Assembly (NCBI GenBank): GCA_036444275.1
Contig: JAZGAD010000014.1
Coordinates: 8,131 to 72,130, forward strand
Source: Candidatus Hydrothermarchaeales archaeon
Lineage (GTDB): Archaea > Hydrothermarchaeota > Hydrothermarchaeia > Hydrothermarchaeales > JAZGAD01
Reading direction: 5' to 3'
DNA length: 64,000 nucleotides
Every line of letters begins with the position of its first letter. Positions within the stretch are counted from its first letter, which is position 1. Below the pieces are notes generated by a model. The model did not search any database and had not been told where the DNA came from. It was given only the letters and a program-made list of their open reading frames with translations. Both the position numbers and the translations under genes were made by a program. Shown here piece by piece: positions 1 to 64,000 of the stretch.

Positions 1-2052
1 TTCGAACCTAAGAAGATCACAAACGCCATCCATAAGGCCATAGTGGCGCTAAACGAAGGTGACGAAGAACTATCGGAGCAGTTAACGAAAGAAGTGGTCG
101 GGATAATAGAAAAGGACTACACCGGTAGAATACCAAGTGTCGAGGACGTCCAGGATATCGTGGAGGAGGCCTTGATAGAGTCTGGCCACGTTAAGGTGGC
201 GAAGGCTTACATTATATACCGTCAAAAGCGAAGTGAGGAGAGGGACAAAAAGGCGCTCATGGGTATACGGGACGATCTCAAGCTCACATTGAATGCAGCC
301 AAAGTTCTGGAAAGAAGGTACCTGAAGAAAGATGATAAGGCTAACACTATAGAGACTCCTAGTGAGATGTTTCGTCGTGTCGCTAGGAATGTTGCGCAGG
401 CTGATTTACTCTATGATCCTGACGCGGACGTGGCTGTGACTGAAGAGGAGTTTTATCGTCTCATGTCCAGTCTTGACTTCCTGCCTAATTCTCCGACGCT
501 AATGAACGCTGGTACTGAAATACAACAGCTTTCAGCATGCTTCGTCCTTCCAGTGGATGACTCAATGGATGGAATATTCGGGGCTTTAAGGGCTATGGCC
601 CTAATCCACCAGAGTGGTGGCGGTACCGGTTTCTCATTCTCGAAACTACGTCCAAAGGGGGATATCGTCAAATCTACTATGGGCGTTGCATCGGGCCCCC
701 TTTCTTTTATGAGAATATTTGATGTTTCTACTGATGTGATAAAGCAGGGCGGCAGGAGGAGAGGTGCCAACATGGGCATCCTCCGCGTGGATCACCCTGA
801 CATCCTAGAATTCATAGTATCCAAGGAGACAGAAGGCTTTCTGGCGAATTTTAACATATCTGTTGGAATAACCGACGAATTCATAAAGGCTGTGCAGGAG
901 GATCGAGAACTTGCCTTAGTGAACCCGAGGAACAGTAAGCAGATAAAGAAGCTCAGAGCCAAGGACGTTTTTGACCTCATAGCCACCATGGCTTGGCGTA
1001 CAGGAGATCCGGGGATAATCTTTTTGGATCGTATTAACAGGGACAACCCTACTCCTGCTTTGGGTGAGATCGAAAGTACTAATCCCTGTGGGGAATTGCC
1101 TCTTCTGCCCTACGAGTCCTGCAACCTCGGCTCTATCAATCTATCCAAGATGGTGACGGATGGAAAGGTCGATTGGGAAAAGTTAGAGAAGACAGTGCAT
1201 TTGGCGGTCCATTTTCTTGATAATATCATAGACATGAACAAGTATCCCTTTCCGGAGATAAAGGAGATGACTAAAGGTAATAGGAAGATCGGCCTTGGCG
1301 TTATGGGCTACGCGGACATGCTGGTCCAGCTGGGTATCTCCTACGGTACCGAGGAGGCCGTTGCCTTAGCTGGCGAAGTGATGCAGTTCATTAACGAAGA
1401 AGCAAGGAAGGCATCTGCCGAGCTGGCTAGAGTTCGAGGCTCTTTCCCGAATTTCGAGAAAAGTGTCTGGAGGAAGAGGGGCTACGAGGCAATGCGAAAC
1501 GCAACCTTGACCACTGTTGCACCTACGGGTACTATCAGCATAATCGCCGGAATCAATAGTGGTATAGAACCCTTGTTTGCCGTCTCCTTCATGCGCAGTG
1601 TCATGGGCACTCAACTCTTAGAGGTCAACCCATTTTTCGAAGAGGATGCCAAGAAAGGTGGTTTCTATTCGAAGGAGCTCATGATAAAGATCGCTCGATT
1701 GGGCTCTATCCAGGCTATAGCGGAGATACCTGAAGGTGTTAGGCGTGCGTTTGTAACTTCTCATGATATTGCTCCTGAGTGGCATGTCAGGATGCAGGCG
1801 GCTTTCCAAGAGCATGTTGACAATGCAGTCTCCAAGACGGTTAACCTGCCCAACAACGCTTCTATTGAGGATGTTAGAATGATTTTCTTATTGGCGCATG
1901 AGCTAGGATGCAAGGGTATTACCGTATATAGATACGGGAGCAAGCCAGAGCAAGTCCTGAACATTGTCTCTACTCCAGAGAAGGGTGAAGAGCTAAGCGT
2001 GGATTCAGAGTTCGCGTCGGGGTGCCGCCCTGATGGGGTGTGCCCTTACTAG
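1..2052 (+). CDS. nrdJ: Class II (adenosylcobalamin-dependent) ribonucleotide reductase; 5' end cut by window edge
   Basis: Frame 1 is open from nt 1 (FEPKKITNAIHKAI...), so the N-terminal ATP-cone continues upstream of the GTG at 43 listed in the ORF track. Catalytic loop TNPCGELPLLPYESCNLGSINL (nt ~1078-1146). C-terminal redox Cys pair ...GCRPDGVCPY. No intein insertion. Confidence 0.9.
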   Translation, partial: FEPKKITNAIHKAIVALNEGDEELSEQLTKEVVGIIEKDYTGRIPSVEDVQDIVEEALIESGHVKVAKAYIIYRQKRSEERDKKALMGIRDDLKLTLNAAKVLERRYLKKDDKANTIETPSEMFRRVARNVAQADLLYDPDADVAVTEEEFYRLMSSLDFLPNSPTLMNAGTEIQQLSACFVLPVDDSMDGIFGALRAMALIHQSGGGTGFSFSKLRPKGDIVKSTMGVASGPLSFMRIFDVSTDVIKQGGRRRGANMGILRVDHPDILEFIVSKETEGFLANFNISVGITDEFIKAVQEDRELALVNPRNSKQIKKLRAKDVFDLIATMAWRTGDPGIIFLDRINRDNPTPALGEIESTNPCGELPLLPYESCNLGSINLSKMVTDGKVDWEKLEKTVHLAVHFLDNIIDMNKYPFPEIKEMTKGNRKIGLGVMGYADMLVQLGISYGTEEAVALAGEVMQFINEEARKASAELARVRGSFPNFEKSVWRKRGYEAMRNATLTTVAPTGTISIIAGINSGIEPLFAVSFMRSVMGTQLLEVNPFFEEDAKKGGFYSKELMIKIARLGSIQAIAEIPEGVRRAFVTSHDIAPEWHVRMQAAFQEHVDNAVSKTVNLPNNASIEDVRMIFLLAHELGCKGITVYRYGSKPEQVLNIVSTPEKGEELSVDSEFASGCRPDGVCPY

Positions 2053-2282
2053 GCGTTTCAATCATATCTTCTAGCTTCCAATACTAACGCGTGTGTTCGA
2101 GTTGTTAAGGTTCTCTAACCATCATCTAAATTTCGGATAGGGGATAGAAACTTTAGTTGATTATTCTAATTTTAGTGACTGTTTATATTAAAAAAATTCA
2201 TTCGAAAGTTTTTTAAAAGGGATAATGGAGTAGGATTTTAATAGTTACTTATAGCAGCGTTAGATAATCAAAGGAGGTGTTC

Positions 2283-4244
2283 ATGGCTTCCAAGTCTGGG
2301 GTCAAGATAGTTAAATCGTCAGGAGACTTAGCGGTATTTGATCCAAATGTGATAACTACTGAGTGTGTGGAAGCCGGGATAGAATTCTGGACCGCTGCCG
2401 ATGCGGCGCTGGCGGTATCCAAGGGCATCTACGACGGTATAAGCACCAAGGATATCCAAGAGCGCTTGGAGAAGGTTCTCTTAGAGACGAGCCCAGAGGC
2501 AGCTGAGCGCTATCGAAGGTTCCACAGCATGCTGGTGAGGACCTCCCGGAATACTATCGAGTCCTTTGATAGGAAACGAATTGCTTCTTCCCTCATGAAA
2601 GAGACAAAGCTCCCCAAGGAGCTCGCTGAGAACGTTGCAAAAGAGAGCGAAGAGGAGCTGAGGCGGGTGAAGCTGGATTTCATATCAGCACCCTTGATAA
2701 GAGAAGTGGTGAATGTCAAGTTATTGGAGCACGGCTTCGAGGACGCCAGGGCTGACTATACTCGGCTTGGAATACCGGTCTTTGATGCCTCTCAACTTGT
2801 TGAAGCAGGTGCAGCCGGAGAGGGCAAGAGCCCCCAAGTCATGCACAAATTAATGGCTGACAACGTGCTTCGGGAATACACCCTACTAAAGGTTCTACCG
2901 CTCCACCAAGCGGATGCCCACATGCGTGGAGAGATACATATCCATGCCCTTGAATGCTTTGTCACCAAGCCATATAGCTTCTGCCACAACCTTAGATATT
3001 TCTTCCAAACAGGCTTAGTTAGCGACTCTCTAGAGGAACGAGTGACTACCGGTCCCGCTAAGAGGCCTGAGGTGGCCATCCTCCATGTAGCGCAGCTGTT
3101 GCAGGATGCGCAGTCGCATTTCTCGGGTCCACAGCGCATCGAGCATTTTAATTACTTCCTTGCTCCGTATCTCGAGGGGTTGAAGCCAGAGGAGGTAATG
3201 CAGTTGGCTCAGAGCTTCGTTTATGAGATGAGCCAGAGGCGGGTGATGAGCGAAATATGCATAGATTACTTCTGCCCCGATAGTATAGGCGATCTTAAGG
3301 CAGTCAAAGCTGGGGGCACAGTAAAAGGTAAGTACCGGGATTATAAAGATGAAGCCAGAGCCTTTGCAGATGCCCTCACTCAAGTATACCTGAAAGGGGA
3401 TCATAAGGGTAGGGCGTTCCTATATCCAAAAGCGATATATTCGATTAAGAAAGAAGGTAAAGATGATAAGGCATTCATGAGTTTAGTTCACAAATTAGCC
3501 CTTAAATACGGCACGCCTACTTTTGCTGTTCTCGATGGTGAAGAGCCTAACCAAGGTACTCTACAGGCTGTAACCTTGAACATGCCCAGGATAGCATACG
3601 AATCTGGCGAGGAGGGTAAATTTTATGAGATACTGGATGACCGCTTGGCTATGGCCAGGGAAGTGATCATGGTGAAAAGGGACGTAATCAAGCGGAGGCT
3701 TGAGCAGGGGATGCTTCCTTTCCTCAGTCAAACGATAGGGGACGCTCCCTACTATTCCCTGGATGAGGTGCTTCATACCATTGCCTTCCTCGGGATAAAT
3801 GAGGCAGCCAAGGCACAAGTAGGTGCTGAACTCCACGAGAGTAACGATGCCTGGAGGTTTGGCTTGCAGGTGATGAGGCATATCTATAAAGTATTGCAAG
3901 AATGGACCGAAGAGACGCAGCTCAAATGGGCACTGACTGAGAGCAATGAGGACACAGCTAGACGCCTGGCCAAGCTTGATTATGGACAGTTCAGCGACAG
4001 ATCCCTAATAGGAGACCCAGAGAATCCATCTTATACCGGTGCGTGCTTCCTTAGCAGCGAGGCAGAGCTGAGCCCCTTAAGAAAGCTCCAGGTCGAGGGG
4101 GCCTTCCATCCTTATTGTAGGGTCATTGCTCAAGCAGAGGTAACGGCAAAGTCTGCAAGTACTCTCTTCGATTTCAGCAAGAAGATCCTTGAGGATACCG
4201 AAGTTAAGCGGTGGCGTTACTTAGCACGGGAAGTGAAAGCTTGA
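2283..4244 (+). CDS. Class III (NrdD-like) ribonucleotide reductase homologue with two N-terminal ATP-cone-like segments; no recognisable glycyl-radical C-terminus
   Basis: The ORF is open from GTG 2277, but ATG 2283 follows AGGAGGTG (2272-2279). ATP-cone-like segments VKIVKSSGDLAVFDP... and IESFDRKRIASSLMKE... NrdD-type motifs GEIHIHAL and AVTLNMPRIAYES. The last ~90 aa lack the CxxC zinc ribbon and the R-x-x-G-Y glycyl-radical motif. Confidence 0.7.
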   Translation: MASKSGVKIVKSSGDLAVFDPNVITTECVEAGIEFWTAADAALAVSKGIYDGISTKDIQERLEKVLLETSPEAAERYRRFHSMLVRTSRNTIESFDRKRIASSLMKETKLPKELAENVAKESEEELRRVKLDFISAPLIREVVNVKLLEHGFEDARADYTRLGIPVFDASQLVEAGAAGEGKSPQVMHKLMADNVLREYTLLKVLPLHQADAHMRGEIHIHALECFVTKPYSFCHNLRYFFQTGLVSDSLEERVTTGPAKRPEVAILHVAQLLQDAQSHFSGPQRIEHFNYFLAPYLEGLKPEEVMQLAQSFVYEMSQRRVMSEICIDYFCPDSIGDLKAVKAGGTVKGKYRDYKDEARAFADALTQVYLKGDHKGRAFLYPKAIYSIKKEGKDDKAFMSLVHKLALKYGTPTFAVLDGEEPNQGTLQAVTLNMPRIAYESGEEGKFYEILDDRLAMAREVIMVKRDVIKRRLEQGMLPFLSQTIGDAPYYSLDEVLHTIAFLGINEAAKAQVGAELHESNDAWRFGLQVMRHIYKVLQEWTEETQLKWALTESNEDTARRLAKLDYGQFSDRSLIGDPENPSYTGACFLSSEAELSPLRKLQVEGAFHPYCRVIAQAEVTAKSASTLFDFSKKILEDTEVKRWRYLAREVKA

Positions 4245-4258
4245 ACAAGAAGGAATTC

Positions 4259-4408
4259 ATGGAATACAAGCGTGAAAGGCTGAAAGAGATCGCTGTGGTG
4301 ATAAAGGAGAGTAGCGGACAGATGAACATGAATCCTCAGAAAATGGAGTTAGAAGATATGCAGGATAGGTTGGAGAAGTTGAAGAACTCCTACCCCTGGT
4401 TGAGATGA
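4259..4408 (+). CDS. Small helical hypothetical protein (49 aa), possible partner of the downstream PIN-like protein
   Basis: The ORF-track start 4211 overlaps the end of the NrdD-like gene. ATG 4259 is preceded by GAAGGAA. Its stop lies 7 nt before the next start (4416). No family recognised. Confidence 0.35.
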   Translation: MEYKRERLKEIAVVIKESSGQMNMNPQKMELEDMQDRLEKLKNSYPWLR

Positions 4409-4415
4409 GTGGGAA

Positions 4416-4742
4416 ATGCCAATAGACATAATCTTAGATGCCAACATACCCAAGAAGGTGAAGAACCTAAATGACAATAGGAGAGTGCTTCACATAGGGG
4501 ACGTAGATACTCACATGGTGGACGAAGACATCCTACACCTCGCTGGTAAGCTGGGCCACTGTCTCTTAGTGACCCACGATAGGGAGTTGGCCTTTCGGGC
4601 TTCGAAGAAGAGGAAAACTCTGTTTATACAAAAGAGCGTCAGCGCCGAGGATATAATCTATTGTATCGAGAAGAATAAGAAGTTGCTCAAGACCGCGAGC
4701 ATCTTCTGCGAGAATGGTGTAAAATGTAAGAATTGCAAATGA
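4416..4742 (+). CDS. DUF5615/Mut7-C-like PIN-fold protein (toxin-like)
   Basis: The pattern IDIILDANIPKKV...DEDILHLAGKLGHCLLVTHDRELAF matches the LDENLP...D.EIL..A....LVT.D.DF layout of DUF5615 PIN-like domains. The C-terminus CENGVKCKNCK is Cys-rich. Confidence 0.5.
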   Translation: MPIDIILDANIPKKVKNLNDNRRVLHIGDVDTHMVDEDILHLAGKLGHCLLVTHDRELAFRASKKRKTLFIQKSVSAEDIIYCIEKNKKLLKTASIFCENGVKCKNCK

Positions 4743-4795
4743 GGGAAAGAGGGCGAGGGCCTATTGACCAAACGGCGTCACCACCTCCTCTGCTG

Positions 4796-4801
4796 TTTTT
4801 T
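4796..4801 (+). terminator. Oligo-T tract between convergent genes (archaeal-type terminator candidate)
   Basis: T6 run (ctgcTGTTTTTTcat) about 55 nt after the 4742 stop, in the 134-bp gap before the convergent V4R gene. Confidence 0.3.
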
Positions 4802-4876
4802 CATCCCTCGTCCTCCCCTTTCTTTGAGTCATATTGTGAACTAAAGGGGAAATCAAATAAAAACTAAATTAGAAAT

Positions 4877-5377
4877 TTATTTTGAGAATATATCTCTCCT
4901 ATCTCGCATGGCGAGCATCCTCTCGTCGTCGCTCGCCTTAACCAGGAATTTGAAGAGGCACTTAGGAGCACCCTTGGAGATGACCTCTGGTAATAACAAT
5001 TCGCCCTCTGGAAAGGCCCCCGTAAAGAGGCTCTTCCAGGTGCCATAGTGGAAGCTGCAAGTAGCATACCTGTCTACCTTCATTATATCCTCAAAGGGGC
5101 ACGTGTTAACCTTCATTATCACGCTATCTGCGCTTGCCTCGAATTCTACATCAGTACCCAGCTCTGAATGGACACCCTGCTTAACAGCTTCTATCCATCC
5201 CTCTATGGTCCATTCCTCTGGCTTACGTACCTTATCTTTGAAGATCTTTTGCCCTGCCTTCTCAGCGCTAATCCTCGCGATCGTAGGATTCCTGGTCAGC
5301 TTCCAAGAGGTCTCAACTGATCTTATGAACCATCTACCATAGAGGTAGACCTTGAAGTCGTTGTTTGTTTTATCCAT
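4877..5377 (-). CDS. V4R (4-vinyl reductase-like) domain protein, last gene of the KaiC/Roadblock operon
   Basis: The C-terminal half NTCPFEDIMKV...ATCSFHYGTWKSLFTGAF...KGAPKCLFKF has the spaced Cys/Gly pattern of V4R domains. It lies 43 nt downstream of the Roadblock gene on the same strand. Confidence 0.55.
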   Translation of the reverse strand: MDKTNNDFKVYLYGRWFIRSVETSWKLTRNPTIARISAEKAGQKIFKDKVRKPEEWTIEGWIEAVKQGVHSELGTDVEFEASADSVIMKVNTCPFEDIMKVDRYATCSFHYGTWKSLFTGAFPEGELLLPEVISKGAPKCLFKFLVKASDDERMLAMRDRRDIFSK

Positions 5378-5420
5378 CTCTATCCTATCCTTTAGGGCTT
5401 AGCGACTATTCTTCATTCCC

Positions 5421-5798
5421 TCATAATAGTCCTTTTACCTTTTCACTGGCTTTCTCCATCTCCACCAATATCAATCCAAGTCCAGCCTCAGGTGTCGTCA
5501 TAACCACGAGCAGCGCCTTCGAGCCAGCACCCGTCGCTATCACCTTACCCTCTTTAGATTCAACTATCACCCTATCTGGCACGCCCTTCTTCAACTCTGA
5601 TATAGCGGTCTCTGCAGCACCGAGCATAGTAGCGCTCATAGCTGCAAAAGTCTCACCATGAATCCCACTCGGAATGTCCGATGCCATAAGCAAGCCATCC
5701 CTAGATACAACTGCACTAGCCTCAATATCCCCAACCCTCTTAATCTGCGCTAGAACCTTCTCCAAATCTTCTTTTAACATTTTTTCAGGCCCCAACAA
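5421..5798 (-). CDS. Roadblock/LC7 (MglB-like) domain protein
   Basis: VGDIEASAVVSRDGLLMASDIPSG...ETFAAMSATMLGAAETA...VIVESKEGKVIATGAGSKALLVVMT is a textbook Roadblock/LC7 pattern. It overlaps the upstream GTPase gene by 14 nt. Confidence 0.85.
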   Translation of the reverse strand: MLGPEKMLKEDLEKVLAQIKRVGDIEASAVVSRDGLLMASDIPSGIHGETFAAMSATMLGAAETAISELKKGVPDRVIVESKEGKVIATGAGSKALLVVMTTPEAGLGLILVEMEKASEKVKGLL

Positions 5799-6948
5799 CC
5801 ATATTGACTATAGTTTCAAAGGCTTCTACTACACCTTTCTTTTCAGTAGCAACAACTGGAAGTATCTTTATCTCTTCCCCTATCTGCATCTTCTCCCTTA
5901 TCTCCTTTTCGCTGAGGGCTCCTTCTAAGTCCTGTTTATTCGCAACTATTATATAAGGCAATCCATGCACTTTGATCAACTCCAGCATAGCCTTCGCCCT
6001 GGCGAAATCCTGGGGCTTCGTTGAGTCTATGACGACGAAGACCCCATACGCCTCTTTGCCCAGGAGCTTGAGAAGGGGATCGAAGCGCTCCTGCCCAGGT
6101 GTCCCGAAGAGGTCGACTGAGAAGCCCATGTGGTCTACGTGCCCATGATCTAGGGCTACCGTTGTGCCCAGTCTATCCACGGATACTGCCCTAGTTGAAA
6201 GTGAATGTATAAATGTCGACTTGCCTGCGTTGAAGGGCCCGGTAACAAGCAGCTTGGGTATGTATACTTTCACACCCCCTGGCTTGGTAACCCTGAAGAG
6301 GACGTATCTCTTTTCAGCTTCACACCAGTTCGCCCTTATTATGCCATAGTACTGTCCAAATAGAATTCTTCCGCCTACGCCTCCAATATCAACGACACAG
6401 TCGAAGAGTTCCTCCTTAATCTTCCTGAGGATCTCTTCAGGATAGGGCCAGGCTGTAAAGTTGTAGATGCCGATACTGTCGTTTAACATGATGTTCTTAT
6501 TCCACTCCTTCAAGTATTCATCGATATTCTCTCCGCAGAGGTCCACGATCTGGGAGAGTGACCCATGGACAACTCCGCCGTGTTCGAAGTCATCGATGGC
6601 CCTGCTGATAGTGTCGTTTAGGTTTTGAATATCGCCTGGGTCATCCACTACATATCGTTCATCGGATTGAATCCCCATTAACCCAGAGAAGGCGTCTAGT
6701 ATGGCAAACCTATCCCCATATCTCTCGATGTCCCAACCATAGTCCATGAACTCCTCCCTGACCATCGAGGGCTCTATAGTAGTGGTTATGAAGAGCCCCT
6801 TACCCCCCTGTTCTAAGTGGCTGATGAGGGTCTGCATCCCGAATACCTCGCCGGCGACACCAGGCTGTGTGTAGTAACATATGCTCTTTCCCTTTGGGAT
6901 CCCTCCATGTAAATAATCGTCCAATTTCGGTATCCCTGTCTTTATCAT
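5785..6948 (-). CDS. Fusion protein: inactivated KaiC/RecA-like N-domain (nt ~6268-6948) + small Ras-superfamily GTPase (COG2229/MglA-like, nt 5785-6267)
   Basis: The N-terminus IKTGIPKLDDYLHGGIPKGKSICYYTQPGVAGEVFG has the KaiC-like entry motif but no GK[ST] P-loop. The C-terminus has G1 GPFNAGKST (6217-6240), G3 DLFGTPGQERF and G4 NKQD. It overlaps the upstream gene by 4 nt (ATGA). Confidence 0.8.
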   Translation of the reverse strand: MIKTGIPKLDDYLHGGIPKGKSICYYTQPGVAGEVFGMQTLISHLEQGGKGLFITTTIEPSMVREEFMDYGWDIERYGDRFAILDAFSGLMGIQSDERYVVDDPGDIQNLNDTISRAIDDFEHGGVVHGSLSQIVDLCGENIDEYLKEWNKNIMLNDSIGIYNFTAWPYPEEILRKIKEELFDCVVDIGGVGGRILFGQYYGIIRANWCEAEKRYVLFRVTKPGGVKVYIPKLLVTGPFNAGKSTFIHSLSTRAVSVDRLGTTVALDHGHVDHMGFSVDLFGTPGQERFDPLLKLLGKEAYGVFVVIDSTKPQDFARAKAMLELIKVHGLPYIIVANKQDLEGALSEKEIREKMQIGEEIKILPVVATEKKGVVEAFETIVNMVVGA

Positions 6949-7655
6949 TCTCGCACCTCCATGATTCTACCCTCTTGGATTGCGTACTTGAAAATTGGAT
7001 TTGATGCAGAGAGGCCGGAGACCCTTATATACTTGCCTCCGCTTTCTTGCTTCATTTCTATTAATCCTTGGCAGAGCTGTCTAACAGTGGCTAAAACTTC
7101 TGGGCCATGCATCCCCTCCTCCAAGGTGTAGATACCGACGCATCCAGCTGCCCTTATCCTGCCGCTGAAGACATAGAGGAACCGGTATAGAATTTGGATG
7201 TTAGAGAACATGAGTAGGTTGGAGAGCGACTCAACAACCACAACCGTCTCTTTCAGGAGCAGTTCCTTGTAAAACCTTGTTAGAAATCGATTCAGGCCTA
7301 TAGAGATGCCATTGAGGTCGACAGCGCTCGAAACCTGTACGACGTTTGAAGCGTGCTTTCCAGTGCTAAAACCTAGGGTTCGTGATATGGAGTCTATGAT
7401 CCCGATTCTATCTTCATGAGGCCTCATATCCATCCCATGGCTTGCAAACCAATCCTTAAGCTGGTCGGCAGTATCCTTTGTGGTGATATATATGCCGCCG
7501 CCGCCGCCCTTTAGGACCTCGTAGAAGAGATTCCTGACTAAAACGCCTTTCCCTACCATAGGGGGGCCGGAGAGCAGAATGTTCGATCTAGGAGCTACAG
7601 CTCCAATTTGCCTATCTAGGAAATCTATTCCAAAAGAATAGGTCACATTATACAC
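6945..7655 (-). CDS. KaiC/RecA-like ATPase-fold protein with degenerate Walker A
   Basis: FGIDFLDRQIG....ILLSGPPMVGKGVL (P-loop at 7545-7568 reads GPPMVGKG; Lys is kept but Ser/Thr is replaced by Gly). The Walker B-like strand VVVVESLSNL has Glu in place of Asp. Confidence 0.7.
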   Translation of the reverse strand: MYNVTYSFGIDFLDRQIGAVAPRSNILLSGPPMVGKGVLVRNLFYEVLKGGGGGIYITTKDTADQLKDWFASHGMDMRPHEDRIGIIDSISRTLGFSTGKHASNVVQVSSAVDLNGISIGLNRFLTRFYKELLLKETVVVVESLSNLLMFSNIQILYRFLYVFSGRIRAAGCVGIYTLEEGMHGPEVLATVRQLCQGLIEMKQESGGKYIRVSGLSASNPIFKYAIQEGRIMEVRE

Positions 7656-7717
7656 CTTTGTATTTATTCTATCCCTTTCTCTTTCTCTTTAATCTATTAA
7701 ATATTTTCTTATCGAGG

Positions 7718-8452
7718 TTATATGAAGACTTTCTCCTCTGGGAAGACGGTGATGCCATTGTCCTCGATGATAAAAGGATGTGTCTCAAGGGAGTGCCTGC
7801 TTTGACGCATCTTCCGTACTGTTAGAGTCCTGACTACTCGTCCCTCAGCCAGTATCAAATCCATATGGATAACGCCACGCAGTAGGAATTCCTCAACGCC
7901 GTATCGGCTTATCTTATTCGGTGCTAAGGTCTCAGTGGTCATGAGGGAGGTGCATCCCAGCTCAAGAAGGAGGGAGGAAAGCCTGAATATTGTTTTCCTT
8001 GTCTCTATGGCATTTTCCAGGCCGAATTCCAACGCCGGGAGTGTATCTACTACAACGCGTTGAGCATCGATCCTCCCGACAGCAGCGGAGATAAGAGTCA
8101 TCAACTTCTCTATGTCGTATCCAGGGCCTATGGCAAAGCCCTTGTTCACCTTTATAGGAATCTTTATGGTAGAGGCATCTATGATCATCAACTTCCTCTC
8201 GTCCTCAAGCTTTTGAAAGTCCCAGCCGAACTCTGCCATTTCAGCCTTTAGGTCCTGGGGCCTCTCCTCTAGGGAGACGAGTACTCCGTTCTCGTCGTAT
8301 TGGGTTGCTCCGTTGTACAGGAACTGGGAGGAAAGAATGCTCTTCCCAGTGCCAGATTCTCCTGCTATCAATATGCTTGAGCCCTTTGGAATACCTCCAT
8401 TAAGGATTTCATCCAGTCCGGGTATTCCGGTCTTAGTCTTAGTTTTAGCCAT
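7718..8452 (-). CDS. KaiC-like (COG0467) single-domain ATPase, intact Walker A
   Basis: TGIPGLDEILNGGIPKGSSILIAGESGTGKS (P-loop 8339-8362) and Walker B LMIIDAS. I prefer ATG 8452 (preceded by GGGAG) over the ORF-track start 8539, because a TATA-like block (8481-8500) lies inside the longer version. Confidence 0.85.
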   Translation of the reverse strand: MAKTKTKTGIPGLDEILNGGIPKGSSILIAGESGTGKSILSSQFLYNGATQYDENGVLVSLEERPQDLKAEMAEFGWDFQKLEDERKLMIIDASTIKIPIKVNKGFAIGPGYDIEKLMTLISAAVGRIDAQRVVVDTLPALEFGLENAIETRKTIFRLSSLLLELGCTSLMTTETLAPNKISRYGVEEFLLRGVIHMDLILAEGRVVRTLTVRKMRQSRHSLETHPFIIEDNGITVFPEEKVFI

Positions 8453-8480
8453 CTCCCAGCCTTCTCTATTGAATTGACCC

Positions 8481-8500
8481 TTATTATATATTATATGTAT
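8481..8500 (-). promoter_or_regulatory. TATA-like AT block, candidate promoter of the KaiC/Roadblock operon
   Basis: The minus strand reads acatacatataatatataataagg, 29-48 nt upstream of ATG 8452. Confidence 0.4.
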
Positions 8501-8601
8501 GTGTTTATTTTCTGTTTCATTTCCCCTTCCCCTTCCCATTTCATTTCTAATGCGGACTATTTTGACTGTGACTGGTATCTTCTCTGAAAACTTCCTCAGC
8601 T

Positions 8602-11600
8602 CTATGGTAGCTTGGCGTCTATTTGGGATAGTCTCTCCTCGTTCTTCTTCGTGAGTTCCTCATATGGCTTGTCAGAGATTATACCCTTATCATGTTGCAT
8701 TTTAATAGTCTCCAGCAGCTTCTTTATCTGCTCTCGCTTCCTCCTCAACTCATCCTCCCGTGAGAGCCTGACTCTCTTCTCTGGCATTGCCCTTGCCCCA
8801 CGCTTCCTCTCCCTCGATAGGACTTCTTTAGTTCCTATTAATGTTTCCAGTCTATGGGACCATCGCAGTGCGAAGTAGCCTACCATCAGCGCTAGTATGA
8901 ATAAGGCGGCGATGATGCCGAAGAAGACCTCTCTTGGTATCAAAGGAGGCACTATGATAGTAGGTGTAGGGGGAAGAGTTGGCGGTAGTGTAGTTGGCGG
9001 TAGTGTAGTTGGCGGTAGTGTAGTTGGTGGAGTTATCACCGTCACTTCTACCATGGCTTTATCTATAAGGGAGCGGGCATCCCTCAGGTAAGTTCTGGCG
9101 CTCTCAAGAGCGGCGAGTGCATCATAGTATCTCTTATCTCTTATAAGATCCTCGGCTCTTCTTATCTCGCTTGTAGCATCTCTCAAGATGGTTAAAGCCT
9201 TGGTTACATTCTTACCTTCCTGAAGTGCTATGAAAGTCTTGTCTTCTACTTCAACTAAGTTTTCCTTGACTTTATCTATCTCCCATTCCAGAAGATCCTC
9301 TATAGATTCGAATACTTTCAGGGTCAGGGATTTCTCGTCTGACGCTTCAATGGACGTGGAGATAAAGGTGATGTTGAATTCCTGGGGGGTTATATTCTTA
9401 GGCACGTCGATCTCGATGACCTGAAGCAGGGTTTTCCCTTTAGCTAGAGTGTCTGCACTGCCCTTTACAAGCTGGAACCACGTAGCTGGTATCCCAATGA
9501 GTTCTGCCGAGACGTTATGTAGGAGTACGCCACCTGTGTTCTCAACTGTTACGGTTAGGTAGCCTGTTCCACCTTTTTCTACGCTTATCTGAGACGGATA
9601 GAAGTCCGTTATGTTCAGTTGAGCTGGTGGTGCTGCCGGTGCTCCCGGTGCTCCCCCTGGGCCTCCTGGAGGGGCAGCAGCTTTTGCCTTTACCTCGAAG
9701 GTTGCACTTGCTGTGGCTGGAGGAGCGTTTGGGTCATAGATGACGCTGACATGCAACGTATAAATTCCGGGGGCAAGATCGATAGCTTTGTCGGTAGTCT
9801 TATTAAAGACATCAGGCACGCCGGTCTCCTTAACTGCCCTAGAGAATGAACTGTTGTATTTTTCTTCTCCAATGATTGTGTAACTAATTATAACATCTTC
9901 CTCGACGAACTCTCCCATGTTGGTCATATTTATGGTGAAGGTGAGATATTCTTCTTGGGCCACTGGATCCTTAATCCATTCAATGATCACATCGTAGGGC
10001 CCGGTTTTGAGTATCCTGAAGGCCTCCATGTCCCAAGACCCAGCCGACCCCTCCTTTGCCTCCAATACCGTTAGATACGAGCCGGTGAGTACTGAGCTCG
10101 AATCGACCTTCTCGGAATAGGTGTAGAAGCCAACTTGGGTGATATTGAAATCTGATTTCGAGAGGTCCCGCCACAGGTCAGGTGAATATCCTTCAGTGCG
10201 ATAGATCTTTACATTTATCGCGTCCGAGTCTATACCGTCTCCTGTGGCTGGATTTATCGTTATTACCGAGACGGTCATTATCTTGTCGAGGTACACGACC
10301 GATGGTATCATCACCTCTGCGAAGAGATCCACAGACACCACGAAGATATCGATGTCGTTGGCTTCATCAAGACCATAAGTCGCTTTTGCTGTCACCAAAT
10401 ATGCCCCAGTGGAGGCATTTGTATCCAGGGTGAAGTTGGCTTTGTATATGAGTCCTACGTCTAGGGTGGCATTGATGTTCTCTTGGATAATGCTACCATT
10501 GGGGGCTGTGACGTTTATGCTCACGTTTGCACCGGGCAATAAGATGCCGTATCCATCCTTGACCACGGCATATATTGTCACAGTTTCTCCGGGTTGATGC
10601 ACATCGCCCGCATCTACATCTAGATACAGAGGTAATCCGGTAATTTCCTTGACAACTTTGAAGGAGTTGGATGCTGAGGCATTCACCCATTTGTCCGCTT
10701 TATCATCGTAGTAGGTGACATTGGCAACCCAGTTATAATCTCCCAGAGTTGCCTTTGAATCCAGCTGGAAGGTTGGATCTGGTCTAGCTTTTCCATCAGC
10801 GCTTGTCGTTGCAGAGAAGTTCAGTATCAGCCAGTTATATGGGTCAATGAGCTGCAGGTTCACATCAGCGTCTCCAACAGGTTGGTCATTCGCATCACCG
10901 ATATAAATTTTGAAGCTCCCAGTGTCGCCCTGCTCATAGGTATCAGCGAGGGTATAGATAGTGAGCTCGAGCTTTGCATAAACCGCGAATTTGCTCTCGT
11001 TTGTTCCCCAGCCGGTGGCGTTGTCGTTGGCATAGACTGTAACAGTATAGTTGCCTCTGAGCGAGGTGTTCGTTACATTGACGGCCCAGCTTGAGGAGCC
11101 TCCTAGTATGTTGGCGGTTATATTACTGAGTTCAAGTAGTTCGGATGTGTTGTCAGGCCGCGTTATGGTTGCCGTGACGTTTGTGATAAGATTCGAAGCC
11201 CTATCAGTGACGTTGACGATTATCATGGCACTGCGTTTCTGCTCGACGTATTGCGAGAGATACACTATTTGCACCGACGGCCCCAGGACTACCGTTATAT
11301 TGGCTGGTATCCACTGGTAGTCTGGGATTGCATCTGCGTCGGTGGCATTAACTGTGTAGTTTGCGGTGTACGTATTATCCACCGCGGCATTCGAGGTGTT
11401 GTAGTTAATCTGGAACCTGTATGCAGAAGTCTTGTTTACTGTAAAGTTGGTCTTATTCGCTAGAGTGAAGTTGCCAGATGCAGGGTTAATGCTTATGTTG
11501 AAGGATATGTTAACGTTCCCGGTGTTGTTTATCTCTACCTCGCATATATTGCCAGTGGCGTTCACCAGCACCGTTTTGGAGCATGATTCGAGAATCTTCA

Positions 11601-14130
11601 TATTCCAGTTCCTGGAGGTGGGCACCGTTATGTTCAAAGTAAGGTTATCCCATCCGCCGTTGACGGAGCTCACGTTTATTGTGCCGTTGTATTCCCCAGG
11701 TGGATAGCCCTCCGGCACACTTACATTGACAGAGATATTCGTCCAATTGCCGGCGTTTACGTAGGCAGTGAAGTTCGGGTAAAAGCTGACGGTGAAGTTG
11801 TCGCATACCTCACCGGAGCCGGAGATGCAGCTTGCAGTGACATTTTCGATTCGATAGTTACCAGTGGAGTTTGCAGTGAAGTTTCCTATCAACCCCTCGC
11901 TTCCCTCTACAACGGTTCCATCCAGCTGGGTCTCGAGTACCTCCAGAATTGGTTGTCTGACTATCTCTATTACTGAAGGCAAATCTGTAGTAGAATTCGG
12001 AGGTGCATCATAGTTCGCCCAGTTCACGGTTGCATTTATCGTGTAGTTCCCAGCCGGCGTTCCAGCTAGCACGGTTATATTGAAGTAGCTCACCCTGAAT
12101 TGGTCCTTTTCTAGGTTATTAAGTAGGAAGGGGAAGGTGACATTGGCTTTGAAGGTTGATGGGAGCGATAGGGTTATATTAGGCGAGTAGGCGGTGCCAT
12201 TTCTGATGTTGGACACATTCGTCATCATCAGGAAGCTCTGGTTGTCGCGTTGCGTCACGTTGTAGACTCTAACGGTGTCATTTGTGAGATTTATCTTGAG
12301 GGTGGTGTTAGTAGCTATTATGGTCCTGAAGTAGTCCTCTCCGTAGCCGGTGTTGTTGTATTTCGAGGCATTGCAGGCAAGGATCCAGGGGTTATATACT
12401 ATGGAGGGAGCTGTGAAGTTCACCGCATAGGTGCCATCATCGTTATCGGTTATGTTTTCAACTACCTTCGGGTCGGTCCCATTAGTATAGTTGCATGTTA
12501 CGTTGGCGTTCGCTATCCATGTGGTGTTTATGTAGTTCTGAACTGATACGTTAGCCTTCACTAGGCCGTCTATGAGGACCACCTTGGAGGAAGGTTGTAT
12601 TATCGAGACAGAAACGCTGTATCTGTCGGTGAGATTGAAGGTGGTGGAACTCAGGTTCAAGAGGTAGCCGTATTTGTCATATACCCTTATGGTGAGATTC
12701 CAGACACCGGTTTGGTTGGCGAGGCCGAAGGTGTAGTTAGCGGTATAGTTGCCGTTCCCTTGGTAGTAAAGGGGTAAGACTATGTCATCGCTAGGATCTG
12801 CAGGGGTGCCCATGTCCAAGGTGGCGTTTGCAGAGGCATTAAGAGTGTGGCTATCATTCGTGACTATGCCAGTTATGTTAACAGTTTCATTTAGGTTGTA
12901 GACGGGGTATTCGGTCTGGGCTTCTACGATGACCTGCCATGCATCTGGTGGACCGCGGGTTGTGATGACATCCTCGTAGAGCCTGTCTTTTAGCTCCTCG
13001 ACTGAGGCGTGAGCCAATGTATCGGTTGATTTGTTGTTGAAAGAGACGACGGCGGTCGCAGAAACTGAGTCTACACTAAACCCGTTAAACCATATGTATA
13101 TCCCTTTTAGTCCGAGTCCTACCTCATACTTATTCCCCGGCGTTCCACTTTCATTTAGATCTATCACTCCTAGACCCAGATTCGAAGTAGGATTGTATGC
13201 GGAGGCATAATATTCAGACGGAACACTTCGAAATTCAACCGTCCCAAAACCTCTAACTGTATCTAACGCAGGGGCGGAGTCAGAGGACGCTCTAGTCTCA
13301 CTACTACCGATCTTCGTGAGGTTGTGTTCGATCTTGATCCAAGGATTATTTTCATAAAAGGTATACCTCTTCTTCATTGCGTATTCGCCAGTTGATGTTG
13401 TTGTACCCCATATTTTCTCGTCTCCAATTTGCTCAACGATTTTCCTGATTGAACCATTAACGACTAGCGTATAATTGTTCCCGAAGTCATACCAATAATA
13501 AGTGACAGCACCATCACTATACTTGATGTACTCCAGAGTATCTTGGTCGGATGGAATGTCAAATATCAGATTTCCGTCCCTAAAGCTCGCATAGTATATA
13601 CCCGAGGTATAATTCACGCTGCGATTAGTATCCACCCTAATCTCCAAGAGGGAATTATTCACCCAGAATTCGTCGCTACTATTTGTATAGGTCAGCTGTG
13701 TGTTGTAGGTGGGAGCTTCTTTAGCTCCGTTTTCTATGGTGTCGAAATAGATGTAGTAGGAATACCTCGTGTTCTCGGGCCTCGTCCCGTTTAGAAGCCA
13801 GACAACCTCGCCTACCGCATTAGATGTGGGTGAATAACCACTTCCCTGGTCGAATTGCGAGGGAATCTCGTACATGAGTTCCCCGGTGGATAAGTTGTAT
13901 TCGAGGACCCTCGTCGAGTTCTCATCAAAGGTCCCGGTTACATTGAGTGCGGTAAAGTTTATCCAGTGCTCAATAGGCCAATCCGTCCTATTGTACGAAG
14001 AAGTATTCACTGTTACGTTAACGCGGTAATGCCAAGAGTTATTCCACCATTTAACAGGTATAGCACTAGCTACCCCTACGTTTAGTACCCAGACTAATAT
14101 ACCTACTACTAATAGGGCTTTTCTATTCAC
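8602..14130 (-). CDS. Large (1,842 aa) type-I membrane-anchored surface glycoprotein-like protein (S-layer/CARDB-like)
   Basis: GTG start. Signal peptide MNRKALLVVGILVWVLNVGVASA. Very dense N-x-S/T sequons. CARDB/COG1361-like segment LNITDFYPSQISVEKGGTGYLTVTVENTGGV. Helical stalk, then the (PPTTL)n linker, TM helix VFFGIIAALFILALMVGYFAL and a ~75-aa basic coiled-coil cytoplasmic tail. Confidence 0.85.
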   Translation of the reverse strand: MNRKALLVVGILVWVLNVGVASAIPVKWWNNSWHYRVNVTVNTSSYNRTDWPIEHWINFTALNVTGTFDENSTRVLEYNLSTGELMYEIPSQFDQGSGYSPTSNAVGEVVWLLNGTRPENTRYSYYIYFDTIENGAKEAPTYNTQLTYTNSSDEFWVNNSLLEIRVDTNRSVNYTSGIYYASFRDGNLIFDIPSDQDTLEYIKYSDGAVTYYWYDFGNNYTLVVNGSIRKIVEQIGDEKIWGTTTSTGEYAMKKRYTFYENNPWIKIEHNLTKIGSSETRASSDSAPALDTVRGFGTVEFRSVPSEYYASAYNPTSNLGLGVIDLNESGTPGNKYEVGLGLKGIYIWFNGFSVDSVSATAVVSFNNKSTDTLAHASVEELKDRLYEDVITTRGPPDAWQVIVEAQTEYPVYNLNETVNITGIVTNDSHTLNASANATLDMGTPADPSDDIVLPLYYQGNGNYTANYTFGLANQTGVWNLTIRVYDKYGYLLNLSSTTFNLTDRYSVSVSIIQPSSKVVLIDGLVKANVSVQNYINTTWIANANVTCNYTNGTDPKVVENITDNDDGTYAVNFTAPSIVYNPWILACNASKYNNTGYGEDYFRTIIATNTTLKINLTNDTVRVYNVTQRDNQSFLMMTNVSNIRNGTAYSPNITLSLPSTFKANVTFPFLLNNLEKDQFRVSYFNITVLAGTPAGNYTINATVNWANYDAPPNSTTDLPSVIEIVRQPILEVLETQLDGTVVEGSEGLIGNFTANSTGNYRIENVTASCISGSGEVCDNFTVSFYPNFTAYVNAGNWTNISVNVSVPEGYPPGEYNGTINVSSVNGGWDNLTLNITVPTSRNWNMKILESCSKTVLVNATGNICEVEINNTGNVNISFNISINPASGNFTLANKTNFTVNKTSAYRFQINYNTSNAAVDNTYTANYTVNATDADAIPDYQWIPANITVVLGPSVQIVYLSQYVEQKRSAMIIVNVTDRASNLITNVTATITRPDNTSELLELSNITANILGGSSSWAVNVTNTSLRGNYTVTVYANDNATGWGTNESKFAVYAKLELTIYTLADTYEQGDTGSFKIYIGDANDQPVGDADVNLQLIDPYNWLILNFSATTSADGKARPDPTFQLDSKATLGDYNWVANVTYYDDKADKWVNASASNSFKVVKEITGLPLYLDVDAGDVHQPGETVTIYAVVKDGYGILLPGANVSINVTAPNGSIIQENINATLDVGLIYKANFTLDTNASTGAYLVTAKATYGLDEANDIDIFVVSVDLFAEVMIPSVVYLDKIMTVSVITINPATGDGIDSDAINVKIYRTEGYSPDLWRDLSKSDFNITQVGFYTYSEKVDSSSVLTGSYLTVLEAKEGSAGSWDMEAFRILKTGPYDVIIEWIKDPVAQEEYLTFTINMTNMGEFVEEDVIISYTIIGEEKYNSSFSRAVKETGVPDVFNKTTDKAIDLAPGIYTLHVSVIYDPNAPPATASATFEVKAKAAAPPGGPGGAPGAPAAPPAQLNITDFYPSQISVEKGGTGYLTVTVENTGGVLLHNVSAELIGIPATWFQLVKGSADTLAKGKTLLQVIEIDVPKNITPQEFNITFISTSIEASDEKSLTLKVFESIEDLLEWEIDKVKENLVEVEDKTFIALQEGKNVTKALTILRDATSEIRRAEDLIRDKRYYDALAALESARTYLRDARSLIDKAMVEVTVITPPTTLPPTTLPPTTLPPTLPPTPTIIVPPLIPREVFFGIIAALFILALMVGYFALRWSHRLETLIGTKEVLSRERKRGARAMPEKRVRLSREDELRRKREQIKKLLETIKMQHDKGIISDKPYEELTKKNEERLSQIDAKLP
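8981..9025 (-). repeat. 3 x 15-bp perfect tandem repeat encoding the PPTTL linker
   Basis: ggcggtagtgtagtt occurs three times in a row (8981-8995, 8996-9010, 9011-9025). It translates on the minus strand as TTLPPTTLPPTTLPP, just outside the TM helix. Confidence 0.9.
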
Positions 14131-14166
14131 TTTCTCTGCCCCTGGGTCATTTGTTCCTCATCGGGT

Positions 14167-14212
14167 AATCCTAATGCGTTTACATAGACAATCCTAATGC
14201 GTTTACATGGAC
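14167..14212. promoter_or_regulatory. 2 x 23-bp tandem direct repeat (aatcctaatgcgtttacatRgac) 37-82 nt upstream of the 1,842-aa gene
   Basis: 14167-14189 and 14190-14212 differ at one base. Each copy carries GTTTACAT[A/G]GAC (14178-14189, 14201-14212). Confidence 0.6.
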
Positions 14213-14217
14213 GGTTC

Positions 14218-14424
14218 CTAAACTCCCTTACGACCCTTACTATGAAGCCCGCATATCCTCCTTATATATACCTTATCACCCGGGGCTATATACCTGGGCC
14301 ACGCATCCGGCTTCTCCAAAGCAGGGAATACGACGCTGTCCAGAACCGGTAAAGCCCCAGTTATTTGTATCTGTGGATCAGATGAAGAACGGATTACATC
14401 CCCCATCTCTCCCTTTGGTCTCAT
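14218..14424 (-). CDS. Hypothetical 68-aa protein
   Basis: The ORF has ordinary amino-acid composition and an upstream GTTAC-rich AT region. No family recognised. Confidence 0.3.
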   Translation of the reverse strand: MRPKGEMGDVIRSSSDPQIQITGALPVLDSVVFPALEKPDAWPRYIAPGDKVYIRRICGLHSKGRKGV

Positions 14425-14547
14425 CTTTGTTTATTATATTCAACAAGGTTAGGCTTTAATTTTGGGTTACAGTTACGTAAACAAAAGTTACAAAAAAGTT
14501 ACAATAAAGGCACCAAGAGCGCTGCTTGCTTTAGCTTGGGGGAGGAC

Positions 14548-15270
14548 TCACTCGGCCTTCCTGCGGCGCTTTTTCAATTTCTGTAGGGCTTCTACCCGTT
14601 TCTCTAACTCGACCAGTTTCAGCTCTCTACTCAGGGTCCTCTTGGAAAGCTTCTCAAAGTCGAATGTCTTTTCTTGGAGCTCTTTCTCCAGAATCTTTAT
14701 CTCGGTCGTGTCCTTACCTATGCACTGGATTTCCAAGAGCCTGCCGTCGCTCTTTATGGCTGCGAGCTTCAACTCCAAGATTTTCTTGCCATACACCGTG
14801 TTTATCTCGGCTTCATAAGGGGGAAGGAATTCTGTCTTGCCCAACTCACCCAGCTTATCGAAGAACGTTCTGATCCCTTCAGATGAGAGGAACATAGCAA
14901 ATGATTTGCCAATGACTTCTTCTCTTTTGTACCCCGTGATCTTTTCGGCCTTTTTGTTGAAGGATATGATCTTCCCCTCTATATCCAGTGTGAAAACAAA
15001 GTCTCCGGTGTTTTCAAGGAGCTCGCGGCGCTTTTCTCCAAGTTCTTTTAGGATCCTTTGCTCCTTGCTCATACCCATGAATAACTTTCCCAGAAGCAAG
15101 CCGAATAAGAAGCCCAGAGCGATATGAAAAAAGATGCGCACCGATGGATCGAAATAGCCCCCTAAAAAGTACCCCAGCACTTGGACAAGGACTGCTAAGG
15201 GGACGACGAGGAAGAACTTGCTCATGAGAGCCATTTTCTGCAGTTTCGTAAAGGTTTCTCTCAGCCCCAT
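14548..15270 (-). CDS. Membrane-anchored PAS-domain protein with C-terminal coiled coil (no output domain)
   Basis: Two N-terminal hydrophobic helices (FFLVVPLAVLVQVLGYFLGG, IFFHIALGFLFGLLLGKLF). PAS core ENTGDFVFTLDIEGKIISFNKKAEKITGYKREEVIGKSF. K/E-rich helical tail. Confidence 0.75.
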   Translation of the reverse strand: MGLRETFTKLQKMALMSKFFLVVPLAVLVQVLGYFLGGYFDPSVRIFFHIALGFLFGLLLGKLFMGMSKEQRILKELGEKRRELLENTGDFVFTLDIEGKIISFNKKAEKITGYKREEVIGKSFAMFLSSEGIRTFFDKLGELGKTEFLPPYEAEINTVYGKKILELKLAAIKSDGRLLEIQCIGKDTTEIKILEKELQEKTFDFEKLSKRTLSRELKLVELEKRVEALQKLKKRRRKAE

Positions 15271-15398
15271 AAATAAGACATATCTCTGTTTGTTTATATC
15301 TTTGTCTACTTTCGTTTTGCAGTTGTGAAGCTTTCACAACAATTTTTGAGTAAGTTAAGTCTTACTTCTCTAGAGTAAGGATTATAAAAGGTGGTCAC

Positions 15399-15656
15399 AT
15401 GGCTGAAGTGGTAAGTGTTTCAAGCAAAGGGCAGATAGTAATCCCAAAAGAGATAAGGGACGCGATGGGAATAGTGAAGGGTGAGAAATTCGCTGTAATA
15501 AGCGATAGAGATGCAATACTTCTGAAGAGGCTCAAAGATAGCGACTTAAAGAAGAGGATGTATAAGCTACTAGACTATTTCTCAGACAAATTCGGAGAAG
15601 CAGGCATAACAAAAAGCGACATTGAGAAAGAGATTGCAGAAGCACGGCGACGCTAA
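15399..15656 (+). CDS. vapB: AbrB/SpoVT-type antitoxin
   Basis: VSSKGQIVIPKEIRDAMGI swapped-hairpin motif. Its stop overlaps the start of the PIN gene. Confidence 0.8.
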   Translation: MAEVVSVSSKGQIVIPKEIRDAMGIVKGEKFAVISDRDAILLKRLKDSDLKKRMYKLLDYFSDKFGEAGITKSDIEKEIAEARRR

Positions 15657-16063
15657 TGCTTAGAGTTGTTTTGGATACAAACGTTTTGATATCTGCTATT
15701 GGTTGGAGGGGACATCCCAGAAAGGTGCTCGCTCTCTGTATAGACGGAAAATTAACCCTCATGCAAACACAAGAAATGTTGAAAGAGTTCGAAAGAGTTT
15801 TGCAAAGGGCGAGATTCACTTTTATACATGCAGAGAAGAAGCAAGAATTATTGCGATATTTAATAGACATTTCAATTAAGGTAACGCCAAAGGAAAACGT
15901 AGAAGTAATCAAGGAAGACCCCGACGATAACAAATTCTTGGATTGTGCTGTAGCCGGAAAAGCAGATTACATAGTTTCTGGTGATCGGCATTTGTTGAAG
16001 TTGAAGGAACACAAAGGCATTAAAATTGTAACCGCCTCTGGATTACTTAAGGTTCTAATCTGA
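15656..16063 (+). CDS. vapC: PIN-domain toxin (VapC-like)
   Basis: VVLDTNVLISAI...DDNKFLDCAVAGKADYIVSGDRHLL carries the conserved acidic residues of PIN nucleases. Confidence 0.8.
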   Translation: MLRVVLDTNVLISAIGWRGHPRKVLALCIDGKLTLMQTQEMLKEFERVLQRARFTFIHAEKKQELLRYLIDISIKVTPKENVEVIKEDPDDNKFLDCAVAGKADYIVSGDRHLLKLKEHKGIKIVTASGLLKVLI

Positions 16064-16170
16064 TAGTAGTGCATTGACGGTGAGGGTGAGAAAGGTAAAA
16101 TACGGCTATCTGGCAAGTATATGTAATGTATAGCCCCTGAGGCTAAGTAGGCTAATTTGCACTTCTTCTT

Positions 16171-16382
16171 TGTATCTAAGATAAAGATTACATTACGCCA
16201 TTTGGATTATCTAACGAATAAGAAATTTCGAAAGATATATAAAATTCTAGTATTAACTAATATACTATCTATTTTTAAGCTTTTTTTAAATTCATTTTTA
16301 AAAATAGAATTAATTTTTATTATATATTGTAATTAAAGACAAAATAATATTCTATATAATCTAAAACATATTTATTCTATCC
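16171..16382. other. Extremely AT-rich ~210-bp block inside a ~890-bp non-coding region
   Basis: Runs such as ttttaagctttttttaaattcatttttaaaaatagaattaatttttattatatattgtaattaaag. It is clearly more AT-rich than the flanks and has no ORF. Confidence 0.7.
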
Positions 16383-16728
16383 CGATACTTGCATGCAGTG
16401 TTGCACTTTTCATGGCAGTGAATATTTATGCAATAGGTCTATGACAGAATTATATAGAGGACTTACAAAGTCCTCGGAATCCAATGTTGAAGGTTAAAGA
16501 TTTAACACTTCATTATTAATACCGTAGTATACCACTGAATCTCTTGACAAACTCGAAGGAAAAGGATTTGAGGCTTATTCAGTTCATAGTGCTTGAGGGT
16601 AGTGGAAAGGGCACTAGTCATTATAAAAAACTTTAACTTAGCTTCCTCTGCGGATTATGCCCGGTAGATTGACCTTTTTTCCCACTTGAGCATTGGATCA
16701 TTTGCCAGCTTTTTCCACCTCGCGATAT

Positions 16729-16746
16729 GTTTACATTGACGTAAAC
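16729..16746. promoter_or_regulatory. Palindrome GTTTAC-attgac-GTAAAC carrying the third copy of GTTTACATNGAC
   Basis: gtttacattgacgtaaac has 6-bp perfect arms and a 6-nt spacer, ~210 nt upstream of the wHTH gene. Confidence 0.5.
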
Positions 16747-16886
16747 CCTTTCACTGGATTCTCTTAGCATTTTCCACTGGAAACATACCTTTTGGCCCCT
16801 ATAAGTGCTTTCTCAGCTCGTTTTTGATCCCAGAAAACCATGTGCATATCTGCTCTAACGCGGTACGCTAGCGTAACTCTAAAAAT

Positions 16887-16912
16887 ATATACTTCCGGGA
16901 CCAGAAGTATAT
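16887..16912. promoter_or_regulatory. 9-bp perfect inverted repeat overlapping a TATA-like box upstream of the wHTH gene
   Basis: ATATACTTC-cgggacca-GAAGTATAT, directly after aaaaatatat (16881-16890). A 12-nt perfect palindrome TACGCTAGCGTA lies at 16864-16875. These sit 40-90 nt upstream of ATG 16954. Confidence 0.45.
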
Positions 16913-16953
16913 CGAGATATTTGGAGCAGTTCGGTAAGTTATAAATATGCACC

Positions 16954-17193
16954 ATGTGGGGGGCAAGAAGCATGCAATTATCCCGAGTCGATAAACGCAT
17001 CATAAGCGTTCTAGTAGAAAAGAAGCCCAAGTCCCGTTCTACCTATCAAATCGCCAAGAAGGCCGGGATTTCTTGGTCTACTGCTATAGCGCACTGCTAC
17101 AAGCTCAAGGCAGATGGAATAATCGATGGAGAGACAGAGAAACCGAAATTTGGAAGCAGAGACACAATAGTTTGGAGGAAGAAGAAGGAATAG
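16954..17193 (+). CDS. Small winged-helix-turn-helix DNA-binding protein
   Basis: RIISVLVEKKPKSRSTYQIAKKAGISWSTAIAHCYKLKADGIIDG follows the wHTH layout seen in MarR/ArsR/TrmB-like small regulators. The start could instead be ATG 16972. It ends 30 nt before the giant ORF. Confidence 0.6.
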   Translation: MWGARSMQLSRVDKRIISVLVEKKPKSRSTYQIAKKAGISWSTAIAHCYKLKADGIIDGETEKPKFGSRDTIVWRKKKE

Positions 17194-17222
17194 GAGACAT
17201 TTTTGGAATCTAACGTGGGAAC

Positions 17223-20200
17223 ATGAAGTTTAAACCTCCCAGTAGGATATTGGCAGCATGGATATTACCATTTATACTAGCTTTAGCTATCTTTAGTTCT
17301 TTATTACAACCTTCTAGTAGTATTACTATACTAAACCCTAATGCTCATCCAAAGCTAGGGGACAACTGGAGCATCCACTTTTCTACCACAGGCTCTGGTA
17401 TTCTGGAGATCTACGACCACTCCTTCCCAGAGGAAGTCGAGTTCATCGGCTTGTACGCCGAGATAGACGATGAGTACAAGAAGGTCCAGGTGAGCATCAA
17501 AGGAGACTTGATAACTGCTAACTGGCACTACTCCTCTGGTGAAGCGATCTTCAAGGTTCTAACACCTCAGGAGCATTCTCTCGAGTTCAGGTTTGGAGAG
17601 CAGGTGGTCTATGCATACAACTTCGCTGACCTGCTTATCAACCTGACTGCTCCGTCTCAAGTCGCCAGGGGGCAGGTTATTGAGATTGGCGGTGAGGCAA
17701 GGAATCACGACTTGGCAGATGTCTCCTTGATCTATGTCTTGCCACAGGGCTTCGAGGTTGTTTCAGGCGAGAAGGTGAAGCACTGTGGAACCGGTTATCT
17801 TTGCGAGAGCAGTTTGGTTGTGGATACCTCTAAGGCAAAGCTTGGAGAAGGCGTAATAAAGCTCCAGGGATGTGCCTACGGCGTATGTGAGAGCGAGAGC
17901 ATTAACATCTTTGTGGATCGGGTGCTGACTGAGAAGGGGGAGCCTGTGCAGGAAGAGGTAGAGGTAGGCAAGCCTGTGCGCTGGAGGCAGCACATCCAGG
18001 TTAGGAATCCCCTGCATGCTCCTGTTTTCAATTATTCTCTGCCCCTGCCAGAGGATGCGTCTGGTATTGCTGCGCCGGTTATTGAGGAAGTTAAGCCTGG
18101 ACAGAAACTAGGCTTCGACGTGATATTCTACACCGGGCCAGTGGAAGTAGAAGAAGAAGATCGTAACATTTCCCTGCGTTCTCTGATTCCAAAGAATGCC
18201 TTGAACATAAAGATAGATGGGAAGGTAGCTGACGCGGGCGCTCTAGATATTGAAATACCTGCTAAATTGGTTCGAGTGAAACATAATGCTTCGTTGCACT
18301 ACCGCGATATACCTGTAAGCATAGGCGTTTCAACGAAAGAGGTGACAGTATTCTATGATGCCAATGCCGGGGTGCTGGATGTTAACTCTGGTCAGCTAGA
18401 AGTTGTGGAGGGCGAGGTTTTGGGAGATCAGCTGACTTGGGTTGTGCCCAAGCTCTCTGAGAAGAGGTATTGGATAGCGCAGGTTCAAAGGACTCAAGGT
18501 AAGGCAGAAGTGAATAAGACTGTTGGTTGGACTCTGAAAGCCGGCGGTACAGTTGTCGAGTACGAGACGCCTGCGCCTGTTATGGAGGAGATACCGGTAG
18601 AGAATGGCACCCAGATGAGGGTTAAGAGCGATGTAAAGTACTCCAATGTAACTGCAACGGCTAGTGTTCCAGAGGGAAAGAATCGCACGTTACGCGTAAA
18701 TGGGAAAGGGGAGTTTAAGTTTGCAGATGTGCCGAGCTTTGAGGTTGAGGCTACTGAAACGGGCCATGCTCTCTATTGGCTCAATGGAAGTGTAGAGCTC
18801 TTCAACGAGAGCAGGGATGTAACTAGCGATTCCGCGCATTCAGTTAGCTTCTTTGACGCTAACGGCAATGGCGTAAATGACAGCGTAACTTGGAACATAC
18901 CCACCCTTTTGGAGCAAAATTACCTATTACAAGAGACAGCAAAGGTAGCGGAGATTCGAGCACGAGTCGAGGATGCCAAGGGCTATAGATTGCCGGTTGC
19001 TCCTGAGATCAGGCTTGTCGACGGGAAGTATAAAGTAACGATCCCGCAGGGCAGGGGGGTAAAGCCTGGGTTATACAAGCTCGTCGTTGAATCGGAGGCT
19101 GGTGTAGAGGAGCTGTGGTTTAAGTGGGGACTGATATCGATAAACACCAAGAAGAGTATGTATCATCCTGGCGAAGAAGCTGAGATACTAATGGTTGTAC
19201 TGGACAAGGAGGGCCATCTCGTCTCTAACGCGGACGTCTCTTTTGTAGTTACTAATCCGATTGGTGTGCCTACGTTCTTCACGACGGACGATGGTTCGAT
19301 CGTTGAAACTCAAAGGGGAATATACGAAGCAAGCTATCTAACTTTTCTGGAAAGCAATTATTCGCTCTTTGCCACTGCTAGTGCAGATGGGGTGGCAAGC
19401 ACTATCAATTCATATTTCACAGTCAAGGAGTACTACGAGTTCGATATCCTAAGGGATACACCAGTGACCATTGATCCTCAAAGAGGACCCTTTGATTCCT
19501 CTATAAAGGTGGTTTCATATACCGATGCATCTACTTTCACCCTGAGGGAATACTTACCGGCAGAATTTTCGATAGTTGATGCGGGCGGAGCTAAAGTTAC
19601 TGTCGTCAACGACACGAAAGTATTGGAATGGAGCGATATTACCAATGGTTCAAAGGTTAGCTACAAGTTCAACACTCCTTACATCTGGCCTTACCTCTAC
19701 ATGATGGGACCGGCGGAAGTGGAGTATGCTTCTGGCACGTTTATAGAGGCAAGGCCGTGGATGCTGGCGGTTGATCCCTCAACTTGTGAAGGTAATACGT
19801 GCTATGAATGGTTTGAGGATACGCCGGGATATAGTGCTTCTGATGGTAGTACAGAAACTTATGAATGGACACCTCAGTCGTGTCCTGGGACATTAAACTG
19901 TTATATCCAAAATATCACGGTTAAGTTTAGGTTTACGAATCCATTTTCAGCGATCCGAACTGGGTTCGAAATCTATTTTAGCAACATGTCTGGGGGAACA
20001 ACGTATTATTACCCAGCATATCATGGGGCACTAAGTGCAGGAGGCCAAGTTGGTCCACAGTGGGCGTGTAACTATACTGACAGTGCACAACCCTCAGGGT
20101 ATTTAAATAACACCTGCAACTTAGCGCCGAGTGACGGATTTAACAAAACTACCCATAATGTAACTCTTGTTGCGCCGGGTAAAACCTTAACAGATGTATT

Positions 20201-23200
20201 AAACATAAAATACAAATGGGTCTGGACTCCAGCAATGCCACAATTGAGCGATGTAACCGTCACGCCTTCTTCCGCTGGTTGGGGAGCCCTCCGGAACTTC
20301 TCAGCATTTTACACAGACCCACAAGGCGACGCAGGCAACGTGACATTGTTCGCGAAGACCTCAACTAGCGGCTCCTTCACCTCCAAAAATCTGACAGCCA
20401 TCACAAACGGTACGACCGCGTCGATATTTTACCGTTTTGACATCACCGACTTCGAAGCGCTCGGCGTCGGGTGGGAGTACAGGCTTAACGCATCTGACAA
20501 TAATACTCCACCAAACTCCTACCTGACCAGTTCCTACACATTCACTGTCACCAAGGATGCCACCACCTTCCAGAACACAGAAGGCGACGGTGCCGTAATC
20601 AACCGCAGTGACTCTCTTCCAAACAATACTGTCCCTCTCTGGTCTTACATCTACGATATGGAAAATGAGAGTCTCGCACGTGCTAATTCCGCCGCAGGAA
20701 AAATAGAGGGGAGAATATGGATTAACAAGAACGCCAGCGCCGGATACGTGGGCACGGATGCCCACAGCGCAGAGACCGACAGTGATGGTAAATTCAAGGG
20801 CACCACAGAACTCTTCAACGCAAGCGGTTATTTCAACCCTGGCTGCACTTACACCACGGGTCAGCACGTCTGGTACGCTGAGACGCTGGCCCACACAAAC
20901 TACACCCAGAACGACACCCTAGCCATCAACAGCGGCAACAACTACACGCTTTACATCTGGGGGACCCTGAGCAACTCCATAACATCGCCAGATCCACCCG
21001 GCAAAGAATATACGGTAGGCGAAAACGTGCCTCTCTACGGCACAGTCTATGATGATTGCAGTGTCCTCGTAACAGATGCAAATGTTACCTTCCGCGTGTA
21101 CAATGCTACCCTTGGAGTAGATGATAACCTAACTGCGAGCTACAACCCTCCCCAGAACCGCTACGAAGCTTCCTGGAATTCCACGGGAAATAGTACTGGC
21201 ATCTACCAGGTGGAGATGATATCTAACAAGAGTTACCACCCCGTGGACACCGCCCAGACGAACTTCACACTCGTGGAGCTGATAACACTGAACTGGACCG
21301 TGGTTCAGGGAAATGGCTCGATCAGCAACAGAACAGGTGAAGAGATTAACACCCTGGTAGTGAGGATAACCGATGACGCCACAAATCCGGTAACGAATGA
21401 GAACGCAACCCTCTGGATCACCTACGATGGGACCAACTCTATACAGAAAATCACCAACGAATCAAACAGCTCCGGATATCTCGTATATGATTTTAATGCG
21501 ACCTGCGACCTCGATGTGGGTGAGCAGGAATGGAAATTGGTTATGCAGGACACAACCGAGTTCCAAAATCCGAACTCTTGGGATGATGGAAATGAGTATT
21601 ACACGGATATATGGGGAACCACAACCCTTGATTTTGCTTATCCAATTGCCGGAATCTATGATATGGGTGGCCTGATAAGGCATGAAGGCTACGTCTACGA
21701 CGACTGTGGCAGCGAGCTTGACGGTGCGACGGTCAATTTCACCATTGTCGGGCCGTCAACCAGTCCATCTCCATATTACTGCGAAAACGTCGAGGCGCCT
21801 CTAGCAGGCTTATACAAATGTAACTCTACCGCGGGGGAAGGTTGGGACTCATCTGGAATGGACGAGGGATGGTACAACTCGACGATAAATGTATCCAAGA
21901 GTTACCACTACAACAACAGCGTGATAAAGACCAATGGAACCCAGTCTCTCTTCAACCTCCGGCTTACACCACCTGACCTGTTCGACGCGGATGTCCAACC
22001 CAGAAAAGACGGCTGGGGCAAAAACTACACCTTCGCGGTTAACATCACCTATGCGGCTGGAAAAAACGTTAGCGTACTCCTGTACTATCAGCCCCAGTTG
22101 ATGGAAGAAGAGCTTCTTGCATCCACCGGAAACTTTACCCTACCCTCATATACATATGCTGTCAACTTCACCGATCAGACCTTTAACTCGACTCTGGTTG
22201 ATAAGACTGTCAAATTCAGGTATGAGATTAAATACTATCCACCCGGTCTGGGTGAACAGAGCGTCTGGACGACAATAACCGAGACGGGAGACTACAACCA
22301 GTCTAATACTACGGGTGTGGATGACAACGAGTTCTATTTGGAGAAGGATGATGTTCTCCTGAATTATTCTGCTGGGAATGAGTCCACCGCAAGCCTCCAG
22401 GTAGAAGCGACTTTTGTACTCCGCATCTGGGATATAACTCGGGGTGTCTGGATTAACGCGACCTCTACTTCTGTGAAGTTCAACGTAACTAAGAACTGGC
22501 CGAGTTCTGAAAATGTGACGGTGAATACTACGACGACGAATGCGACTGGCTATGCTTTTACGGATTTCTTGCCTGACACGAGCTACAGCTCGGGATTGCA
22601 GAAATGGTTCGGATATATCCCGGATACTGATCCCTATTACAAATTCAATGTCTCTGATATCTTTGATGTTAATCTTTCTATTCATCCACCGCAGCTCGTC
22701 AATGCCTCGGTGGATAAGACGACGGCTGGTTGGGGTGTGAATCGCACCTTCAGTGTAGAGGTAACTGATACTGTGGACAACGCCACCGTAAGCCTCTGGA
22801 AGACTGATACAAGTGGATTCGTAGCAGATACAAACTGGACTTTCATAGCTGCGAAGAATTATACGGATGTCGGCAACTGGACGCAGCTTAACTTCACCAC
22901 TAGCTTTTCACCGTCGGATATTGGGGGCTGGTATTACAAGTTCAACGCGAGCGACATCGCTGGAAACACCAATTATACTAGCGAGTCTTCCTATACTTTC
23001 ACCGTCGACAAGGACGATGTTATCTTGGAGTACGTCCAGGGAGATGATTCCCCAGCGAATAGGTCTGACAATCAAATCGACCGCTTGATCGTAAAGGTGA
23101 AGGATGAGAATGGCTCGTACATCGGTAATCTTAGTGTGACTTTCAAGGTGACCTTTGATGGCTCTATCTATGATACGGGTACGGCGAACAATACGAATAC

Positions 23201-26200
23201 CTCCGGCTACGCGATCTACAACTTCAATCCCGGATGCAGTAGTCCAAAGTACGGGGTGGGTGTGCAGAACTGGACCGCGGTGAGCTCGGAAACGAATGCC
23301 TATAAGTCCAATTCATCTTCTATTTACAACCTCACAATATGGGGTGATAACGTCATCACTTTCGATAGGCCTGCCCCGTATCCGACTGGCTATTACGCTG
23401 TAGGTGATAGGGTGCCCTTCCGGGTCCTCATTAAGGATGAATGCGGCGATGAATTAGGGAAAAATGAAGACTCGGATAAGGAGGTGAAGTTTTATGCTAT
23501 AGGCCCGGATACTTCGCCGCAGACATATGACTGTGGAACTGTCTCCTCTAGTCTTACCGGTCTCTATGAATGTGAGAGCGCTGCTGGCGGTTGGAACACT
23601 ACAGGAAAGTCTGCGGGAGACTATAATGCTACTGCGGACGTATCTCTCGCTTATTACTACATCAACAACTCGATAAACAATAGGATCGTACCGGAACGTG
23701 ATAACCTCACTCTGGCATCTGGTTCCGGTTGGTTCAGGCTTTATGTTCCATCTCAGCCCCCTGATCTCACCGCTGCGGACGTTAACCCTAGGAAGGACGG
23801 TTGGGGCAAAAATCGAACCTTCTCGGTGAATGTGACAAGCCCCAAGAGCGGGAAGAACATAACTGTGGTTCTCGAGGTGAAGAAGAGCGGAGAAGATTAT
23901 GCTCAGATCGGCGATGCCCAAAACTGGACTTCAGGCGGTACCGGTAGTTCTAAGATCCTTGAATGGAATGTCTCCTTTTATCCGGCGAATGTCTCTGTCT
24001 TACCCTACAAATTCAAGTTCACTGCGACCGATGAGGATTTGGAAGAAGATGTGACCAACATCCCGGCCGAGTATACGAATACTACACCCCTTGAAGGCAT
24101 AGACGAGAACGAATTCAAAATCGAGAAGGACGATGTTCTCCTGAATTACACCGCTGGAAACGGGTCCCTCGTAAATCTTCAGGTAGAAGCGACTTTTGTG
24201 CTCCGTATTTGGGATATAACTCGGGGTGTCTGGGTCAACACGACCTCTGCCTCTGTGAAGTTCAATGTGACCAAGAACTGGCCGAGTTCTGAAAATGTGA
24301 CGGTGAATACCACGGCGACGAATGCGACTGGGCATGCTTTTACGGATTTCCTGCCTGACACGAGCTATAGCTCGGGATTGCAGAAATGGTTCGGATATAT
24401 CTCGGATACTGATCCCTATTACAAATTCAATGTCTCTGATATCTTTGATGTTAATCTTTCTATTCATCCACCGCAGCTCGTCAATGCCTCGGTGGATAAA
24501 GAGACGGCTGGTTGGGGTGTGAATCGCACCTTTAGTATAGAGGTGAGAGATACAGTGGATAACGCCACATTGAGCCTCTGGAGGTCAAGCCAGATTGTTG
24601 GCCAACCTTGGTATCTCATAGCTGAGAAGAATTATACTGATGTGGGAAATTGGGTTCAACTGAACTTCACCACCAGCTTTTCACCGTCCCTTATAGATAC
24701 GTGGTATTACAAGTTCAACGCGAGCGACATCGCAGGAAACACCAACAGCACGGATGTTGTATCCACGCGTAACTTCACTATCGATAAGGACGACGTCATC
24801 TTGGAGTATGTTCAGGGAGATGATTCTACAGCGAATAGGTCTGGCAATCAAATCGATCCCTTGATTGTGAAGGTGCGGGATGAGAATGGCTCTTATGTCG
24901 GTAATCTTAGTGTGACTTTCAAGGTGACTTATGATGGCTCTAACTACGATAGTGGTACGCCGAAGGATACAAATGGCTCTGGATATGCGATCTACAACTT
25001 TGACCCTGTTTGCACTCCAACAAAGTATCAGGTGGGTGTGCAGAACTGGACAGCGGAAGTCTTAGAGACGAATGCCTACAAGTCGAACTCGTCTTCTATC
25101 TACAATCTCACTGTGAGGGCTGAGTTCAACAACACCATTACTAAGCCGCCGGGAAATGAGAACTATACTTTGGGTGATACCCTTACCTTCCAAGCAGTTA
25201 TCAGGGATGACTGCAACGATAACCTTGACGGGGTAACAGCCAACTTCTATGCCTCCAATGCCACCGTTGAGTATGACTGCGGCAATGTAACACTCATCCT
25301 CTCGGGAACGGGTATATACGAATGTACGTGGGCATCTGGTTTAGCAGAGGAGGGATGGTACAATGTAACATTGAACACTACCTTGGGCAACTACCACTAC
25401 TACAGCGATACCACGAAGTACGATCAACCCGGTCTCTTCTACCTGTTGTTTAAGGAACAACCCCCTGATCTAAACTCGGCTAATGTTACTCCTAGGAAGG
25501 ATGGCTGGAGTCTCAACAGGACTTTCACGGTCAACGTAACAAGCCCCAAGAACGGGAAGAACGTCACCGTATGGCTAGAGTTGAAGAAGGGCGGAGGCTC
25601 CTACAACCCCGAGGGTGACGAGCAGAACTGGACTTCAGGCGGTCCCGGTAGTTTCAGCATCCTCGAATGGAACATTTCCTTCTCCTCAACTGATGTTGAC
25701 CTCTGGTTCTTCAAATTCCAGGCTAAGGATGCGGATGGGGTGACGGATACTACCTCTTTGACCGAGTCTGGCGATTATGTCAATGATACTAACGAGTTCA
25801 ACGTCGAGAAGGACGATGTGAATATATCCTACATCTATGGAAACGAAACCGAGATCGCGACCTTATCCAACCCGTCTACCTTCATACTTAAGATTTGCGA
25901 CGAGGACGCAAACACATGCAACCTGACACCCAGTGCGAAGGTCAAGTTCAACGTGACCAAAGATGGTATTGGAACCGATTACTACGCCGCACGTGGTACG
26001 GATGGGAACGATTATAACTACACCAACGGCACTGGACATGTGGTCTTCGAGTTCCTTCCAGATACTAGCTGGAATTCGACTAAGCAGAGCTGGATCGGCT
26101 ATGTTGTTGATGACTACTACAACTTCACCACGTCAGGCACCTACAATGTCACAGTGGATTTGAATAAGAATCCGGACATCCTAAACGAGACCGTGAACGG

Positions 26201-29200
26201 TGTAACAGAGGATGCTAAACAGGGATGGGGATTCGTCTTCAACTTCTCGGTCATGGTCAAGGACGACAAGAACACCAATACAACCGTCGAGCTGTGGGTG
26301 GATACTGCCAACACCACTGGTAGTACATACAAGAAGGTGAACGAGACCCTATGCGAGAGCTGTGGCTCTGATTGGAAAGAGATCAATCTCACCGTCAGGT
26401 TCAACAGCAGTGACATCGGTCCTGCATCCTACTACTTCAAGGCCATCGATAATACCTCGAACCCGAACCAGACTACCTCCCACGCCTTCACCATAGAAGA
26501 AGACGAGGTAACATTCGAGGTAAGCCCAGGTAGCAATGGGACGAATGTTATAGTCAACAGGAGCGCTGCCCAGGGGAACCTCCGATTGGCCGTCAGATTA
26601 AGGGATGAGAACACCAGCTACGTCGGCGCCAACGCTTCTACAACGCTCTACGTAACCACCTCCGGCTCTACCTTTGATTCCGGACGCGACATAGACACGA
26701 ACGCCTCTGGATATGTAAACTATGATTTCCTGCCCACATGCAGCAACCCAGAATACGAAGTCGGACTGCACAACTGGTACGTCAAGGTAAAGGATAGTGA
26801 TTCCCTTTATCAGCCCAATCAATCAGAGTACTACGTCTTCAGAGTGATAGGTACTCTCAGCAACACCATAACCGAGCCCTTGGGCAGCCCCACCTACAAC
26901 CAGTGGCAGACGATACTTCTCGAAGGCAATGTGTATAACTACTGCGGAGAGGGCATAGAGATCAACAACACTTTGGCAGGCGAGAACCTCACCTTCACCC
27001 TCATCAACGGCACAAACAACTATACGTGCACAGACATCGTTAAAAGCGGTGTCAATACCTACAAGTGCTACTGGGCTCCCTTCGCTTCCAATGCCATCCG
27101 CGGATGGTACAACCTGAACATGTTCTCCAACAAGTCAGGTTACTACGCCAACGAGACGACTCGGCTCAACTCTTTCTACCTGCAGACACCGCCAAAGCTA
27201 GAGGATGCAAAGGTAGACCCAACGGATGAGGGCTGGGGCTACACCTTCAACTTCTCGGTTAATGTAACTGATAACATCGACGACAACGTAACAGTAACGT
27301 TCTACGACAAGCGATCAGGGGATGAATCTTGGACCCTAGTAAGTGAGCAGAACTGGACAGCGGATGGAACTACAGGAAGGCTGTACTGGAACAAGAGCTA
27401 TGCCTCCACATATGCCGGCGAAACAATGTATTTCAAATTCGACGCAGACGATACAGAGGGCTTCGACGACACCATAGGAGGCGTGGGTGAATCTTGGGAG
27501 TTCAAACTCAGAAAGGATGATGTCGAGCTATTGTACATTCAGGGCAACGAGAGTGTGGTGGACCGCTTAGGTGCCCAGACAACTAGGTTCATACTGTATG
27601 CGAATGACACTGATCGCGCTGCACAGGCATATCCTCCGGCTGCTACGGTCTACTTCAACGTAACAAAGGATTGGGAAAACTATACCGCTGCCACCAATCT
27701 AACCGGGCAAAACTACAACTACACTAATGCCTCTGGCTACGTAACCCTCGACTTCAATGCGACCTGCGAGCAAAACGTGGGCAAGCAGAAGTGGATAGGC
27801 TATATCCTCAACGACGACGCCTACAAGGACAATGTTTCAGCTGAATTCAACGTCACTGTAGTCGGCGACTTAATCAACAACATCACCCAACCGGATGGAG
27901 AAGAATACAACCAGACGGATCCCGTGCCGCTAAGGGGTAGGGTTACTGACGAGTGCGGCAATTCCATCCTCGGAATAAACGACACGGTCACCTTCACTGT
28001 GTCCAACGGCACCGCGAACTATCTCTGCACCCCCGTGGAGGACCAGGGCAATGGCTACTACAACTGCACCTTCGACACAAACCTCAGCATGGCCCCGGGC
28101 TGGTACAACATCACCATGAACTCATCGGCCGGAGATAACTACAACAACGCCACTCTTACCAAGCAGGCCTTCAGGCTCACCCCCGGGAACGTAGAACCCT
28201 ACCTGAGCGATGCCCAAGTAACCCCTGCCAGCGAGGGATGGGGGATCACCAGGAACTTCAGCGTGGAGGTTATGGACCTTAACAGTGACGACGTCAACGT
28301 TATATTGTTCCTTTCGCCGGACGGCACAAACTGGGTTGAAATAGGAAACGACACGTGCCCGGGCTGCAGCAACTGGCAGACGCTGACCTTCCCCTACAGC
28401 TTCTCGAGGGAAAACTACTCCACCAACAACACTTGGCAGTTCAGGTTCAACGCAAGCGACGGGAATGTAACCGTAACCCTGTCGAACACAACGGGCGCGA
28501 TCCTTGAGAGGGACAACGTGAGCGTAGTCCTCGATCAGGGAGACGGGGCGATAGTGAACAGGTCGGGAGATCAAACGGTAAGCCCAATCCTGAGACTCCA
28601 GGTGGTGGACAACGACAACTCCAGCATCACTGTGGCCGCCGATGTGACCGGGCGGTTCTACGTAACAGTGGACAATTCCAGCTGGGGCTCCGCCATCAAC
28701 AAAAACACCACTACAGGAGGGAACCTGAGCCTCGACTTCAACCCGAACTGTACCTCTCCAAAGTACTATACCGGCGTCCAGCAGTGGAGGGGGGAGACGA
28801 ATGGAGATTTCTACTACGACGACAACTCCTCCATCAATTATACTTTGTATATATACGGGGAGCTCATCGCCACCATCGACCAGCCCAACGGGACACAGAC
28901 CTACGCCCCGGGGCAGAACGTGACGATGGAGTTCAACGTGGTAGACGAATGCGGCGACAACGTTACGGGCATGACTCCCCAAAACTTCACCGTTAACCTG
29001 ACCCACAGCAACTACAGTGACCTCTGTACAAACATCCAAGTAGTAGGGAACGGCTCGTACAACTGCACATGGAACTCCAGTGGTGCCGTCGGCGGGAACT
29101 ACACCATCGCTATCGACCTAGGGAAGGACTACTACAACTCCAACTCAACTACGAGGCAGGACGCCTTCTCCATCAACGTTGCCCCTACTCTGGAGAACGT

Positions 29201-32200
29201 GGGCGTTGATCCCACCTCCAACTACTGGGGAACCACCTTCACCTTTAACGTCACCGTCACCGACGAGGATGATACCGTTACCCTAAAGCTCTGGCATCGC
29301 TGCATATCCTCTTTGGGAACGAGCGACAGCTGCGACAGCATTAGAGACTGGACCCAGGTGGATACGACCGAGACCTGCCCTGACTGCACAGCTGAGCTAA
29401 GGCAGTTTACAAACACAACGGGCGACACATCTGTCGGCATATGGGAGTGGTTCATAAACGCAACCGACCAGGACGGGAATGAGGTAAACACCACTCCAGA
29501 GAACTACACCGTGACCAAGAGGGGCGTGATCATTTCTTACAACAATAAAGGAAACAATTCGTGGGTCAACAGGTCCGACAACAACGTGACCGTTCTCGAG
29601 GTGAGGATGAGGGATGCAGAAAACCCGACAGGATGGTTGACATCCTCAGATGGAAACGGCTTTTACAGGGTGACTACCAATGGCTCGAATTGGGGTCCGA
29701 ATATGACAGGCGCACAGCTCGACTCGCAAGGACGCCTCAAGGGCCCGGGTGGCGCTGACTTCGAGTTCGACCCAACTTGCACCTCACCCACGTACCAGAC
29801 AGGCGAGCAGAAGTGGTCCGCCGTGTTCAATGGGACCAAGAAGTACTACTACAACGAGTCTGCCAATTACACCCTGTATATACGGGATTATCTGATTAAT
29901 AATATCACCTATCCCGACGGGGAGCCCTTTGATAAAAACACATATATGGACCTGAACGGCACGGTTGTGGACTCCTGCGGCGGGGTGGACAACTCCACGG
30001 CCAACGTGGTCTTTGGCTTCATCCGGAACTTAACAGGCGCATCAGTACCACCTTCCTGCGGGGCTCCGACCAATCCGAGCGGCGGCAATTATACCTGCAA
30101 CGAGTCTCTCGCCAACGATAATTTCGGCTACTATCACGTCTGGATGAACACCACCGTTAACGACTACCCGTACCATCCAAATATCACCCTCTATAGGGAA
30201 TTTGTCTTCAAAGTAGCGGCCACACCCGAGCTCAAAGACCCTGTAGTTGCCCCGACCCTTCAAGGCTGGGGGTACAACTTTGCCTTCAACGTGAGCTACA
30301 GGGATAACGAAGACCTTTCAGGGGAGAACAACAATATATCCCTCTACAAGGCCTACAACCAGAGCGGACCCTGGTACCTCATAGAAACTAAGAACGAGGA
30401 CTACTGGACCACCACCTTTAAAAACATCACCTACTACTCCACCTTCAACAAGAGCGACCTCGATAATGCAACGGCGGCAGATGGGGTCATATACTTCTTC
30501 TTCAACGCAACGGATACCAACAGCTTCACCGACAACACCACCGTAAAGAATTTCACCATCGAGAGGGACAACGTCACCGTAGTTGCCACAAGCGGTGAAG
30601 GGGAGAACGTGACGAGGCTCGGTTCGGGTACCATCCTCCTACAGGTTCAGATAAACGATAATGACACCGCGGGTCAGCCGGCTGTGGCAGGCGCTAATGG
30701 CAGTATCTTCATAATCGGAGTAAATAAAACCACAAACATTACCGATGCAAGCGGCTACCTCTCTTACAACCTGAATCCAGGATGCTCCCCGCTTTATCCG
30801 GCAGGTCTCAATTACTGGACGGGCGGAATAGACGGAGATGCGTATTACTTCGACAGAAATTCATCGCCAAACTCCAACTTCACAGTGATCGGCCAGCTCT
30901 ACAACAACCTCACCGAGCCCTTACAACCCACTTACAACGTCACAGAGAATATAACAATAAAGTTCTACGTCACCACCGACTGCTCTGGCGAAGGGAATCA
31001 GACGGTAAGCGGAAGGACGATAACCCTCATCCACAACCAGTCAGGCGCCAATAGTTCCTGCGGCACCATAAACTACAACCCTGCAGACGCGACATACAAC
31101 TGCACATGGGATCCCACGGGAAAGCCCGAGGGCAACTACACCATAATAATCAACACCTCCAACCAGTCCTTCAACAGTGTCTCTGCTACATGGACCAATA
31201 GGTTTGAGCTTATAAACCAGCCCCCTGTTGTGGATGCAGTAAACCTCACGGTTGACCCGGATGAGGGTGGCTGGGGCGCTACCTACCTCTACAAGGTCTT
31301 CGTGGAGGATCCTGAGGGTGACGATGTGACATGCACCCTCTACGTTAACACCACTGGCTCTTGGGTCGAGAAGGGCTCTAACACTACTACAGGTGGGGTG
31401 GGTAACTGTTCCGTCACTGTGGATGGCTTTAACAAGTCGGACTACGACTACAATGTCACCCAGGCAAATCCCATCTCGTTCATGTTCGAGATAAACGACA
31501 CCGGTTCCAATGAGCCCTTCAACACTTCGGATACCGTTGGGCAGGTATATCAGCCGGCCTTGCAGGAAGACAACATCCAGATAATCCATATACAGGGTAA
31601 TAATTCCGAGGTGAATCGTTCAGGCGTGCAGGCTACGACCTTCATCCTCCTCGTGAATGACTTGGATAAGGGCACCTATCTATCGAACCCCAATGTCACG
31701 GTGAAGTTCAACATCACCACCGACGGAAGCAACTACCAGCTTGATGGGAGCAACTTTACCAACTCTACCGGATACGCGATATACAACTTCGACCCCAATG
31801 GCACTTATGACGTGGGAGTGCAGAACTGGACCGCCTTCGTTGAGGGCGATACCTACTACGCCAACAATGCGTCCGCGGTCTTCAACGTAACCATCTACGG
31901 AATCTTCGAAACCCTAGATGCGGGTCCCTTCAACTTCTCCTCAAACACCTTTGACAAGACCTATCCCAGGGGAGAGAACGTCACCATAAGAGGGAACGTC
32001 ACCGACGACAATAGCACCCTCGTGAGCGGGGCGACGGTCAACTTTACCCTCGTCAGAAACGGGGTATATTATGGCTGTATGCCACCCATCGCAAATGGAG
32101 AGGGGAACGGGAGCTACAACTGCACCTTCGAGACAGGGGGAAAGCCCGCGGGATGGTACAACCTCTCTATGAATGTCACGAAGGGTGACTTCTACTACGA

Positions 32201-35200
32201 GAACACCACAATCTTCGAGGAATTCCTCTTCGTGGAGACAAGTCCGGTACTGACGAATCCGCAGCTCAACACGTCAAAGAACGGAGACAACATCGGTGGC
32301 TGGGGCGAGAAGTTCAACTTCTCGGTGGTCGTGACAGATGAGGATGGGGACACTGTCTACGCAGTCCTGTGGACGCGCCGGAATGCTTCATACTCGTGGA
32401 CCGAGATCGAAAACAAATCCTGCACCAACTGTAACAACACAGTGGTGTATCATGAAGAAACCGGAGCTTACTCGTGTAATAAATTTGATGATAGCGATCT
32501 AGGTACTTGGGAGTTCAAGTGGAATGCCACCGATGTCGCGAGTTATCCCTCCACAGGGGACGGAGATGTATACACCAATGAAACAGTAAACGAGAGCTAC
32601 ACCGTGGAGAAGGACAACGTATCAGTAACCCTCGTTTCAGGAAACAACGAAACCGTCTGGAGAAACGGTTCGGATTCTGAGACCTTAACGGTGCTAGTCT
32701 ATGATATTGACAAGGAAGAGAATCCCACAACTCAAGCAAAGGGAGCGATATGGGTTACAACCACTACATTCAACGGCTCCCTGGAGGGCACATCCTACGT
32801 CTCGGTCTTCAATGATTATGCAAATCCCAGTGGCCAATTAACTAAAAACTTCGACCCCAGCTGTTCATACGAAGTTGGCTGGCAGCATTGGATCGGTGGC
32901 ACATACGGCAGTGAATGCTACATGGATGCCAATTCCACTCAGGGTCCGTTCAACCTAACCATGAAGTCCTACCTCGAGGGCGTGGTCCAGAATGTCAACC
33001 AGACCCCACCTTACTACGAAGTGAGTGAAAAGATCAACATAACATTCTACGTGAATGACGATTGCGAGGGTACCTATGGCGGTATGGGTGGGGCGGATGT
33101 CATCAAGCTCAATCTCTCCAGTGGCGGATGGAGTAATGAATATACAACGGGCTTCATAGACTATGGAAACGGCACTTATGTCTACGAGTGGGACTCTGCG
33201 GTAGGGGTGTACGGATGGTACAACACATCTTTAGAGCTGAACCAGAGCTACTACTATAACAAGACCGGCGGAGACGACAACGTAACCTTCGACAGGGAAG
33301 AGCTCTTCTACCTCGATACTAGGCCTCTATTACAGACTGCGGCAGTTAATCAAACTGACAACGGCTGGGGAGAGACTTGGAAATTCACTGTGGAGTGTAA
33401 GGACTCAGACGGGGATCCCGCCAATCTGACCCTCTGGAAGCGTCTGCAGGACTCTCCCGCGTCGGAATGGGAATATGTAGACTCTCAAACATGTTCCAAC
33501 ACTGGTTTTGAACTCAAAACCTTTATAGAAACCTTCAACTATACCGATATCACCCCGGCGGGGAACGTCACCAACTATAAGTTCAATATCTCCGATCCTT
33601 ATGATTATGGATCTGAGTTGATAGGTCCGGAGGATATTACAGTTGAACCCGACGACATAGGATACACCACGGTCGTAGGGGATGAAGAAGGTGTAGACAG
33701 GCTCGGCAACGACACAGTCCGCCTCGCAATTCTGGTGGTAGACCAAGATAGAGGAAACACACCCGTATTGGAGGGAACAGGAATGACCTTCAATATAACT
33801 TCAGATTACGTCACCTATGACACTATATATCCGGCCACAGTCAACTCCACTGGATGGATGAATCTGGACTTCAATGCCACATGCACTCACCTAGCAGGGC
33901 AGCAGAAGTGGATAGGTGACGAGGCAGATTATAGATATAAAGGTATTCCCTTTGGAGCCTTCGACGTCTTTGTGACGGGTCAGCTCTATACGGACCTCAT
34001 AACTCCTCCAGACGGACAACCCTACAACGTATCCGACCCGGTTCCTACAAACCTCAGCGTGTTCACGGACTGCGCACCAGAAGGAAATGTAACAGGGGCC
34101 ACCGTCACCATCGGCTTCAGCCCCAACGAGACCAGCTGGGAGAACTTTACAGCCACAGACGGTGGGGACGGATACTACAACGTCACCTGGGATTCTACAG
34201 GCAATATCGAGGCCAACTGGAGCATAATAGCAAATGCATCCCTTTCGAATTACACCGACAACGTGACCAAGTGGTCGAGCAGGTTCGAACTTATAAACCA
34301 GCCCCCGGTTGTAGACGCGGTAAACCTCACGGTGGACCCGGAAGAGGAAGGCTGGGGTGCTACCTACATCTATACGGTCTTCGTGGATGATCCTGAGGGG
34401 GACGATGTAACATGCACCCTCTACGTTAACACCACTGGCTCTTGGGTTGAGAAAGGCTCTAACACTACTACAGGCGGGGTGGGCAACTGCTCTGTCACTG
34501 TCAGCGGCTTCAATAAGTCGGACTACGACTATAACCTGTCGAACCCGATCTCGTTCATGTTCGAGATAAACGACACAGGTTCCGGTGAGCCCTTCAACAC
34601 CTCGGATAAAGTCGGAGCGATATATGCCCCGTCCTTCCAGGAAGATAATGTATCGATAACCTATTACGGCGGAGATAACGGCACCACCATCACCAGAAAG
34701 CTCCAGAGCGCAACCTTCATATTCAATACCACGGACACCGACAGCGGAGGCGTGGCCTACAATGCGAGCGGCGCGGTATGGGTCACCAAGACCGGTAGCA
34801 GTGACTGGGACAGCGGCACATCCGACACGACCAACGCTTCAGGATATCTCATTGTCGAGATTGCCCCTGGCTGCGACTATGACACAGGCGTGCGGAACGT
34901 AATGGGAGGAATAAACGACACGTATTACGAGGACGTCAACACCACAGAATCCCTTATGATAACCCTTACGGGCGGCATGAGCCTTCAGGCATGGAGCCAG
35001 AATGAATCCGATGACCAGGACCAAACCATCTATAGAGATGATAACCTCACCATAAAGGCCAACATTACAGACGAGTGTGGTGCGCAAGTTGATGGCGTGA
35101 ATGTAACCTTCACCCTTTCGAACGGGAGCCAGAACTTCACATGCAGCGTCAACAACGAATCAAACGGCATCTACAACTGCACCATAGAGACCAACAGCAC

Positions 35201-38200
35201 AATGTCTGCCGGCTGGTACAACATGACCTTGAACTCTACCAAACAGAACTTTGCACCCAATACCACATTATTTAAGAACTTCCTGTTCATCGAGACCGAG
35301 CCTGTACTGACGGGAGCGGTGGTAAATTCATCCCAGAACGGCGACAACACCGGCGGCTGGGGCGAGACCTTCACCTTCAATGTTACTGCCTCGGACGAGG
35401 ATGGCGACAATATGACGGTATGTCTATATCTAAGTAAAAACGGAGAGAGTTTCTGGCAAGAGTACTGTAACAGCACCGTAAACGGTATCAATCAGCTCGT
35501 CAGCCGTGATAGGATCTTCCCCGATGATAGCTGGATGGGTAACTGGGAGTTCAAGTGGAACGTCACGGATGATGGAGACGATCCCATTACAGGCGACACC
35601 AAATATAATGACACCACTTTGAACATCTCATTCATCGTCGAGAGGGATGACCTATCCATCCTGGAAGAGGACGGCGATGAAGCCACCGTTTCCAGACTCG
35701 GAGATAACAAAACGTTACTCAATGTCAGCATACGGGATATTGACAAACTGGAGAACGTATCTGGTTTCCAAGATCTCCTTACAAAAGCCTACGTCACTTT
35801 GGACAACTACACGTGGGACTGGGGCAAGACCAAAAGCGTCTCGGGCGACTATCGCTACATTGAATTCAATCCCAACTGCTCATACAGCGTCGGTGAGCAG
35901 AAGTGGAAGTTCGTTACAGGGGACATCACTGAGTATAAACCGACGGAGTCCGATAATTACACCTTGTATATAACGTCTATATTGGTTCCCAACCTGACAG
36001 AGCCGCAGGGAGGCATCTATATTAAGGACAGCCAAGACGTCATTATAAATGCAACGGTAGAAGATTACGACACTGACTGCGATCCAGTAGACGATTCAAC
36101 AGTGAATTTCACCTTCACCAATCTTGATGGCACCAAGTATTATGCAGAAACAACAACTCCGACAGTTACCTCTCTTGGGGAGGGCAACTACACCTACAAC
36201 TTAACTGCCGCAAGAAATGACGGCATGAAGTACGGGTGGTACAACGTCACGGTGCACGCAAACAGGAGCTACTACAGTAATGACGAGGTCGTAAATTATA
36301 CCGTTTACAAGGCATTCAAGCTGACCTCAATACCTAAATTTGACCCAGAAGATATTGTTTTTACCGTTCCTTCTGGTAGTGGATATTATTGGGGAGAACC
36401 CTGGACCATCAGTGTCAATATCCGTGACTACGACAACGACAACGTTAACGTGACATTGTATAAGAGGAAAGTAGGGGAAACTAGCTGGGATTATCTCAAC
36501 GATAGTCTCTGCGACAACGACTGCCAGAATACCAAAACCATATCATTCGTACAAAACTTCTCCTGCGCCGACCGCGGAGACATCGAGTGGAACGTGACCC
36601 TGACGGACCTCAACAACTTCACGGTCAGCACGACAGAAAATCAGTCGATAAATAAAGACCTTTCATATGTCACTCATGAGTTTGGAGGCGGAGAAACAGT
36701 AAACAGGACAGGGTTAAACAAATTGCCTATGATAGTCAGGGTGGCGGACAAGACAAGAGGCTATGTGCTTGTAGGCTCCGGAGTAAACGGGAGCTTTTAC
36801 ATTACTAACGGTACTGACAACGTGTGGGCGGAAAGATACACCAACCAGACCAATACATCTTCGCGTTTGACGCTCTTCTTTGACCCAACTGAAAACTACA
36901 CCCTTGGAAACCAGTACTGGGATGGAGGGGTAGAAGGAGACAACTGCTATACGAATAAAAATATCAGCACTGGCAATCAGACCTTTAACATAAAAGGACA
37001 GCTCCTCATCAACATGGAACAGCCGACAACCAATGTCACCCCTGTCATTGTGAACGACAACGTGACCATCCGGTTCAATGTCACCACGGATGCCGCCTGG
37101 GAAGGATACCAAAATGAAACAACCAGTGTAGACGTTCAGCTGTCCCGCGATGGATCCTCAGTAGCCTGCACCTACGGGCCGTATAACGAAGGAAACGGCT
37201 CCTACAACTGTACATGGGTGACGGTGACCCTTGATGGTGGCATGTGGAACATGACGATAACCGTCTCCAAATCTCCGAACTACAATACAAATGTCACCCT
37301 CTTCGAGAACTGGTTCAACCTCTCAAATACAAAGCCCAACGCTACCGACATAAATGTCACTCCGTCCACGGGCGGCTGGGGCAGGAACTTTACCTACCGG
37401 GTATTTGTAAACGATAGCCAGCAGGCCAACGTCACCTGCGCCCTCTACACCAACACCACCGGCGACTTCGTATATAAGGGCAATGATACAGTAGCTGGAG
37501 GACTTGGAAACTGCACAATAAACGTCACCTTTTCCCCTGATGACATCACACCTTCTGCGGAGTTCTACTTCGTAATAGACGACGGGACAGAAGGAAACAA
37601 GTTCAATACATCCACACAGACAGGCCCCATCATAGAGCGGGACAACATTACAATTGCCTTTGTGTATAACAGCACCGACGAAGTCAATAGGTCTGGCACC
37701 AACTCCATCACTTTCATTTTCTTTGTTAATGATACGGATAGGCAGGAGGGGGCCTATACTCCGAATGCCACGGTAGGCCTCTATGTCACCACGGATGGCG
37801 AGAACTATAGCCTTGCCAATACCAGTTATACCAACTCCTCAGGCTACGTGACCTTCGTCTTCGACCCGGACGATACCTACAATGCAGGGGTGCAAGATTG
37901 GAAGGCGAACGTCACCGGTGACTATGCGTATAAGGATGCTAGTACTGGTGTCTTTAACGTTAGGATATGGGGCGACTTGGGCTACCAGTTTGAGCAGCCC
38001 CTTGGCGAGAGGATCATGAGGGGGCAGAACGTGACTGTCAGGCTTAACGTCACAGACGAGAGGGCAACTCCGGTGCTGATCTCGAACGCCTCAGTGGAAA
38101 TCCTCTTGACTTCCAACAGAACAGGGGACGATTTCACGTGTCAGGTGGAAAACGAGACATCCCCCGCTGGCATCTACAACTGCACCTTCCTGACTAACAG

Positions 38201-41200
38201 CTCTGTGCCCACCGGGGCGTATAATATCACTCTTACGGCTAAGAAGTCCTACTACAACAACATCTCTACAGATATAGAATACGTCTTTGGTGTAAGTTCC
38301 TTCTTCTTGGAGACCAAGCCCGCTCTTGAGAGCCCGACCGTGGTTTCTAGGATGGCGAATGGCTCCATAGGGGATGGTGGTTGGGGTGAGGACTGGACTT
38401 TCAGCGTGAACGTGACGGATATTGACCTTGATAATGTGACGGTGAAGCTTTGGCTTAATCTGACTGGCACGTGGTCCGACGAGGGGACTGCCTATGTAGT
38501 GGGGGAGAACCAGACCGTCAGCTTCACGTTCAACGATACTGACAATGTCATTACTTCGTCTCATATTGGGAACAGGAGTTTCAAGTTCAATATTACTGAT
38601 TCTAGATTTGCCAATGAGACAGATATCGTGAATTTCACTGTGTATAGGGACGATGTAGGCTTTGCGGTAGTGAGTGGGAATGGCTCGGCGAATAGGAGTA
38701 GTCGGCCTTCTTTCCTCTTGAGGGTTCAAATGTGGGATGCAGATACTGGAGACCCCGTAGGTACATTCAGGAATGCCCGTTTCTATTATACAAAGGATGG
38801 AAATACGAGTAATTATTATACTTACTCGACTAATACTGGCCCTGGTGGGGAATATGCAGAGAATACATTAGATCTATCAAGTATCGTAAAAAGCTGTGCT
38901 TATACGATAGGTCCTCAGTACTGGTTTGTGGATTACAATTACGACTTGGCGAGTGACAGTGAGTTGAAAGAGACTAACTCCACCCTTTATAACTGGACGC
39001 TCATTACTGATCCCTTGGTTGTCTCTATAGTGAGCCCTGTAGATGAGGAATCCCGTTTGAAGGGGGTAGATTCTGTGAATCTTACGGGGAGGGTTACAGA
39101 TGACTGTGTTTCTGAGCTCGGGGGAGTTGAAAACGCGACGGTGGTCTTTAAGATTGTGGGTTTATCGACAACAGATACGTTCACCGATGTAACTAACGGA
39201 TCAGATGGCTGGTATAATTATACTATCAATGATACCAGCGGTTATCAATACGGGAAATACAATGTCACCATGAATGTGAGCAAGCAGTATTATAATAGTA
39301 CTGTGGAGGTTGAAGTGGATGCGTTTGCTTTGGCATCCGTGCCTGAAGTTTCAGGTCTGGATGCAGAAGACGATCCAAGCGTAAATTCTTATGCGACCGA
39401 GAGCAGTTGGGGAGAAGTCTGGGTGTTCTCTGCTACTGTAAAGGATGCCGATTATGGTAATGGTAACGTAACGTTATGGGTAAACAATTCCGGTTCGTGG
39501 ATACCTCAGAATTCTACACTTCGAAGTTTTACCTCTGCAGGAATAGGTGTAAGCTTTAAAGAATATAGCCTCTTCACCGGTGATGATGTCGGTGTCCAGT
39601 ACTTCAAGTTCAACGCGACGGATAATTATAATTACACGGATGAGAAGATGGCCAATGTTACTGTTAACCCTGATGATCTGTACATTGATTATGTCTCGGG
39701 GGGCGGTGATACGGTTAACAGAGAGGGCAGTGGTACTGTTAGGTTCATTGTTACTGCTTATGATAAGGATAGGATCATGTATCTGGGAGCTGGTAGGAAC
39801 GGGAGCTTCTGGGTCACTACCACTGGCGTTGTTAGCGGGCCGCGGGATTCGGGGACGGTTAACTATACCAACGGCTCTGGTTATTTGATACTGGACTTTG
39901 ATCCGGATTCCAATGTCCATGGTGTTGGGACTCAGTACTTGGATGGAGGGATATATGGTGATTCGTGGTATGTCGATAGGAATCTTTCCCAGGACGATGT
40001 CACGAATTATCCGGTAACTATTGTAGGCCAGCTCAAGGTCAACTTGGAGCAGCCCTATGATCCTTCGGGTCAGTATGAAGCGATTGTCACTGACAATATA
40101 ACCATCAGGTTTAATGTTTCCACCGACAATACCTCCATGGGACCGGCTTCAGACCTGCAGGCCGATGCAACCACTTCTGTTGAGATAATTGACTTCGATG
40201 GAAATGTCCTGCCATCCGCCTGTAGTAGTGCAGGCGAGGGGAATGGCTGGTATAACTGCACGTGGGATACGAGCATAGGCGGGTTGCTTGAAGGAAACTA
40301 CAGCATAAGGATAAACTCCTCTTTCACCCCCAATTACAACCCCAACTCCACTACTTACATTAACCTGACGAGGCTTATAAACACCGAGCCCAATGGGACC
40401 ATCGCAAACACCACCCTCAACGTCACTCCCCCCGCTGGCGGCTGGGGCGAGAACTTTACCTTCACAGTGAACGTAAGCGATACCCAGGGCGACAACGTCA
40501 CCTGCATCCTATTCGTAACAACGGACAATGGCACAACCTGGATGACGAAGGGGGAGAAGTTAATCACGGACACCAAGCCCGAAAATAAAAAGATATGCGA
40601 GATAAATACCACCTTCACCAGCGACGATATAACCTACTCAAATAACGCCACCTTCAAGTTCCAGCTGAACGATAGCACCGAGGGCAACATCTACAACACC
40701 ACGAACGGGAGTGGACCGGTGATAGAGCCGGATAATGTCACGGTTTCATATGTCTTCGGCGGGTTGCGAGTGAATAGAACCTCTGATGGGAGTAGCAGTG
40801 TGCCGTTGATTTTGAGGATCTATGACAACGATACTGAGGGATACGTACCTCAAGGCGTAAACGGAACCATCTGGATAACCGTGAACGGTAGCGATTACGA
40901 TCCAGGTAACAGCAATCTTACGAATGACTCCGGCTACTTGATCTACAACTTCACTCCATCATGCTCCAACTATGACCTAGGCGTACAGTATTGGATTGGC
41001 GGGGCCACGGATCCAGCCTATGAACGGAAAAACACGACGCAGAACTTCACCTTTGAGATACAGGGAGTTTTGGAGACTGCCATTACAGCACCAACCGGAC
41101 AGCCAAGGTACCTGAAAGGCAGTCAGAATGCAACCCTCAAGGGGACCGTAAAGGAGTGCAGTGCCGACCCAAATGTGGACGATGCCAACGTTACCTTCAA

Positions 41201-44200
41201 ACTAACCGCAAAACTAACCAACCAGACCTACCAGTGCACGGGTACTCTCCTATCCACGGGTACATATAAATGCGACTTGGACTTCGCAGCTATGGATGCC
41301 GGCTGGTACGATGTCAAAATGAATTCCTCCAAGGCGTATAATTACAATGACAGCGTAACCAGTACCGATGTATTTTTTGTGGTTTCAAAGCCCGAGCTGA
41401 GCGACGCCAACGTGACGAATAGAACAGGCGGCTGGGGCGAGAGGTTCACCTTCACAGTGAACCTGACAGATGAAGATGAGGACAACGTTACGGTTGGGTT
41501 ATACCTCAACAAAGATGAAAGCTGGGAACTGAAGAATTCCACGAGCGTGATTGGAAACGGAAGTAATCAAACCGTCACCCTGACCTACGCTGGTTTTACC
41601 TTATCCGATATGGGTGTCTGGGAGTTCTATTTAAATGCAACCGATAATAGCACATGTTCGCCATTTTGCCCAAATACAGTGACGACACCGGTTGATAACT
41701 TTACCGTGGAGGAAGATGACGTTCGATTCGAAGTAGTTGCCGGCGATGGAGAGATGGTATGGAGAAATGGATCGGCCAGTGCAACAAGAACACTAGAGGT
41801 CCAAGTTTTCGACGATGATAGGAATGTGAGCATAGACGGACCTAAACTCAACTTCTGGATTACGGTAAATGGCACAGATTGGAGACTCGAACAAGGTGGG
41901 GAAGGAGGTGATAGTAACGGTTACGTGGACATCAACTTCAAGCCAACATGTGCCAATGGCTACCAGGTGGGGATACAAGACTGGAAGGTCGAAACCACTG
42001 GTACCACGTTAGATTATTATAAGGCAGTCAATTCTACAAATTACTCCATAAAGGTTCAAGGGGAGCTGAACTTAAGTATCCTGATTCCCAAGTATCCATC
42101 ATCTTACCTTGCGGGGACTTCTGTTCCGCTATCAGGCAAAGTGATAGATGACTGCGGTGCAGATATGGATAATACCTCCACCTCAGTGACTTATACCTTC
42201 AAGAGGGGAGGTAGCGAATATTCGAACAGCACCACCATCTATGTTGGAAATGGTACCTATAACTCCAGCTGGGACAACCCGCCAACAGTATACGGTTATT
42301 ATAACCTTACGATGACTGTGAGCAAAAGTTATTACGGGATTAACAGCACCAAGGAATTGAATGCGACATTTATATCATCTAAACCTTGGTTAGATGATGA
42401 TACTGCAGACCTAGACTTCGAGAGTGGGGGAGATGGTGGCTGGGGAGAAGACTTTACCTTTAGCGTACAGGTCTTTGACAATGATCTGAACGAAGTAAAT
42501 GTAAGCCTTTGGAAGAGGCAGCAACTCGAGGACGGTAATTGGAGTAACTGGAGCCTGATAGACTCTGCGATGAAAAATGATACACAGTGGACATATTTCA
42601 CGACATCCTTTACATCGAGCGACATGGGCCTCAACTCTTGGAAGTTCATCGCCGTCGATACGTGGAACTATACCAACGAGACCACTGTGAAGAACTTCAC
42701 AATACTTCCAAATGATATAGAAATCAAACAGTATGCCGAGCCGGGAGCTGTAGGGCGACTCTTATCCCCGCAAACTTTAGGGGTCAAATTTAAGGATTCA
42801 GACAGAAACGAATATACCAACGGGATCAATGGGACGATATATATAACCGAAAAAGGCTATGACACAGACCACAACTGGACTTATGAATGCGTAAGTGAAA
42901 ACGTGGGTATTTTTAATGGAGTCTGCGCGGTTGAATATCCTCCGAATTGTACCTCAACTATAGGCATACAGAACTGGATAGTCGAGCTCACGGATCCCAG
43001 ATACAAGACCCCGATCAATTACACTAAGAACATCACGGTGAAGGGACAACTCAACACCACCATATTGACCCCCAGTGAGGATAATACCAGCGTAAATCGG
43101 AACACATCAGTTGTGCTCAAAGTAAATGTATCCGATGAGTGCAAAAACACCATAGACACTGCCCAGGTAAGTTGGAAAAACGAGACAGAAGATGAGATAG
43201 CAATAAACGACACCAAAGACGGGATCAATGGGACGTACATCGCGACTTGGAATATCTCGGGCACCTACAAGCTTGGTCCAGAGACTATTTATGCCACTGC
43301 TTCCAGCGTAGACAACTATTACGATGCCAATTTTGATACTAATTATTCAGATAATATCGGCGTCTTGGTGTACGGCTGGAGCTACATAAAGACCATGTCT
43401 CCAGCTAATGGCACAGAAGTTCGAGCCGGGAACAATCAACAAGTAACCTGCACTGTCTACGACAATAGCACTGGTCAATCCATATCCGACTACAATGTGA
43501 GCTTCTACGTGGACGGCGTATACCGGAATAGCACAACAACGGTTGGTGCTACTGCGACTTGGACATGGTACGTCAACACAAGTCACGGTAACAAGAACGT
43601 ATCCTGCGACATAACCGACGACTCGGAGTTGTATTATAACATCACAAGCCCCAACGAGAACAGCACAATAATAAAGGTCGATAGACCACTCCTTATAGAC
43701 AGCATCTCAGTCAGCCCCGACTCCATTTGGAGGAACGACTCCTTCTGGCCGACCAAGCCTATAGAAACCACCATCACGGTACACGTCTGGGACGCCGACC
43801 TTGGTAATGCTGTAAATGCAACGGTCTGGTTCAACATTTCGGACGAGATAAACAACATATCTTGGAGTCAGACGAACTCCACTGGCTATGCGAATATAAC
43901 CTACAACCCACCTTACAACCTGACACCCGGTATGCACCCAATACGTATCAATGCGACGCCAGCTAATGAAAGTCTCATAGCGGCTTCAGCCACGAACCTA
44001 ACAGAGGTGCAGGTCAGGGGAGTGTTGAACGTGAACATAACCGCTCCTCCCGATCCTCTACTCGAGTTCTCTTTCAAGAAGTCAGAAACGATTTGGCTCA
44101 ATGCTACTGTTACCTCTGAAAACGGCGATGTCGTGAATGCCACGGTAAAATGGTTCAACGTAAGCACTGTCAACATCGGCCTGAACGACACTAACGAGAC

Positions 44201-47200
44201 CATGTGGGATCCTGACTTATTGGCGCAACAGGATACCGGGGAGGACCTCCTCATCAATGCTACAGCCTACAAGGACTACTACGACACGAATTCCGGCTAC
44301 CTTTTTATAAATATAACCGGCACAGCCAACGTCTCCTGGGTCTCGCCAACACAGGGACAACAATATCCAAATCCCTTCAACCTTACCTGCAACGTCACAG
44401 ACAGTGTCTCAGGAGCAATCATCTCTGGATACAATGTTTCCTTCTGGTACAAATATCCAAATGAAAACTTCACCTACAATGGTACCATACCCACAGATTC
44501 CGAAGGAAATGCCACCTATATATGGACGCCTCCAAAACCAGGGGAACCCTATATGACCTTTATGTGCAATATAAGCGACTACACCGAGGAGAACTACAAG
44601 GCCTCCGACGACAAGAACTCCTCCTCCATGAACATTCCGGTAACAGATATGACGCCGCCCTTCTTCGACACCTTCCTAGTCACGCCCAACGAGAGCATAG
44701 AGGCATGGGAGACGATAAACATAACGGTGAATGTTACAGACGACAAGGGGATAAATGTAGTCTATGTCCAGATCGGGGAATACAATGGCACCCTTCAGAA
44801 CTACACAATGAATAACCTCACACCAGTTGAGCCAGACGAGCCAGCTATATACTTCTACAACTATACGCCCGAGTGGGGCGGAGACTACAACGCCACGATA
44901 TACGCCGAGGACACGTCTGCGAGGAACAACGGCAACTGGTCGCATACTGAGTACTTCACTATATGGGGCAAGGCAGATGGAGTTACAGATAATACACCTC
45001 CACCTCCATCCCAAGTGGCACTCTATAACATATACTACGACCGCGGGCAGACCTTCAATTTGACCATAAACTTCACAAACAATGGTGATGGCACAGCATA
45101 TGCTGTCAACCTCACGATCTACGATAACCAGCCTACTTTAGTCATCAACTATACACCTAACTATAAGTATCCTAACTATATGCAGCTGTATGACGTAAAT
45201 GCAGGCGTTACGAACCTAACGGAGGTTAATGTCACGATACCAGCTGCAACTACAGCAAGAACTATTTATATCTATGGAAACGTGACCTGGAGAAATCCTG
45301 ATAAGACAATTAACTCGAGCATAGCGCAGACAGTCGTGCTGGTATATGAGAACCCGGTGCTAAACGTTACCGACGACTCCTATCAGCCAGAGTTGCAACT
45401 GGAAGACGTCCGCCATGGAGATAAGAAGGAGGGCACAGTAATAGTGCAGTCCATCGGGAACGCGAACATCAGGAATATCAACATATCAAGGGACGATGGA
45501 GCGCTGGACAACCTCGGTACCGATTGTCCGTACTGCAATGTAACCTTCAACGACGATACTGTATACAGCATCCCCAGCCTACCCTTAGGCGTAACCTCTA
45601 CGGTTACAGTAGTCGTGGATGTGCCTTTCGGTCAGGCTCCAATGTCGTACACAAGCCACATAAAAACAATATCAGAGAATGCAGCGGCAAAGACCATTCT
45701 TATGAATGTTACTGTGGCAGGGAATGCAACGTGGTATGCTGAAACGTCGTATGCCGACCCCAGTACACTCGGCAATATAACCGCCTTCCACCCCAATCAA
45801 AGCGGGTACACCAAAGGCACTATGGGCAAGATCACTCTTACAAATATAGGCAACGTGAGGATATCCTATGCGATTACAGTCCCGCATAAAAACACCGAGA
45901 TGAATGGAACCACGATAGAGGTTAATGGCCAGTATCCACCGGATCCAGTCTCGATCCCTGAGCCCTACCTACAGCCTGCTGGAACGAAGCGTACGCTGGA
46001 GATAAACTACACCATCCCAACTACTGCCGATAGAGGGCTGTACTGCAAGAATATAATGATAGATGTAACTAAGGCAGAGCCCGTAAAGGTTGAAGACGCG
46101 AAGCCGTTTTCACTCAATATTCCCTTCTGCCTTGAGGTAACTGACCCGAAGTACAACTGGAGCCATTCCAAGACAAACATCTCCATGGAGGTCATACAGG
46201 GCACAGACGGCTTCCTCGGCACCTTGAACATAACCAACCTCGGGAATGTCGAATTTTACTTGGAGGTGAACAAATCCGTCGAGATCATAGCTGTCTCCAA
46301 TCTCACCCTAGGCCTAGGTGTTAACAAGACCCAAGAGGTATCCTTGAACTACTCAGCTCCAGTAACTCATGAGCTAAAGAACTATACGTATTACTTCAAG
46401 ACCGTGAATGCATCAGGAGAGCCAACTGAGAGGATAACGTACATCAACCTAACGGTCCAGCCCTACTTCATAAACATAACCCAACCCACAAAAGACGCTC
46501 AGAAGAAGGGCGTGTTCGGTGGCGATGAGATTCTTATCAGGGTGAACGTGACCTATAATGGTACAGCGGTAAACGACACGGGCGATATGAACTGGATTGT
46601 AACGCTGTTCAACAGCACCTACTCGAAGGACTATACTCCATCTGCTCCGCTTGATGAAGTTTACGACAATGTAACTGAGCAATTCAACCTCACCATACTT
46701 GTCCCCAATATAGCCCAGAGGGCCTATGATTTGAAGGTAACAGCCACTTACTCACCAAAGAACCTTGTGCTCGCTGATGTCGAGAATGATGCCATAGTCT
46801 ATAATGATACTATCGACCCAGTGCTTAACCTGGTGGTGCCAGGAGAGGTAACCGTGGGACAGTCCGTGGAAATCCTCCTGAACGTGACAGACGCTGGATC
46901 GATAAATGAGTCGACGGTAAGCGCGAACATAACGGATCCCAATCAAATCACCTTCGATCTGAACATGAGCTCTATCGACAAACAGGGCGATACTTACCGG
47001 TACAACAACGTATCCATCCCAACCCTGGAGGGCACCTACACCATAGATGTCACGGCCTGCGACGTAAGCGGACGTTGCGCGTCCAACAGCACGTCCTTCA
47101 ACGCCTACATAAAGGTAGACATCAATGGCACTGCTAAGGATTCAACTAGTCAACTCGCGGAGGTCAGCTTCAAATTCTATGACAACGGCACCACTAATCT

Positions 47201-50200
47201 CGCCCCGAATGGTAGCTTCAGCAATAACGTGACTGAAGGATACTCCCGCACCTTCTACGCAAGGTTCTATGACCTTGAGATAAGTGCGTTTGGCCATGTC
47301 ATAAAATTCGAGAACCTGAATGTGAGTGACCACTTGAACGATCCAATACGCCTCGACGAGTTCAAGGAGGGCGATATCTCAGAGAACAACTTGAATCTAC
47401 CTCTCGGAAGAAGGCTTCTGAAAGGCATTGGGGTTAAGACCAACTTTACGAATCTGACTACGGAGAAGGTGACTTTGATCCTCAACTACTCCGGTACAGT
47501 GCCAAATGATGAGGACTCGATAAAGATATACAGGTGCCCTGGCTCAAGCTGGACCTTCGAGCCAGATAGCGCGAGGGGATGCACAAACTGGGAGGAACTC
47601 GGAGGTACCCCATACAAGCCGGCGCAGACCATACAATTTGAGGTTGAAAACTTCTCAGCCTACGCTATCACCGAGGAAAAGCCAACAGTGCCTCAGATAA
47701 CTCTTACCGCTCCAACGGGCGGCGAGACATGGGCCGACAATCAGAGCATTACCTATACCTACTATGATCCAAACGGCAACAACCTGGATGTCTACATATG
47801 GTATAGCAACGACTCCGGTGCGACATGGAACTATATATATAATAAGACTTACACCGACACTGGTACTCAGAAGACAGGTTCCTATTCTTGGGATACTACA
47901 AGCAGACCAGATGGAAGCTACCTGATCAACATCACCGTCACAGATACAGATGGAATGACGAATGAAGACATCTCTGGAGCTTCCTTCACCATAGACAATA
48001 TCGACGATGATCCACCTACGGTAACCCTCACAAAGGAGCCCTCGGATTCGACGTGTTCCCAAGACCTATTCTTTGAGGGAAAGGCAATCGATGCGAGATC
48101 AAACATCAGCGCAGTAGAATACCGGGTGGACGGCGGCAGTTGGATAAACGCTACTCCAATAGATGGTGCCTTCGATTCCCTAGAAGAAGAGTTCAACTTC
48201 ACCACAGGTACCCTATCCTTCGAGAGCCATGCCATCGAGATCAGGGCTAACGACAGTTCTGGCACATCTGGGTATTCAACACCCCTCTACAAACCCAAAG
48301 AGGTTACGAGGGCCTGCCAGGAGATAAAAATACCCTCCGGCGGAGGTGGCGGTGGAGGTGGCGGTGGAGGCATCTCCCCCACCTGCGGTAACGGCATTTG
48401 CCAGCCAGGTGAGAACAGTGAGAACTGCCCACTGGACTGCGCACCCACAAACGCGACGAACGCATCAGTGATCATGCAGAGGGAGATAGAGCGCCTACGT
48501 GAACAGCTCGAAGAGATCAGGCAGACGATAAGTGATACCGCGAATGAAACCGCTGAGAGGGTAAGGACGATGCCTACGATTTCTCCCTTCACGATACAGA
48601 CGAATCTCGCTGAGGTAGAGCTTCATCCAGGAGAAGAGAAGTGGTATTCCATCTGGATAAGCAACCACTTGAGCAGGGACCAGAAGGCAAGGCTCTCAGC
48701 CATGGGCGTTGGAGCGCAGTTCATCGAGATGTACGTAGATAGTGTCAAACTCTTCACCGAGGCGACTGTCACCCTAAAGCCGGAGAGCACGCAGCACATA
48801 AAGGTCAGGGTCTATTCCCTGCCGACAACGATACCAAGCATATACACTGCCGATATCCTTCTGAGGGTAAACGGCCAGAACCATACCATACCTGTGACCA
48901 TAACTATAACGCCTGAGAGAGAAGCCCTGCTCGATGTCAAGGTAGAGGCGCTGACCAAGAGGCTCACTCCAGGGAAGCTCATCAAATATCACGTCTCGCT
49001 TTACAATCTCGGCTTCAAGAAGAAGTTCGATGTGCACATGGTATACAAGATAAAGGACGTCGAAACAGAGAAACTCATCGACTGGTACGAAGAGGAGCTA
49101 GCCCTAGAGACGACGCTCTCCTTCGTGAAAACATATCCAATGGAGAACCTCACCCTCTCAATCGGCAGTTACTTCATTGAGATAGAGGCGATATACGAGA
49201 AAAATAGGACCGCTTCTGCAGCTGATATATTCGAGATAGTGCAGCCGTTCTGGAATAGAACGAGGAGGCTGGGTGTTCTAGCTCTCATCCTGCTCATTAC
49301 TGCCAGCGCAGCTGGATATAGAGCTAGAAAATGGTACTTAGCCCAGAAACTCGCGAAGGCCAGATACCTGTTCCCAGTCGCGGAGGATAAGCTCCCCAAG
49401 GGCGAGCTCTGGCTCGGCAAGATAGCTGAGACAGACATCAAGGCAACCTTCGATATGGACGACCTCATGGTGCACTGTATCACTGCTGGTGCAACCGGCT
49501 CTGGAAAGAGCGTCTCGGCCATGGTAATAGTTGAGGAGGTATTGAAGCAGAATATACCGGTAATAGTCTTCGATCCAACCGCGCAGTGGACAGGCTTCGT
49601 TAGGCCGTGTAGAGCAGAAAAGATGCTTGCTTTCTATCCCAACTTTGGGTTGAAGGAGACTGACGCTAGGCCCTTCAAGGGTATGATCTTCGAAGTGACT
49701 GATCCCTTCGAGATGGCTGATATAGACTACCGCAAGTACATGAATCCAGGCGAGGTAACAATATTCGCCTTGGACAAGCTCGAGCCGCAGGAGTTCGACA
49801 AGGCGGTAAAGAACATCATTGACGCGCTTTTCAAGATATCCTGGGAGGAGTCGCCTCACCTCAAGGTCCTTATAGTGATGGACGAGGTCCATAGGCTGCT
49901 TGAGAAATACCTGTCGATGGGCGGCATAGTCTCGGAACTGGAGGGCTATAAGTCCATCGAAAAGGCATGCAGAGAGTTCAGGAAGTGGGGTATAGGAATA
50001 ATCATGGCCTCCCAGATATTGTCTGATTTCAAGGAGACACTTAGAGGAAACGTCATGACTGAGATACAGCTCTTTACAAAGGCAGAGGAGGACCGGCAGA
50101 GGGTAGCTGACAAGTACGGCGCAGAGTACGCCCAGAGGATAACCAAACAGGAGGTGGGCGTTGCACTCGTGCAGAATCCGAAGTACAACGATGGTAAGCC

Positions 50201-50459
50201 CTACTTCGTCAACTTCAGGCCTTTGTTGCATTCGCCCCACAAGATCCCTGAAGCGGAGCTCGAGACATACAAGAAATATGATGCGAGGTTACGAAAATGC
50301 GAGCTAATAATAGATGATATGAAAGCGAAAGGGATAGATACTTTCGACCTCGACCTCGAACTCAAGCTCGCGAATGACAAGCTCAAGCAGGGTGCGTTTA
50401 GGATGGCCGAGATCTACGTGGAGTCATTGGAGGGCAACGTGGAAAGGCAGATGAGGTAA
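17223..50459 (+). CDS. Giant (11,078 aa) membrane-anchored surface protein with C-terminal cytoplasmic HerA/FtsK-like ATPase domain
   Basis: Single uninterrupted ORF of 33,234 nt plus TAA. N-terminal hydrophobic signal/anchor ILAAWILPFILALAIFSSLL. About 23 kb of repeated beta-sandwich-like modules saturated with N-x-S/T. CARDB-like domains, poly-Gly, Cys-knot and one TM helix. Walker A GATGSGKS and Walker B VLIVMDEVH in the last ~380 aa. Confidence 0.9.
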   Translation: MKFKPPSRILAAWILPFILALAIFSSLLQPSSSITILNPNAHPKLGDNWSIHFSTTGSGILEIYDHSFPEEVEFIGLYAEIDDEYKKVQVSIKGDLITANWHYSSGEAIFKVLTPQEHSLEFRFGEQVVYAYNFADLLINLTAPSQVARGQVIEIGGEARNHDLADVSLIYVLPQGFEVVSGEKVKHCGTGYLCESSLVVDTSKAKLGEGVIKLQGCAYGVCESESINIFVDRVLTEKGEPVQEEVEVGKPVRWRQHIQVRNPLHAPVFNYSLPLPEDASGIAAPVIEEVKPGQKLGFDVIFYTGPVEVEEEDRNISLRSLIPKNALNIKIDGKVADAGALDIEIPAKLVRVKHNASLHYRDIPVSIGVSTKEVTVFYDANAGVLDVNSGQLEVVEGEVLGDQLTWVVPKLSEKRYWIAQVQRTQGKAEVNKTVGWTLKAGGTVVEYETPAPVMEEIPVENGTQMRVKSDVKYSNVTATASVPEGKNRTLRVNGKGEFKFADVPSFEVEATETGHALYWLNGSVELFNESRDVTSDSAHSVSFFDANGNGVNDSVTWNIPTLLEQNYLLQETAKVAEIRARVEDAKGYRLPVAPEIRLVDGKYKVTIPQGRGVKPGLYKLVVESEAGVEELWFKWGLISINTKKSMYHPGEEAEILMVVLDKEGHLVSNADVSFVVTNPIGVPTFFTTDDGSIVETQRGIYEASYLTFLESNYSLFATASADGVASTINSYFTVKEYYEFDILRDTPVTIDPQRGPFDSSIKVVSYTDASTFTLREYLPAEFSIVDAGGAKVTVVNDTKVLEWSDITNGSKVSYKFNTPYIWPYLYMMGPAEVEYASGTFIEARPWMLAVDPSTCEGNTCYEWFEDTPGYSASDGSTETYEWTPQSCPGTLNCYIQNITVKFRFTNPFSAIRTGFEIYFSNMSGGTTYYYPAYHGALSAGGQVGPQWACNYTDSAQPSGYLNNTCNLAPSDGFNKTTHNVTLVAPGKTLTDVLNIKYKWVWTPAMPQLSDVTVTPSSAGWGALRNFSAFYTDPQGDAGNVTLFAKTSTSGSFTSKNLTAITNGTTASIFYRFDITDFEALGVGWEYRLNASDNNTPPNSYLTSSYTFTVTKDATTFQNTEGDGAVINRSDSLPNNTVPLWSYIYDMENESLARANSAAGKIEGRIWINKNASAGYVGTDAHSAETDSDGKFKGTTELFNASGYFNPGCTYTTGQHVWYAETLAHTNYTQNDTLAINSGNNYTLYIWGTLSNSITSPDPPGKEYTVGENVPLYGTVYDDCSVLVTDANVTFRVYNATLGVDDNLTASYNPPQNRYEASWNSTGNSTGIYQVEMISNKSYHPVDTAQTNFTLVELITLNWTVVQGNGSISNRTGEEINTLVVRITDDATNPVTNENATLWITYDGTNSIQKITNESNSSGYLVYDFNATCDLDVGEQEWKLVMQDTTEFQNPNSWDDGNEYYTDIWGTTTLDFAYPIAGIYDMGGLIRHEGYVYDDCGSELDGATVNFTIVGPSTSPSPYYCENVEAPLAGLYKCNSTAGEGWDSSGMDEGWYNSTINVSKSYHYNNSVIKTNGTQSLFNLRLTPPDLFDADVQPRKDGWGKNYTFAVNITYAAGKNVSVLLYYQPQLMEEELLASTGNFTLPSYTYAVNFTDQTFNSTLVDKTVKFRYEIKYYPPGLGEQSVWTTITETGDYNQSNTTGVDDNEFYLEKDDVLLNYSAGNESTASLQVEATFVLRIWDITRGVWINATSTSVKFNVTKNWPSSENVTVNTTTTNATGYAFTDFLPDTSYSSGLQKWFGYIPDTDPYYKFNVSDIFDVNLSIHPPQLVNASVDKTTAGWGVNRTFSVEVTDTVDNATVSLWKTDTSGFVADTNWTFIAAKNYTDVGNWTQLNFTTSFSPSDIGGWYYKFNASDIAGNTNYTSESSYTFTVDKDDVILEYVQGDDSPANRSDNQIDRLIVKVKDENGSYIGNLSVTFKVTFDGSIYDTGTANNTNTSGYAIYNFNPGCSSPKYGVGVQNWTAVSSETNAYKSNSSSIYNLTIWGDNVITFDRPAPYPTGYYAVGDRVPFRVLIKDECGDELGKNEDSDKEVKFYAIGPDTSPQTYDCGTVSSSLTGLYECESAAGGWNTTGKSAGDYNATADVSLAYYYINNSINNRIVPERDNLTLASGSGWFRLYVPSQPPDLTAADVNPRKDGWGKNRTFSVNVTSPKSGKNITVVLEVKKSGEDYAQIGDAQNWTSGGTGSSKILEWNVSFYPANVSVLPYKFKFTATDEDLEEDVTNIPAEYTNTTPLEGIDENEFKIEKDDVLLNYTAGNGSLVNLQVEATFVLRIWDITRGVWVNTTSASVKFNVTKNWPSSENVTVNTTATNATGHAFTDFLPDTSYSSGLQKWFGYISDTDPYYKFNVSDIFDVNLSIHPPQLVNASVDKETAGWGVNRTFSIEVRDTVDNATLSLWRSSQIVGQPWYLIAEKNYTDVGNWVQLNFTTSFSPSLIDTWYYKFNASDIAGNTNSTDVVSTRNFTIDKDDVILEYVQGDDSTANRSGNQIDPLIVKVRDENGSYVGNLSVTFKVTYDGSNYDSGTPKDTNGSGYAIYNFDPVCTPTKYQVGVQNWTAEVLETNAYKSNSSSIYNLTVRAEFNNTITKPPGNENYTLGDTLTFQAVIRDDCNDNLDGVTANFYASNATVEYDCGNVTLILSGTGIYECTWASGLAEEGWYNVTLNTTLGNYHYYSDTTKYDQPGLFYLLFKEQPPDLNSANVTPRKDGWSLNRTFTVNVTSPKNGKNVTVWLELKKGGGSYNPEGDEQNWTSGGPGSFSILEWNISFSSTDVDLWFFKFQAKDADGVTDTTSLTESGDYVNDTNEFNVEKDDVNISYIYGNETEIATLSNPSTFILKICDEDANTCNLTPSAKVKFNVTKDGIGTDYYAARGTDGNDYNYTNGTGHVVFEFLPDTSWNSTKQSWIGYVVDDYYNFTTSGTYNVTVDLNKNPDILNETVNGVTEDAKQGWGFVFNFSVMVKDDKNTNTTVELWVDTANTTGSTYKKVNETLCESCGSDWKEINLTVRFNSSDIGPASYYFKAIDNTSNPNQTTSHAFTIEEDEVTFEVSPGSNGTNVIVNRSAAQGNLRLAVRLRDENTSYVGANASTTLYVTTSGSTFDSGRDIDTNASGYVNYDFLPTCSNPEYEVGLHNWYVKVKDSDSLYQPNQSEYYVFRVIGTLSNTITEPLGSPTYNQWQTILLEGNVYNYCGEGIEINNTLAGENLTFTLINGTNNYTCTDIVKSGVNTYKCYWAPFASNAIRGWYNLNMFSNKSGYYANETTRLNSFYLQTPPKLEDAKVDPTDEGWGYTFNFSVNVTDNIDDNVTVTFYDKRSGDESWTLVSEQNWTADGTTGRLYWNKSYASTYAGETMYFKFDADDTEGFDDTIGGVGESWEFKLRKDDVELLYIQGNESVVDRLGAQTTRFILYANDTDRAAQAYPPAATVYFNVTKDWENYTAATNLTGQNYNYTNASGYVTLDFNATCEQNVGKQKWIGYILNDDAYKDNVSAEFNVTVVGDLINNITQPDGEEYNQTDPVPLRGRVTDECGNSILGINDTVTFTVSNGTANYLCTPVEDQGNGYYNCTFDTNLSMAPGWYNITMNSSAGDNYNNATLTKQAFRLTPGNVEPYLSDAQVTPASEGWGITRNFSVEVMDLNSDDVNVILFLSPDGTNWVEIGNDTCPGCSNWQTLTFPYSFSRENYSTNNTWQFRFNASDGNVTVTLSNTTGAILERDNVSVVLDQGDGAIVNRSGDQTVSPILRLQVVDNDNSSITVAADVTGRFYVTVDNSSWGSAINKNTTTGGNLSLDFNPNCTSPKYYTGVQQWRGETNGDFYYDDNSSINYTLYIYGELIATIDQPNGTQTYAPGQNVTMEFNVVDECGDNVTGMTPQNFTVNLTHSNYSDLCTNIQVVGNGSYNCTWNSSGAVGGNYTIAIDLGKDYYNSNSTTRQDAFSINVAPTLENVGVDPTSNYWGTTFTFNVTVTDEDDTVTLKLWHRCISSLGTSDSCDSIRDWTQVDTTETCPDCTAELRQFTNTTGDTSVGIWEWFINATDQDGNEVNTTPENYTVTKRGVIISYNNKGNNSWVNRSDNNVTVLEVRMRDAENPTGWLTSSDGNGFYRVTTNGSNWGPNMTGAQLDSQGRLKGPGGADFEFDPTCTSPTYQTGEQKWSAVFNGTKKYYYNESANYTLYIRDYLINNITYPDGEPFDKNTYMDLNGTVVDSCGGVDNSTANVVFGFIRNLTGASVPPSCGAPTNPSGGNYTCNESLANDNFGYYHVWMNTTVNDYPYHPNITLYREFVFKVAATPELKDPVVAPTLQGWGYNFAFNVSYRDNEDLSGENNNISLYKAYNQSGPWYLIETKNEDYWTTTFKNITYYSTFNKSDLDNATAADGVIYFFFNATDTNSFTDNTTVKNFTIERDNVTVVATSGEGENVTRLGSGTILLQVQINDNDTAGQPAVAGANGSIFIIGVNKTTNITDASGYLSYNLNPGCSPLYPAGLNYWTGGIDGDAYYFDRNSSPNSNFTVIGQLYNNLTEPLQPTYNVTENITIKFYVTTDCSGEGNQTVSGRTITLIHNQSGANSSCGTINYNPADATYNCTWDPTGKPEGNYTIIINTSNQSFNSVSATWTNRFELINQPPVVDAVNLTVDPDEGGWGATYLYKVFVEDPEGDDVTCTLYVNTTGSWVEKGSNTTTGGVGNCSVTVDGFNKSDYDYNVTQANPISFMFEINDTGSNEPFNTSDTVGQVYQPALQEDNIQIIHIQGNNSEVNRSGVQATTFILLVNDLDKGTYLSNPNVTVKFNITTDGSNYQLDGSNFTNSTGYAIYNFDPNGTYDVGVQNWTAFVEGDTYYANNASAVFNVTIYGIFETLDAGPFNFSSNTFDKTYPRGENVTIRGNVTDDNSTLVSGATVNFTLVRNGVYYGCMPPIANGEGNGSYNCTFETGGKPAGWYNLSMNVTKGDFYYENTTIFEEFLFVETSPVLTNPQLNTSKNGDNIGGWGEKFNFSVVVTDEDGDTVYAVLWTRRNASYSWTEIENKSCTNCNNTVVYHEETGAYSCNKFDDSDLGTWEFKWNATDVASYPSTGDGDVYTNETVNESYTVEKDNVSVTLVSGNNETVWRNGSDSETLTVLVYDIDKEENPTTQAKGAIWVTTTTFNGSLEGTSYVSVFNDYANPSGQLTKNFDPSCSYEVGWQHWIGGTYGSECYMDANSTQGPFNLTMKSYLEGVVQNVNQTPPYYEVSEKINITFYVNDDCEGTYGGMGGADVIKLNLSSGGWSNEYTTGFIDYGNGTYVYEWDSAVGVYGWYNTSLELNQSYYYNKTGGDDNVTFDREELFYLDTRPLLQTAAVNQTDNGWGETWKFTVECKDSDGDPANLTLWKRLQDSPASEWEYVDSQTCSNTGFELKTFIETFNYTDITPAGNVTNYKFNISDPYDYGSELIGPEDITVEPDDIGYTTVVGDEEGVDRLGNDTVRLAILVVDQDRGNTPVLEGTGMTFNITSDYVTYDTIYPATVNSTGWMNLDFNATCTHLAGQQKWIGDEADYRYKGIPFGAFDVFVTGQLYTDLITPPDGQPYNVSDPVPTNLSVFTDCAPEGNVTGATVTIGFSPNETSWENFTATDGGDGYYNVTWDSTGNIEANWSIIANASLSNYTDNVTKWSSRFELINQPPVVDAVNLTVDPEEEGWGATYIYTVFVDDPEGDDVTCTLYVNTTGSWVEKGSNTTTGGVGNCSVTVSGFNKSDYDYNLSNPISFMFEINDTGSGEPFNTSDKVGAIYAPSFQEDNVSITYYGGDNGTTITRKLQSATFIFNTTDTDSGGVAYNASGAVWVTKTGSSDWDSGTSDTTNASGYLIVEIAPGCDYDTGVRNVMGGINDTYYEDVNTTESLMITLTGGMSLQAWSQNESDDQDQTIYRDDNLTIKANITDECGAQVDGVNVTFTLSNGSQNFTCSVNNESNGIYNCTIETNSTMSAGWYNMTLNSTKQNFAPNTTLFKNFLFIETEPVLTGAVVNSSQNGDNTGGWGETFTFNVTASDEDGDNMTVCLYLSKNGESFWQEYCNSTVNGINQLVSRDRIFPDDSWMGNWEFKWNVTDDGDDPITGDTKYNDTTLNISFIVERDDLSILEEDGDEATVSRLGDNKTLLNVSIRDIDKLENVSGFQDLLTKAYVTLDNYTWDWGKTKSVSGDYRYIEFNPNCSYSVGEQKWKFVTGDITEYKPTESDNYTLYITSILVPNLTEPQGGIYIKDSQDVIINATVEDYDTDCDPVDDSTVNFTFTNLDGTKYYAETTTPTVTSLGEGNYTYNLTAARNDGMKYGWYNVTVHANRSYYSNDEVVNYTVYKAFKLTSIPKFDPEDIVFTVPSGSGYYWGEPWTISVNIRDYDNDNVNVTLYKRKVGETSWDYLNDSLCDNDCQNTKTISFVQNFSCADRGDIEWNVTLTDLNNFTVSTTENQSINKDLSYVTHEFGGGETVNRTGLNKLPMIVRVADKTRGYVLVGSGVNGSFYITNGTDNVWAERYTNQTNTSSRLTLFFDPTENYTLGNQYWDGGVEGDNCYTNKNISTGNQTFNIKGQLLINMEQPTTNVTPVIVNDNVTIRFNVTTDAAWEGYQNETTSVDVQLSRDGSSVACTYGPYNEGNGSYNCTWVTVTLDGGMWNMTITVSKSPNYNTNVTLFENWFNLSNTKPNATDINVTPSTGGWGRNFTYRVFVNDSQQANVTCALYTNTTGDFVYKGNDTVAGGLGNCTINVTFSPDDITPSAEFYFVIDDGTEGNKFNTSTQTGPIIERDNITIAFVYNSTDEVNRSGTNSITFIFFVNDTDRQEGAYTPNATVGLYVTTDGENYSLANTSYTNSSGYVTFVFDPDDTYNAGVQDWKANVTGDYAYKDASTGVFNVRIWGDLGYQFEQPLGERIMRGQNVTVRLNVTDERATPVLISNASVEILLTSNRTGDDFTCQVENETSPAGIYNCTFLTNSSVPTGAYNITLTAKKSYYNNISTDIEYVFGVSSFFLETKPALESPTVVSRMANGSIGDGGWGEDWTFSVNVTDIDLDNVTVKLWLNLTGTWSDEGTAYVVGENQTVSFTFNDTDNVITSSHIGNRSFKFNITDSRFANETDIVNFTVYRDDVGFAVVSGNGSANRSSRPSFLLRVQMWDADTGDPVGTFRNARFYYTKDGNTSNYYTYSTNTGPGGEYAENTLDLSSIVKSCAYTIGPQYWFVDYNYDLASDSELKETNSTLYNWTLITDPLVVSIVSPVDEESRLKGVDSVNLTGRVTDDCVSELGGVENATVVFKIVGLSTTDTFTDVTNGSDGWYNYTINDTSGYQYGKYNVTMNVSKQYYNSTVEVEVDAFALASVPEVSGLDAEDDPSVNSYATESSWGEVWVFSATVKDADYGNGNVTLWVNNSGSWIPQNSTLRSFTSAGIGVSFKEYSLFTGDDVGVQYFKFNATDNYNYTDEKMANVTVNPDDLYIDYVSGGGDTVNREGSGTVRFIVTAYDKDRIMYLGAGRNGSFWVTTTGVVSGPRDSGTVNYTNGSGYLILDFDPDSNVHGVGTQYLDGGIYGDSWYVDRNLSQDDVTNYPVTIVGQLKVNLEQPYDPSGQYEAIVTDNITIRFNVSTDNTSMGPASDLQADATTSVEIIDFDGNVLPSACSSAGEGNGWYNCTWDTSIGGLLEGNYSIRINSSFTPNYNPNSTTYINLTRLINTEPNGTIANTTLNVTPPAGGWGENFTFTVNVSDTQGDNVTCILFVTTDNGTTWMTKGEKLITDTKPENKKICEINTTFTSDDITYSNNATFKFQLNDSTEGNIYNTTNGSGPVIEPDNVTVSYVFGGLRVNRTSDGSSSVPLILRIYDNDTEGYVPQGVNGTIWITVNGSDYDPGNSNLTNDSGYLIYNFTPSCSNYDLGVQYWIGGATDPAYERKNTTQNFTFEIQGVLETAITAPTGQPRYLKGSQNATLKGTVKECSADPNVDDANVTFKLTAKLTNQTYQCTGTLLSTGTYKCDLDFAAMDAGWYDVKMNSSKAYNYNDSVTSTDVFFVVSKPELSDANVTNRTGGWGERFTFTVNLTDEDEDNVTVGLYLNKDESWELKNSTSVIGNGSNQTVTLTYAGFTLSDMGVWEFYLNATDNSTCSPFCPNTVTTPVDNFTVEEDDVRFEVVAGDGEMVWRNGSASATRTLEVQVFDDDRNVSIDGPKLNFWITVNGTDWRLEQGGEGGDSNGYVDINFKPTCANGYQVGIQDWKVETTGTTLDYYKAVNSTNYSIKVQGELNLSILIPKYPSSYLAGTSVPLSGKVIDDCGADMDNTSTSVTYTFKRGGSEYSNSTTIYVGNGTYNSSWDNPPTVYGYYNLTMTVSKSYYGINSTKELNATFISSKPWLDDDTADLDFESGGDGGWGEDFTFSVQVFDNDLNEVNVSLWKRQQLEDGNWSNWSLIDSAMKNDTQWTYFTTSFTSSDMGLNSWKFIAVDTWNYTNETTVKNFTILPNDIEIKQYAEPGAVGRLLSPQTLGVKFKDSDRNEYTNGINGTIYITEKGYDTDHNWTYECVSENVGIFNGVCAVEYPPNCTSTIGIQNWIVELTDPRYKTPINYTKNITVKGQLNTTILTPSEDNTSVNRNTSVVLKVNVSDECKNTIDTAQVSWKNETEDEIAINDTKDGINGTYIATWNISGTYKLGPETIYATASSVDNYYDANFDTNYSDNIGVLVYGWSYIKTMSPANGTEVRAGNNQQVTCTVYDNSTGQSISDYNVSFYVDGVYRNSTTTVGATATWTWYVNTSHGNKNVSCDITDDSELYYNITSPNENSTIIKVDRPLLIDSISVSPDSIWRNDSFWPTKPIETTITVHVWDADLGNAVNATVWFNISDEINNISWSQTNSTGYANITYNPPYNLTPGMHPIRINATPANESLIAASATNLTEVQVRGVLNVNITAPPDPLLEFSFKKSETIWLNATVTSENGDVVNATVKWFNVSTVNIGLNDTNETMWDPDLLAQQDTGEDLLINATAYKDYYDTNSGYLFINITGTANVSWVSPTQGQQYPNPFNLTCNVTDSVSGAIISGYNVSFWYKYPNENFTYNGTIPTDSEGNATYIWTPPKPGEPYMTFMCNISDYTEENYKASDDKNSSSMNIPVTDMTPPFFDTFLVTPNESIEAWETINITVNVTDDKGINVVYVQIGEYNGTLQNYTMNNLTPVEPDEPAIYFYNYTPEWGGDYNATIYAEDTSARNNGNWSHTEYFTIWGKADGVTDNTPPPPSQVALYNIYYDRGQTFNLTINFTNNGDGTAYAVNLTIYDNQPTLVINYTPNYKYPNYMQLYDVNAGVTNLTEVNVTIPAATTARTIYIYGNVTWRNPDKTINSSIAQTVVLVYENPVLNVTDDSYQPELQLEDVRHGDKKEGTVIVQSIGNANIRNINISRDDGALDNLGTDCPYCNVTFNDDTVYSIPSLPLGVTSTVTVVVDVPFGQAPMSYTSHIKTISENAAAKTILMNVTVAGNATWYAETSYADPSTLGNITAFHPNQSGYTKGTMGKITLTNIGNVRISYAITVPHKNTEMNGTTIEVNGQYPPDPVSIPEPYLQPAGTKRTLEINYTIPTTADRGLYCKNIMIDVTKAEPVKVEDAKPFSLNIPFCLEVTDPKYNWSHSKTNISMEVIQGTDGFLGTLNITNLGNVEFYLEVNKSVEIIAVSNLTLGLGVNKTQEVSLNYSAPVTHELKNYTYYFKTVNASGEPTERITYINLTVQPYFINITQPTKDAQKKGVFGGDEILIRVNVTYNGTAVNDTGDMNWIVTLFNSTYSKDYTPSAPLDEVYDNVTEQFNLTILVPNIAQRAYDLKVTATYSPKNLVLADVENDAIVYNDTIDPVLNLVVPGEVTVGQSVEILLNVTDAGSINESTVSANITDPNQITFDLNMSSIDKQGDTYRYNNVSIPTLEGTYTIDVTACDVSGRCASNSTSFNAYIKVDINGTAKDSTSQLAEVSFKFYDNGTTNLAPNGSFSNNVTEGYSRTFYARFYDLEISAFGHVIKFENLNVSDHLNDPIRLDEFKEGDISENNLNLPLGRRLLKGIGVKTNFTNLTTEKVTLILNYSGTVPNDEDSIKIYRCPGSSWTFEPDSARGCTNWEELGGTPYKPAQTIQFEVENFSAYAITEEKPTVPQITLTAPTGGETWADNQSITYTYYDPNGNNLDVYIWYSNDSGATWNYIYNKTYTDTGTQKTGSYSWDTTSRPDGSYLINITVTDTDGMTNEDISGASFTIDNIDDDPPTVTLTKEPSDSTCSQDLFFEGKAIDARSNISAVEYRVDGGSWINATPIDGAFDSLEEEFNFTTGTLSFESHAIEIRANDSSGTSGYSTPLYKPKEVTRACQEIKIPSGGGGGGGGGGGISPTCGNGICQPGENSENCPLDCAPTNATNASVIMQREIERLREQLEEIRQTISDTANETAERVRTMPTISPFTIQTNLAEVELHPGEEKWYSIWISNHLSRDQKARLSAMGVGAQFIEMYVDSVKLFTEATVTLKPESTQHIKVRVYSLPTTIPSIYTADILLRVNGQNHTIPVTITITPEREALLDVKVEALTKRLTPGKLIKYHVSLYNLGFKKKFDVHMVYKIKDVETEKLIDWYEEELALETTLSFVKTYPMENLTLSIGSYFIEIEAIYEKNRTASAADIFEIVQPFWNRTRRLGVLALILLITASAAGYRARKWYLAQKLAKARYLFPVAEDKLPKGELWLGKIAETDIKATFDMDDLMVHCITAGATGSGKSVSAMVIVEEVLKQNIPVIVFDPTAQWTGFVRPCRAEKMLAFYPNFGLKETDARPFKGMIFEVTDPFEMADIDYRKYMNPGEVTIFALDKLEPQEFDKAVKNIIDALFKISWEESPHLKVLIVMDEVHRLLEKYLSMGGIVSELEGYKSIEKACREFRKWGIGIIMASQILSDFKETLRGNVMTEIQLFTKAEEDRQRVADKYGAEYAQRITKQEVGVALVQNPKYNDGKPYFVNFRPLLHSPHKIPEAELETYKKYDARLRKCELIIDDMKAKGIDTFDLDLELKLANDKLKQGAFRMAEIYVESLEGNVERQMR
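22341..23340 (+). repeat. Copy 1 of a ~1-kb near-identical intragenic duplication (offset 1,782 bp)
   Basis: gagaaggatgatgttctcctgaatta at 22341 matches 24123. The ~140-aa core LQVEATFVLRIWDITRGVW...AGWGVNRTFS..DTVDNAT.SLW differs at ~11 residues by my count. The antisense ORFs 22146..22685 and 24000..24467 begin with the same 33 residues. Confidence 0.9.
24123..25116 (+). repeat. Copy 2 of the ~1-kb near-identical intragenic duplication
   Basis: See copy 1. The offset shrinks from 1,782 to 1,776 bp at the distal end through in-frame indels. Confidence 0.9.
31200..31580 (+). repeat. Copy 1 of a ~380-bp near-identical segment (offset 3,081 bp)
   Basis: RFELINQPPVVDAVNLTVDPDEGGWGATYLYKVFVEDPEGDDVTCTLYVNTTGSWVEKGSNTTTGGVGNCSVTVDGFNKSDYDYN... 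recurs at 34281 with few substitutions and one 9-nt indel. Confidence 0.9.
34281..34652 (+). repeat. Copy 2 of the ~380-bp near-identical segment
   Basis: RFELINQPPVVDAVNLTVDPEEEGWGATYIYTVFVDDPEGDDVTCTLYVNTTGSWVEKGSNTTTGGVGNCSVTVSGFNKSDYDYN... Confidence 0.9.
48339..48440 (+). other. Poly-Gly run (33 nt) followed by Cys-knot motif CGNGICQPGENSENCPLDC
   Basis: ggc gga ggt ggc ggt gga ggt ggc ggt gga ggc at 48339-48371. Four Cys fall within 19 aa at 48384-48440. Confidence 0.9.
49270..49320 (+). other. Single C-terminal transmembrane helix of the giant protein
   Basis: RRLGVLALILLITASAAGYRARKWY: a hydrophobic 17-18 aa stretch flanked by basic residues. It is the only strong hydrophobic helix after the N-terminal one. 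Confidence 0.75.
49321..50456 (+). other. Cytoplasmic HerA/FtsK-clade (DUF87-like) P-loop ATPase domain
   Basis: HCITAGATGSGKSVSAMVIVEEVLKQNIPVIVFDPTAQW (Walker A at 49488-49511). LKVLIVMDEVHRLL (Walker B, ~49866-49898). ACREFRKWGIGIIMASQILSDF resembles the EGRK.G.G..L.SQRPS segment of HerA-like ATPases. Confidence 0.7.
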
Positions 50460-50471
50460 TTAAAGAAACAG

Positions 50472-52136
50472 GTGCGTGCTATGGCTGACGAAGAGAGGGA
50501 CCCGACATTACAGGAGATCTTACTCAAGCTTGAGAAGATAGATGGAAAGCTGGAGATAGTGGATAGATTCAGAGAAACCACTGACGAGAGATCCTCCAGG
50601 CTGTCTGAGCAGATAGGCGAACTGCGCACCATGCTCCTGGAGAGGGAGCGGACCTCGCGGAACATGGAGATGGACTTCGAGAAGATAAAAGTCCTGGTGA
50701 AAGAACTAGATCCAATGGCCCTTGTAAAGGAGTCAGAAAAGAAAGAGAAGAAGATCATCGAGAACAAGGTCAAGGTAGAGAAACTTGAGAACATGATCGC
50801 AAAGCTCGGTGAGGAGGTCGGAGCTTTCAGAGATGTGATGGAGAAGATAAAGAGCTTTGAGAACCTCGTGGAGATGGCCAAGGATGTGAAGAAGAAGATC
50901 TCAGATATAGAGGACAGTAAGAGATACACAGATAGGCTTGCTGGGAAGGTGGAGAGCATCTTCTCAGAGCTGAACGAGAAGATCCTAGAGCTGGAGGAGT
51001 ACAAGGGGAAGATAACGAAGGCAGACGAGCTGACCAAGGAGCTTGTGAAATCGACGGACAGGCTCGAATTAAAGCTCGGCGACGTAGCAGAAAGGACAGA
51101 TAGGCTTCCCACAGTTGTTGAATTCGAGGACAAGATCGAGGGTCTCGCTGCCTCGATGCGTTTCCTGACAAAGAAGATCAGAATGCAGGAGCTGGATGAG
51201 GTAAGCAGCGACCTGGGCAGAAGGATGAAGGAACTCAGCACAGGGATGCCTGAGCTGGAGAGGGTGAGGGAGCTTGCAGGGGAGAGGAGGAGAATCATGG
51301 AGCTCATGATGAGTGTTGATGAGGACTACAAAAAAGAATTAATTTCCAAGGAGAGCTACGAAGAGGTGAAGCGGAAGAACGAGGAGATGCTCAAAGGCAT
51401 CAAAGAGTCTATAAAGACAGATCTGGGCCACCTGGTGAGCTCTCTAGAAGTGGAAGTCGAGCAGGAACTGGAGAAGTTTGCTGAGACTATGCCCACCGAG
51501 GAAGAATTGGAGGCAGAGATAGAGGTGCCTGAGCCTCTGATTCCAGCTCCAGAGGAATTCAAAGCAGAAGCACCTGCGTTTGAGGCACCGCCACTAGAAA
51601 TAGGGGCAGAAAAAGGAGAATTTGAGAAAGCCTTTGAGAGGCAGGCAGAGGCTTTCCCAGAATTTAAACCGATTCCGCCGCCCGCTGGAGTAGAGCCCGA
51701 ACCGAAAGTAGTTAAGCCAGAGCTTAAGGTGGAGCCTAGGGTGGAGCCTGTGAAGCCGAGGATAGAACCAAAAGTAGAGCCTAGGATAGAGCCGAAGGTA
51801 GAAGCGAGAGTAGTTAAACCAGAGCCTCCGACGCCTGTGAAAGTACCGGTTGCCGCAGAGCAAGCGGTAAAGCCAGAAGCAGTAACTGTTAAGGCAGAAG
51901 CACCTACCCCAAAACCATCGTTGGCGCTTGAAAAATTAGATGCCGCTTCTATCGAGAATAAATTGAATGTAATAGAGACCGAGAGGGGGGTGGTTCAGAA
52001 CCTCCTTGATGGTCTTTCCGCTGAATTGGATTATAGAAAACGAGAGCAAATGGAAAAGAGATATGGGGATAGGCTAGAGAAGATATCTCAGACTCAAGCT
52101 GAGTTAAAGAAGCTGAAAGAGAGGGCAGCGCCCTGA
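50472..52136 (+). CDS. Long coiled-coil protein (554 aa) with P/E/K/V-rich repeat region
   Basis: Starts 13 nt (GTG 50472) or 22 nt (ATG 50481) after the giant ORF stop. It has heptad-like E/K/L composition throughout and no TM helix. Repeat block EPKVVKPELKVEPRVEPVKPRIEPKVEPRIEPKVEARVVKPEPP at nt ~51700-51830. Confidence 0.75.
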   Translation: MRAMADEERDPTLQEILLKLEKIDGKLEIVDRFRETTDERSSRLSEQIGELRTMLLERERTSRNMEMDFEKIKVLVKELDPMALVKESEKKEKKIIENKVKVEKLENMIAKLGEEVGAFRDVMEKIKSFENLVEMAKDVKKKISDIEDSKRYTDRLAGKVESIFSELNEKILELEEYKGKITKADELTKELVKSTDRLELKLGDVAERTDRLPTVVEFEDKIEGLAASMRFLTKKIRMQELDEVSSDLGRRMKELSTGMPELERVRELAGERRRIMELMMSVDEDYKKELISKESYEEVKRKNEEMLKGIKESIKTDLGHLVSSLEVEVEQELEKFAETMPTEEELEAEIEVPEPLIPAPEEFKAEAPAFEAPPLEIGAEKGEFEKAFERQAEAFPEFKPIPPPAGVEPEPKVVKPELKVEPRVEPVKPRIEPKVEPRIEPKVEARVVKPEPPTPVKVPVAAEQAVKPEAVTVKAEAPTPKPSLALEKLDAASIENKLNVIETERGVVQNLLDGLSAELDYRKREQMEKRYGDRLEKISQTQAELKKLKERAAP

Positions 52137-52137
52137 T

Positions 52138-54204
52138 GTGATTAAAATGGTTCGACTAAAGGAAAAGATCAGATCTGTCATCCGCCGCAAGGAAAAGGAC
52201 TATGGGGAACCATATATCGAGGAGGACTACGGCCTTCCACCCGGATTCGAGGATGATGTAGGGATCGAGGAGTCGGAAGGCGAATATGTGCTCTTAAAGA
52301 TCTTTGAAAGAGAGAGCCCTGATATTGGATTCTCATACGCTGCAAACAAGATCGAGGAGTTAAAAAAGGATATATCCGCTCTTAAGGCAGAAGCGGATTC
52401 ACTATCAGGGGTAAACGCCACGCTGAGGGTGGATCTGGAGAGGCTTCTCCCCCTAAAGGGGGCGCTGGACGAGCTGAGAAAAGACATAGAAGAGAAGGAC
52501 GATGTAATCTTTGCGAAGAACCTAGACATAAAGAAAGTGAATAAAGCCCTCGATCGCATGCAGGTAGAAGTAAGCGAACTAAGGAGGGAGTTGAAAGATA
52601 GGGAGCGGTTGCTGGAGAGGGGTAATAAACGGCTGAAGCAGATGGAGGATACGACTCGGCTGGATGAGTTGGAGGCAGAGCTCAGCGAGCTCAGGGTGAC
52701 TGTTACGGAGCAGAAGGATACCCTCGCTATAAAGAGTTCTCAGGCAGAGGAATTCAAGCAGATGGCAGCTGCCCAAGATGAGGAGCTGAACACCATAAAG
52801 GCTACTTGGTGGCAGCAGGGCAAGGAATTAAAGAAGATGAAGATAGAGCTGGAGGAGAAGACGGGCATCCTATCCTCGAAGGAGGGCTTGATAGAGGAGT
52901 TGACAAAGAAAACTACGTCCCTCAACGAGGTATTGGAGAGTATGCGGCAAGATGTGGCTGATAGAGAAAAGAGGCTCTCTACGTTTGGGGACCACATATC
53001 CGATGCAGAGAACCAGCAGAAGAGGCTGGAGAAAGAGCTTCGAGAAAAGGAGGAGGTTATAGGTAAAATCACTAACAATTTAGGCAGAGCTGAGTCTCGG
53101 GTAGATGATTTGAGGAGCCAGCTAGAGGAGAGGGATTTGCAGCTGCAAGGGACTACGAAGAGGGTCAGAGAGCTTGAGGATACGGATAGATTCGAGGATT
53201 TAGAGGCCGAGCTTAGCAAGTTGAAGGTGACTGTTGAGGGGCAGAAGGATACCCTATCTTTAAAGACTTCGGAGGTTGAAGACTTGAAGCAGGCTGCAGC
53301 TGCCCAGGAGGACGAGCTGAGCACCATAAAGGCTACTTGGTGGCAGCAGGGCAAGGAATCAAAGAAGATGAAGATAGAGCTGGAGGAAAAGACGAGTATC
53401 CTCTCTTCAAAGGAGGCATTGGTAGAAGAGTTGAAGAAGAAATCTGCGTCCCTCAGCGAGCTCTTGGAGAGTATGAAGAGGGATGTAACTAACAAAGAGG
53501 ACAGGGTAGAGGAATACGAGGATAGGATCGGCCGTCTACACGGTAAAATAGGCGCCTTAAGGTCAGCTATAGGTATCGAAGAAGGGCAAAGAAAGAGCTT
53601 GAGTAAGAGATTATTTGGTGGTAAGAAGGAACTCACATTGGAGGACGAGTTAGACCTCCTGACAGAGGATATAACCGTAAATCAGGGCAGGGTCGTCGGC
53701 TATGACAAGAAGGTATCAGACTTAGAGATCCAGGTAGAGAGACAGAAAAAAGCCTTGGAGGAAAAGGAGGGGACCATCTCTGCAAAGACCAGCGAGATAG
53801 AAAAACTCTTGGATGTTTCCTCCTCCCTGAAGCAGGAATTAAGAGAATTAAGGGAGAAGACACCTGTGGAAGGTACCAAAGAGGTAGACGCGAAGGAGGC
53901 GGCCTCCCTAAGGCTAGCAAAATTGAAAAGAACAGTTGAGGGCGGACCCGAGGAAATAATCGAGGAAAAACCTGTAATGGGGGAAAGGGAAAGACTAGAG
54001 GAAGCTGAAAAGGAAGCGGAGAAGTTAAAGATCAAAAAAGAATTAAGAATGCTGGAAATTGAGAAGAAATCGACCGAAAAATTATTGGAGAGGCTTCCAA
54101 CTGCTAGTTTTGATGAAACAGAACGCAGTATGAGGGAAGCGAGCTATACGGAGAAGCTGACGAATATATCCCGCAGTATCGAGGAATTGAGAGAAAGGCT
54201 GTGA
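52138..54204 (+). CDS. Long coiled-coil protein (688 aa) with internal ~106-aa duplication
   Basis: Starts 2 nt after the previous stop (GTG 52138; alternative ATG 52147). Segments 52657-52975 and 53188-53506 are paralogous, with a ~70-nt almost identical core encoding TIKATWWQQGKE.KKMKIELEEKT. Confidence 0.75.
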   Translation: MIKMVRLKEKIRSVIRRKEKDYGEPYIEEDYGLPPGFEDDVGIEESEGEYVLLKIFERESPDIGFSYAANKIEELKKDISALKAEADSLSGVNATLRVDLERLLPLKGALDELRKDIEEKDDVIFAKNLDIKKVNKALDRMQVEVSELRRELKDRERLLERGNKRLKQMEDTTRLDELEAELSELRVTVTEQKDTLAIKSSQAEEFKQMAAAQDEELNTIKATWWQQGKELKKMKIELEEKTGILSSKEGLIEELTKKTTSLNEVLESMRQDVADREKRLSTFGDHISDAENQQKRLEKELREKEEVIGKITNNLGRAESRVDDLRSQLEERDLQLQGTTKRVRELEDTDRFEDLEAELSKLKVTVEGQKDTLSLKTSEVEDLKQAAAAQEDELSTIKATWWQQGKESKKMKIELEEKTSILSSKEALVEELKKKSASLSELLESMKRDVTNKEDRVEEYEDRIGRLHGKIGALRSAIGIEEGQRKSLSKRLFGGKKELTLEDELDLLTEDITVNQGRVVGYDKKVSDLEIQVERQKKALEEKEGTISAKTSEIEKLLDVSSSLKQELRELREKTPVEGTKEVDAKEAASLRLAKLKRTVEGGPEEIIEEKPVMGERERLEEAEKEAEKLKIKKELRMLEIEKKSTEKLLERLPTASFDETERSMREASYTEKLTNISRSIEELRERL

Positions 54205-54231
54205 AGCTAACTGACACCGTATTGTTGGCAC

Positions 54232-54237
54232 TTTTTT
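54232..54237 (+). terminator. Oligo-T tract after the giant-gene operon
   Basis: ggcaCTTTTTTagg, 28 nt after the 54204 stop. Confidence 0.3.
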
Positions 54238-54359
54238 AGGGTCTAAGTCTAATGAGGGTACGGGGGAAGTACATAGCATGCATTCTACTTTACTTACTAC
54301 CTCGTCTCCCCTAGGTCAGAGCTTTCGAATTGAATCGAAGACTAAGACGCTTCAAATTC

Positions 54360-54752
54360 TTAGCTTATATACTCTGGGGCTGCGTTTCGCTGTGTCCAAC
54401 CCAAGGTCAGCGTTTTGAATTCTTCCCTCTTCTCCTGTAGTTTCTGCCGTATCTCTATCTCTAGTTGGTCTAAGGCGTCGCTGTCAAGCCTCATAATCTC
54501 TTGGATCTCCGGGCCAGCAGTTTCTGGGAGTTCTAGGTCCAATTTCTTCGCAAGCGTTTTGAATTCTTCCCTCTTTCCTTGTAGTTTTTGCCGGATCTCT
54601 ACTTGTAGGTCGTCTAGTGCGTCGCTGTCAAGCCTCCTAGCTCTAGATATACTTTGGTCCCTCAGTCCTAGGTCTCCTCTATCGAAGGCAAAGAGGTCAC
54701 CAGTTTTTCCCTGGTAGAGCAAGCCTTCTCCAAAGTTTCCAAACTCTATCAT
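54360..54752 (-). CDS. Hypothetical 130-aa protein with internal 48-aa duplication, coupled to an RHH protein
   Basis: RLDSDALDDLQVEIRQKLQGKREEFKTL and RLDSDALDQLEIEIRQKLQEKREEFKTL (DNA copies 54412-54497 and 54556-54641, offset 144 bp). The start overlaps the RHH gene stop by 4 nt. Confidence 0.5.
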   Translation of the reverse strand: MIEFGNFGEGLLYQGKTGDLFAFDRGDLGLRDQSISRARRLDSDALDDLQVEIRQKLQGKREEFKTLAKKLDLELPETAGPEIQEIMRLDSDALDQLEIEIRQKLQEKREEFKTLTLGWTQRNAAPEYIS

Positions 54753-54937
54753 TTCTCGTCCTCCTTTAATTTTTTCGTATACGCTTCTAATGCCGCATCT
54801 ACCACCATTCTTTGGGTAACAGTCTTGCCGGTTCGCAGTTGCATCTTCCCTACCAATCTCCTGATGGTTTCCGCTGTCCGTGTGCCGATCGTAATCGTAG
54901 TCATCGGCTCTCGATGCGGTCCTGTTAAGACTTTCAT
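54749..54937 (-). CDS. Ribbon-helix-helix (CopG/MetJ-like) DNA-binding protein
   Basis: MTTITIGTRTAETIRRLVGKMQLRTGKTVTQRMVVDAALEAY fits a strand-helix-helix layout. The start could be the internal ATG at 54904. Confidence 0.55.
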   Translation of the reverse strand: MKVLTGPHREPMTTITIGTRTAETIRRLVGKMQLRTGKTVTQRMVVDAALEAYTKKLKEDEK

Positions 54938-55146
54938 GTTCCAGCCTCTAAATGTATTAAATTAATTTAATTAAAGAGGGCATCAAGGGTGCTTATATAT
55001 AGCTTATGGTCCAGCCGGCCGGCTAGTTTGGTACATTGTAGCTCACTCCAATTGCGACAAAATAAAACCAACACTAATACAGCAATTCGAACAGTAGAGC
55101 GACAAGTAAAGGTATAGGCCAACAACACAGAAGGTGTCCTCAAAAT

Positions 55147-55440
55147 TTGGGGGTGTATAATAAAAAAGATGAGAGTATAAAAGCATTCAAACGAAATCAA
55201 GTTTTCGTTGCCATTCCGTACGGCAAACGATGGGGTATCGAGACCAGCCTGCATGAAGAAGTGGCTCAAGACAAGGACGGCCCTAAAGAACTATCAGGTA
55301 CGCCTATTTTTTTCCCCTTCTCAGTCGTTTTGTATAATTTGTGGGTGCTAATTAATGCATTTGTAGAGGCATTCATATTCAAAAGGGCGCTAAGGAAGCC
55401 ATGTCTCACTGCTACGATGTTTGAGGATGATCCTGATTAG
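55147..55440 (+). pseudogene. Remnant of an IS4/ISH-type DDE transposase (C-terminal fragment)
   Basis: YGKRWGIETSLHE matches the Y-x-x-R-W-x-I-E signature, and FFPFSVVLYNLWVLINAF matches the helix that follows it in IS4-family enzymes. The sequence between them is scrambled, and there is no N-terminal catalytic region or visible terminal inverted repeat. Confidence 0.5.
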
Positions 55441-55482
55441 CTCTGGTTTCTACATTGATGATAGTGGATGGTAAAAATTAAT

Positions 55483-56385
55483 TTAGATTTCGAGTTGAGG
55501 GTATTTTTCCTTGAACTTCTGTTTCAACTCTTTCGCCTTATCGAGTTTATTCTGATTAGTGTAAATCTCTAAGGCATAGGGTAAATCAATCTTGATTACA
55601 TCCAAAAATCCATTGGGGTATGCAAGTTCCAGTGATTTCTCGTACCATTGTATTGCTTTGTCGGGTTCGCCTTTTATACTGTAGAGGTTTCCTAGGTTGG
55701 TGTAGTCTTTTGCGATGCTTTCTTTTCTTTCTAGTTCTTCATTGATTTTTAGTGATTTCTCGTACCATTGTATTGCTTTGTCTAAGTTATCTGTTATTCT
55801 GTAGAGGTTTCCTAGGTTGGTGTAGTCTTTTGCGATGCTTTCTTTTCTTTCTAGTTCTTCATTGATCATTAGTGATTTCTCGTGGTGTGTGATTGCTTTG
55901 TCGAGGTCGCCTTTTATATTGTAGACGATTCCGAGGTTTCCATTAACAATGGCTTCTCCTAGGGGCTCCATCGCATTATCTAAGGCGTTAGAAAAATTCT
56001 CTTCGGCTTCTGGGAGGTTTCCGAGTGTCATGTGAGAGAGCCCAATGAAGTTGTAGATAGCTGTCTTCTCCTCTCTTGCGGGGTTTTCCTCCAAGGCATA
56101 TTTAAGGAATGCCAACGCATCATTGTATCTTTCTTGATTGAAACAGTCGATGCTCTTCTCAAAACTTTGCCTAATCAGGTCTGATTTCGGGAGATTTGGT
56201 ATTTCATCTTGGTAGAAACTAAGTTCCAGTCCCTCTATACCAATTAAAGTTTTTAATGGGCCCCCTTTTTGAGTAACTAGAATCAAAATGAAAATGAGAA
56301 TTACCACAAGTAAAACTAGAAGTACCTTTATTTCAACTGGAACGTCCTCAAGAATAATTAAGGCTATTCTGTTGCCATCGGCCAT
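55483..56385 (-). CDS. Membrane-anchored TPR-repeat protein
   Basis: N-terminal TM helix VLLVLLVVILIFILILV. Repeated A..Y..AL...P/...LG..Y...G..D.AI..YEKSL motifs. Confidence 0.8.
   Translation of the reverse strand: MADGNRIALIILEDVPVEIKVLLVLLVVILIFILILVTQKGGPLKTLIGIEGLELSFYQDEIPNLPKSDLIRQSFEKSIDCFNQERYNDALAFLKYALEENPAREEKTAIYNFIGLSHMTLGNLPEAEENFSNALDNAMEPLGEAIVNGNLGIVYNIKGDLDKAITHHEKSLMINEELERKESIAKDYTNLGNLYRITDNLDKAIQWYEKSLKINEELERKESIAKDYTNLGNLYSIKGEPDKAIQWYEKSLELAYPNGFLDVIKIDLPYALEIYTNQNKLDKAKELKQKFKEKYPQLEI
55631..55930 (-). repeat. ~2.5 x 120-bp tandem repeat inside the TPR gene
   Basis: 55681-55746 is identical to 55801-55866, and 55631-55662 is identical to 55751-55782. The third unit is diverged. 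The unit encodes the 40 aa ERKESIAKDYTNLGNLY....D.LDKAIQWYEKSL.INEEL. Confidence 0.9.
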
Positions 56386-57026
56386 AAATCAAGAAAAAGG
56401 AAAACGGACATATATAGTTTGTTTATTTTTCCCCGTCCCGGTTGGTCCTGTAAGTCGTCCTGATTCCTGAACCAACTAGGACGCCTATTAAATAAAAAAC
56501 TCGAAAATATTGTCAATTACCGGCAGGCCTTCATTGTTAGGTTTCCCCTTTGGATATGCCTTATAAAGCTTATCAGCATGAGGAACGAATTCGAAAGCTA
56601 TAAATATCAAGCACTCTGAAAAAGTTGAGAAAAAGAGAGCGGACAAAGGAGACTGGGAAGGAGGTAAGAGCACTTGGGGTGGTGCACAAAACTCGGGTCT
56701 CCCTTGCCCATAATTTTCCTATCTTATTAACGACTACAAATTATTACGTGGTGCGTAACAGAGCTTGAAATATAAGATTTATTTCGACAGATTTTTCTGG
56801 CTTTGGAGACTCTGTCACGCTAATTACCTGGGTTAACCCTGGCTGAGTCCCTGGTTCTTGTCCTGGTTGTATAATGCACGCGGAGGAGAAAATTATTCAA
56901 GCGCTTCCAGCCGCCCCTTAGATAACGTACTTCGATATGCTCAAATGGTCCTTTAAAGGTGCCGGGAACGAGATTATTTTAGTACTATTTCTATTTTGAA
57001 AATATGCTGTACATGGTCAGACTGGA

Positions 57027-58358
57027 TTAGAATAGCCTATCTCCCTTCCCAGCCTTACCCAACAAATCACTCGCCTCCTCATAGGCGAACTTGAGCACCT
57101 CTGCCTCGTCCAGCGTGCGCATCTGTCGATTCTCCATGAGTATCTTGCCGTCAACAATTACGGTGTCAACATCACTGCCACTAGCGGCATATACGAGGTG
57201 CGAGACAGGATTTGTAAGCGGTGTTAGGTTCGGCTTATCTAGGTCCACCAATATTACATCAGCGCGCTTACCTACCTCCAGAGAGCCTATCTCCTTTTCC
57301 AGGCCCAACGCTTTAGCTCCGTTTATAGTGGCAAACTCCAGCACGCGCTGAGCCGGCACTACGGAGGCATCCCCTTTGTTAAGCTTGTGGAGGAGGGCGC
57401 AGATCTTCATATCCTCGAAGATGTCCAGGTTGTTGTTGCTCGCTGGACCGTCGGTACCTAGAGCGACTGTGATGCCGGCATCCAAGTACTCAGGCACGCT
57501 AGCAACGCCTGAACCCAACTTCATATTGCATATTGGATTGTGAGCGACCTTCACATCTCTCTTCTTCATGATCCCTATCTCCTTTTTAGACGCCCAAGTA
57601 GCGTGAGCTGCCACCACATTGCTACCAAGGAAACCGATCTTATCAAGGTACTCAAAGGGACGTAACCCTTTATCCTTTACAGAGTTCTCTACCTCGTCGC
57701 TCGTCTCGCTAACATGGATATGGAGGCCTGTATGATATTTCTCTGCCAACTCTTTGGACTTCACTAAAAGTTCCTGGGAGCATGTATAGGGCGCATGTGG
57801 TCCGAGGAATATCCTAACGCGATTCCCTTCCTTTTTGTTCTGGTATTTCTTAATCAGTTCCTCACCTTCAGCGATGAACCTCTTGGCTTTCTCTTCATCG
57901 CCCAGGTCTATCATGGCCCAGGATAACACGCCCCTGATCCCTGCTTCCTTCACACTCCTAGCTATCTCGTCTATGAAGAAGTACATGTCATTGAAGCAGG
58001 TGGTGCCGGACTTAATCAGCGCAAGGCAGCCCAACAGGGAGCCAGCATAGACATGCTTTCCCTCAAGCAAGGATTCTATGGGCCAGATTTCATCTTTTAA
58101 CCACTTGTTCAGTGGGAGATCATCGGCGATACCTCTAAACAAGGTCATGGGTAAGTGAGTATGTGCATTTATCAGCCCAGGCAGGACAAGTTTTCTGCTC
58201 GCATCTATGACGAAGTCAGCCTCCCCTTTTATCTCCTCGGCGATCTCTGTTATCCTGCCCTCTTCTATCCCTATAGAACATTTTTTTAAGATACGCCTCC
58301 CTTCATCCATGGTCACAATGGTGCCGTTTCTTATGAGCACATCCATATTATCATCCAA
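57027..58358 (-). CDS. mtaD: Amidohydrolase: 5'-methylthioadenosine/S-adenosylhomocysteine (or 5'-deoxyadenosine) deaminase
   Basis: [57 protein letters not shown]: the metal-ligand set and spacing of the MtaD/DadD subfamily. Confidence 0.85.
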
Positions 58359-58505
58359 AGCTTATAGAGTTCAGTTCTGGAAAAGCTTGTCTCAGCCCGA
58401 CAGGACCTGGCAAGTATGGATTTGAGTTTTTCCTTAAAGTAGGTTTCGGTGGTAGCTCAGTAGCCGAGAGGAGGGCCAGCTTTCAAGAATTGGAGAGGGA
58501 ATTTT

Positions 58506-58841
58506 TCACAGGACAATTCTAATTAATTCTACTAGCAATATCGTACCTATGACCGCCAGAATGATGTAGATGATTTTCTCGGGATCTAAACCACGTACCA
58601 GCTCTGATAACCTATCTCTCAAGGGCTTTTTTATCTCCCGGCCAGCCTTCTTTTTATGTCTCTCATGGAAGGGCTCATAAATCCATTTCTCAGGCGCCTT
58701 GCTCCTGTTTTCTTTGAACTTCTCTAGCCCGATGCATGTATGGTTCTCTGGTAAGCGATGATCTGCGCAAAACTGGGACCCGCAGAACTTGCAGGTAAAG
58801 GGCATTGTTTCCTCAGCGTTGCAGTAAGAGCAGACACCCAT
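58506..58841 (-). CDS. AN1-type zinc-finger protein with C-terminal TM helix
   Basis: [33 protein letters not shown] matches the AN1 C-x2-C...C-x2-C...C-x2-H...H-x-C pattern. C-terminal [22 protein letters not shown]. Confidence 0.75.
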
Positions 58842-58843
58842 TT

Positions 58844-59719
58844 CTAGTTCACCCCCGTACTATATAGCTCCCTTCGCCTAGCCTCCAACATCTCGTTCTC
58901 CTTGTCCAGAAACTCAGCAGCAGTCAGTATCTTCTTGCCCTCTTCTTCAGCAACCTCCAAAACAGGTTGCAGCCTCTCCCTCCACTTAATATCCCTGAGA
59001 AAATGGTGATCAATAATGAGCTTCGCCACCTTTGTTTCTCTGAGTATCTTGGAGATATTCTCTAGAGAAGCATCTAAGCTTTTTTGGGAATACCTGAAGC
59101 CCAACATATATGACAGAGGCCCATCTAGGTATATAATCCCGGGGTCTTCATCTAGGATAAACTCAGCCTGTTCATCGACACATGGGCCCTCTATATCTGA
59201 AGTGAAGAGAAAGCAGTCGTCACCCACTCTTACAGCAACTTGGGTTACATACCCCAGCTTTGGCCCTGGACCATGGAATACCGGAGGAGAGAACTTTATC
59301 GTGGTCTCTCCGAACTTGAACTCTCTTCCATCTGAATACTCCAGGCTCTTGGGTAGCCCGCTTAATTGCTCCAGAAAGAACTCGGCTCTTGCTGCTTGGC
59401 TGCGGTTGATCTTCTCTGTTGGATGCTTCAGCAAGACGTTTTTATCCTTATAGAGTTCTGGCTCGTTTGGATCGTGATGGTCGTAGTGATAATGGGTTAC
59501 TATAATGATTGAAGCCTTATTGGCAAGTCTTTTTATCGCCTCCCAGTGCTCTTCCATTCTGCGCAACTCAATGGGGTGCGGGGGCAATTTATATCTGGAT
59601 GGACCCAGCGCTACAGCGGGATCGATGAATATCTTGCAATCCTTTGTTTCAACGAAGGTGGCCATGCTCCGTGTGCCCAAGGAATCCGAAGCAACAAGAG
59701 TTATGTCCATCGTTTTCAC
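58844..59719 (-). CDS. Metallo-beta-lactamase-fold protein (archaeal UPF0282-like)
   Basis: [11 protein letters not shown] metal-binding motif after [13 protein letters not shown]. Its stop lies 3 nt before the AN1 gene start. Confidence 0.6.
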
Positions 59720-59757
59720 TTTACCTTTATATCACATGGACCTCAGGCTTCACAACT

Positions 59758-60834
59758 TTATGTAATGAGCAGCTCTTCCTTGCCATCTTTCAGCGCGTTC
59801 TTCAATTCCACAGCTATGCGCCGCCCCATGCTCATGTTGGCGCCGTGGAGGATATAGCTGTATGGAGAGCCATCCATATAGGGATTCGTACCAGCTACTA
59901 TCCTAGCTGAGATCTCGAAGGCTATGAATTTCAGATTACGGGTTACCATGGTCTCAAGGCAGAAAGGACCTATCATGCCTGGGGGCGCTATCTCCTTAGA
60001 GACCTTCGTCAGGTTATCACCCATCTCAAGCACCTTCTCTAGCAAAGATTCCCTAGCGACGAGTGGAGTGTTGCCGACCACGACATAGCTGGGCTCAACG
60101 TAGTCGCTCTGCTCTGCTGCCGGAATTCTTGTAAGACCATCTATATTCGCTTCATAGCGTCTGTCCATCCCGAAGAGTTCCACTTCTTCTTGGAGTGGGG
60201 AATAGAAGTATGATATGTACATGTTCACCCCTGCAATGTAGTCCTGTATCGTGACATTCTCTAGGTCCTCGCGGCTTATGCGTTTCTTCCTCAGCATCTC
60301 CCTAGACTTGTGCTCGAAATCTGAGTAATTGTTCACTAGAAAATATCCTCTTCCCCCTCTAGCACCCGGGAATTTGACGATGGAAAGTACCGAAATATCT
60401 TTAGGGTCCTTGTTTTCGTTTGGCATCTCTACACCCGCCTTCTCCAGCCACTGACGCTCCAGCTTACGGTCAGCCTCCCACCTCAAAATACCTCTATTCC
60501 CGAGGAGAGGGACACTAAGTTCTTTCTCCACGCTCTCTGTGCCTAGGTATGCTACTAGAGAGCCATGTGGCACCAATACACAGCCCTTGTCCCTTAGTTT
60601 CTCCAGCACATCCTCCTGGAGCATATCCCTGTAATCTCCTACAGTGATAATATCGTCAGCTACTCTAAATCTCTTGTAAATTGAACTCCGGCCGGTTTTG
60701 CATATGGCAAGCGTCTTGAAGCCTTCATCTTTAGCGCCCTTCAGGATCTGCAGTGCTGAATGGCTACCCAAAGTTGCAACTGTGACCTCACGGTAGTCTT
60801 TAAAGAGCTCCAGCATCTCGTCTCTAGATATCAT
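59758..60834 (-). CDS. purP: 5-formaminoimidazole-4-carboxamide ribonucleotide (FAICAR) synthetase, ATP-grasp
   Basis: VATLGSHSALQILKGAKDEGFKTLAICK..., VPHGSLVAYLG, GNRGILRWEADR and FCLETMV match archaeal PurP. Confidence 0.85.
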   Translation of the reverse strand: MISRDEMLELFKDYREVTVATLGSHSALQILKGAKDEGFKTLAICKTGRSSIYKRFRVADDIITVGDYRDMLQEDVLEKLRDKGCVLVPHGSLVAYLGTESVEKELSVPLLGNRGILRWEADRKLERQWLEKAGVEMPNENKDPKDISVLSIVKFPGARGGRGYFLVNNYSDFEHKSREMLRKKRISREDLENVTIQDYIAGVNMYISYFYSPLQEEVELFGMDRRYEANIDGLTRIPAAEQSDYVEPSYVVVGNTPLVARESLLEKVLEMGDNLTKVSKEIAPPGMIGPFCLETMVTRNLKFIAFEISARIVAGTNPYMDGSPYSYILHGANMSMGRRIAVELKNALKDGKEELLIT

Positions 60835-60846
60835 CTTGTTCCTGAC

Positions 60847-61941
60847 CTATGTTACAATATCCCCTAACCTATCCTCTGTTCTCGCGGCATCTATCTCCAT
60901 GGCGACCCTCCTACCAGGGCCGACTTCCTTCAAGTATTTGTACTTCATGTATGGTGATGTGGGCTCAACACATGGACAGCCGGGTATCCTGGGACTCACA
61001 TCGAAGACATAGAAATCCAGCTTCTTGTCAACAGCGCCTTGAAGTGCGAACAAACCGAGCATGCCAGGCGGATATTCCTTCTCACAGGCACTGACGAATC
61101 TCTCGCCAGCGTCGAATATCTTCTCTATCTGCGACTCTCTCATTGTAGCACCACAGTGCCCGATCTCTATGTTTTGAACCCTGACCTTTACCTCCCTCTG
61201 TGCAGTAGCTGGAAGATCAAGGACGCCGTCAAGATTCGTCTGGATGCGGCGGTCAAAGCCCAGTAAATCAAGTTCTCTAGTCAGTGGCGACCAGAAGAAG
61301 TTGGCATTGAACTTCGCTCCGACGACGTATTCTTCTATCACCGCCTTCTTTAACTCCTCTTCATCTACTATGTCCCTCTCTATCCTCTCCATTGCACGCT
61401 CCTCAAACTCCTTGGGCGAGGAGGCATAGAAGAAGGCTCGTTCCACGCTATCCTTCTCCATTACCTTGACTATGGCGAGGCGGTCTATCTCCTCAGGCGA
61501 AGTGAATATCTTGGGCATCTTTATTCCTGCCTTTTCAAGCAAGTGGTATTGATTCCTGGGCTCATTCCTCTCCTCGCAACGCAGCATATAGCGGTTGCCG
61601 AGCATTGGAACCAAGAATTTATTCTCTATGTTATCGTAGCCTACATAAACAGAGAACGACCTGCTGGGCACAAAGATGGTGTTCAGCTGACGCAGTTGCT
61701 CTTGATTCTCTTCTTTTATCATGTCGATGAATTTATCAAGGACTAGCACCTCGTCGAAGAGTCCTTTATAGTACTTGGTATAGGTCTTATCCCGGCCTTT
61801 CTGGCATATCACTACTGTTGGAAAGCCCTCCTGCTTCGCCCCATGGGCTATCTCCAATGCTGAATGGCTGCCTATAACACCTATGCTGATATCGTCATCG
61901 TAGTCCTTCAGCACCTCTAGAATGTCGTCTCTCGAAATCAT
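60847..61941 (-). CDS. purP: PurP paralogue (FAICAR synthetase family)
   Basis: IGVIGSHSALEIAHGAKQEGFPTVVICQKGR..., GNRYMLRCEER, LFALQGAV. Same fold and motif order as the neighbour, but clearly diverged. Confidence 0.8.
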   Translation of the reverse strand: MISRDDILEVLKDYDDDISIGVIGSHSALEIAHGAKQEGFPTVVICQKGRDKTYTKYYKGLFDEVLVLDKFIDMIKEENQEQLRQLNTIFVPSRSFSVYVGYDNIENKFLVPMLGNRYMLRCEERNEPRNQYHLLEKAGIKMPKIFTSPEEIDRLAIVKVMEKDSVERAFFYASSPKEFEERAMERIERDIVDEEELKKAVIEEYVVGAKFNANFFWSPLTRELDLLGFDRRIQTNLDGVLDLPATAQREVKVRVQNIEIGHCGATMRESQIEKIFDAGERFVSACEKEYPPGMLGLFALQGAVDKKLDFYVFDVSPRIPGCPCVEPTSPYMKYKYLKEVGPGRRVAMEIDAARTEDRLGDIVT

Positions 61942-61960
61942 GCTAGAAGCTTGGTTAGAA

Positions 61961-61982
61961 TAACTATTTAAATTTAATATAC
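61961..61982. promoter_or_regulatory. AT-rich block in the 60-bp divergent purP/htrA intergenic region
   Basis: taactatttaaatttaatatac lies between the 61941 (minus) and 62002 (plus) starts. It is a TATA-like candidate for one or both promoters. Confidence 0.35.
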
Positions 61983-62001
61983 CATATGCTGAAGGAAGAG
62001 G

Positions 62002-63138
62002 GTGAAGGGTATGGGAGAATTCAAGAAATATGCGGCTATAGCGTTGTTGAGCAGCATCATCACAGGGCTTATACTCTTAGGCGGGGTCACGATATATGTA
62101 GACAGAGCTATCTCTAATCTTCCTCCCTCGACCGTCACCACGTTGGTGGTGAATGAGACCACTGGTAAAGAGGGCTTGGTAACTGCTATCTTTGAGGACG
62201 TCAAGGACTCTGTAGTCTTCATCACATCTCGATCTTTGGAGAGAGATATGTTCAGACGCCTCAGACCCGTAGAAGGTGCAGGCTCGGGTCTTATAATAAG
62301 CAGCGACGGTTACATCGTTACCAATGATCACGTTGTAGAGAATACAGAAGAGCTTACTGTTACACTCTCCAATGGAGAAGAAGTCGAAGCCGAGTTGATA
62401 GGTGCAGATCCCAGCTCTGATATCGCAGTTATAAAGATCGATGTAGCCTTTAAGTTGAAGGCGGCAAAGCTGGGAAGCTCTAGCACGCTAAAGCCTGGCC
62501 AACTCGCTATCGCTATAGGAAACCCCTATAGACTAGAGAATTCTGTGACCGTTGGAGTAATAAGCGCTTTGAATAGGAGCCTGGAAGCTAAGAACGGCTT
62601 CTTGATACAGGGTATAATCCAGACAGATGCAGCGATTAATCCAGGTAACAGTGGTGGCCCACTGCTGAATTCTAGGGGGGAGGTAATAGGGATTAACACA
62701 GCCATCATCTCGACTACAGAGGGCTTCCAGGGAATAGGCTTCGCTGTACCTATTAGCACTGCCAAAAGGATATCCCAAGAGCTTATAGAGCGTGGAAAGG
62801 TGAGTTACCCATGGCTAGGCATAACGGGTACGTCTCTGACACCTGAGATGGCTGAAGAATTTGGAACCAGCATCAAAGAGGGTGTTTTAATAATCGAGGC
62901 CATACCAGATAGTCCAGCAGATAAAGCCGGGCTCAGGGGCACAGTAGAGAAAGCTGGTGAAGAAGGCTTCATCTTGGGGGATATAATCATAGAGATGGAC
63001 GGCGAGAAGTTAGAAGATATAGAGGAGCTGGTAGATGTCATCCTAGCTCATAGAGTAGATGAGACTGTGGAAGTGAAATACATACGGGAAGAGGAAGAGA
63101 AAACTACTCAAGTTACATTGGGTGAGCGCCCAACCTAA
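62002..63138 (+). CDS. htrA: HtrA/DegP-family serine protease with one PDZ domain, N-terminal membrane anchor
   Basis: Catalytic His in GYIVTNDHVV, Asp in DIAVIKI, Ser in GNSGGPLLN. PDZ segment GVLIIEAIPDSPADKAGLR..GDIIIEMDGEKL. The start is GTG 62002 or ATG 62011. Confidence 0.9.
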   Translation: MKGMGEFKKYAAIALLSSIITGLILLGGVTIYVDRAISNLPPSTVTTLVVNETTGKEGLVTAIFEDVKDSVVFITSRSLERDMFRRLRPVEGAGSGLIISSDGYIVTNDHVVENTEELTVTLSNGEEVEAELIGADPSSDIAVIKIDVAFKLKAAKLGSSSTLKPGQLAIAIGNPYRLENSVTVGVISALNRSLEAKNGFLIQGIIQTDAAINPGNSGGPLLNSRGEVIGINTAIISTTEGFQGIGFAVPISTAKRISQELIERGKVSYPWLGITGTSLTPEMAEEFGTSIKEGVLIIEAIPDSPADKAGLRGTVEKAGEEGFILGDIIIEMDGEKLEDIEELVDVILAHRVDETVEVKYIREEEEKTTQVTLGERPT

Positions 63139-63139
63139 A

Positions 63140-63760
63140 TTAGAATCTTACCTTCAACCTGCTGAGGAACTCATGCGTCCTGGTGTGGCTTTCGCATGCT
63201 AGAAAGTCCCTTAGGTCCTCAGGGGTATCTATGTCCAGTGATAGGGAGAAAGAATCGTAGACAAACATCTCCACACCCTTATTTTCGGCTTCTCTTTTAT
63301 GGTCCAAAAAACTCGTCTTGGTAAATCTGCCCCTCATTACATCTGGAGGCCTCCTGAAAAGGATTCCAGTGCCCTCCCGTCTCGAAGGTGAGATCACAAC
63401 TTGATGTTCTTTTCCCAGATGTAGAATATCAATAATATGCCTTTCTTCTAGCAGTGGTGTATCAACTGGGATGAAGAGGGTTGCGTCTGCCCCCCTTGCC
63501 ATTGCGTGCTTATTTCCGAGTCTCACAGCATTATTCAAGCCTCTCCCTTCCTCCACAATTAATTCAAAGTCATAACCCTCTAGCATCTGCCTTAGCTCTT
63601 TAGGACCGACTAGCACTATATCATCCACACTGCTAAGAGAATCTAGAACATCCTTCAACATGCAGATAACTAGTTCTTCCCTCTCTTTTTCCGAGAGTTC
63701 TCCAGCAAGCCGGGTTTTCTGGCTGCTGAGCTTTACAGGCAAGATCGCTATGACACGCAT
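63140..63760 (-). CDS. cofC: 2-phospho-L-lactate guanylyltransferase (coenzyme F420 biosynthesis)
   Basis: MRVIAILPVKLSSQKTRLAGELSEKEREEL...IPVDTPLL has the CofC N-terminal nucleotide-binding motif, and the protein is ~206 aa. Confidence 0.7.
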   Translation of the reverse strand: MRVIAILPVKLSSQKTRLAGELSEKEREELVICMLKDVLDSLSSVDDIVLVGPKELRQMLEGYDFELIVEEGRGLNNAVRLGNKHAMARGADATLFIPVDTPLLEERHIIDILHLGKEHQVVISPSRREGTGILFRRPPDVMRGRFTKTSFLDHKREAENKGVEMFVYDSFSLSLDIDTPEDLRDFLACESHTRTHEFLSRLKVRF

Positions 63761-63800
63761 CTAAAAAACTATTAATACGTTAGATATTAAAGCTTGGACC

Positions 63801-64000
63801 ATGATCGTCAGCGAAGAAAAAGCCCTAAAGGATATCCTAGAGATTCTCACGCCCTACACCGATGTTGCAATCGTGGGCTGCTCAGGTTGCTATGGAGTGG
63901 GTATGCTGAAAAACGTAGAGCGGCTAGCTGACAAACTCGAAGCCGCGGGGAAAAGGATAGTAGCAAAAGGCGCAACTGGTAGGCAGTGCTCCTGGTTCTG
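63801..64000 (+). CDS. Hypothetical protein, 3' end cut by window edge
   Basis: ATG 63801 opens MIVSEEKALKDILEILTPYTDVAIVGCSGCYGVGMLKNVERLADKLEAAGKRIVAKGATGRQCSWF and runs to the window end. It contains a CSGC motif. No family assigned. Confidence 0.35.
   Translation, partial: MIVSEEKALKDILEILTPYTDVAIVGCSGCYGVGMLKNVERLADKLEAAGKRIVAKGATGRQCSWF

What the first reader, a model, noticed from the sequence alone, without database searches (positions are those of the whole stretch)
2283..4244. NrdD-like reductase homologue without a glycyl-radical domain, next to a class II RNR
The 655-aa protein has two ATP-cone-like segments and core NrdD motifs (GEIHIHAL, AVTLNMPRIAYES). Its C-terminus (...SYTGACFLSSEAELSPLRKLQVEGAFHPYCRVIAQAEV...REVKA) shows neither the Cys4 zinc ribbon nor the R-x-x-G-Y glycyl-radical motif that class III RNR chemistry requires. 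No nrdG-type activase is in the window. The small ORF downstream does not supply the missing part. It may be a catalytically dead, nucleotide-sensing paralogue (for example a regulator of the adjacent NrdJ). It could also use different radical chemistry.
Basis: partly seen in the sequence, partly recalled or inferred. Interest (0 to 1): 0.55.

Follow-up and report, generated by a model that had tools for sequence, protein, structure and literature searches.

The report
Dead anaerobic ribonucleotide reductase kept as sensor
This archaeal gene descends from the anaerobic enzyme that makes DNA building blocks, has lost every part needed for that chemistry, and is still kept by selection, above all in its two ATP/dATP-binding modules, so it most likely senses nucleotides rather than making them.

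Summary
ORF 2283-4244 (653 aa from the ATG) is a class III RNR (NrdD) fold with two N-terminal ATP-cones. It lacks the Zn ribbon and glycyl-radical tail. It also lacks the whole finger loop with the thiyl Cys (in-frame deletion), the bottom-face Cys (Ser234), the NxN substrate flap and the YTNSxH motif.

It is not a frameshifted nrdD. At least 59 homologues share these losses and form one clade nested inside live two-cone NrdDs of Hydrothermarchaeota. Within-genus dN/dS is 0.06-0.21, lowest in the cones.

The 81%-complete genome shows no activase, no other NrdD and no detached glycyl-radical piece. It has two tandem nrdJ genes just upstream.

A very conserved PIN-like (DUF5615/Mut7-C) gene lies downstream in most relatives. 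It also follows live nrdD-trx-nrdG operons, so this partnership predates the loss of catalysis.

Best reading: a pseudoenzyme kept as an ATP/dATP-binding regulatory or scaffold protein of the dNTP-supply cluster. The effector (PIN-like nuclease or NrdJ) is inferred, not shown. "Other radical chemistry" is not supported.

The scan has noted this family before on other DNA (e1-4793373, e1-3315359). I found no paper describing it.

The parts
1..2052 (+). [quoted passage not shown] Its 5' end lies just upstream of the window. A first nrdJ copy and a divergent Lrp/AsnC regulator lie further upstream on the contig.
   Evidence: NF006417 992 bits, TIGR02504 731 bits. Two tandem PF02867 hits on contig C14. 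Lrp/AsnC homologue at C14:4998-5435 on the minus strand.
2053..2282 (+). Intergenic region of 230 nt. It is A/T-rich with TATA-like stretches and has a GGAGGTG ribosome-binding site 5 nt before the ATG. The dead nrdD probably has its own promoter here.
   Evidence: Sequence read. Promoter function is inferred, not tested.
2283..4244 (+). Dead NrdD (653 aa plus stop): a class III RNR alpha-subunit fold without any catalytic element.
   Evidence: AlphaFold model with pLDDT 92.3. Foldseek best hits are NrdD structures 8p2c, 9d3x, 4col and 1h78, with E values from 8.5e-28 to 5e-19.
2298..2528 (+). ATP-cone 1 (aa 8-84, numbered from the GTG at 2277). It contains C30, the only Cys invariant across the dead clade.
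   Evidence: Pfam ATP-cone, 2 stretches. The model shows a beta-hairpin plus four helices. Identity within the dead clade is 63%, against 28% in live relatives.
2529..2771 (+). ATP-cone 2 (aa 85-165), the most conserved part of the protein.
   Evidence: Pfam best stretch 85-161. Identity within the dead clade is 78%. About 30 columns that are near-invariant in live relatives are also kept in the dead clade.
2814..2837 (+). Position of the lost NxN substrate flap (aa 180-187, 'AGEG---KSPQ', where live relatives have 'KENANLQHNPE').
   Evidence: The role of the flap in P. copri NrdD is taken from PMC11226230.
2976..2978 (+). Ser234 codon at the position of the bottom-face catalytic Cys (live 'RPYC', here 'KPYS').
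3525..3533 (+). Junction of the in-frame deletion, about 29 aa in alignment A1, that removes the finger loop with the thiyl-radical Cys-Cys motif ('AQCCRL' in live relatives).
   Evidence: About half of the dead clade shares the deletion (30 of 59 sequences have a gap at the Cys-Cys columns; pattern 'S---------' in 31 of 135).
4259..4408 (+). Small 49-aa helical ORF between the dead nrdD and the PIN-like gene. It has no Cys and no glycyl motif. It is conserved only in some relatives.
   Evidence: tblastn identity is 54.5% in L042 and 43% in L055, with a weak hit in L057. No Pfam or PADLOC hit.
4416..4742 (+). PIN-like protein (108 aa) with conserved acidic residues (D4, D8, D29, D31, D36, D55) and four invariant Cys (C83, C98, C104, C107). 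It is the last gene of the cluster.
   Evidence: Alignment A2 has 74% mean column identity. Of 11 orthologues, 10 hit DUF5615, 9 hit Mut7-C and 7 hit PIN_10. Linkage to the NrdD gene is shown.

Best explanation
The gene encodes a pseudoenzyme. It descends from a thiol-dependent class III ribonucleotide reductase with two ATP-cones and can no longer reduce nucleotides. Selection keeps it as a folded NrdD scaffold whose two ATP-cones bind adenine nucleotides.

Shown here:
- all catalytic elements are lost;
- the fold is intact;
- purifying selection acts on the whole protein and is strongest on the cones;
- the gene has a fixed place in the RNR gene cluster: Lrp/AsnC regulator, nrdJ, nrdJ, dead nrdD, small ORF, PIN-like gene.

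Inferred: the cones still read the ATP/dATP ratio, as they do in live NrdD, where nucleotide binding repositions or dimerises the cones. The inferred output is a partner rather than an active site. The most likely partner is the co-transcribed, extremely conserved PIN-like (Mut7-C/DUF5615) nuclease. The alternative partner is NrdJ, through cone-cone contacts. Either route would tune dNTP supply.
For: Catalytic loss. Pfam NRDD stops at profile position 468 of 562. TIGR02487 scores below its cut-off. Alignments with live relatives show no Gly motif, no Zn ribbon, a deleted finger loop, Ser in place of the bottom Cys, no NxN flap, a degenerate TPAES motif and no YTNSxH. Of 259 columns that are near-invariant in live relatives, 116 are lost in the dead clade.

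Intact fold. The model has pLDDT 92.3, and its best structural matches are all NrdD.

Not an accident of this genome. In a sample of 135 family members, about 80 lack the glycyl motif. A 28-row sample of them forms one clade with SH-aLRT 95; the earliest branch, P0034, still has the bottom Cys, the Zn ribbon and an 'NGY' remnant.

Selection. dN/dS is 0.06-0.21 in six within-genus pairs. It is 0.02-0.12 in the cones and 0.06-0.23 in the barrel. Cone identity is higher in the dead clade than in live relatives, while barrel identity is lower.

Genome context. nrdJ is directly upstream in 7 of 15 dead-clade loci. The PIN-like gene is downstream in 11 of the 14 where the downstream side is visible. 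An Lrp/AsnC regulator is nearby in 14 loci. In metagenomes, 16 of 18 informative PIN-like loci have a two-cone nrdD, or its nrdG, just upstream.

No activase, second NrdD or detached Gly-radical piece was found in the genome.
Against: Nucleotide binding by these cones is not shown. Each cone has only one basic residue where well-studied cones have the K-R pair (read). A Pfam ATP-cone hit does not prove a working cone (PMC4390871). The N-terminal 166 aa found no solved ATP-cone by sequence.

The PIN-like gene also follows live nrdD-trx-nrdG operons (L059, L075, L081, L082), and two contigs carry Lrp next to the PIN-like gene with no nrdD at all (L091, L092). So its role may not depend on the dead NrdD.

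Three dead-clade loci lack the PIN-like gene (L046, L047, L052), and eight do not have nrdJ directly upstream.

No interaction was tested. The genome is only 81% complete, so absence of an activase or a second NrdD is not proven.
Confidence: 0.6

Rival explanations
1. The dead NrdD is a direct allosteric partner of the class II enzyme. Through cone-cone contacts it forms dATP-dependent hetero-oligomers with NrdJ, which has its own ATP-cone, and so inhibits or buffers NrdJ. The PIN-like gene would be an unrelated operon passenger.
For: nrdJ lies immediately upstream in 7 of 15 dead-clade loci, and twice in tandem here and in L042. NrdJ carries an ATP-cone. NrdJ is present in 32 of 38 genomes of the phylum. 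dATP-driven cone-cone association is an established inhibition mode in RNRs (PMC11226230; PMC12662201).
Against: In genus g5 and several other lineages the dead gene is not next to nrdJ. The barrel is still under purifying selection (omega 0.06-0.23), which a cone-only decoy would not need. No interaction test was possible.
Confidence: 0.2
2. The pair is a toxin-antitoxin-like or anti-phage module. The PIN-like protein is a toxic nuclease held in check by the dead NrdD, which releases it when nucleotide pools are disturbed by infection.
For: DUF5615 and Mut7-C proteins are PIN-like nucleases. The two genes are tightly coupled or overlapping in several loci. The cones could report pool changes.
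Against: The PIN-like gene gives one match per genome in 25 of 38 genomes of the phylum and sits at the same place in the RNR cluster next to an Lrp regulator. It also follows live nrdD-trx-nrdG operons. The PIN-like family is very uniform, with 79 clusters all at least 57% identical, unlike mobile defence genes. No PADLOC hit for either protein.
Confidence: 0.07
3. The gene is a relic of a lost anaerobic RNR operon on its way to deletion, with no function of its own.
For: Decay is stepwise in the family: first the Gly motif, then the Zn ribbon, then the finger loop. Forms of 514-604 aa have a much-reduced barrel.
Against: Open frames are kept across nearly all families of the phylum. dN/dS is 0.06-0.21. 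Cone 1 is more conserved in the dead clade than in live relatives. The fold is predicted with high confidence.
Confidence: 0.05
4. It is still a reductase or another radical enzyme. The radical would come from elsewhere, for example a separate glycyl-radical polypeptide or AdoCbl.
For: In the same phylum another NrdD paralogue does carry its glycyl-radical domain on a separate small ORF, so trans supply is not absurd.
Against: There is no thiyl Cys, because the finger loop is deleted. There is no conserved Cys in the barrel. The NxN flap and other substrate contacts are lost. No detached Gly-radical ORF and no activase are found in this genome.
Confidence: 0.03

Closest known systems
Thiol-dependent class III RNR catalytic subunit NrdD with a Cys-Cys finger-loop motif and an adjacent thioredoxin-like redoxin (archaeal two-ATP-cone forms such as P0014, 761 aa, 55% identical in alignment A3; solved distant relatives: T. 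maritima 4col, P. copri 8p2c, S. thermophilus 9d3x, T4 1h78)
   Same: Same fold, including both ATP-cones. It shares the conserved cone 2, the 'LADAHMRGEIHIH', 'LAPY', 'LNxPR', 'GxNE' and 'RLAKLD' motifs, and the same locus type, flanked by an Lrp/AsnC regulator and a PIN-like gene.
   Different: No glycyl-radical domain, Zn ribbon, finger loop or thiyl Cys, bottom Cys or NxN flap. TPAES is degenerate and YTNSxH is lost. There is no redoxin or activase gene beside it. It scores below the TIGR02487 cut-off.
NrdR, the bacterial RNR-specific repressor (Zn ribbon plus one ATP-cone)
   Same: The proposed logic is the same: an ATP-cone reads ATP/dATP and controls dNTP supply. The gene sits in an RNR gene cluster.
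   Different: No Zn ribbon or other DNA-binding domain was detected by Pfam or NCBIfam. There are two cones plus a 470-aa dead barrel. Any output would go through protein partners, not DNA. It is an analogy only, not a member.
Catalytically dead RNR large-subunit homologues of other classes: betaherpesvirus R1 homologues M45/UL45 (from my own knowledge) and NCBIfam NF005401 'ribonucleotide reductase-like protein' (listed)
   Same: An RNR catalytic subunit kept as a folded protein after losing its chemistry.
   Different: Those derive from class I or class II enzymes and have unrelated contexts. This one derives from class III, keeps two ATP-cones and lies inside the host's own RNR cluster.
DUF5615 / Mut7-C / PIN_10 PIN-like nucleases (for the partner at 4416-4742)
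   Same: Orthologues match these Pfam families. Acidic residues are conserved and there is a C-terminal four-Cys cluster.
   Different: The window's own copy gives no Pfam hit up to E 5. The usual DUF433 partner of DUF5615 proteins is absent. The gene is fixed in an RNR operon rather than in a mobile pair.

Membership tests
Class III RNR catalytic subunit NrdD (PF13597 / TIGR02487) | NrdD alpha/beta-barrel fold | tested here: met
   PF13597 at E 2.6e-78. The model has pLDDT 92.3. Foldseek gives 8p2c at E 8.5e-28 and 4col at E 1.4e-21.
Class III RNR catalytic subunit NrdD (PF13597 / TIGR02487) | Score over the curated equivalog cut-off | tested here: not met
   TIGR02487 scores 260.3 bits against a cut-off of 326.35. 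All other NrdD equivalogs are far below their cut-offs.
Class III RNR catalytic subunit NrdD (PF13597 / TIGR02487) | C-terminal glycyl-radical motif RxxG[YF] | tested here: not met
   The protein ends at 'WRYLAREVKA', where live relatives continue to 'SRITGYYQ'. No remnant in any frame of the genome.
Class III RNR catalytic subunit NrdD (PF13597 / TIGR02487) | Cys4 zinc ribbon before the glycyl loop | tested here: not met
   CxxC..CxxC is absent.
Class III RNR catalytic subunit NrdD (PF13597 / TIGR02487) | Thiyl-radical Cys on the finger loop | tested here: not met
   An in-frame deletion of about 29 aa covers 'AQCCRL'. No conserved barrel Cys in the clade.
Class III RNR catalytic subunit NrdD (PF13597 / TIGR02487) | Bottom-face Cys ('RPYC') | tested here: not met
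   Ser234 in 'KPYSFCH'. In the dead clade this column holds S in 37, T in 15 and A in 3 of 59 sequences. Cys236, two residues on, is not conserved.
Class III RNR catalytic subunit NrdD (PF13597 / TIGR02487) | NxN substrate flap between the cone linker and the first core helix | tested here: not met
   'ENANLQ' is invariant in live relatives and kept in 2-31% of dead-clade sequences, depending on the column. P0001 has 'AGEG---KSPQ'. The flap is defined in PMC11226230.
Class III RNR catalytic subunit NrdD (PF13597 / TIGR02487) | Substrate-contact Glu of the TPAE(S/G) motif (P. copri Glu581) | tested here: inconclusive
   P0001 has 'LTES-NED', so Glu residues are nearby but the motif is broken. 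The Glu column is kept in 36% of the dead clade.
Class III RNR catalytic subunit NrdD (PF13597 / TIGR02487) | Cognate radical-SAM activase NrdG in the genome | tested here: not met
   The best TIGR02495 hit is 66 bits against a cut-off of 131. The best TIGR02491 hit is 17 bits against 126. tblastn with relatives' NrdG finds only generic radical-SAM hits. The genome is 81% complete.
ATP-cone regulatory domain (PF03477) | Domain present, with the beta-hairpin plus four-helix topology | tested here: met
   Two stretches, 57.9 bits, cut-off 25.8. Secondary structure of the model is consistent for aa 8-84 and 85-161.
ATP-cone regulatory domain (PF03477) | Binds ATP or dATP | not testable with these tools
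   Each cone has one basic residue (K12, R88) at the K-R position and Arg residues in the last helix. Binding is inferred from conservation only.
NrdR-type RNR repressor | Zn-ribbon DNA-binding domain plus an ATP-cone, about 150 aa | tested here: not met
   No NrdR model, Zn-ribbon or HTH hit in Pfam or NCBIfam. The protein is 653 aa.
PIN-like DUF5615 / Mut7-C (partner at 4416-4742) | Match to the family profile | tested here: inconclusive
   Of 11 orthologues, 10 hit PF18480 (best E 1.1e-8) and 9 hit PF01927. The window's own copy has no hit up to E 5. The structure model is poor (pLDDT 65.9) and finds no PDB match.

The most novel reading that the evidence does not exclude
The dead NrdD is the ATP/dATP-sensing subunit of a two-protein switch with the PIN-like nuclease. 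The switch would cleave RNR-cluster or other transcripts according to the dNTP/ATP balance. That would be an archaeal, post-transcriptional counterpart of the bacterial NrdR repressor, built from a retired enzyme.
Probability: 0.25. Interest if true: 0.8.

Novelty: new variant of a known kind. Interest (0 to 1): 0.6.

Why it matters
Most archaea lack NrdR, so how they control dNTP supply is poorly understood. This is a whole RNR catalytic subunit that has been stripped of its chemistry but is still kept by selection, mainly on its ATP-cones. It lies inside the RNR gene cluster next to an Lrp-type regulator and a PIN-like nuclease. That makes it a concrete, testable candidate for such control.

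It also matters for annotation. Public records call these proteins "anaerobic ribonucleoside-triphosphate reductase". That label would wrongly credit this genome with a class III RNR and an anaerobic dNTP route. On the evidence here, the genome relies on its two B12-dependent NrdJ copies.

The family also offers a natural series of intermediates for studying how an enzyme becomes a pseudoenzyme.

Tried and rejected
Synteny was obtained instead through the genome search, the fetch from genomes and the search for related loci.
- Frameshift or truncation of a normal nrdD was rejected. No Zn-ribbon or Gly-motif remnant exists downstream or anywhere in the genome. The finger-loop deletion is in frame and shared with many homologues.
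- The downstream 49-aa ORF as a detached glycyl-radical piece was rejected: it has no Cys and no Gly motif.
- Defence system: no PADLOC hit.
- The structure of the PIN-like partner was poor (pLDDT 65.9), and Foldseek gave nothing significant.
- Mapping the cones onto solved ATP-cones by sequence gave no hit.
- Mapping the effector (specificity) site failed. The relevant stretch of P. copri NrdD is not aligned by the profile, and the fold tools give no residue-level alignment. Whether the specificity site survives is untested.
- Three literature searches for dead, inactive or NrdD-like paralogues found no description.
- The first MAFFT run timed out and was repeated with a faster setting.
Full report
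**What is there.** An ORF runs from 2277 (GTG) or 2283 (ATG) to 4244 on the + strand. A GGAGGTG site sits 5 nt before the ATG at 2283, and the identical database entry has 653 aa. Residue numbers below count from the GTG, as in P0001.

Pfam finds NRDD at E 2.6e-78, aa 183-615, but only against profile positions 6-468 of 562. It also finds two ATP-cone stretches. The NrdD equivalog TIGR02487 scores 260 bits, under its 326-bit cut-off. Upstream, 1-2052 is a B12-dependent NrdJ. It is the second of two tandem nrdJ genes on the contig.

**What is missing.** I aligned the protein with its nearest live relatives, such as P0014 (761 aa, 55% identical in alignment A3), P0054, P0086 (labelled Archaeoglobus profundus) and P0098. 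The live proteins carry:
- 'KENANLQ', the NxN substrate flap described for P. copri NrdD (PMC11226230);
- 'RPYC', the bottom-face Cys;
- 'AQCCRL', the finger loop with the thiyl Cys;
- 'TPAES', whose Glu corresponds to P. copri Glu581;
- 'YYTNSxH';
- CxxC..CxxC followed by 'SRITGYYQ'.

The window's protein has, in the same order:
- 'AGEG---KSPQ';
- 'KPYS' (Ser234);
- an in-frame deletion of about 29 aa in place of the finger loop;
- 'LTES-NED';
- 'SYTGACF';
- an end at 'WRYLAREVKA', before the Zn ribbon.

Of 259 columns that are at least 93% conserved in 46 live relatives, 116 fall below 50% in 59 dead-clade members and 86 stay at 85% or more. The only Cys conserved across the dead clade is C30, in cone 1. 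This excludes any RNR-type thiyl chemistry.

**Not an artefact.** tblastn with live C-terminal tails, with the finger loop and with a detached glycyl-radical ORF from a relative finds nothing in the whole 1.49-Mb genome (best E 0.15). The 49-aa ORF at 4259-4408 has no Cys and no Gly motif. The genome is 81% complete. It has no other PF13597 hit, no NrdG over its cut-off and no NrdG orthologue by tblastn.

**The fold is kept.** With a 114-sequence alignment, AlphaFold gives pLDDT 92.3 and pTM 0.86. Both cones show the beta-hairpin plus four-helix topology. The best Foldseek matches are all NrdD: P. copri 8p2c (E 8.5e-28), S. thermophilus 9d3x, T. maritima 4col and T4 1h78.

**A family, not a one-off.** The protein search returned 266 relatives. 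In a 135-sequence sample, 51 have the full set of catalytic residues and about 80 lack the glycyl motif. Of the 135, 31 have exactly the window's pattern. All named sources are Hydrothermarchaeota or unclassified archaea.

FastTree places 72 non-catalytic sequences in one clade with support 99. An IQ-TREE search (LG+C20 PMSF, with the finger-loop and tail columns removed) recovers a 28-row sample of them as one clade with SH-aLRT 95, nested among live NrdDs. P0034 is the earliest branch. It still has the bottom Cys and the Zn ribbon, an 'NKIGY' remnant of the glycyl motif, and Tyr-Tyr in place of Cys-Cys. Zn ribbons survive in a few inner branches (P0039, P0040, P0042, P0076). So decay was stepwise.

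At least two further, younger losses lie inside live clades: P0021 and P0025/P0035. Caveat: relaxed constraint on the same columns could pull dead sequences together, so a single origin is likely but not proven.

Still more reduced forms of 514-604 aa keep the two cones and 'ADxHMxGxIHIH' but little of the barrel.

**Selection.** Six within-genus pairs give dN/dS of 0.06-0.21. Two deeper pairs were saturated at synonymous sites. Split by region, the cones give 0.02-0.12 and the rest 0.06-0.23, with the cones lower in all five pairs tested.

Mean pairwise identity by region:

| Region | Dead clade | Live relatives |
|---|---|---|
| Cone 1 | 63% | 28% |
| Cone 2 | 78% | 63% |
| Barrel segments and C-terminal tail | 27-52% | 61-78% |

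Constraint has moved from the active site to the cones, but the barrel is not free to drift.

**Neighbourhood.** I took 20 loci from genomes of the phylum and compared gene orders. Live two-cone nrdD genes are followed by a thioredoxin-like gene and a radical-SAM activase. In L059 a PIN-like gene follows those.

Of the 15 dead-clade loci:
- 7 have nrdJ directly upstream (with a corrinoid adenosyltransferase gene in between in L043 and L044);
- 11 of the 14 whose downstream side is visible have the PIN-like gene downstream;
- the five genus-g5 loci keep an NrdG-like gene between the dead nrdD and the PIN-like gene.

An Lrp/AsnC regulator is divergently placed in 13 of the 20 loci, and in the window's own contig upstream of the first nrdJ.

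The PIN-like protein (4416-4742) is 62-78% identical across the phylum, which makes it more conserved than the NrdD-like protein. It has invariant Asp residues and four invariant Cys. Ten of 11 orthologues hit DUF5615 and 9 hit Mut7-C, although the window's own copy gives no hit. It gives one match per genome in 25 of 38 genomes, nearly always on the same contig as the NrdD-like gene. Only 79 clusters of it exist in the large protein database, all at least 57% identical.

In an independent metagenome scan, 16 of 18 informative PIN-like loci had a two-cone nrdD (live or dead), or its nrdG, just upstream. Two had Lrp next to the PIN-like gene with no nrdD. The partnership is therefore real, but it predates the loss of catalysis.

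Neither protein hits a PADLOC model. The convergent genes downstream (Roadblock/LC7, a KaiC-GTPase fusion, KaiC-like proteins and an 1842-aa surface protein) look unrelated.

**RNR repertoire of the phylum.** NrdJ is present in 32 of 38 genomes. No genome holds a live and a dead two-cone NrdD together. Where a live class III enzyme coexists with the dead one, it is a one-cone paralogue at about 35% identity.

**How it most likely works.**

Shown:
- the protein cannot reduce nucleotides;
- it folds as NrdD;
- it is under purifying selection centred on two ATP-cones;
- it is fixed in the dNTP-supply gene cluster.

Established for live class III enzymes: ATP or dATP binding to the cone repositions or dimerises the cones and gates substrate binding (PMC11226230; PMC12662201).

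Inferred: here the same nucleotide-driven movement is kept and acts on a partner instead of an active site. I rank the co-transcribed PIN-like nuclease first and NrdJ second.

Weak points: nucleotide binding is untested, and each cone has only one basic residue at the K-R position. The PIN-like gene is also found with live enzymes. I could not map the specificity site.

**Known or new.** I found no paper describing catalytically dead NrdD homologues. Public records label these proteins as active anaerobic reductases. Dead RNR subunits of other classes are known: herpesvirus M45/UL45 (from my own knowledge) and the NCBIfam 'ribonucleotide reductase-like protein'. So this is a new variant of a known kind.

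The scan itself has met it before. Two notes on other genomes describe the same family (e1-4793373 with the PIN-like partner, and e1-3315359). Many more describe dead NrdDs with ATP-cones in other lineages, some fused to a DNA-binding domain. I re-tested the claims about catalytic loss, selection and the PIN-like partner here and they hold. I add three points: the PIN-like gene belongs to the ancestral live operon, the NxN flap is lost, and the dead form is never accompanied by a live two-cone copy.

Noticed in passing
L047:2456-4650 (also L070, L071, L072, L073, L074); not in the window's genome: The one-cone NrdD paralogue of Hydrothermarchaeota keeps RPYC and the 'SECCRL' finger loop, but it ends right after the first CxxC of the Zn ribbon ('SCLDCG..RGL*', 649-669 aa). 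A separate ORF downstream, about 55-70 aa from its first Met, carries the second CxxC and the glycyl motif 'TRVTGFFSK'. This is seen in 6 genomes of at least 5 families. It looks like a naturally split class III RNR with the glycyl-radical domain as its own polypeptide, or like conserved recoding.
   Followed up: partly
window 4259-4408: A 49-aa helical ORF lies between the dead nrdD and the PIN-like gene. It has its own ribosome-binding site. It is conserved in the sister genome (54.5% identity, L042) and in L055, and is absent from most other loci. It matches no family.
   Followed up: partly
contig C14 upstream of the window (C14:4998-5435 minus strand; nrdJ copy 1 with its PF02867 match at C14:6239-7654): An Lrp/AsnC-family regulator is divergently transcribed from the RNR cluster in 14 loci across the phylum. 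It is a candidate transcription factor for RNR genes in this NrdR-less lineage. The window's family also has nrdJ duplicated in tandem.
   Followed up: partly
L091:4400-5294 and L092:480-1376: Two metagenome contigs carry the Lrp/AsnC regulator directly next to the PIN-like gene with no nrdD between them. So the PIN-like gene can outlive the NrdD gene altogether.
   Followed up: no
L048-L051, L053 (genus g5): The dead nrdD is followed by a radical-SAM NrdG-like gene before the PIN-like gene. The activase is kept although its neighbour is dead; it may serve the split one-cone NrdD encoded elsewhere in those genomes.
   Followed up: no
L037-L041 (G001-G003, G006, G035): Further-reduced members of 514-604 aa keep both ATP-cones at about 60-64% identity to the window's protein (45% in L041), while most of the barrel is eroded or shortened.
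   Followed up: partly
window 4877-8539, minus strand: A convergent operon holds a weak MetOD1-like protein, a Roadblock/LC7 protein, a fusion of a KaiC N-terminal fragment with a Ras/Arf-like small GTPase (387 aa), and two KaiC-like ATPases. Its first three genes (those nearest the PIN-like gene) are conserved in the sister genome (L042).
   Followed up: no
window 8602-14130, minus strand: An 1842-aa ORF with an MG2 (alpha-2-macroglobulin-type) domain and a NEW3 domain. It is probably a large surface protein.
   Followed up: no
P0079, P0082, P0084, P0085, P0088: Live two-cone NrdDs of about 1140 aa carry intein and LAGLIDADG endonuclease domains. Several NrdJ frames in the phylum are about 960-1380 aa, which also suggests inteins.
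   Followed up: no

Follow-up and report, generated by a model that had tools for sequence, protein, structure and literature searches.

Background

The archaeal box-A element follows the pattern TTTAWATA, and archaeal regulators usually act at, or next to, the BRE/TATA elements or the transcription start site. Among envelope genes, the S-layer genes of Euryarchaeota have strong promoters (for example slp/csg) that are used to drive constitutive expression in Thermococcales and methanogens. For M. jannaschii the consensus box reads TWTATATA and has its center about 30 nt ahead of the start site; most natural promoters of this organism differ from the consensus at several positions, and their BRE is variable (PMC2699501).

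We analyzed a 64,000-nt stretch of DNA from a Hydrothermarchaeales archaeon, here called the window, which codes on one strand for a 1,842-aa secreted S-layer-like protein and on the other for a 73-aa winged-helix (wHTH) protein and an 11,078-aa giant surface protein in a shared operon (Table 1). A sequence-only reading of the window had singled out a 12-mer upstream of both surface-protein loci and explained it as a common operator co-regulating them, with the adjacent wHTH protein as the candidate binder. We lean, at a little under an even chance, towards another explanation, namely that the 12-mer serves an archaeal core promoter as its AT-rich, TATA-like box and belongs to a longer, duplicated promoter-plus-leader cassette.

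Table 1. Features of the window discussed in the text; negative positions are counted from the start codon named or from that of the gene concerned
Feature	Position	Strand	Remarks
Gene for 1,842-aa secreted S-layer-like protein	8602..14130	-	Family of ~1,950 aa with MG2 and NEW3 domains
GGGGCAGAGAAAGTG	14128..14142	-	Shine-Dalgarno-like GGGG (-12..-9) and GTG start codon
Leader block CAAATGACCCA	14143..14153	-	-23..-13; 24 nt downstream of proximal 12-mer; predicted 5' end of transcript
2 x 23-bp tandem repeat	14167..14212	-	Gene strand GTC[C/T]ATGTAAACGCATTAGGATT twice; -82..-37 from GTG; 96% identity
Proximal 12-mer GTCTATGTAAAC	14178..14189	-	-59..-48; contains TATGTAAA (-56..-49), proposed TATA-like box
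Distal 12-mer GTCCATGTAAAC	14201..14212	-	-82..-71; second AT-rich box 23 nt upstream
GTTAC cluster	14466..14502	-	GTAAC on PAS-gene strand, then T-runs (T6, T4, T3) past hairpin 14522-14510
Decayed inverted copy of wHTH TATA box and first ~9 codons	16371..16433	-	Local alignment score 17 vs null 10.4 +/- 1.2, p = 0.002
Second leader-block copy CAAATGATCCA	16694..16704	-	24 nt downstream (minus strand) of third 12-mer
Third 12-mer	16729..16740	-	Minus strand GTCAATGTAAAC; same orientation as copies at S-layer-like gene
Palindrome GTTTAC-N6-GTAAAC	16729..16746		Letters GTTTACattgacGTAAAC; 12-bp centre-to-centre spacing
GTACGCTAGCGTAACTCTA	16863..16881	+	Best-conserved upstream block vs L181 (18/19); holds perfect palindrome ACGCTAGCGT (16865-16874)
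TATA box TTATAAATA of wHTH-giant operon	16939..16947	+	-33..-25 from ATG 16972; leaderless geometry
Gene for 73-aa winged-helix protein	16972..17193	+	Model pLDDT 84, order H-S-H-H-S-S
Gene for 11,078-aa giant surface protein	17223..50459	+	29 nt past wHTH stop codon; no TATA box between

Occurrence of the 12-mer and of a second shared block

An exact pattern scan of both strands, covering the window and 79 kb of the source contig, recovered GTTTACATNGAC three times, with the letters and positions originally reported (GTTTACATAGAC at 14178-14189, GTTTACATGGAC at 14201-14212 and GTTTACATTGAC at 16729-16740, as read on the plus strand). There was no additional exact match, the further 15 kb of contig beyond the window contributing none. 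All three copies fall inside a 2.6-kb span and the coding DNA of the 79 kb is free of them; one-mismatch variants were not found, the 26 other matches all having two mismatches, and the other loci that we fetched gave two single chance matches and otherwise none. With three copies in 79 kb and none in coding DNA, the 12-mer does not have the distribution of a dispersed repeat or MITE. The window holds one extra 15-nt repeat unit relative to the sequence record, which leaves the counts and coordinates used here unaffected.

Shuffled sequence yields 0.06 matches to the pattern as against the three observed in the window. The tandem repeat described ahead of the 1,842-aa gene is also present, its units occupying 14167-14189 and 14190-14212. 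The chance figure first attached to the 12-mer was nevertheless overstated, because two of the three copies stem from a single duplication and the word was chosen after it had been seen; a rare word counted three times thus amounts to two events. One copy of the 59-nt upstream region has a chance of 0.13 of agreeing, in any word, at 11 of 12 positions with the 908-nt spacer that holds the third copy; for the 12-mer alone p is 0.13-0.18. The hexamer GTTTAC ranks third of 718 in the three spacers that separate the two surface-protein genes (p = 0.004), a value that is not significant once all 718 hexamers are corrected for, and it was accordingly rejected as an enriched half-site. The longer word GTTTACRT occurs seven times in the 79 kb, five of these in the same three spacers.

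Comparison of the two places on the minus strand revealed a more extensive correspondence: both read GTC[T/A]ATGTAAAC, followed after 24 nt by CAAATGA[C/T]CCA, with identities that run, block by block, 11/12, 5/24, 10/11 and then 13/43. Given the 12-mer, a second block of this kind turns up in a fraction of just 3.8e-4 of random registers; CAAATGA[C/T]CCA is found at these two places alone in the 79 kb, and the composite pattern ATGTAAAC-N(14-34)-AAATGAYC has two matches against 0.00 expected. The unevenness of identity along the two copies (P about 6e-4 against a uniform 55% identity) points to two constrained blocks and not to even decay. These comparisons support the conclusion that the two places have a non-random cis-element in common. 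The similarity is bipartite and imperfect and has no integrase or transposase between the copies, and so does not take the form of att-type integration repeats.

That the third copy arose by chance, with the tandem repeat alone being real, appears very improbable. The 12-mer taken by itself would allow it, at the p-value given above; many exact 11-15-mers of the spacer recur elsewhere in the window, and a gapped local alignment of the two regions alone is not significant (p = 0.09-0.12). This alignment result also counts against the cassette, as does the failure of MAFFT to place the 12-mers of the two regions in register. Weighing against coincidence are the second block, which recurs at identical spacing, and the confinement of both blocks to these two places.

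The proposed promoter region of the S-layer-like protein gene

The product of the 1,842-aa gene is rich in glycosylation sequons. Upstream of it, the copies of the 12-mer are direct repeats with neither dyad symmetry nor an inverted partner, and they sit where the orthologues have AT-rich promoter boxes. The TATA boxes of those orthologues are TTTATATG at -56..-49 in L013 (counted after correcting the start of that gene to the ATG at 10001), GATATATC at -60..-53 in L177 and L178, and TACATATA at -59..-52 in L008, each of the four genes having a Shine-Dalgarno sequence, AGGAG or GGGG, at about -14..-7. In a MAFFT alignment the distal 12-mer is paired with the distal ATATATAC box in the promoter module of the relatives, which is weak evidence. 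Both TTTACATA and TATGTAAA are one position off the box-A pattern, a G standing in the middle of the latter. No clear purine-rich BRE was found upstream of the box, where copy 1, at the S-layer-like gene, has GGATTG and copy 2, in the 908-nt spacer, has GGTTTAC. Homology with the module of the relatives would offer an alternative TATA box, GCATTAGG, shifted downstream by 9 nt.

Three leaderless genes of the source contig have a TATA box 21-24 nt ahead of the ATG, two of the boxes ending in TAAAC (GATATAAAC and ATAATAAAC). Applied to the 1,842-aa gene, this spacing would put the start site just ahead of the 11-mer. We picture copy 1 of the cassette as the promoter that would drive the S-layer-like gene. 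In this picture TATGTAAA (-56..-49) would be the site for TBP and TFB, the transcript would begin near 14152-14156, and the predicted mRNA leader of about 22-27 nt would open with the 11-mer and include the GGGG Shine-Dalgarno sequence, the box having been doubled by the 23-bp tandem duplication. In favor of the cassette, the leader block recurs in the leader of the orthologue L182, in the related form TAAATGACCTA followed by a conserved GGGGCAGA, the comparison reading TAAATGACCTA ... GGGGCAGAAACATG.

A GTTAC cluster further upstream had been linked to the proposed operator. Its four pentamers (14466, 14472, 14487, 14498) and ACGTAAAC (14475-14482) are indeed there, but the cluster appears terminator-like, because it forms the T-rich tail behind a hairpin that comes right after the PAS gene. 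A bacterial-type promoter scan was uninformative for an archaeon and only its hairpin list was kept.

The second copy and the promoter of the wHTH-giant operon

The palindrome at 16.7 kb, half of which was said to be formed by the 12-mer, is present. The third copy of the 12-mer precedes the TATA box of the wHTH-giant operon (16939) by 198 nt and points away from that operon, because it has the same minus-strand orientation as at the S-layer-like gene. This orientation and distance disfavor control of the giant operon by the 12-mer. Copy 2 of the cassette may instead give rise to a short, unannotated minus-strand transcript from near 16703-16707, or may be an orphan left by rearrangement of the variable region. 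The putative minus-strand stretch has a 22-codon ORF and then a T6 run; the predicted transcript has no unusual fold (z = -1.0) and the small ORF is without support. The stretch 13800-17400 gave no Rfam match at E <= 1, and no tRNA was found, so that a structured RNA or tRNA fragment was rejected as an explanation. The wHTH-giant operon would rely on its own TATA box, TTATAAATA, with a leaderless wHTH message; this box has the same position in the wHTH genes of L013, L008 and L177.

The closest relative of the wHTH gene (L181; 64% identity) comes from an 845-nt contig, JAZHCL010064077.1, that ends inside the palindrome, ahead of the 12-mer. It conserves the TATA box, and one of its five conserved runs of at least 8 nt is GTAAACCC (16741-16748), which comprises the right arm of the palindrome plus CC. 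A TATA box alone would account neither for the palindrome at copy 2 nor for the fact that L181 conserves the right arm. As a candidate operator of the wHTH operon the block GTACGCTAGCGTAACTCTA would be preferable, and a further palindrome lies near the wHTH promoter, at 16887-16912.

The small protein had been identified as a wHTH, and its structure model agrees, showing a winged helix that matches Phr, MarR and ArsR-type domains. A decayed, inverted copy of the wHTH TATA box and first codons lies in the 908-nt spacer, which thus contains duplicated promoter pieces. Searches of this spacer by tblastn and tblastx for coding relics of AbrB-336, KaiC, transposase or a small wHTH paralogue found none. 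The variable interval as a whole now holds a toxin-antitoxin pair, the PAS gene, an AT-rich island and the wHTH relic.

These features bear on the possibility that the promoter of the S-layer-like gene, together with its leader and first codons, was copied in the course of an insertion or segmental rearrangement, leaving 16694-16740 to decay while only 14143-14212 works, to which we assign a low probability. The direct-repeat copies bracket a 2.55-kb segment of accessory-type genes, the equivalent interval of the relatives contains IS240-type transposases, KaiC and toxin-antitoxin genes, and the spacer contains the other promoter relic; moreover, after a 4-nt shift the start-codon regions are faintly alike (AAGTGAATAGAAAAG against AAGTGGGAAAAAAGG, 14/30). 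A dead relic is less easily reconciled with identity in two blocks that flank a random-looking 24-nt spacer of fixed length, a pattern unlikely under even decay, or with the conservation of the neighboring GTAAACCC in L181. The reuse of promoter cassettes among these genes in relatives and the wHTH promoter relic in the spacer were both counted in favor of the duplicated promoter-plus-leader cassette.

Conservation and the case for common control

The wHTH gene is a conserved neighbor of the S-layer-like and giant genes in the Hydrothermarchaeota relatives L013, L177, L178, L008 and L181. It is not invariably beside a giant gene, P0004 and P0005 homologues being found between XPF/Hef-type nuclease and ParA-type genes. 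In the relatives the promoters of the S-layer-like, wHTH/AbrB-336 and giant genes have one conserved module in common, GTATATAC ... TATATA ... GTATTTCC[C/A]ATATACATATAG, and common control of these genes in the clade is plausible on this comparison. The 12-mer itself, whose conservation upstream of orthologous loci had been proposed as a check, is absent from the S-layer-like promoters of L013, L177, L178, L008, L054, L180 and L182. Relatives of the S-layer-like protein above 40% identity were not found in genome and metagenome scans; a search with the N-terminus alone recovered a 55% fragment, L182. A promoter comparison across about 130 DPANN loci met AT-rich upstream regions too distant to bear on the 12-mer.

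Of the original proposal of a common operator for both surface proteins, a non-random shared cis-element stands, whereas the copy at 16729 faces away from the wHTH-giant operon at a distance from its TATA box. A factor, possibly the 73-aa wHTH protein, that couples the S-layer-like gene and the wHTH-giant operon through GTTTAC sites is to our minds unlikely. It would occupy the palindrome 16729-16746 as a dimer and would also bind the direct repeats, which run across the promoter of the 1,842-aa gene. The dyad with its 12-bp spacing would suit a winged-helix dimer, its right arm is the run conserved in L181, and the proposed TATA box is overlapped by the direct repeats, an arrangement common among repressor sites; the clustering of GTTTACRT words in the three spacers, the conservation of the wHTH gene beside both gene families and the modeling of its product as a canonical winged helix point the same way. 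On the other side, the site is far from the positions that regulators usually take: the putative operator is placed at the core promoter in the case of the S-layer-like gene and not in that of the wHTH-giant operon. The copies at the former gene are without a second half-site, a simple operator would not be expected to come with a further block, shared in one orientation 24 nt downstream, and the hexamer enrichment does not survive correction. Furthermore, the orthologous promoters have a different module in common in place of the 12-mer, and better conserved candidates, ACGCTAGCGT and the palindrome at 16887-16912, lie nearer the wHTH promoter.

A small envelope regulon in Hydrothermarchaeota, marked by the bipartite element, seems quite doubtful. 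In it the wHTH protein would bind GTTTAC-type sites and so co-control the S-layer-like gene, an unannotated divergent transcript and also, by way of a conserved upstream region of 230 nt, the operon that encodes both itself and the 11,078-aa protein. If true, it would be the first cis/trans pair for cell-surface genes of this uncultured phylum. If the 12-mer is instead a core promoter element, the outcome is routine annotation, in that a promoter and a leader are located for a very large envelope gene of an uncultured archaeon, and the interval separating the two giant genes would be a rearrangement hotspot that scatters promoter copies. The clade pattern, with a small winged-helix gene beside envelope genes and one module at all three in relatives, may merit specialist attention.

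Comparison with known systems

Compared with the archaeal core promoter of M. jannaschii and Thermococcales, copy 1 offers an AT-rich 8-mer that departs from the consensus by one step, lying about 50-60 nt ahead of a start codon preceded by a Shine-Dalgarno sequence, a distance as in the orthologues; a second constrained block at the expected transcript start; and promoters on the same contig with the same TATA-to-ATG spacing. It differs in the G/C inside the box, the lack of a recognizable BRE and the tandem duplication of the box with a 23-bp period. Like the slp/csg promoters, copy 1 stands ahead of a very large, secreted, sequon-rich envelope protein and would give a leadered mRNA with a Shine-Dalgarno sequence, whereas the protein belongs to a family of about 1,950 aa with MG2/NEW3 domains (DPANN and Hydrothermarchaeota) that is not characterized as an S-layer protein.

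The 6-N6-6 dyad at 16729-16746, beside a winged-helix gene, resembles the operators of Phr, SurR, TrmB, Lrp and MarR. Those operators overlap or abut the promoter that they control, whereas the nearest mapped TATA box is about 200 nt away from this dyad; the remaining copies in the window are not dyads, and the 73-aa protein is without a sensor or dimerization domain. With respect to the Hydrothermarchaeota module of the relatives, the window differs in sequence and in having its cassette at the S-layer-like gene and an orphan site instead of at the wHTH and giant genes, but it matches that module in involving the same three gene families, in the reuse of one cassette and in the two AT-rich boxes about 23-27 nt apart.

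A bipartite element shared by two intergenic sites

The 12-mer pattern has exactly three matches over both strands of the window: at 14178-14189 and 14201-14212, in a 2 x 23-bp tandem repeat upstream of the gene for the 1,842-aa S-layer-like protein, and at 16729-16740, upstream of the operon of the 73-aa winged-helix (wHTH) and 11,078-aa giant genes. No one-mismatch variants were recovered from the window, nor further matches from an extra 15 kb of the source contig. The sequence-only reading described these copies correctly, along with the tandem repeat, a palindrome at the third copy and a GTTAC cluster, but its comparison of three observed matches with 0.03 expected is overstated, as it treats the word as prespecified and counts the tandem duplication twice. 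With one repeat copy kept, the chance of any 11-of-12 word being common to the 59-nt upstream region and the shuffled 908-nt spacer is 0.13. Many exact 11-15-mers are common to this spacer and unrelated parts of the window, and enrichment of the GTTTAC hexamer in the three spacers is not significant once all hexamers are tested. Thus, taken alone, the 12-mer is a weak finding.

On the minus strand, that of the S-layer-like gene, both sites run on in the same register: GTCTATGTAAAC, 24 nt and CAAATGACCCA (14189 to 14143) at the S-layer-like gene, and GTCAATGTAAAC, 24 nt and CAAATGATCCA (16740 to 16694) at the third copy. Successive identities between them are 11/12, 5/24, 10/11 and 13/43, with conservation concentrated in the two blocks and much lower over the intervening stretch of equal length (P about 6e-4). 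The second block, the 11-mer CAAATGAYCCA, occurs only at these two sites in 79 kb; such a block within 70 nt is seen in 3.8e-4 of random registers. The composite of both blocks is matched twice against 0.00 expected, and outside pieces of this contig no fetched locus has it. Neither gapped local alignment nor MAFFT detects the similarity, so the fixed-register test carries the argument. Together with the block-wise conservation, its statistics indicate that the similarity is real, bipartite and directional; pure chance is a very improbable explanation.

Coordinates of genes, promoter features, conserved runs and promoter-module sites
Feature	Sequence	Position	Strand or remark
S-layer-like gene		8602-14130	-
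62-aa ORF		14218-14406	-
PAS protein gene		14548-15270	-
AbrB/MazE-PIN toxin-antitoxin pair		15399-16063	+
Non-coding spacer, 908 nt			between toxin-antitoxin pair and wHTH gene
73-aa winged-helix (wHTH) gene		16972-17193	+
11,078-aa gene		17223-50459	+
Proximal 12-mer		-59..-48 from GTG	its TATGTAAA at -56..-49
11-mer		-23..-13 from GTG of S-layer-like gene	
GGGG		-12..-9 from GTG of S-layer-like gene	
Orthologue TATA box, L013	TTTATATG	-56..-49	
Orthologue TATA box, L177 and L178	GATATATC	-60..-53	
Orthologue TATA box, L008	TACATATA	-59..-52	
Conserved run vs L181	GTAAACCC	16741-16748	right arm of palindrome
Conserved run vs L181	CTTTCTCAGCTC	16808-16819	
Conserved run vs L181	AGCGTAACTCTA within GTACGC[T/C]AGCGTAACTCTA	16863-16881	holds perfect palindrome ACGCTAGCGT
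Conserved run vs L181	TCGAGATATT	16912-16921	
Conserved run vs L181	TATAAATA		
Promoter module, L008		973-1098, 2107-2183, 4720-4810	
Promoter module, L013		7030-7130, 8820-8896, 9908-10000	
Promoter module, further loci			L177, L178, L180, L054, L182

Predicted promoter position at the S-layer-like gene

TATA boxes of the S-layer-like orthologues lie at the same distance from the start as TATGTAAA in the window, each with a downstream Shine-Dalgarno sequence at about -14..-7 (loci L013, L177, L178 and L008). Three leaderless genes on the contig (PAS, 62-aa ORF and wHTH) each carry a TATA box whose distance to the ATG is 21-24 nt and which in 2/3 ends in TAAAC; this spacing, applied to the S-layer-like gene, places the predicted start site just before the 11-mer. 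The leader of the nearest S-like orthologue (L182, 55% identical at the N-terminus) contains TAAATGACCTA, then GGGGCAGAAACATG, which points to the 11-mer and the ribosome-binding region as conserved leader features. MAFFT aligns the two 12-mers with the pair of AT-rich boxes in the promoter module found in relatives, a placement that weakly favors their being promoter boxes.

The most economical reading, held tentatively, is that a promoter-plus-leader cassette is present twice. The copy with the duplicated box would drive the S-layer-like gene, while the second would be an orphan or drive an unannotated divergent transcript. The minus strand downstream of the latter contains a 22-codon ORF as well as a T6 run, and the region has no Rfam family or unusual fold. 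A close variant, in which the second site is a dead relic, appears unlikely.

A 7-codon ORF, MTQGQRK (14127-14150, minus strand), starts inside the conserved 11-mer, and its stop TGA shares bases with the GTG at which the S-layer-like gene begins (GTGA); it might be a leaderless upstream ORF or serve translational coupling. At the second copy, a 22-codon ORF (16636-16701) likewise opens with M-(T/I)-Q.

The third copy and the wHTH operon

It had been proposed that the 12-mer is an operator common to both surface-protein loci, with the wHTH protein as candidate binder. The third copy is oriented like those at the S-layer-like gene and hence faces away from the wHTH-giant operon. This operon is preceded by a TATA box of its own, TTATAAATA (16939-16947, -33..-25 from the ATG), which is placed as for wHTH in L013, L008 and L177 and is conserved in L181; the end of the third 12-mer lies 198 nt before this box. 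With this geometry and orientation, S-layer-like copies that have no dyad, and orthologous promoters from which the element is absent, a shared operator seems doubtful, even counting in its favor the dyad at the third copy and its partial conservation in L181.

The 250 nt that precede wHTH in L181, the closest relative, can be aligned with 230 nt of the window (16741-16971), although protein identity is only 64%; the contig of L181 stops exactly at the palindrome right arm, and the comparison covers 16741 onward, short of the 12-mer. A 26-nt palindrome (16887-16912) is conserved only in part. From this alignment, the blocks at 16808-16921 (L181 89-200) appear to be better candidate control sites for the wHTH operon.

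The wHTH protein has Pfam matches just under the cut-offs. Modeled with AlphaFold (pLDDT 84), it adopts a canonical winged helix matching MarR/ArsR/Phr-type domains, the TFE winged-helix domain and Z-alpha domains, none specifically; DNA binding is plausible. By sequence, its top-scoring solved structures are Z-DNA-binding Z-alpha domains from PKZ (E = 0.0014), which rank ahead of Lrp-type HTH domains. In a comparison that covered loci L002-L007 and L012, more distant homologues (P0004 and P0005) have a very different setting, flanked by an XPF/Hef-type nuclease gene on one side and by a pair of 321-aa and ParA-type genes on the other.

The relatives' interval equivalent to the spacer holds IS240-type transposase, KaiC and toxin-antitoxin genes, and the region is probably a rearrangement hotspot with copying of promoter pieces. 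At 16371-16433 (minus strand) the wHTH TATA box and opening ~9 codons recur as an inverted, decayed duplicate (local alignment p = 0.002), reading ATAAATAT ... CCATG ... GCATGCAAGTATC. An AT-rich island full of short inverted repeats (16180-16400, GC 17.5% vs ~45% for the contig) separates the PIN gene from this relic.

Archaeal terminators carry oligo-T signals. On the PAS-gene strand the GTTAC cluster reads GTAAC, then T6, T4 and T3 runs. It immediately follows a hairpin (14522-14510), lies close behind the stop codon of the PAS gene, and looks like such a terminator region. ACGTAAAC there has only GTAAAC in common with the other sites.

Relatives and gene neighborhoods

The wHTH gene has few relatives, and in Hydrothermarchaeota it is a fixed neighbor of envelope genes. 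The order wHTH, divergent AbrB-336, S-layer-like gene recurs in L013, L177, L178/L179 and L008, with a giant gene nearby in L013, L177 and L008; L181 and the window both have the wHTH gene immediately ahead of the giant gene. The relatives' S-layer-like, wHTH/AbrB-336 and giant promoters have in common a 45-60-nt module, GTATATAC ... TATATA ... GTATTTCC[C/A]ATATACATATAG, which often adjoins AACTTAACAA repeats and IS240-type transposase genes. Promoter-cassette reuse at these genes is therefore real in the clade, with a sequence unlike the window's; the 12-mer itself was not found in the relatives' promoters.

In a genome scan (loci L013-L092), the ~1,950-aa S-layer-like gene has a homologue of the giant protein's C-terminal 1,000 aa no more than 10 kb away in 57/92 loci, and one of the 554-aa gene after the giant (50472-52136) at up to the same distance in 58/92; most of these are DPANN genomes. 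One homologue, P0008, has a giant-type N-terminal domain fused to an S-layer-like protein. The three genes look like a conserved envelope gene cluster.

Archaeal-looking genes on the window include KaiC, an Arf/Ras-type GTPase with Roadblock, and F420 and methanopterin enzymes. The 1,842-aa protein has its best relative (40% identity) in Candidatus Hydrothermarchaeum profundi JdFR-18, of the uncultured Hydrothermarchaeota, previously Marine Benthic Group E (PMC6775978). The sole difference over 20 kb from NCBI record JAZHCD010312760.1 (GCA_044240385.1, 112.8 kb) is one extra 15-nt unit GTTGGCGGTAGTGTA (8978-9022; three in the window vs two), which makes the protein 1,842 instead of 1,837 aa; this is a linker repeat variable in copy number. 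The 11,078-aa ORF has internal ~1-kb repeats (22320-23335 and 24102-25111, 83% identity). The 62-aa ORF shows good leaderless geometry (ATAATAAAC 22 nt before the ATG), with no Pfam match and no homologue among the 92 loci compared.

Relation to known promoter elements

Archaeal TATA boxes are 8-bp AT-rich elements; the M. jannaschii consensus, TWTATATA, has its center ~30 nt ahead of the start, and natural promoters there mostly deviate from it at several positions (PMC2699501). The element would be a new example of known feature kinds, of modest significance unless a regulon emerges from binding or transcript data. Its TTTACATA is one step away from the archaeal box-A pattern.

Follow-up and report, generated by a model that had tools for sequence, protein, structure and literature searches.

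A SPEARE-type giant membrane ATPase and its conserved coiled-coil partner at a hydrothermarchaeal locus

Results

Gene layout and transcription signals

The window analyzed here, a 64,000-nt stretch of a metagenomic Hydrothermarchaeales contig, contains four closely spaced plus-strand genes recovered by ORF calling. The first (16972..17193; 73 aa) encodes a small winged-helix protein (wHTH), a putative regulator. It is followed by the gene for an 11,078-aa SPEARE-type type-I membrane protein, the giant (17223..50459), and by genes for two coiled-coil proteins, CC1 (50481..52136; 551 aa; annotated start ATG 50481) and CC2 (52147..54204; 685 aa, with an internal repeat; annotated start ATG 52147). 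The giant ORF is unbroken and stands as one gene in the public record as well. The gaps measure 29 nt, 12 or 21 nt (for a GTG or ATG start of CC1) and 1 or 10 nt. The original prediction of four genes on the plus strand, separated by short gaps, is thus confirmed, although each of its gap figures (30, 13-22 and 2-11 nt) is one too high. The genes themselves are real, but the start assigned to wHTH at 16954 is wrong: the public record has the 73-aa product from ATG 16972, and the 79-aa form from 16954 is absent there. All proteins of the window are singletons in 90%-identity clusters, and the closest match in a genome-collection scan with the window had 61% identity. No tRNA and no Rfam family was found anywhere in the window.

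Because the organism is archaeal, a bacterial sigma-70/terminator scanner was left aside, and promoters and terminators were assessed from counts of TATA-like hexamers and T runs. Only the AT-rich spacer at 16100-16971 is rich in the hexamers, with 23 per kb. A TATA-like box, TTATAAATA (gTTATAAATA; 16938..16947, plus strand), ends a spacer of 34% GC and is the candidate promoter of the unit; it lies about 25-34 nt before ATG 16972, a spacing that suits a near-leaderless archaeal start and is too near for one at 16954. The gaps are free of TATA-like hexamers, as are the 260 nt preceding CC1 and the 250 nt preceding CC2, which bears out the earlier claim of short gaps devoid of a TATA-like block. 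SD-like sequences are present 7 nt before the CC1 ATG (AGGTG) and before CC2 (GTGAT). A T6 tract 28 nt past the CC2 stop (54232..54237, plus strand) is the candidate terminator of the unit. It is not the only oligo-T tract, as had been claimed: the giant ORF holds four T5/T6 runs, and a T5 tract in the wHTH-giant gap (17200..17204, plus strand) might serve as a partial archaeal terminator or attenuator. Over the whole 37 kb, T runs are nonetheless scarce on the sense strand, which contains 6 runs of five or more T versus 32 runs of five or more A. With the exception of the T5 after wHTH, the locus has the sequence features of an operon, namely a common strand, short gaps, no internal signals and a conserved gene order. 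The four genes would be transcribed from the TATA box at ~16940, the T5 past wHTH possibly damping read-through. If the latter tract were to end transcription, the giant would need a promoter that we did not see.

The giant protein

The original prediction placed the ATPase end of the giant in the cytoplasm. This topology fits the hydrophobic segment or signal peptide at aa 5-32, the distribution of 655 N-x-S/T sequons, almost all of which precede the transmembrane (TM) helix, the single TM helix found by hydropathy at aa 10683-10701 (49269-49325), and the position of Walker A at aa 10756. The ectodomain carries 28-42 sequons per 500 aa. Its super-repeat region (20220..43322, plus strand) comprises ~23 copies of a sequon-rich unit of ~335 aa, each corresponding to about three Ig-like domains, and GWG motifs recur at intervals of 330-357 aa or multiples thereof. 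Two internal DNA duplications were found, one pairing 22320-23335 with 24102-25111 (83% identity) and the other 31200-31570 with 34281-34645 (85% identity). A Pfam scan of the whole protein returned weak MG2, Big_1, Big_7, PITM and ResIII matches, and DUF87 at the C-terminus.

A G11 linker at aa 10373 precedes a conserved membrane-proximal module (48393..49382, plus strand; aa 10391-10720) that ends in the TM helix. Searches with tblastn recovered this module directly before the ATPase in almost every related locus (22-60% identity). The latter (49383..50456, plus strand) is a predicted cytoplasmic P-loop ATPase of the HerA/FtsK superfamily with a three-helix C-terminal tail, and matches DUF87 (PF01935) above the cut-off (E 7e-10). 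Its Walker A, GATGSGKS, lies at 49488-49511; across 15 sequences from several phyla the Walker A (GxTGxGKS), the DE of Walker B and further Arg and Gln residues are invariant. The domain retains 46-62% identity across phyla while the ectodomains diverge. In the AF2 model (pLDDT 79.7, pTM 0.76), three helices occupy residues 351-418 of the 419-aa segment (pLDDT ~90), within a C-terminal helical region that is conserved in the multi-sequence alignment, and the core is preceded only by a long TM/juxtamembrane helix, with no HAS-barrel. Foldseek ranked HerA first (4d2i, E 9e-12), followed by SIR2-HerA, HerA-NurA, TcpA and FtsK. Thus, ~10,600 residues of the giant, in the form of glycosylated Ig-like repeats, lie on the cell exterior, and inside, judging by its motifs and predicted fold, the protein carries a catalytically intact HerA/FtsK-type ATPase.

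CC1 is a conserved partner of the ATPase

Of 80 informative loci, 72 have a CC1 homologue downstream of the ATPase, on the same strand and no more than 1.3 kb from the final ATPase domain; this count overstates the number of independent observations, since the loci are phylogenetically related. The other eight lack CC1. Often the CC1 gene abuts or overlaps the ATPase gene. The pairing extends over at least eight archaeal lineages, including DPANN phyla, Hydrothermarchaeota, Methanosarcinales and Heimdall bins, and the published nanohaloarchaeal SPEARE locus likewise has a CC1 homologue. The homologues share 25-55% identity, with matches down to E 1e-54 over ~200 aligned residues, and the family amounts to ~892 representative clusters at E<=1e-10 (611 at E<=1e-30). 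It is defined by the N-terminal domain of CC1 (50490-51125, plus strand; ~aa 4-215), in which G46, E47, R49, P78 and E158 are invariant; the AF2 model is all-helical and kinks at Pro78.

CC1 and CC2 are both E/K/L-rich and have no hydrophobic segment, in agreement with the claim that they lack TM helices and would sit in the cytoplasm. The companion claim that both are almost entirely heptad-like stands as regards composition and fails for CC1 residues ~340-480, a Pro/Glu/Val/Lys-rich linker of ~140 aa that is followed by a C-terminal helical domain. Pfam searches (with the single sequence and with 46 members), NCBIfam and a PDB profile search yielded no family name for CC1, and Foldseek with its AF2 model gave zero matches. 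The searches returned generic coiled-coil matches, the best in the PDB being chemoreceptor signalling hairpins (E 6e-5); homology to MCPs was considered and rejected, as the likeness is at the generic coiled-coil level. No CC1-ATPase fusion was seen among 63 indexed matches or the best 150 of ~1,000 from an exhaustive search, and neither Pfam nor NCBIfam detected a DNA-binding domain in CC1 or CC2. The literature searched on SPEARE proteins contains no description of a conserved CC1 partner. Judging from the alignments, CC1 is a specific family, more than a generic coiled coil; on the same comparative grounds it is a newly recognized conserved partner of the SPEARE-type ATPase, from an unnamed family.

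CC2 and wHTH are restricted in distribution

Only four CC2 homologues were found in 5.8 billion proteins, each of them following a CC1-like gene. Identity is 48% in the closest relatives (L086/L087) and 37% in Hydrothermarchaeum profundi (L005); in L089 and L088 a small ORF separates the CC1-like gene from the CC2 homologue. Its other matches were generic SMC/Rad50-type coiled coils only. CC2 is, to judge by this distribution, lineage-specific. As to the co-occurrence of giant, CC1 and CC2 in other genomes, which had been proposed as a check, the answer is split: CC1 is widespread, whereas the trio occurs only in L086/L087, with gaps of 15 and 10 nt, and in a looser form in H. profundi and L089.

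The wHTH protein has sub-threshold Pfam matches to HTH_24 and HTH_11. An ORF of a Heimdall-bin locus (L078), situated there between CC1 and a second surface protein, shares 50% identity with it and was the only hit of a jackhmmer search over all small ORFs of 88 loci. With this one true homologue in a different position, wHTH was rejected as a general component. In L014, an HTH_11 gene overlapping the giant's start shares 34% identity with wHTH (E 3e-7), and analogous small HTH genes precede the giant in two loci, L014 and L020; wHTH is thus sporadic across loci.

A second surface protein with a SHOCT-like tail

The limits originally set for the unit missed a second surface protein that lies outside them on the opposite strand (8602..14130, minus strand). 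This 1,842-aa protein has MG2 and NPCBM_assoc domains (Pfam), 102 sequons, a C-terminal TM helix (8857-8958, minus strand) and a predicted cytoplasmic SHOCT-like tail (8635-8733, minus strand). Its long N-terminal homologues are 30-39% identical over 800-1,300 aa. Homologues adjoin CC1 in L008, L009, L040, L059, L071, L072, L080, L081 and L083, and in L078 one follows the wHTH homologue.

The same tail motif ends all 11 complete homologues, the copy in the window matching a profile built from the other ten tails at E 3.8e-6. A profile of foreign tails also matches a segment of CC1 (51315-51383, plus strand; E 1.2e-5), and CC1 proteins of the related loci have the motif as well; in these loci, the tail profile matched only 29 of 698 ORFs. 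SHOCT (PF09851, a 28-residue model) was the top Pfam match in six of eight homologous tails, all below the cut-off (best 26.2 vs 27 bits), and the model did not detect the two SHOCT-like copies in the window. A by-eye resemblance in the giant's own tail, 'KGIDTFDLDLELKL', fell short of E 0.01 with the tail profile and was dismissed. From its gene context and tail, the 1,842-aa protein is probably a further component of the system; a SHOCT-tailed second surface protein is not mentioned in the literature searched on SPEARE proteins.

Other neighbours and the host

MinD/ParA-like ATPases follow CC1 in eight loci, and CheR and che operons come directly after CC2 in L005, L086/L087 and L089; no che gene is next to CC2 in the window. 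No conserved polytopic channel protein was found among the recurrent neighbours. Separately, two KaiC/ArlH-like ATPases are encoded nearby, at 7718..8539 and 6945..7655, and recur in only two other loci. A virus or mobile-element origin was rejected, an IMG/VR scan having given distant P-loop matches only (21-31% identity).

The window encodes two PurP proteins, CofC and two RNRs, and the nearest loci lie in Hydrothermarchaeaceae, beside che operons. The host is probably a non-DPANN archaeon of the Hydrothermarchaeota lineage, and it looks free-living, motile and purine-synthesising.

Discussion

The original prediction had missed that giants of this kind are already published. The assignment follows from the ATPase, which shares 52% identity (E 5e-119) with the C-terminal end of the 8,880-aa Ca. 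Nanohalovita BNXNv giant (BNXNv_0298), a protein with the same order of parts described as a SPEARE protein (PMC10266531), and 49% with the ATPase adjoining that giant. SPEARE giants of Nanohaloarchaeota and other DPANN archaea were reported by Hamm et al. 2019 (PMC6642349) and re-analysed later (PMC10266531). The present giant shares with them a signal peptide, an ectodomain of adhesion/Ig-like repeats running to thousands of residues, and a single TM helix near the C-terminus that leads into a conserved cytoplasmic P-loop ATPase with a helical tip. Of the features that mark the family, the present protein has a long, mostly extracytoplasmic ORF with an N-terminal signal sequence, a single C-terminal TM segment joined to a homologous cytoplasmic P-loop domain and, as the helical/coiled-coil tip after the ATPase (PMC10266531), the three helices of the AF2 model. 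Pfam scans of the whole giant revealed no laminin-G or protease domains, and such ectodomain domains have been argued to be no real features of the family (PMC10266531). At 11,078 aa it exceeds the published examples compared, except the 12,127-aa KA27 protein (PMC8470020). The locus differs from the SPEARE loci described in that its host is probably no DPANN symbiont and that CC2 and the wHTH gene have been added in this lineage; a tandem second ATPase gene, present in 10 of 85 loci, is absent here.

HerA is the closest relative both in fold and in sequence family, and HerA, too, has a dedicated partner gene adjoining the ATPase. However, a TM helix and giant ectodomain replace the N-terminal HAS-barrel, the NCBIfam HerA model scores 30 bits against a cut-off of 800, and the partners of HerA are nucleases or NADases (HerA-NurA; SIR2-HerA, DUF4297-HerA), whereas the partner here is a coiled-coil protein; no NurA is encoded in the window. 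FtsK/SpoIIIE, the coupling proteins TraD/VirD4/TcpA and the Ced ATPase are likewise RecA-like ATPases of this superfamily that face the cytoplasm and are anchored in the membrane through an N-terminal helix, but they have two to five TM helices rather than one, and the giant scores far under the family cut-offs. The partner channel, relaxase and pilus genes of coupling proteins and Ced are absent here. The archaellum motor (ArlI/ArlH with ArlX or ArlC/D/E) offers an analogy only: a hexameric membrane ATPase ringed by a coiled-coil scaffold, in another ATPase superfamily, with no homology between CC1 and ArlX/ArlC beyond generic coiled coil. LapA, MpIBP, SiiE and halomucin are likewise huge, repetitive, Ig-like, surface-exposed proteins; they rely on separate type I export or secretion and have no cytoplasmic motor domain.

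On balance, we favor the view that the locus specifies a SPEARE-type envelope-spanning apparatus, composed of a ring of giant ATPases, a CC1 adaptor and a second surface protein, with translocation as its likely activity. The earlier notion of a multi-component system rather than a lone adhesin is upheld as far as CC1 is concerned and not for CC2 and wHTH, which are not widely conserved. Like HerA and FtsK, the ATPase would assemble into a hexamer, a ring located at the membrane that bundles several giant stalks into a fibre that might be hundreds of nm long. CC1 would dock onto the cytoplasmic face of the ring, where the original prediction had a scaffold attached, and, through its SHOCT-like motif, might also tie in the tail of the second surface protein, serving as adaptor or stator; CC2 would extend the CC1 scaffold in this lineage only. 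Most likely, the ring would drive a polymer (DNA or protein) through the cell's own membrane at points where the fibre is attached to a surface or to another cell. The translocation hypothesis stems from the superfamily that the ATPase shares with membrane-anchored FtsK, coupling proteins and Ced, and to our knowledge every characterised membrane-anchored member (FtsK/SpoIIIE, type IV coupling proteins, EssC, CedB) moves a polymer in this manner. However, such a ring would have only six TM helices, one per subunit, and the neighbourhood has no conserved polytopic channel protein, so that no channel for translocation is apparent.

Alternatively, the system could be a DNA uptake or exchange machine akin to Ced or FtsK/SpoIIIE, in which the fibre makes cell-cell contact and the HerA-like ring pumps DNA. 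This reading appears unlikely. The closest folds, HerA and FtsK, are indeed dsDNA translocases, a link to DNA handling was suggested by Hamm et al. (PMC6642349), and the best NCBIfam match is to CedD, a DNA-translocating ATPase. Yet the latter match covers 57 residues around the P-loop and, at 45 bits, is far below the cut-off of 600; neither a CedA-like polytopic membrane protein nor a pilin or nuclease is conserved nearby, and CC1 and CC2 have no detectable DNA-binding domain.

Two further possibilities seem to us quite improbable, and equally so. One is the type IV secretion-like "straw" proposed for the homologous nanohaloarchaeal giants (PMC10266531), where the Ig-like fibre binds a cell and a VirB4/TraG-like ATPase drives effectors through it. 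Weak local matches of the ATPase to TrwB_AAD_bind, TraD and VirB4 models, along with the coupling protein TcpA among the Foldseek matches, are consistent with this idea. The best fold and sequence matches, however, are to HerA and not to VirB4 (VirB4_plasma scores 17 bits vs a cut-off of 590); Pfam finds no CagE_TrbE_VirB domain in the giant's last 999 aa, the window contains no second VirB4-like gene, and neither the window nor the recurrent neighbours yielded any other T4SS component. Moreover, a chain of beta-sandwich domains is no conduit, and PurP, CofC and the che genes of relatives suggest a free-living host.

The other possibility dispenses with translocation altogether: the giant would be a structural adhesin or sheath fibre that the ATPase serves in assembly, spacing, tensioning, shedding or turnover, with CC1 and CC2 as a cytoskeletal anchor or positioning device that might be wired to motility or chemotaxis. 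The lack of a conserved channel component in the recurrent neighbourhoods would be accounted for, and the MinD/ParA-like genes after CC1, the che genes after CC2 and the weak chemoreceptor matches of the CC1 profile all point this way, as does proteomics in Nanohaloarchaeum suggesting that the ectodomain is split off from the portion with the TM helix and cytoplasmic domain (PMC6642349). Against this, the MCP similarity is of the generic kind already mentioned, DPANN carriers have no chemotaxis and the window has no che gene beside CC2. We know of no member of the HerA/FtsK family that serves a fibre of its own in this way. Finally, coiled-coil proteins yield many spurious matches and CC2 and wHTH are not widely conserved, but that the giant is a lone adhesin beside unrelated coiled-coil genes of generic low-complexity similarity is scarcely credible, being contradicted for CC1 by the strength and length of its alignments, its invariant non-heptad residues and its constant position across phyla, while the low identities argue against a single recently transferred element.

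Returning to the favored view of a ring-based apparatus with CC1 as its adaptor, one may speculate that the ATPase-tailed giant, the CC1 family and the SHOCT-tailed second surface protein represent an unrecognised, archaea-wide class of envelope-spanning machine with CC1 as cytoplasmic hub. We put this forward tentatively, and with the same reserve its corollary that a HerA/FtsK-type ring bears its own extracellular fibre in a machine that predates DPANN symbiosis and is not specific to it. The occurrence of a full-size SPEARE member in a seemingly free-living archaeon speaks against a role confined to symbiosis. The CC1 family (~890 clusters) provides a concrete candidate partner that travels with the ATPase, and since cultivated nanohaloarchaea carry the ATPase-CC1 gene pair, experiments are possible there. 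The SHOCT-like motif common to CC1 and the second surface protein's tail suggests a way in which a single motor could hold several surface proteins. In several DPANN lineages, SPEARE giants stand out as the most conspicuous genes, and they have been proposed to function in attaching to, piercing or feeding on hosts. If the interpretation given here is correct, they would not be stand-alone "host-invasion" proteins but one subunit of a multi-protein apparatus.

Results

The giant protein, 11,078 aa long and a single gene call in the public record (17223..50459, +), has a hydrophobic N-terminus (aa 5-32) and, near the C-terminus, a single TM helix (aa 10683-10701); of its 655 N-x-S/T sequons (5.9% of positions), nearly all are N-terminal of that helix. 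In its ectodomain, for which Pfam yields only faint MG2, Big_1 and Big_7 signals, a unit of ~335 aa occurs ~23 times between about aa 1,000 and 8,700 (counted by GWG spacing). Stretches of the gene are still duplicated at 83% DNA identity (22320-23335 and 24102-25111; 1,025 nt) and at 85% (31200-31570 and 34281-34645; 372 nt); judged from these copies, of which short-read assembly may have collapsed some or added others, the repeat array is still expanding. Further along, a G11 linker at aa 10373 is followed by a 330-aa membrane-proximal module kept in relatives. Between the eleven glycines and this conserved module, immediately N-terminal to the latter, lies a Cys-rich motif, ISPTCGNGICQPGENSENCPLDC (glycines and motif, 48339..48460, aa 10373-10410); the two elements may constitute a flexible hinge and a small disulfide knot. 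A similar poly-Gly is found at the equivalent position in one homologous archaeal locus (L006).

The segment C-terminal to the TM helix matches PF01935/DUF87 (E 7e-10) and is a P-loop ATPase, with its Walker A at aa 10756. Its AF2 model (pLDDT 79.7, pTM 0.76), in which the C-terminal tail forms three confident helices, has S. solfataricus HerA as its top structural match (E 9e-12), followed in order by SIR2-HerA, HerA-NurA, the coupling protein TcpA and FtsK; PDB sequence profiles agree. All 15 ATPase sequences compared, from several phyla, share Walker A, Walker B and several Arg and Gln residues without change.

Hundreds of proteins share 46-62% identity with this ATPase tail. Scanning a single genome per species returned 507, and 80 loci were fetched with 10-kb flanks. 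In nearly all of them the ATPase lies at the C-terminal end of an ORF 2,000 to >3,750 aa long, and most of these ORFs run off the flank. Such an arrangement is described for the SPEARE proteins, named by Hamm et al. 2019 (PMC6642349), which combine a signal peptide, ~75 Ig-like domains, a TM helix, a VirB4/TraG-like ATPase and a coiled-coil tip (PMC10266531); one example is 12,127 aa long (PMC8470020). The published locus of Ca. Nanohalovita BNXNv encodes an 8,880-aa giant whose terminal ATPase is 52% identical to the one studied here, a likeness that places our protein in the known SPEARE kind.

A second, short paralogue, made of the membrane-proximal module, a TM helix and the ATPase, stands between the giant and the first coiled-coil gene in 10 of 85 loci (L003, L017, L028, L034, L042, L045, L069, L075, L079 and L084). 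It measures about 550-700 aa (1,393 aa in L045), and rings mixing giant with short subunits are a possibility; no such paralogue is present within the 64-kb window. Directly upstream of the giant, Aenigmatarchaeota-type loci (L018, L023, L041, L043, L050) encode a protein of 72-146 aa that combines a single TM helix with a short coiled coil (MYIFGIDVPILELLVIFS...EFEFRQLR...), and five other loci (L016, L048, L053, L054, L068) a ~660-aa NPCBM_assoc surface protein.

The original prediction had the giant as part of a multi-component system comprising two downstream coiled-coil proteins and an upstream winged-helix protein (wHTH). The first coiled-coil protein, CC1 (annotated ATG 50481, +; 551 aa), is indeed a true partner, whereas the second, CC2, and the wHTH protein are local additions only. 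Over ~aa 13-250, CC1 resembles the product of the gene after the ATPase in relatives (25-55% identity, E down to 1e-54). A homologue lies on the same strand, at most 1.3 kb from the last ATPase domain and often abutting or overlapping the ATPase ORF, in 72 of the 80 loci with enough downstream sequence. The loci surveyed are from Aenigm-, Woese-, Pace-, Nanohalo-, Undin- and Parv-archaeota, Altiarchaeota, Hydrothermarchaeum, Methanosarcinales bins and Heimdall bins. In BNXNv, the gene that follows the second ATPase encodes a 518-aa homologue (E 2e-28), of which the SPEARE papers cited above (PMC6642349, PMC10266531, PMC8470020) make no mention. An exhaustive search gathered 892 representative clusters at E<=1e-10, with the family domain always N-terminal in proteins of 230-1,122 aa; Gly46, Glu47, Arg49, Pro78 and Glu158 are invariant. 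CC1 matches no family in Pfam, NCBIfam or PDB, and a meaningful name is lacking from all sources. Long helices kinked at Pro78 make up its AF2 model, and the best PDB matches of the profile, weak ones (E 6e-5), are chemoreceptor signalling hairpins.

CC2 (annotated ATG 52147, +; 685 aa) has four homologues among 5.8 billion proteins. The order giant tail (ATPase 78% identical), CC1 (55%) and CC2 (48%) recurs with gaps of 15 and 10 nt in L086/L087; Hydrothermarchaeum profundi (L005) carries a free membrane-proximal module between the giant and CC1, with CC2 after them; and a small ORF separates the CC1-like from the CC2-like gene in L089 and L088. The trio is thus conserved, but only in this lineage. 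Directly after CC2, three of the five CC2 loci carry CheR and further che genes (CheW, CheY, CheB, CheA, CheC/CheD; L005 15726-16577, L086 7440-12978, L089 3470-6275), which could reflect an inherited gene order or a functional connection; no che gene stands at that position in the window. Convergent with CC2 is a 130-aa ORF (54360..54752, -) with two tandem copies of RLDSDALDxLxxEIRQKLQxKREEFKTL; L086/L087 keep this ORF in place (48% identity), with an ORF of ~62-65 aa behind it. The only true homologue of the wHTH protein, in L078, is encoded upstream not of the giant but of the second surface protein. Small HTH_11-type genes adjoin the start of the giant in L014 and L020, the former 34% identical to the window's wHTH (E 3e-7), and by these comparisons a small HTH gene is a recurrent, not a general, companion.

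The four plus-strand genes, proposed to form one ~37-kb transcription unit, are all present. The wHTH start at 16954 (79 aa) is absent from the public record, in which the product has 73 aa from an ATG at 16972 (+). The intergenic gaps are small as claimed, with corrected values of 29 (wHTH-giant), 21 (giant-CC1) and 10 nt (CC1-CC2). Counts of TATA-like hexamers bear out their absence from the gaps; none occurs there or in the stretches preceding CC1 (260 nt) and CC2 (250 nt), and their density in the spacer 16100-16971 is 23 per kb. A TTATAAATA box (16938-16947, +), in the terminal part of the 34% GC spacer, is spaced suitably for a near-leaderless start at 16972. AGGTG 7 nt upstream of the CC1 start and GTGAT 4 nt upstream of that of CC2 fit internal cistrons. 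Oligo-T was said to appear only past 54204; a T6 tract does follow CC2 (54232, +), but a T5 tract also lies directly past the wHTH stop (17200, +). Sense-strand T runs are scarce across the 37 kb (6 vs 32 A runs). A single transcript would extend from the TATA box at ~16940 to T6 at 54232, perhaps with attenuation at T5. The ~850-nt non-coding spacer (16100..16953) separates the wHTH gene from a PIN gene; it is 34% GC overall and 22% in 16141-16400, with no Rfam match and no convincing ORF.

A second surface protein (8602..14130, -; 1,842 aa) carries a signal sequence, 102 sequons and domains of the MG2 and NPCBM_assoc types; past its C-terminal TM helix, 84 aa form a cytoplasmic tail. Long homologues (30-39% identity across 800-1,300 aa) stand beside CC1 in at least 10 loci, positions upstream of the giant being mostly beyond the reach of the 10-kb flanks surveyed. 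All 11 complete homologues end, past the TM helix, in the motif L-x-x-L-x-E-Q-Y-x-E-G-x-I-S-+-E-T-Y-E-E-L-K. A profile of ten foreign tails matches the window's own tail (E 3.8e-6) and also 14 CC1 proteins, among them that of the window (aa 282-304, E 1.2e-5), and almost nothing else among 698 ORFs. The Pfam SHOCT model is the top match, just below cut-off, in six of eight foreign tails. We infer that this SHOCT-like motif, common to CC1 and the second surface protein, serves docking or oligomerisation.

Behind the second surface protein, a co-directional cluster (4877..15270, -) looks like a signalling or polarity module. Besides the 1,842-aa MG2 protein itself, it comprises a two-TM PAS protein (14548..15270), two ATPases, one KaiC-like (7718..8539) and the other divergent and KaiC/ArlH-like (6945..7655), a small Arf/Ras-like GTPase with a fused KaiC-N domain (5785..6948), a Roadblock/LC7 protein that is MglB-like (5421..5798) and a MetOD1-like one (4877..5377), all on the minus strand. 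KaiC-like genes occur near the ATPase in two other loci only (L049, L051).

The window also encodes CofC, HtrA, tandem PurP paralogues of 358 and 364 aa (59758..61941) and adjacent class II-type and class III (NrdD) ribonucleotide reductases, both with ATP-cone domains (43..4244), besides the KaiC-like ATPases and the small GTPase with Roadblock/LC7. The PurP and reductase genes, in themselves ordinary, are useful mainly as evidence against a reduced DPANN host genome. The nearest loci are from Hydrothermarchaeaceae or adjoin che operons, and all window proteins examined are singletons in clustering at 90% identity. The contig's public record, JAZHCD010312760.1 in GCA_044240385.1, belongs to a bulk metagenome. 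The host is probably a non-DPANN archaeon related to Hydrothermarchaeota. Near-identical but distinct versions of some window proteins are encoded on another public contig, of 84,069 nt (MG2 protein, 1,842 vs 1,837 aa; Roadblock protein, 125 vs 119 aa); by this comparison, two assemblies or strains of the organism exist.

Discussion

The SPEARE kind is already known. The CC1 partner family, its SHOCT-like link to the second surface protein and the occurrence of the giant outside DPANN appear unreported in the searchable literature. The proposal of a cytoplasmic scaffold at the ATPase end of the giant was partly right: the locus is a multi-component system, in which contact between CC1 and the ATPase is putative.

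At the level of sequence and predicted fold, the topology of the giant, its intact HerA/FtsK-type ATPase, the conserved partner CC1 and the shared SHOCT-like motif are established. The ATPase would assemble into a hexameric ring at the membrane, bundling the giant stalks; CC1, on the cytoplasmic side of the ring, would act as an adaptor or stator that also connects the second surface protein, and CC2 would be a lineage-specific extension. Such an assembly may be purely structural or serve positioning, as MinD/ParA-like genes after CC1 in eight loci and the che genes that follow CC2 would suggest. The published idea that SPEARE proteins act as type IV secretion system (T4SS) "straws" fits poorly, as the giant lacks the VirB4 N-domain, no T4SS genes were found either in the window or in recurrently neighbouring genes, and the closest fold of its ATPase is HerA. 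The lack of a conserved channel protein in the neighbourhood counts against movement of a polymer. We nonetheless favor ATP-driven polymer movement, in which the giant and its partners would, at sites of contact, move a polymer through the membrane of their own cell, because to our knowledge every characterised membrane-tethered relative acts in this manner.
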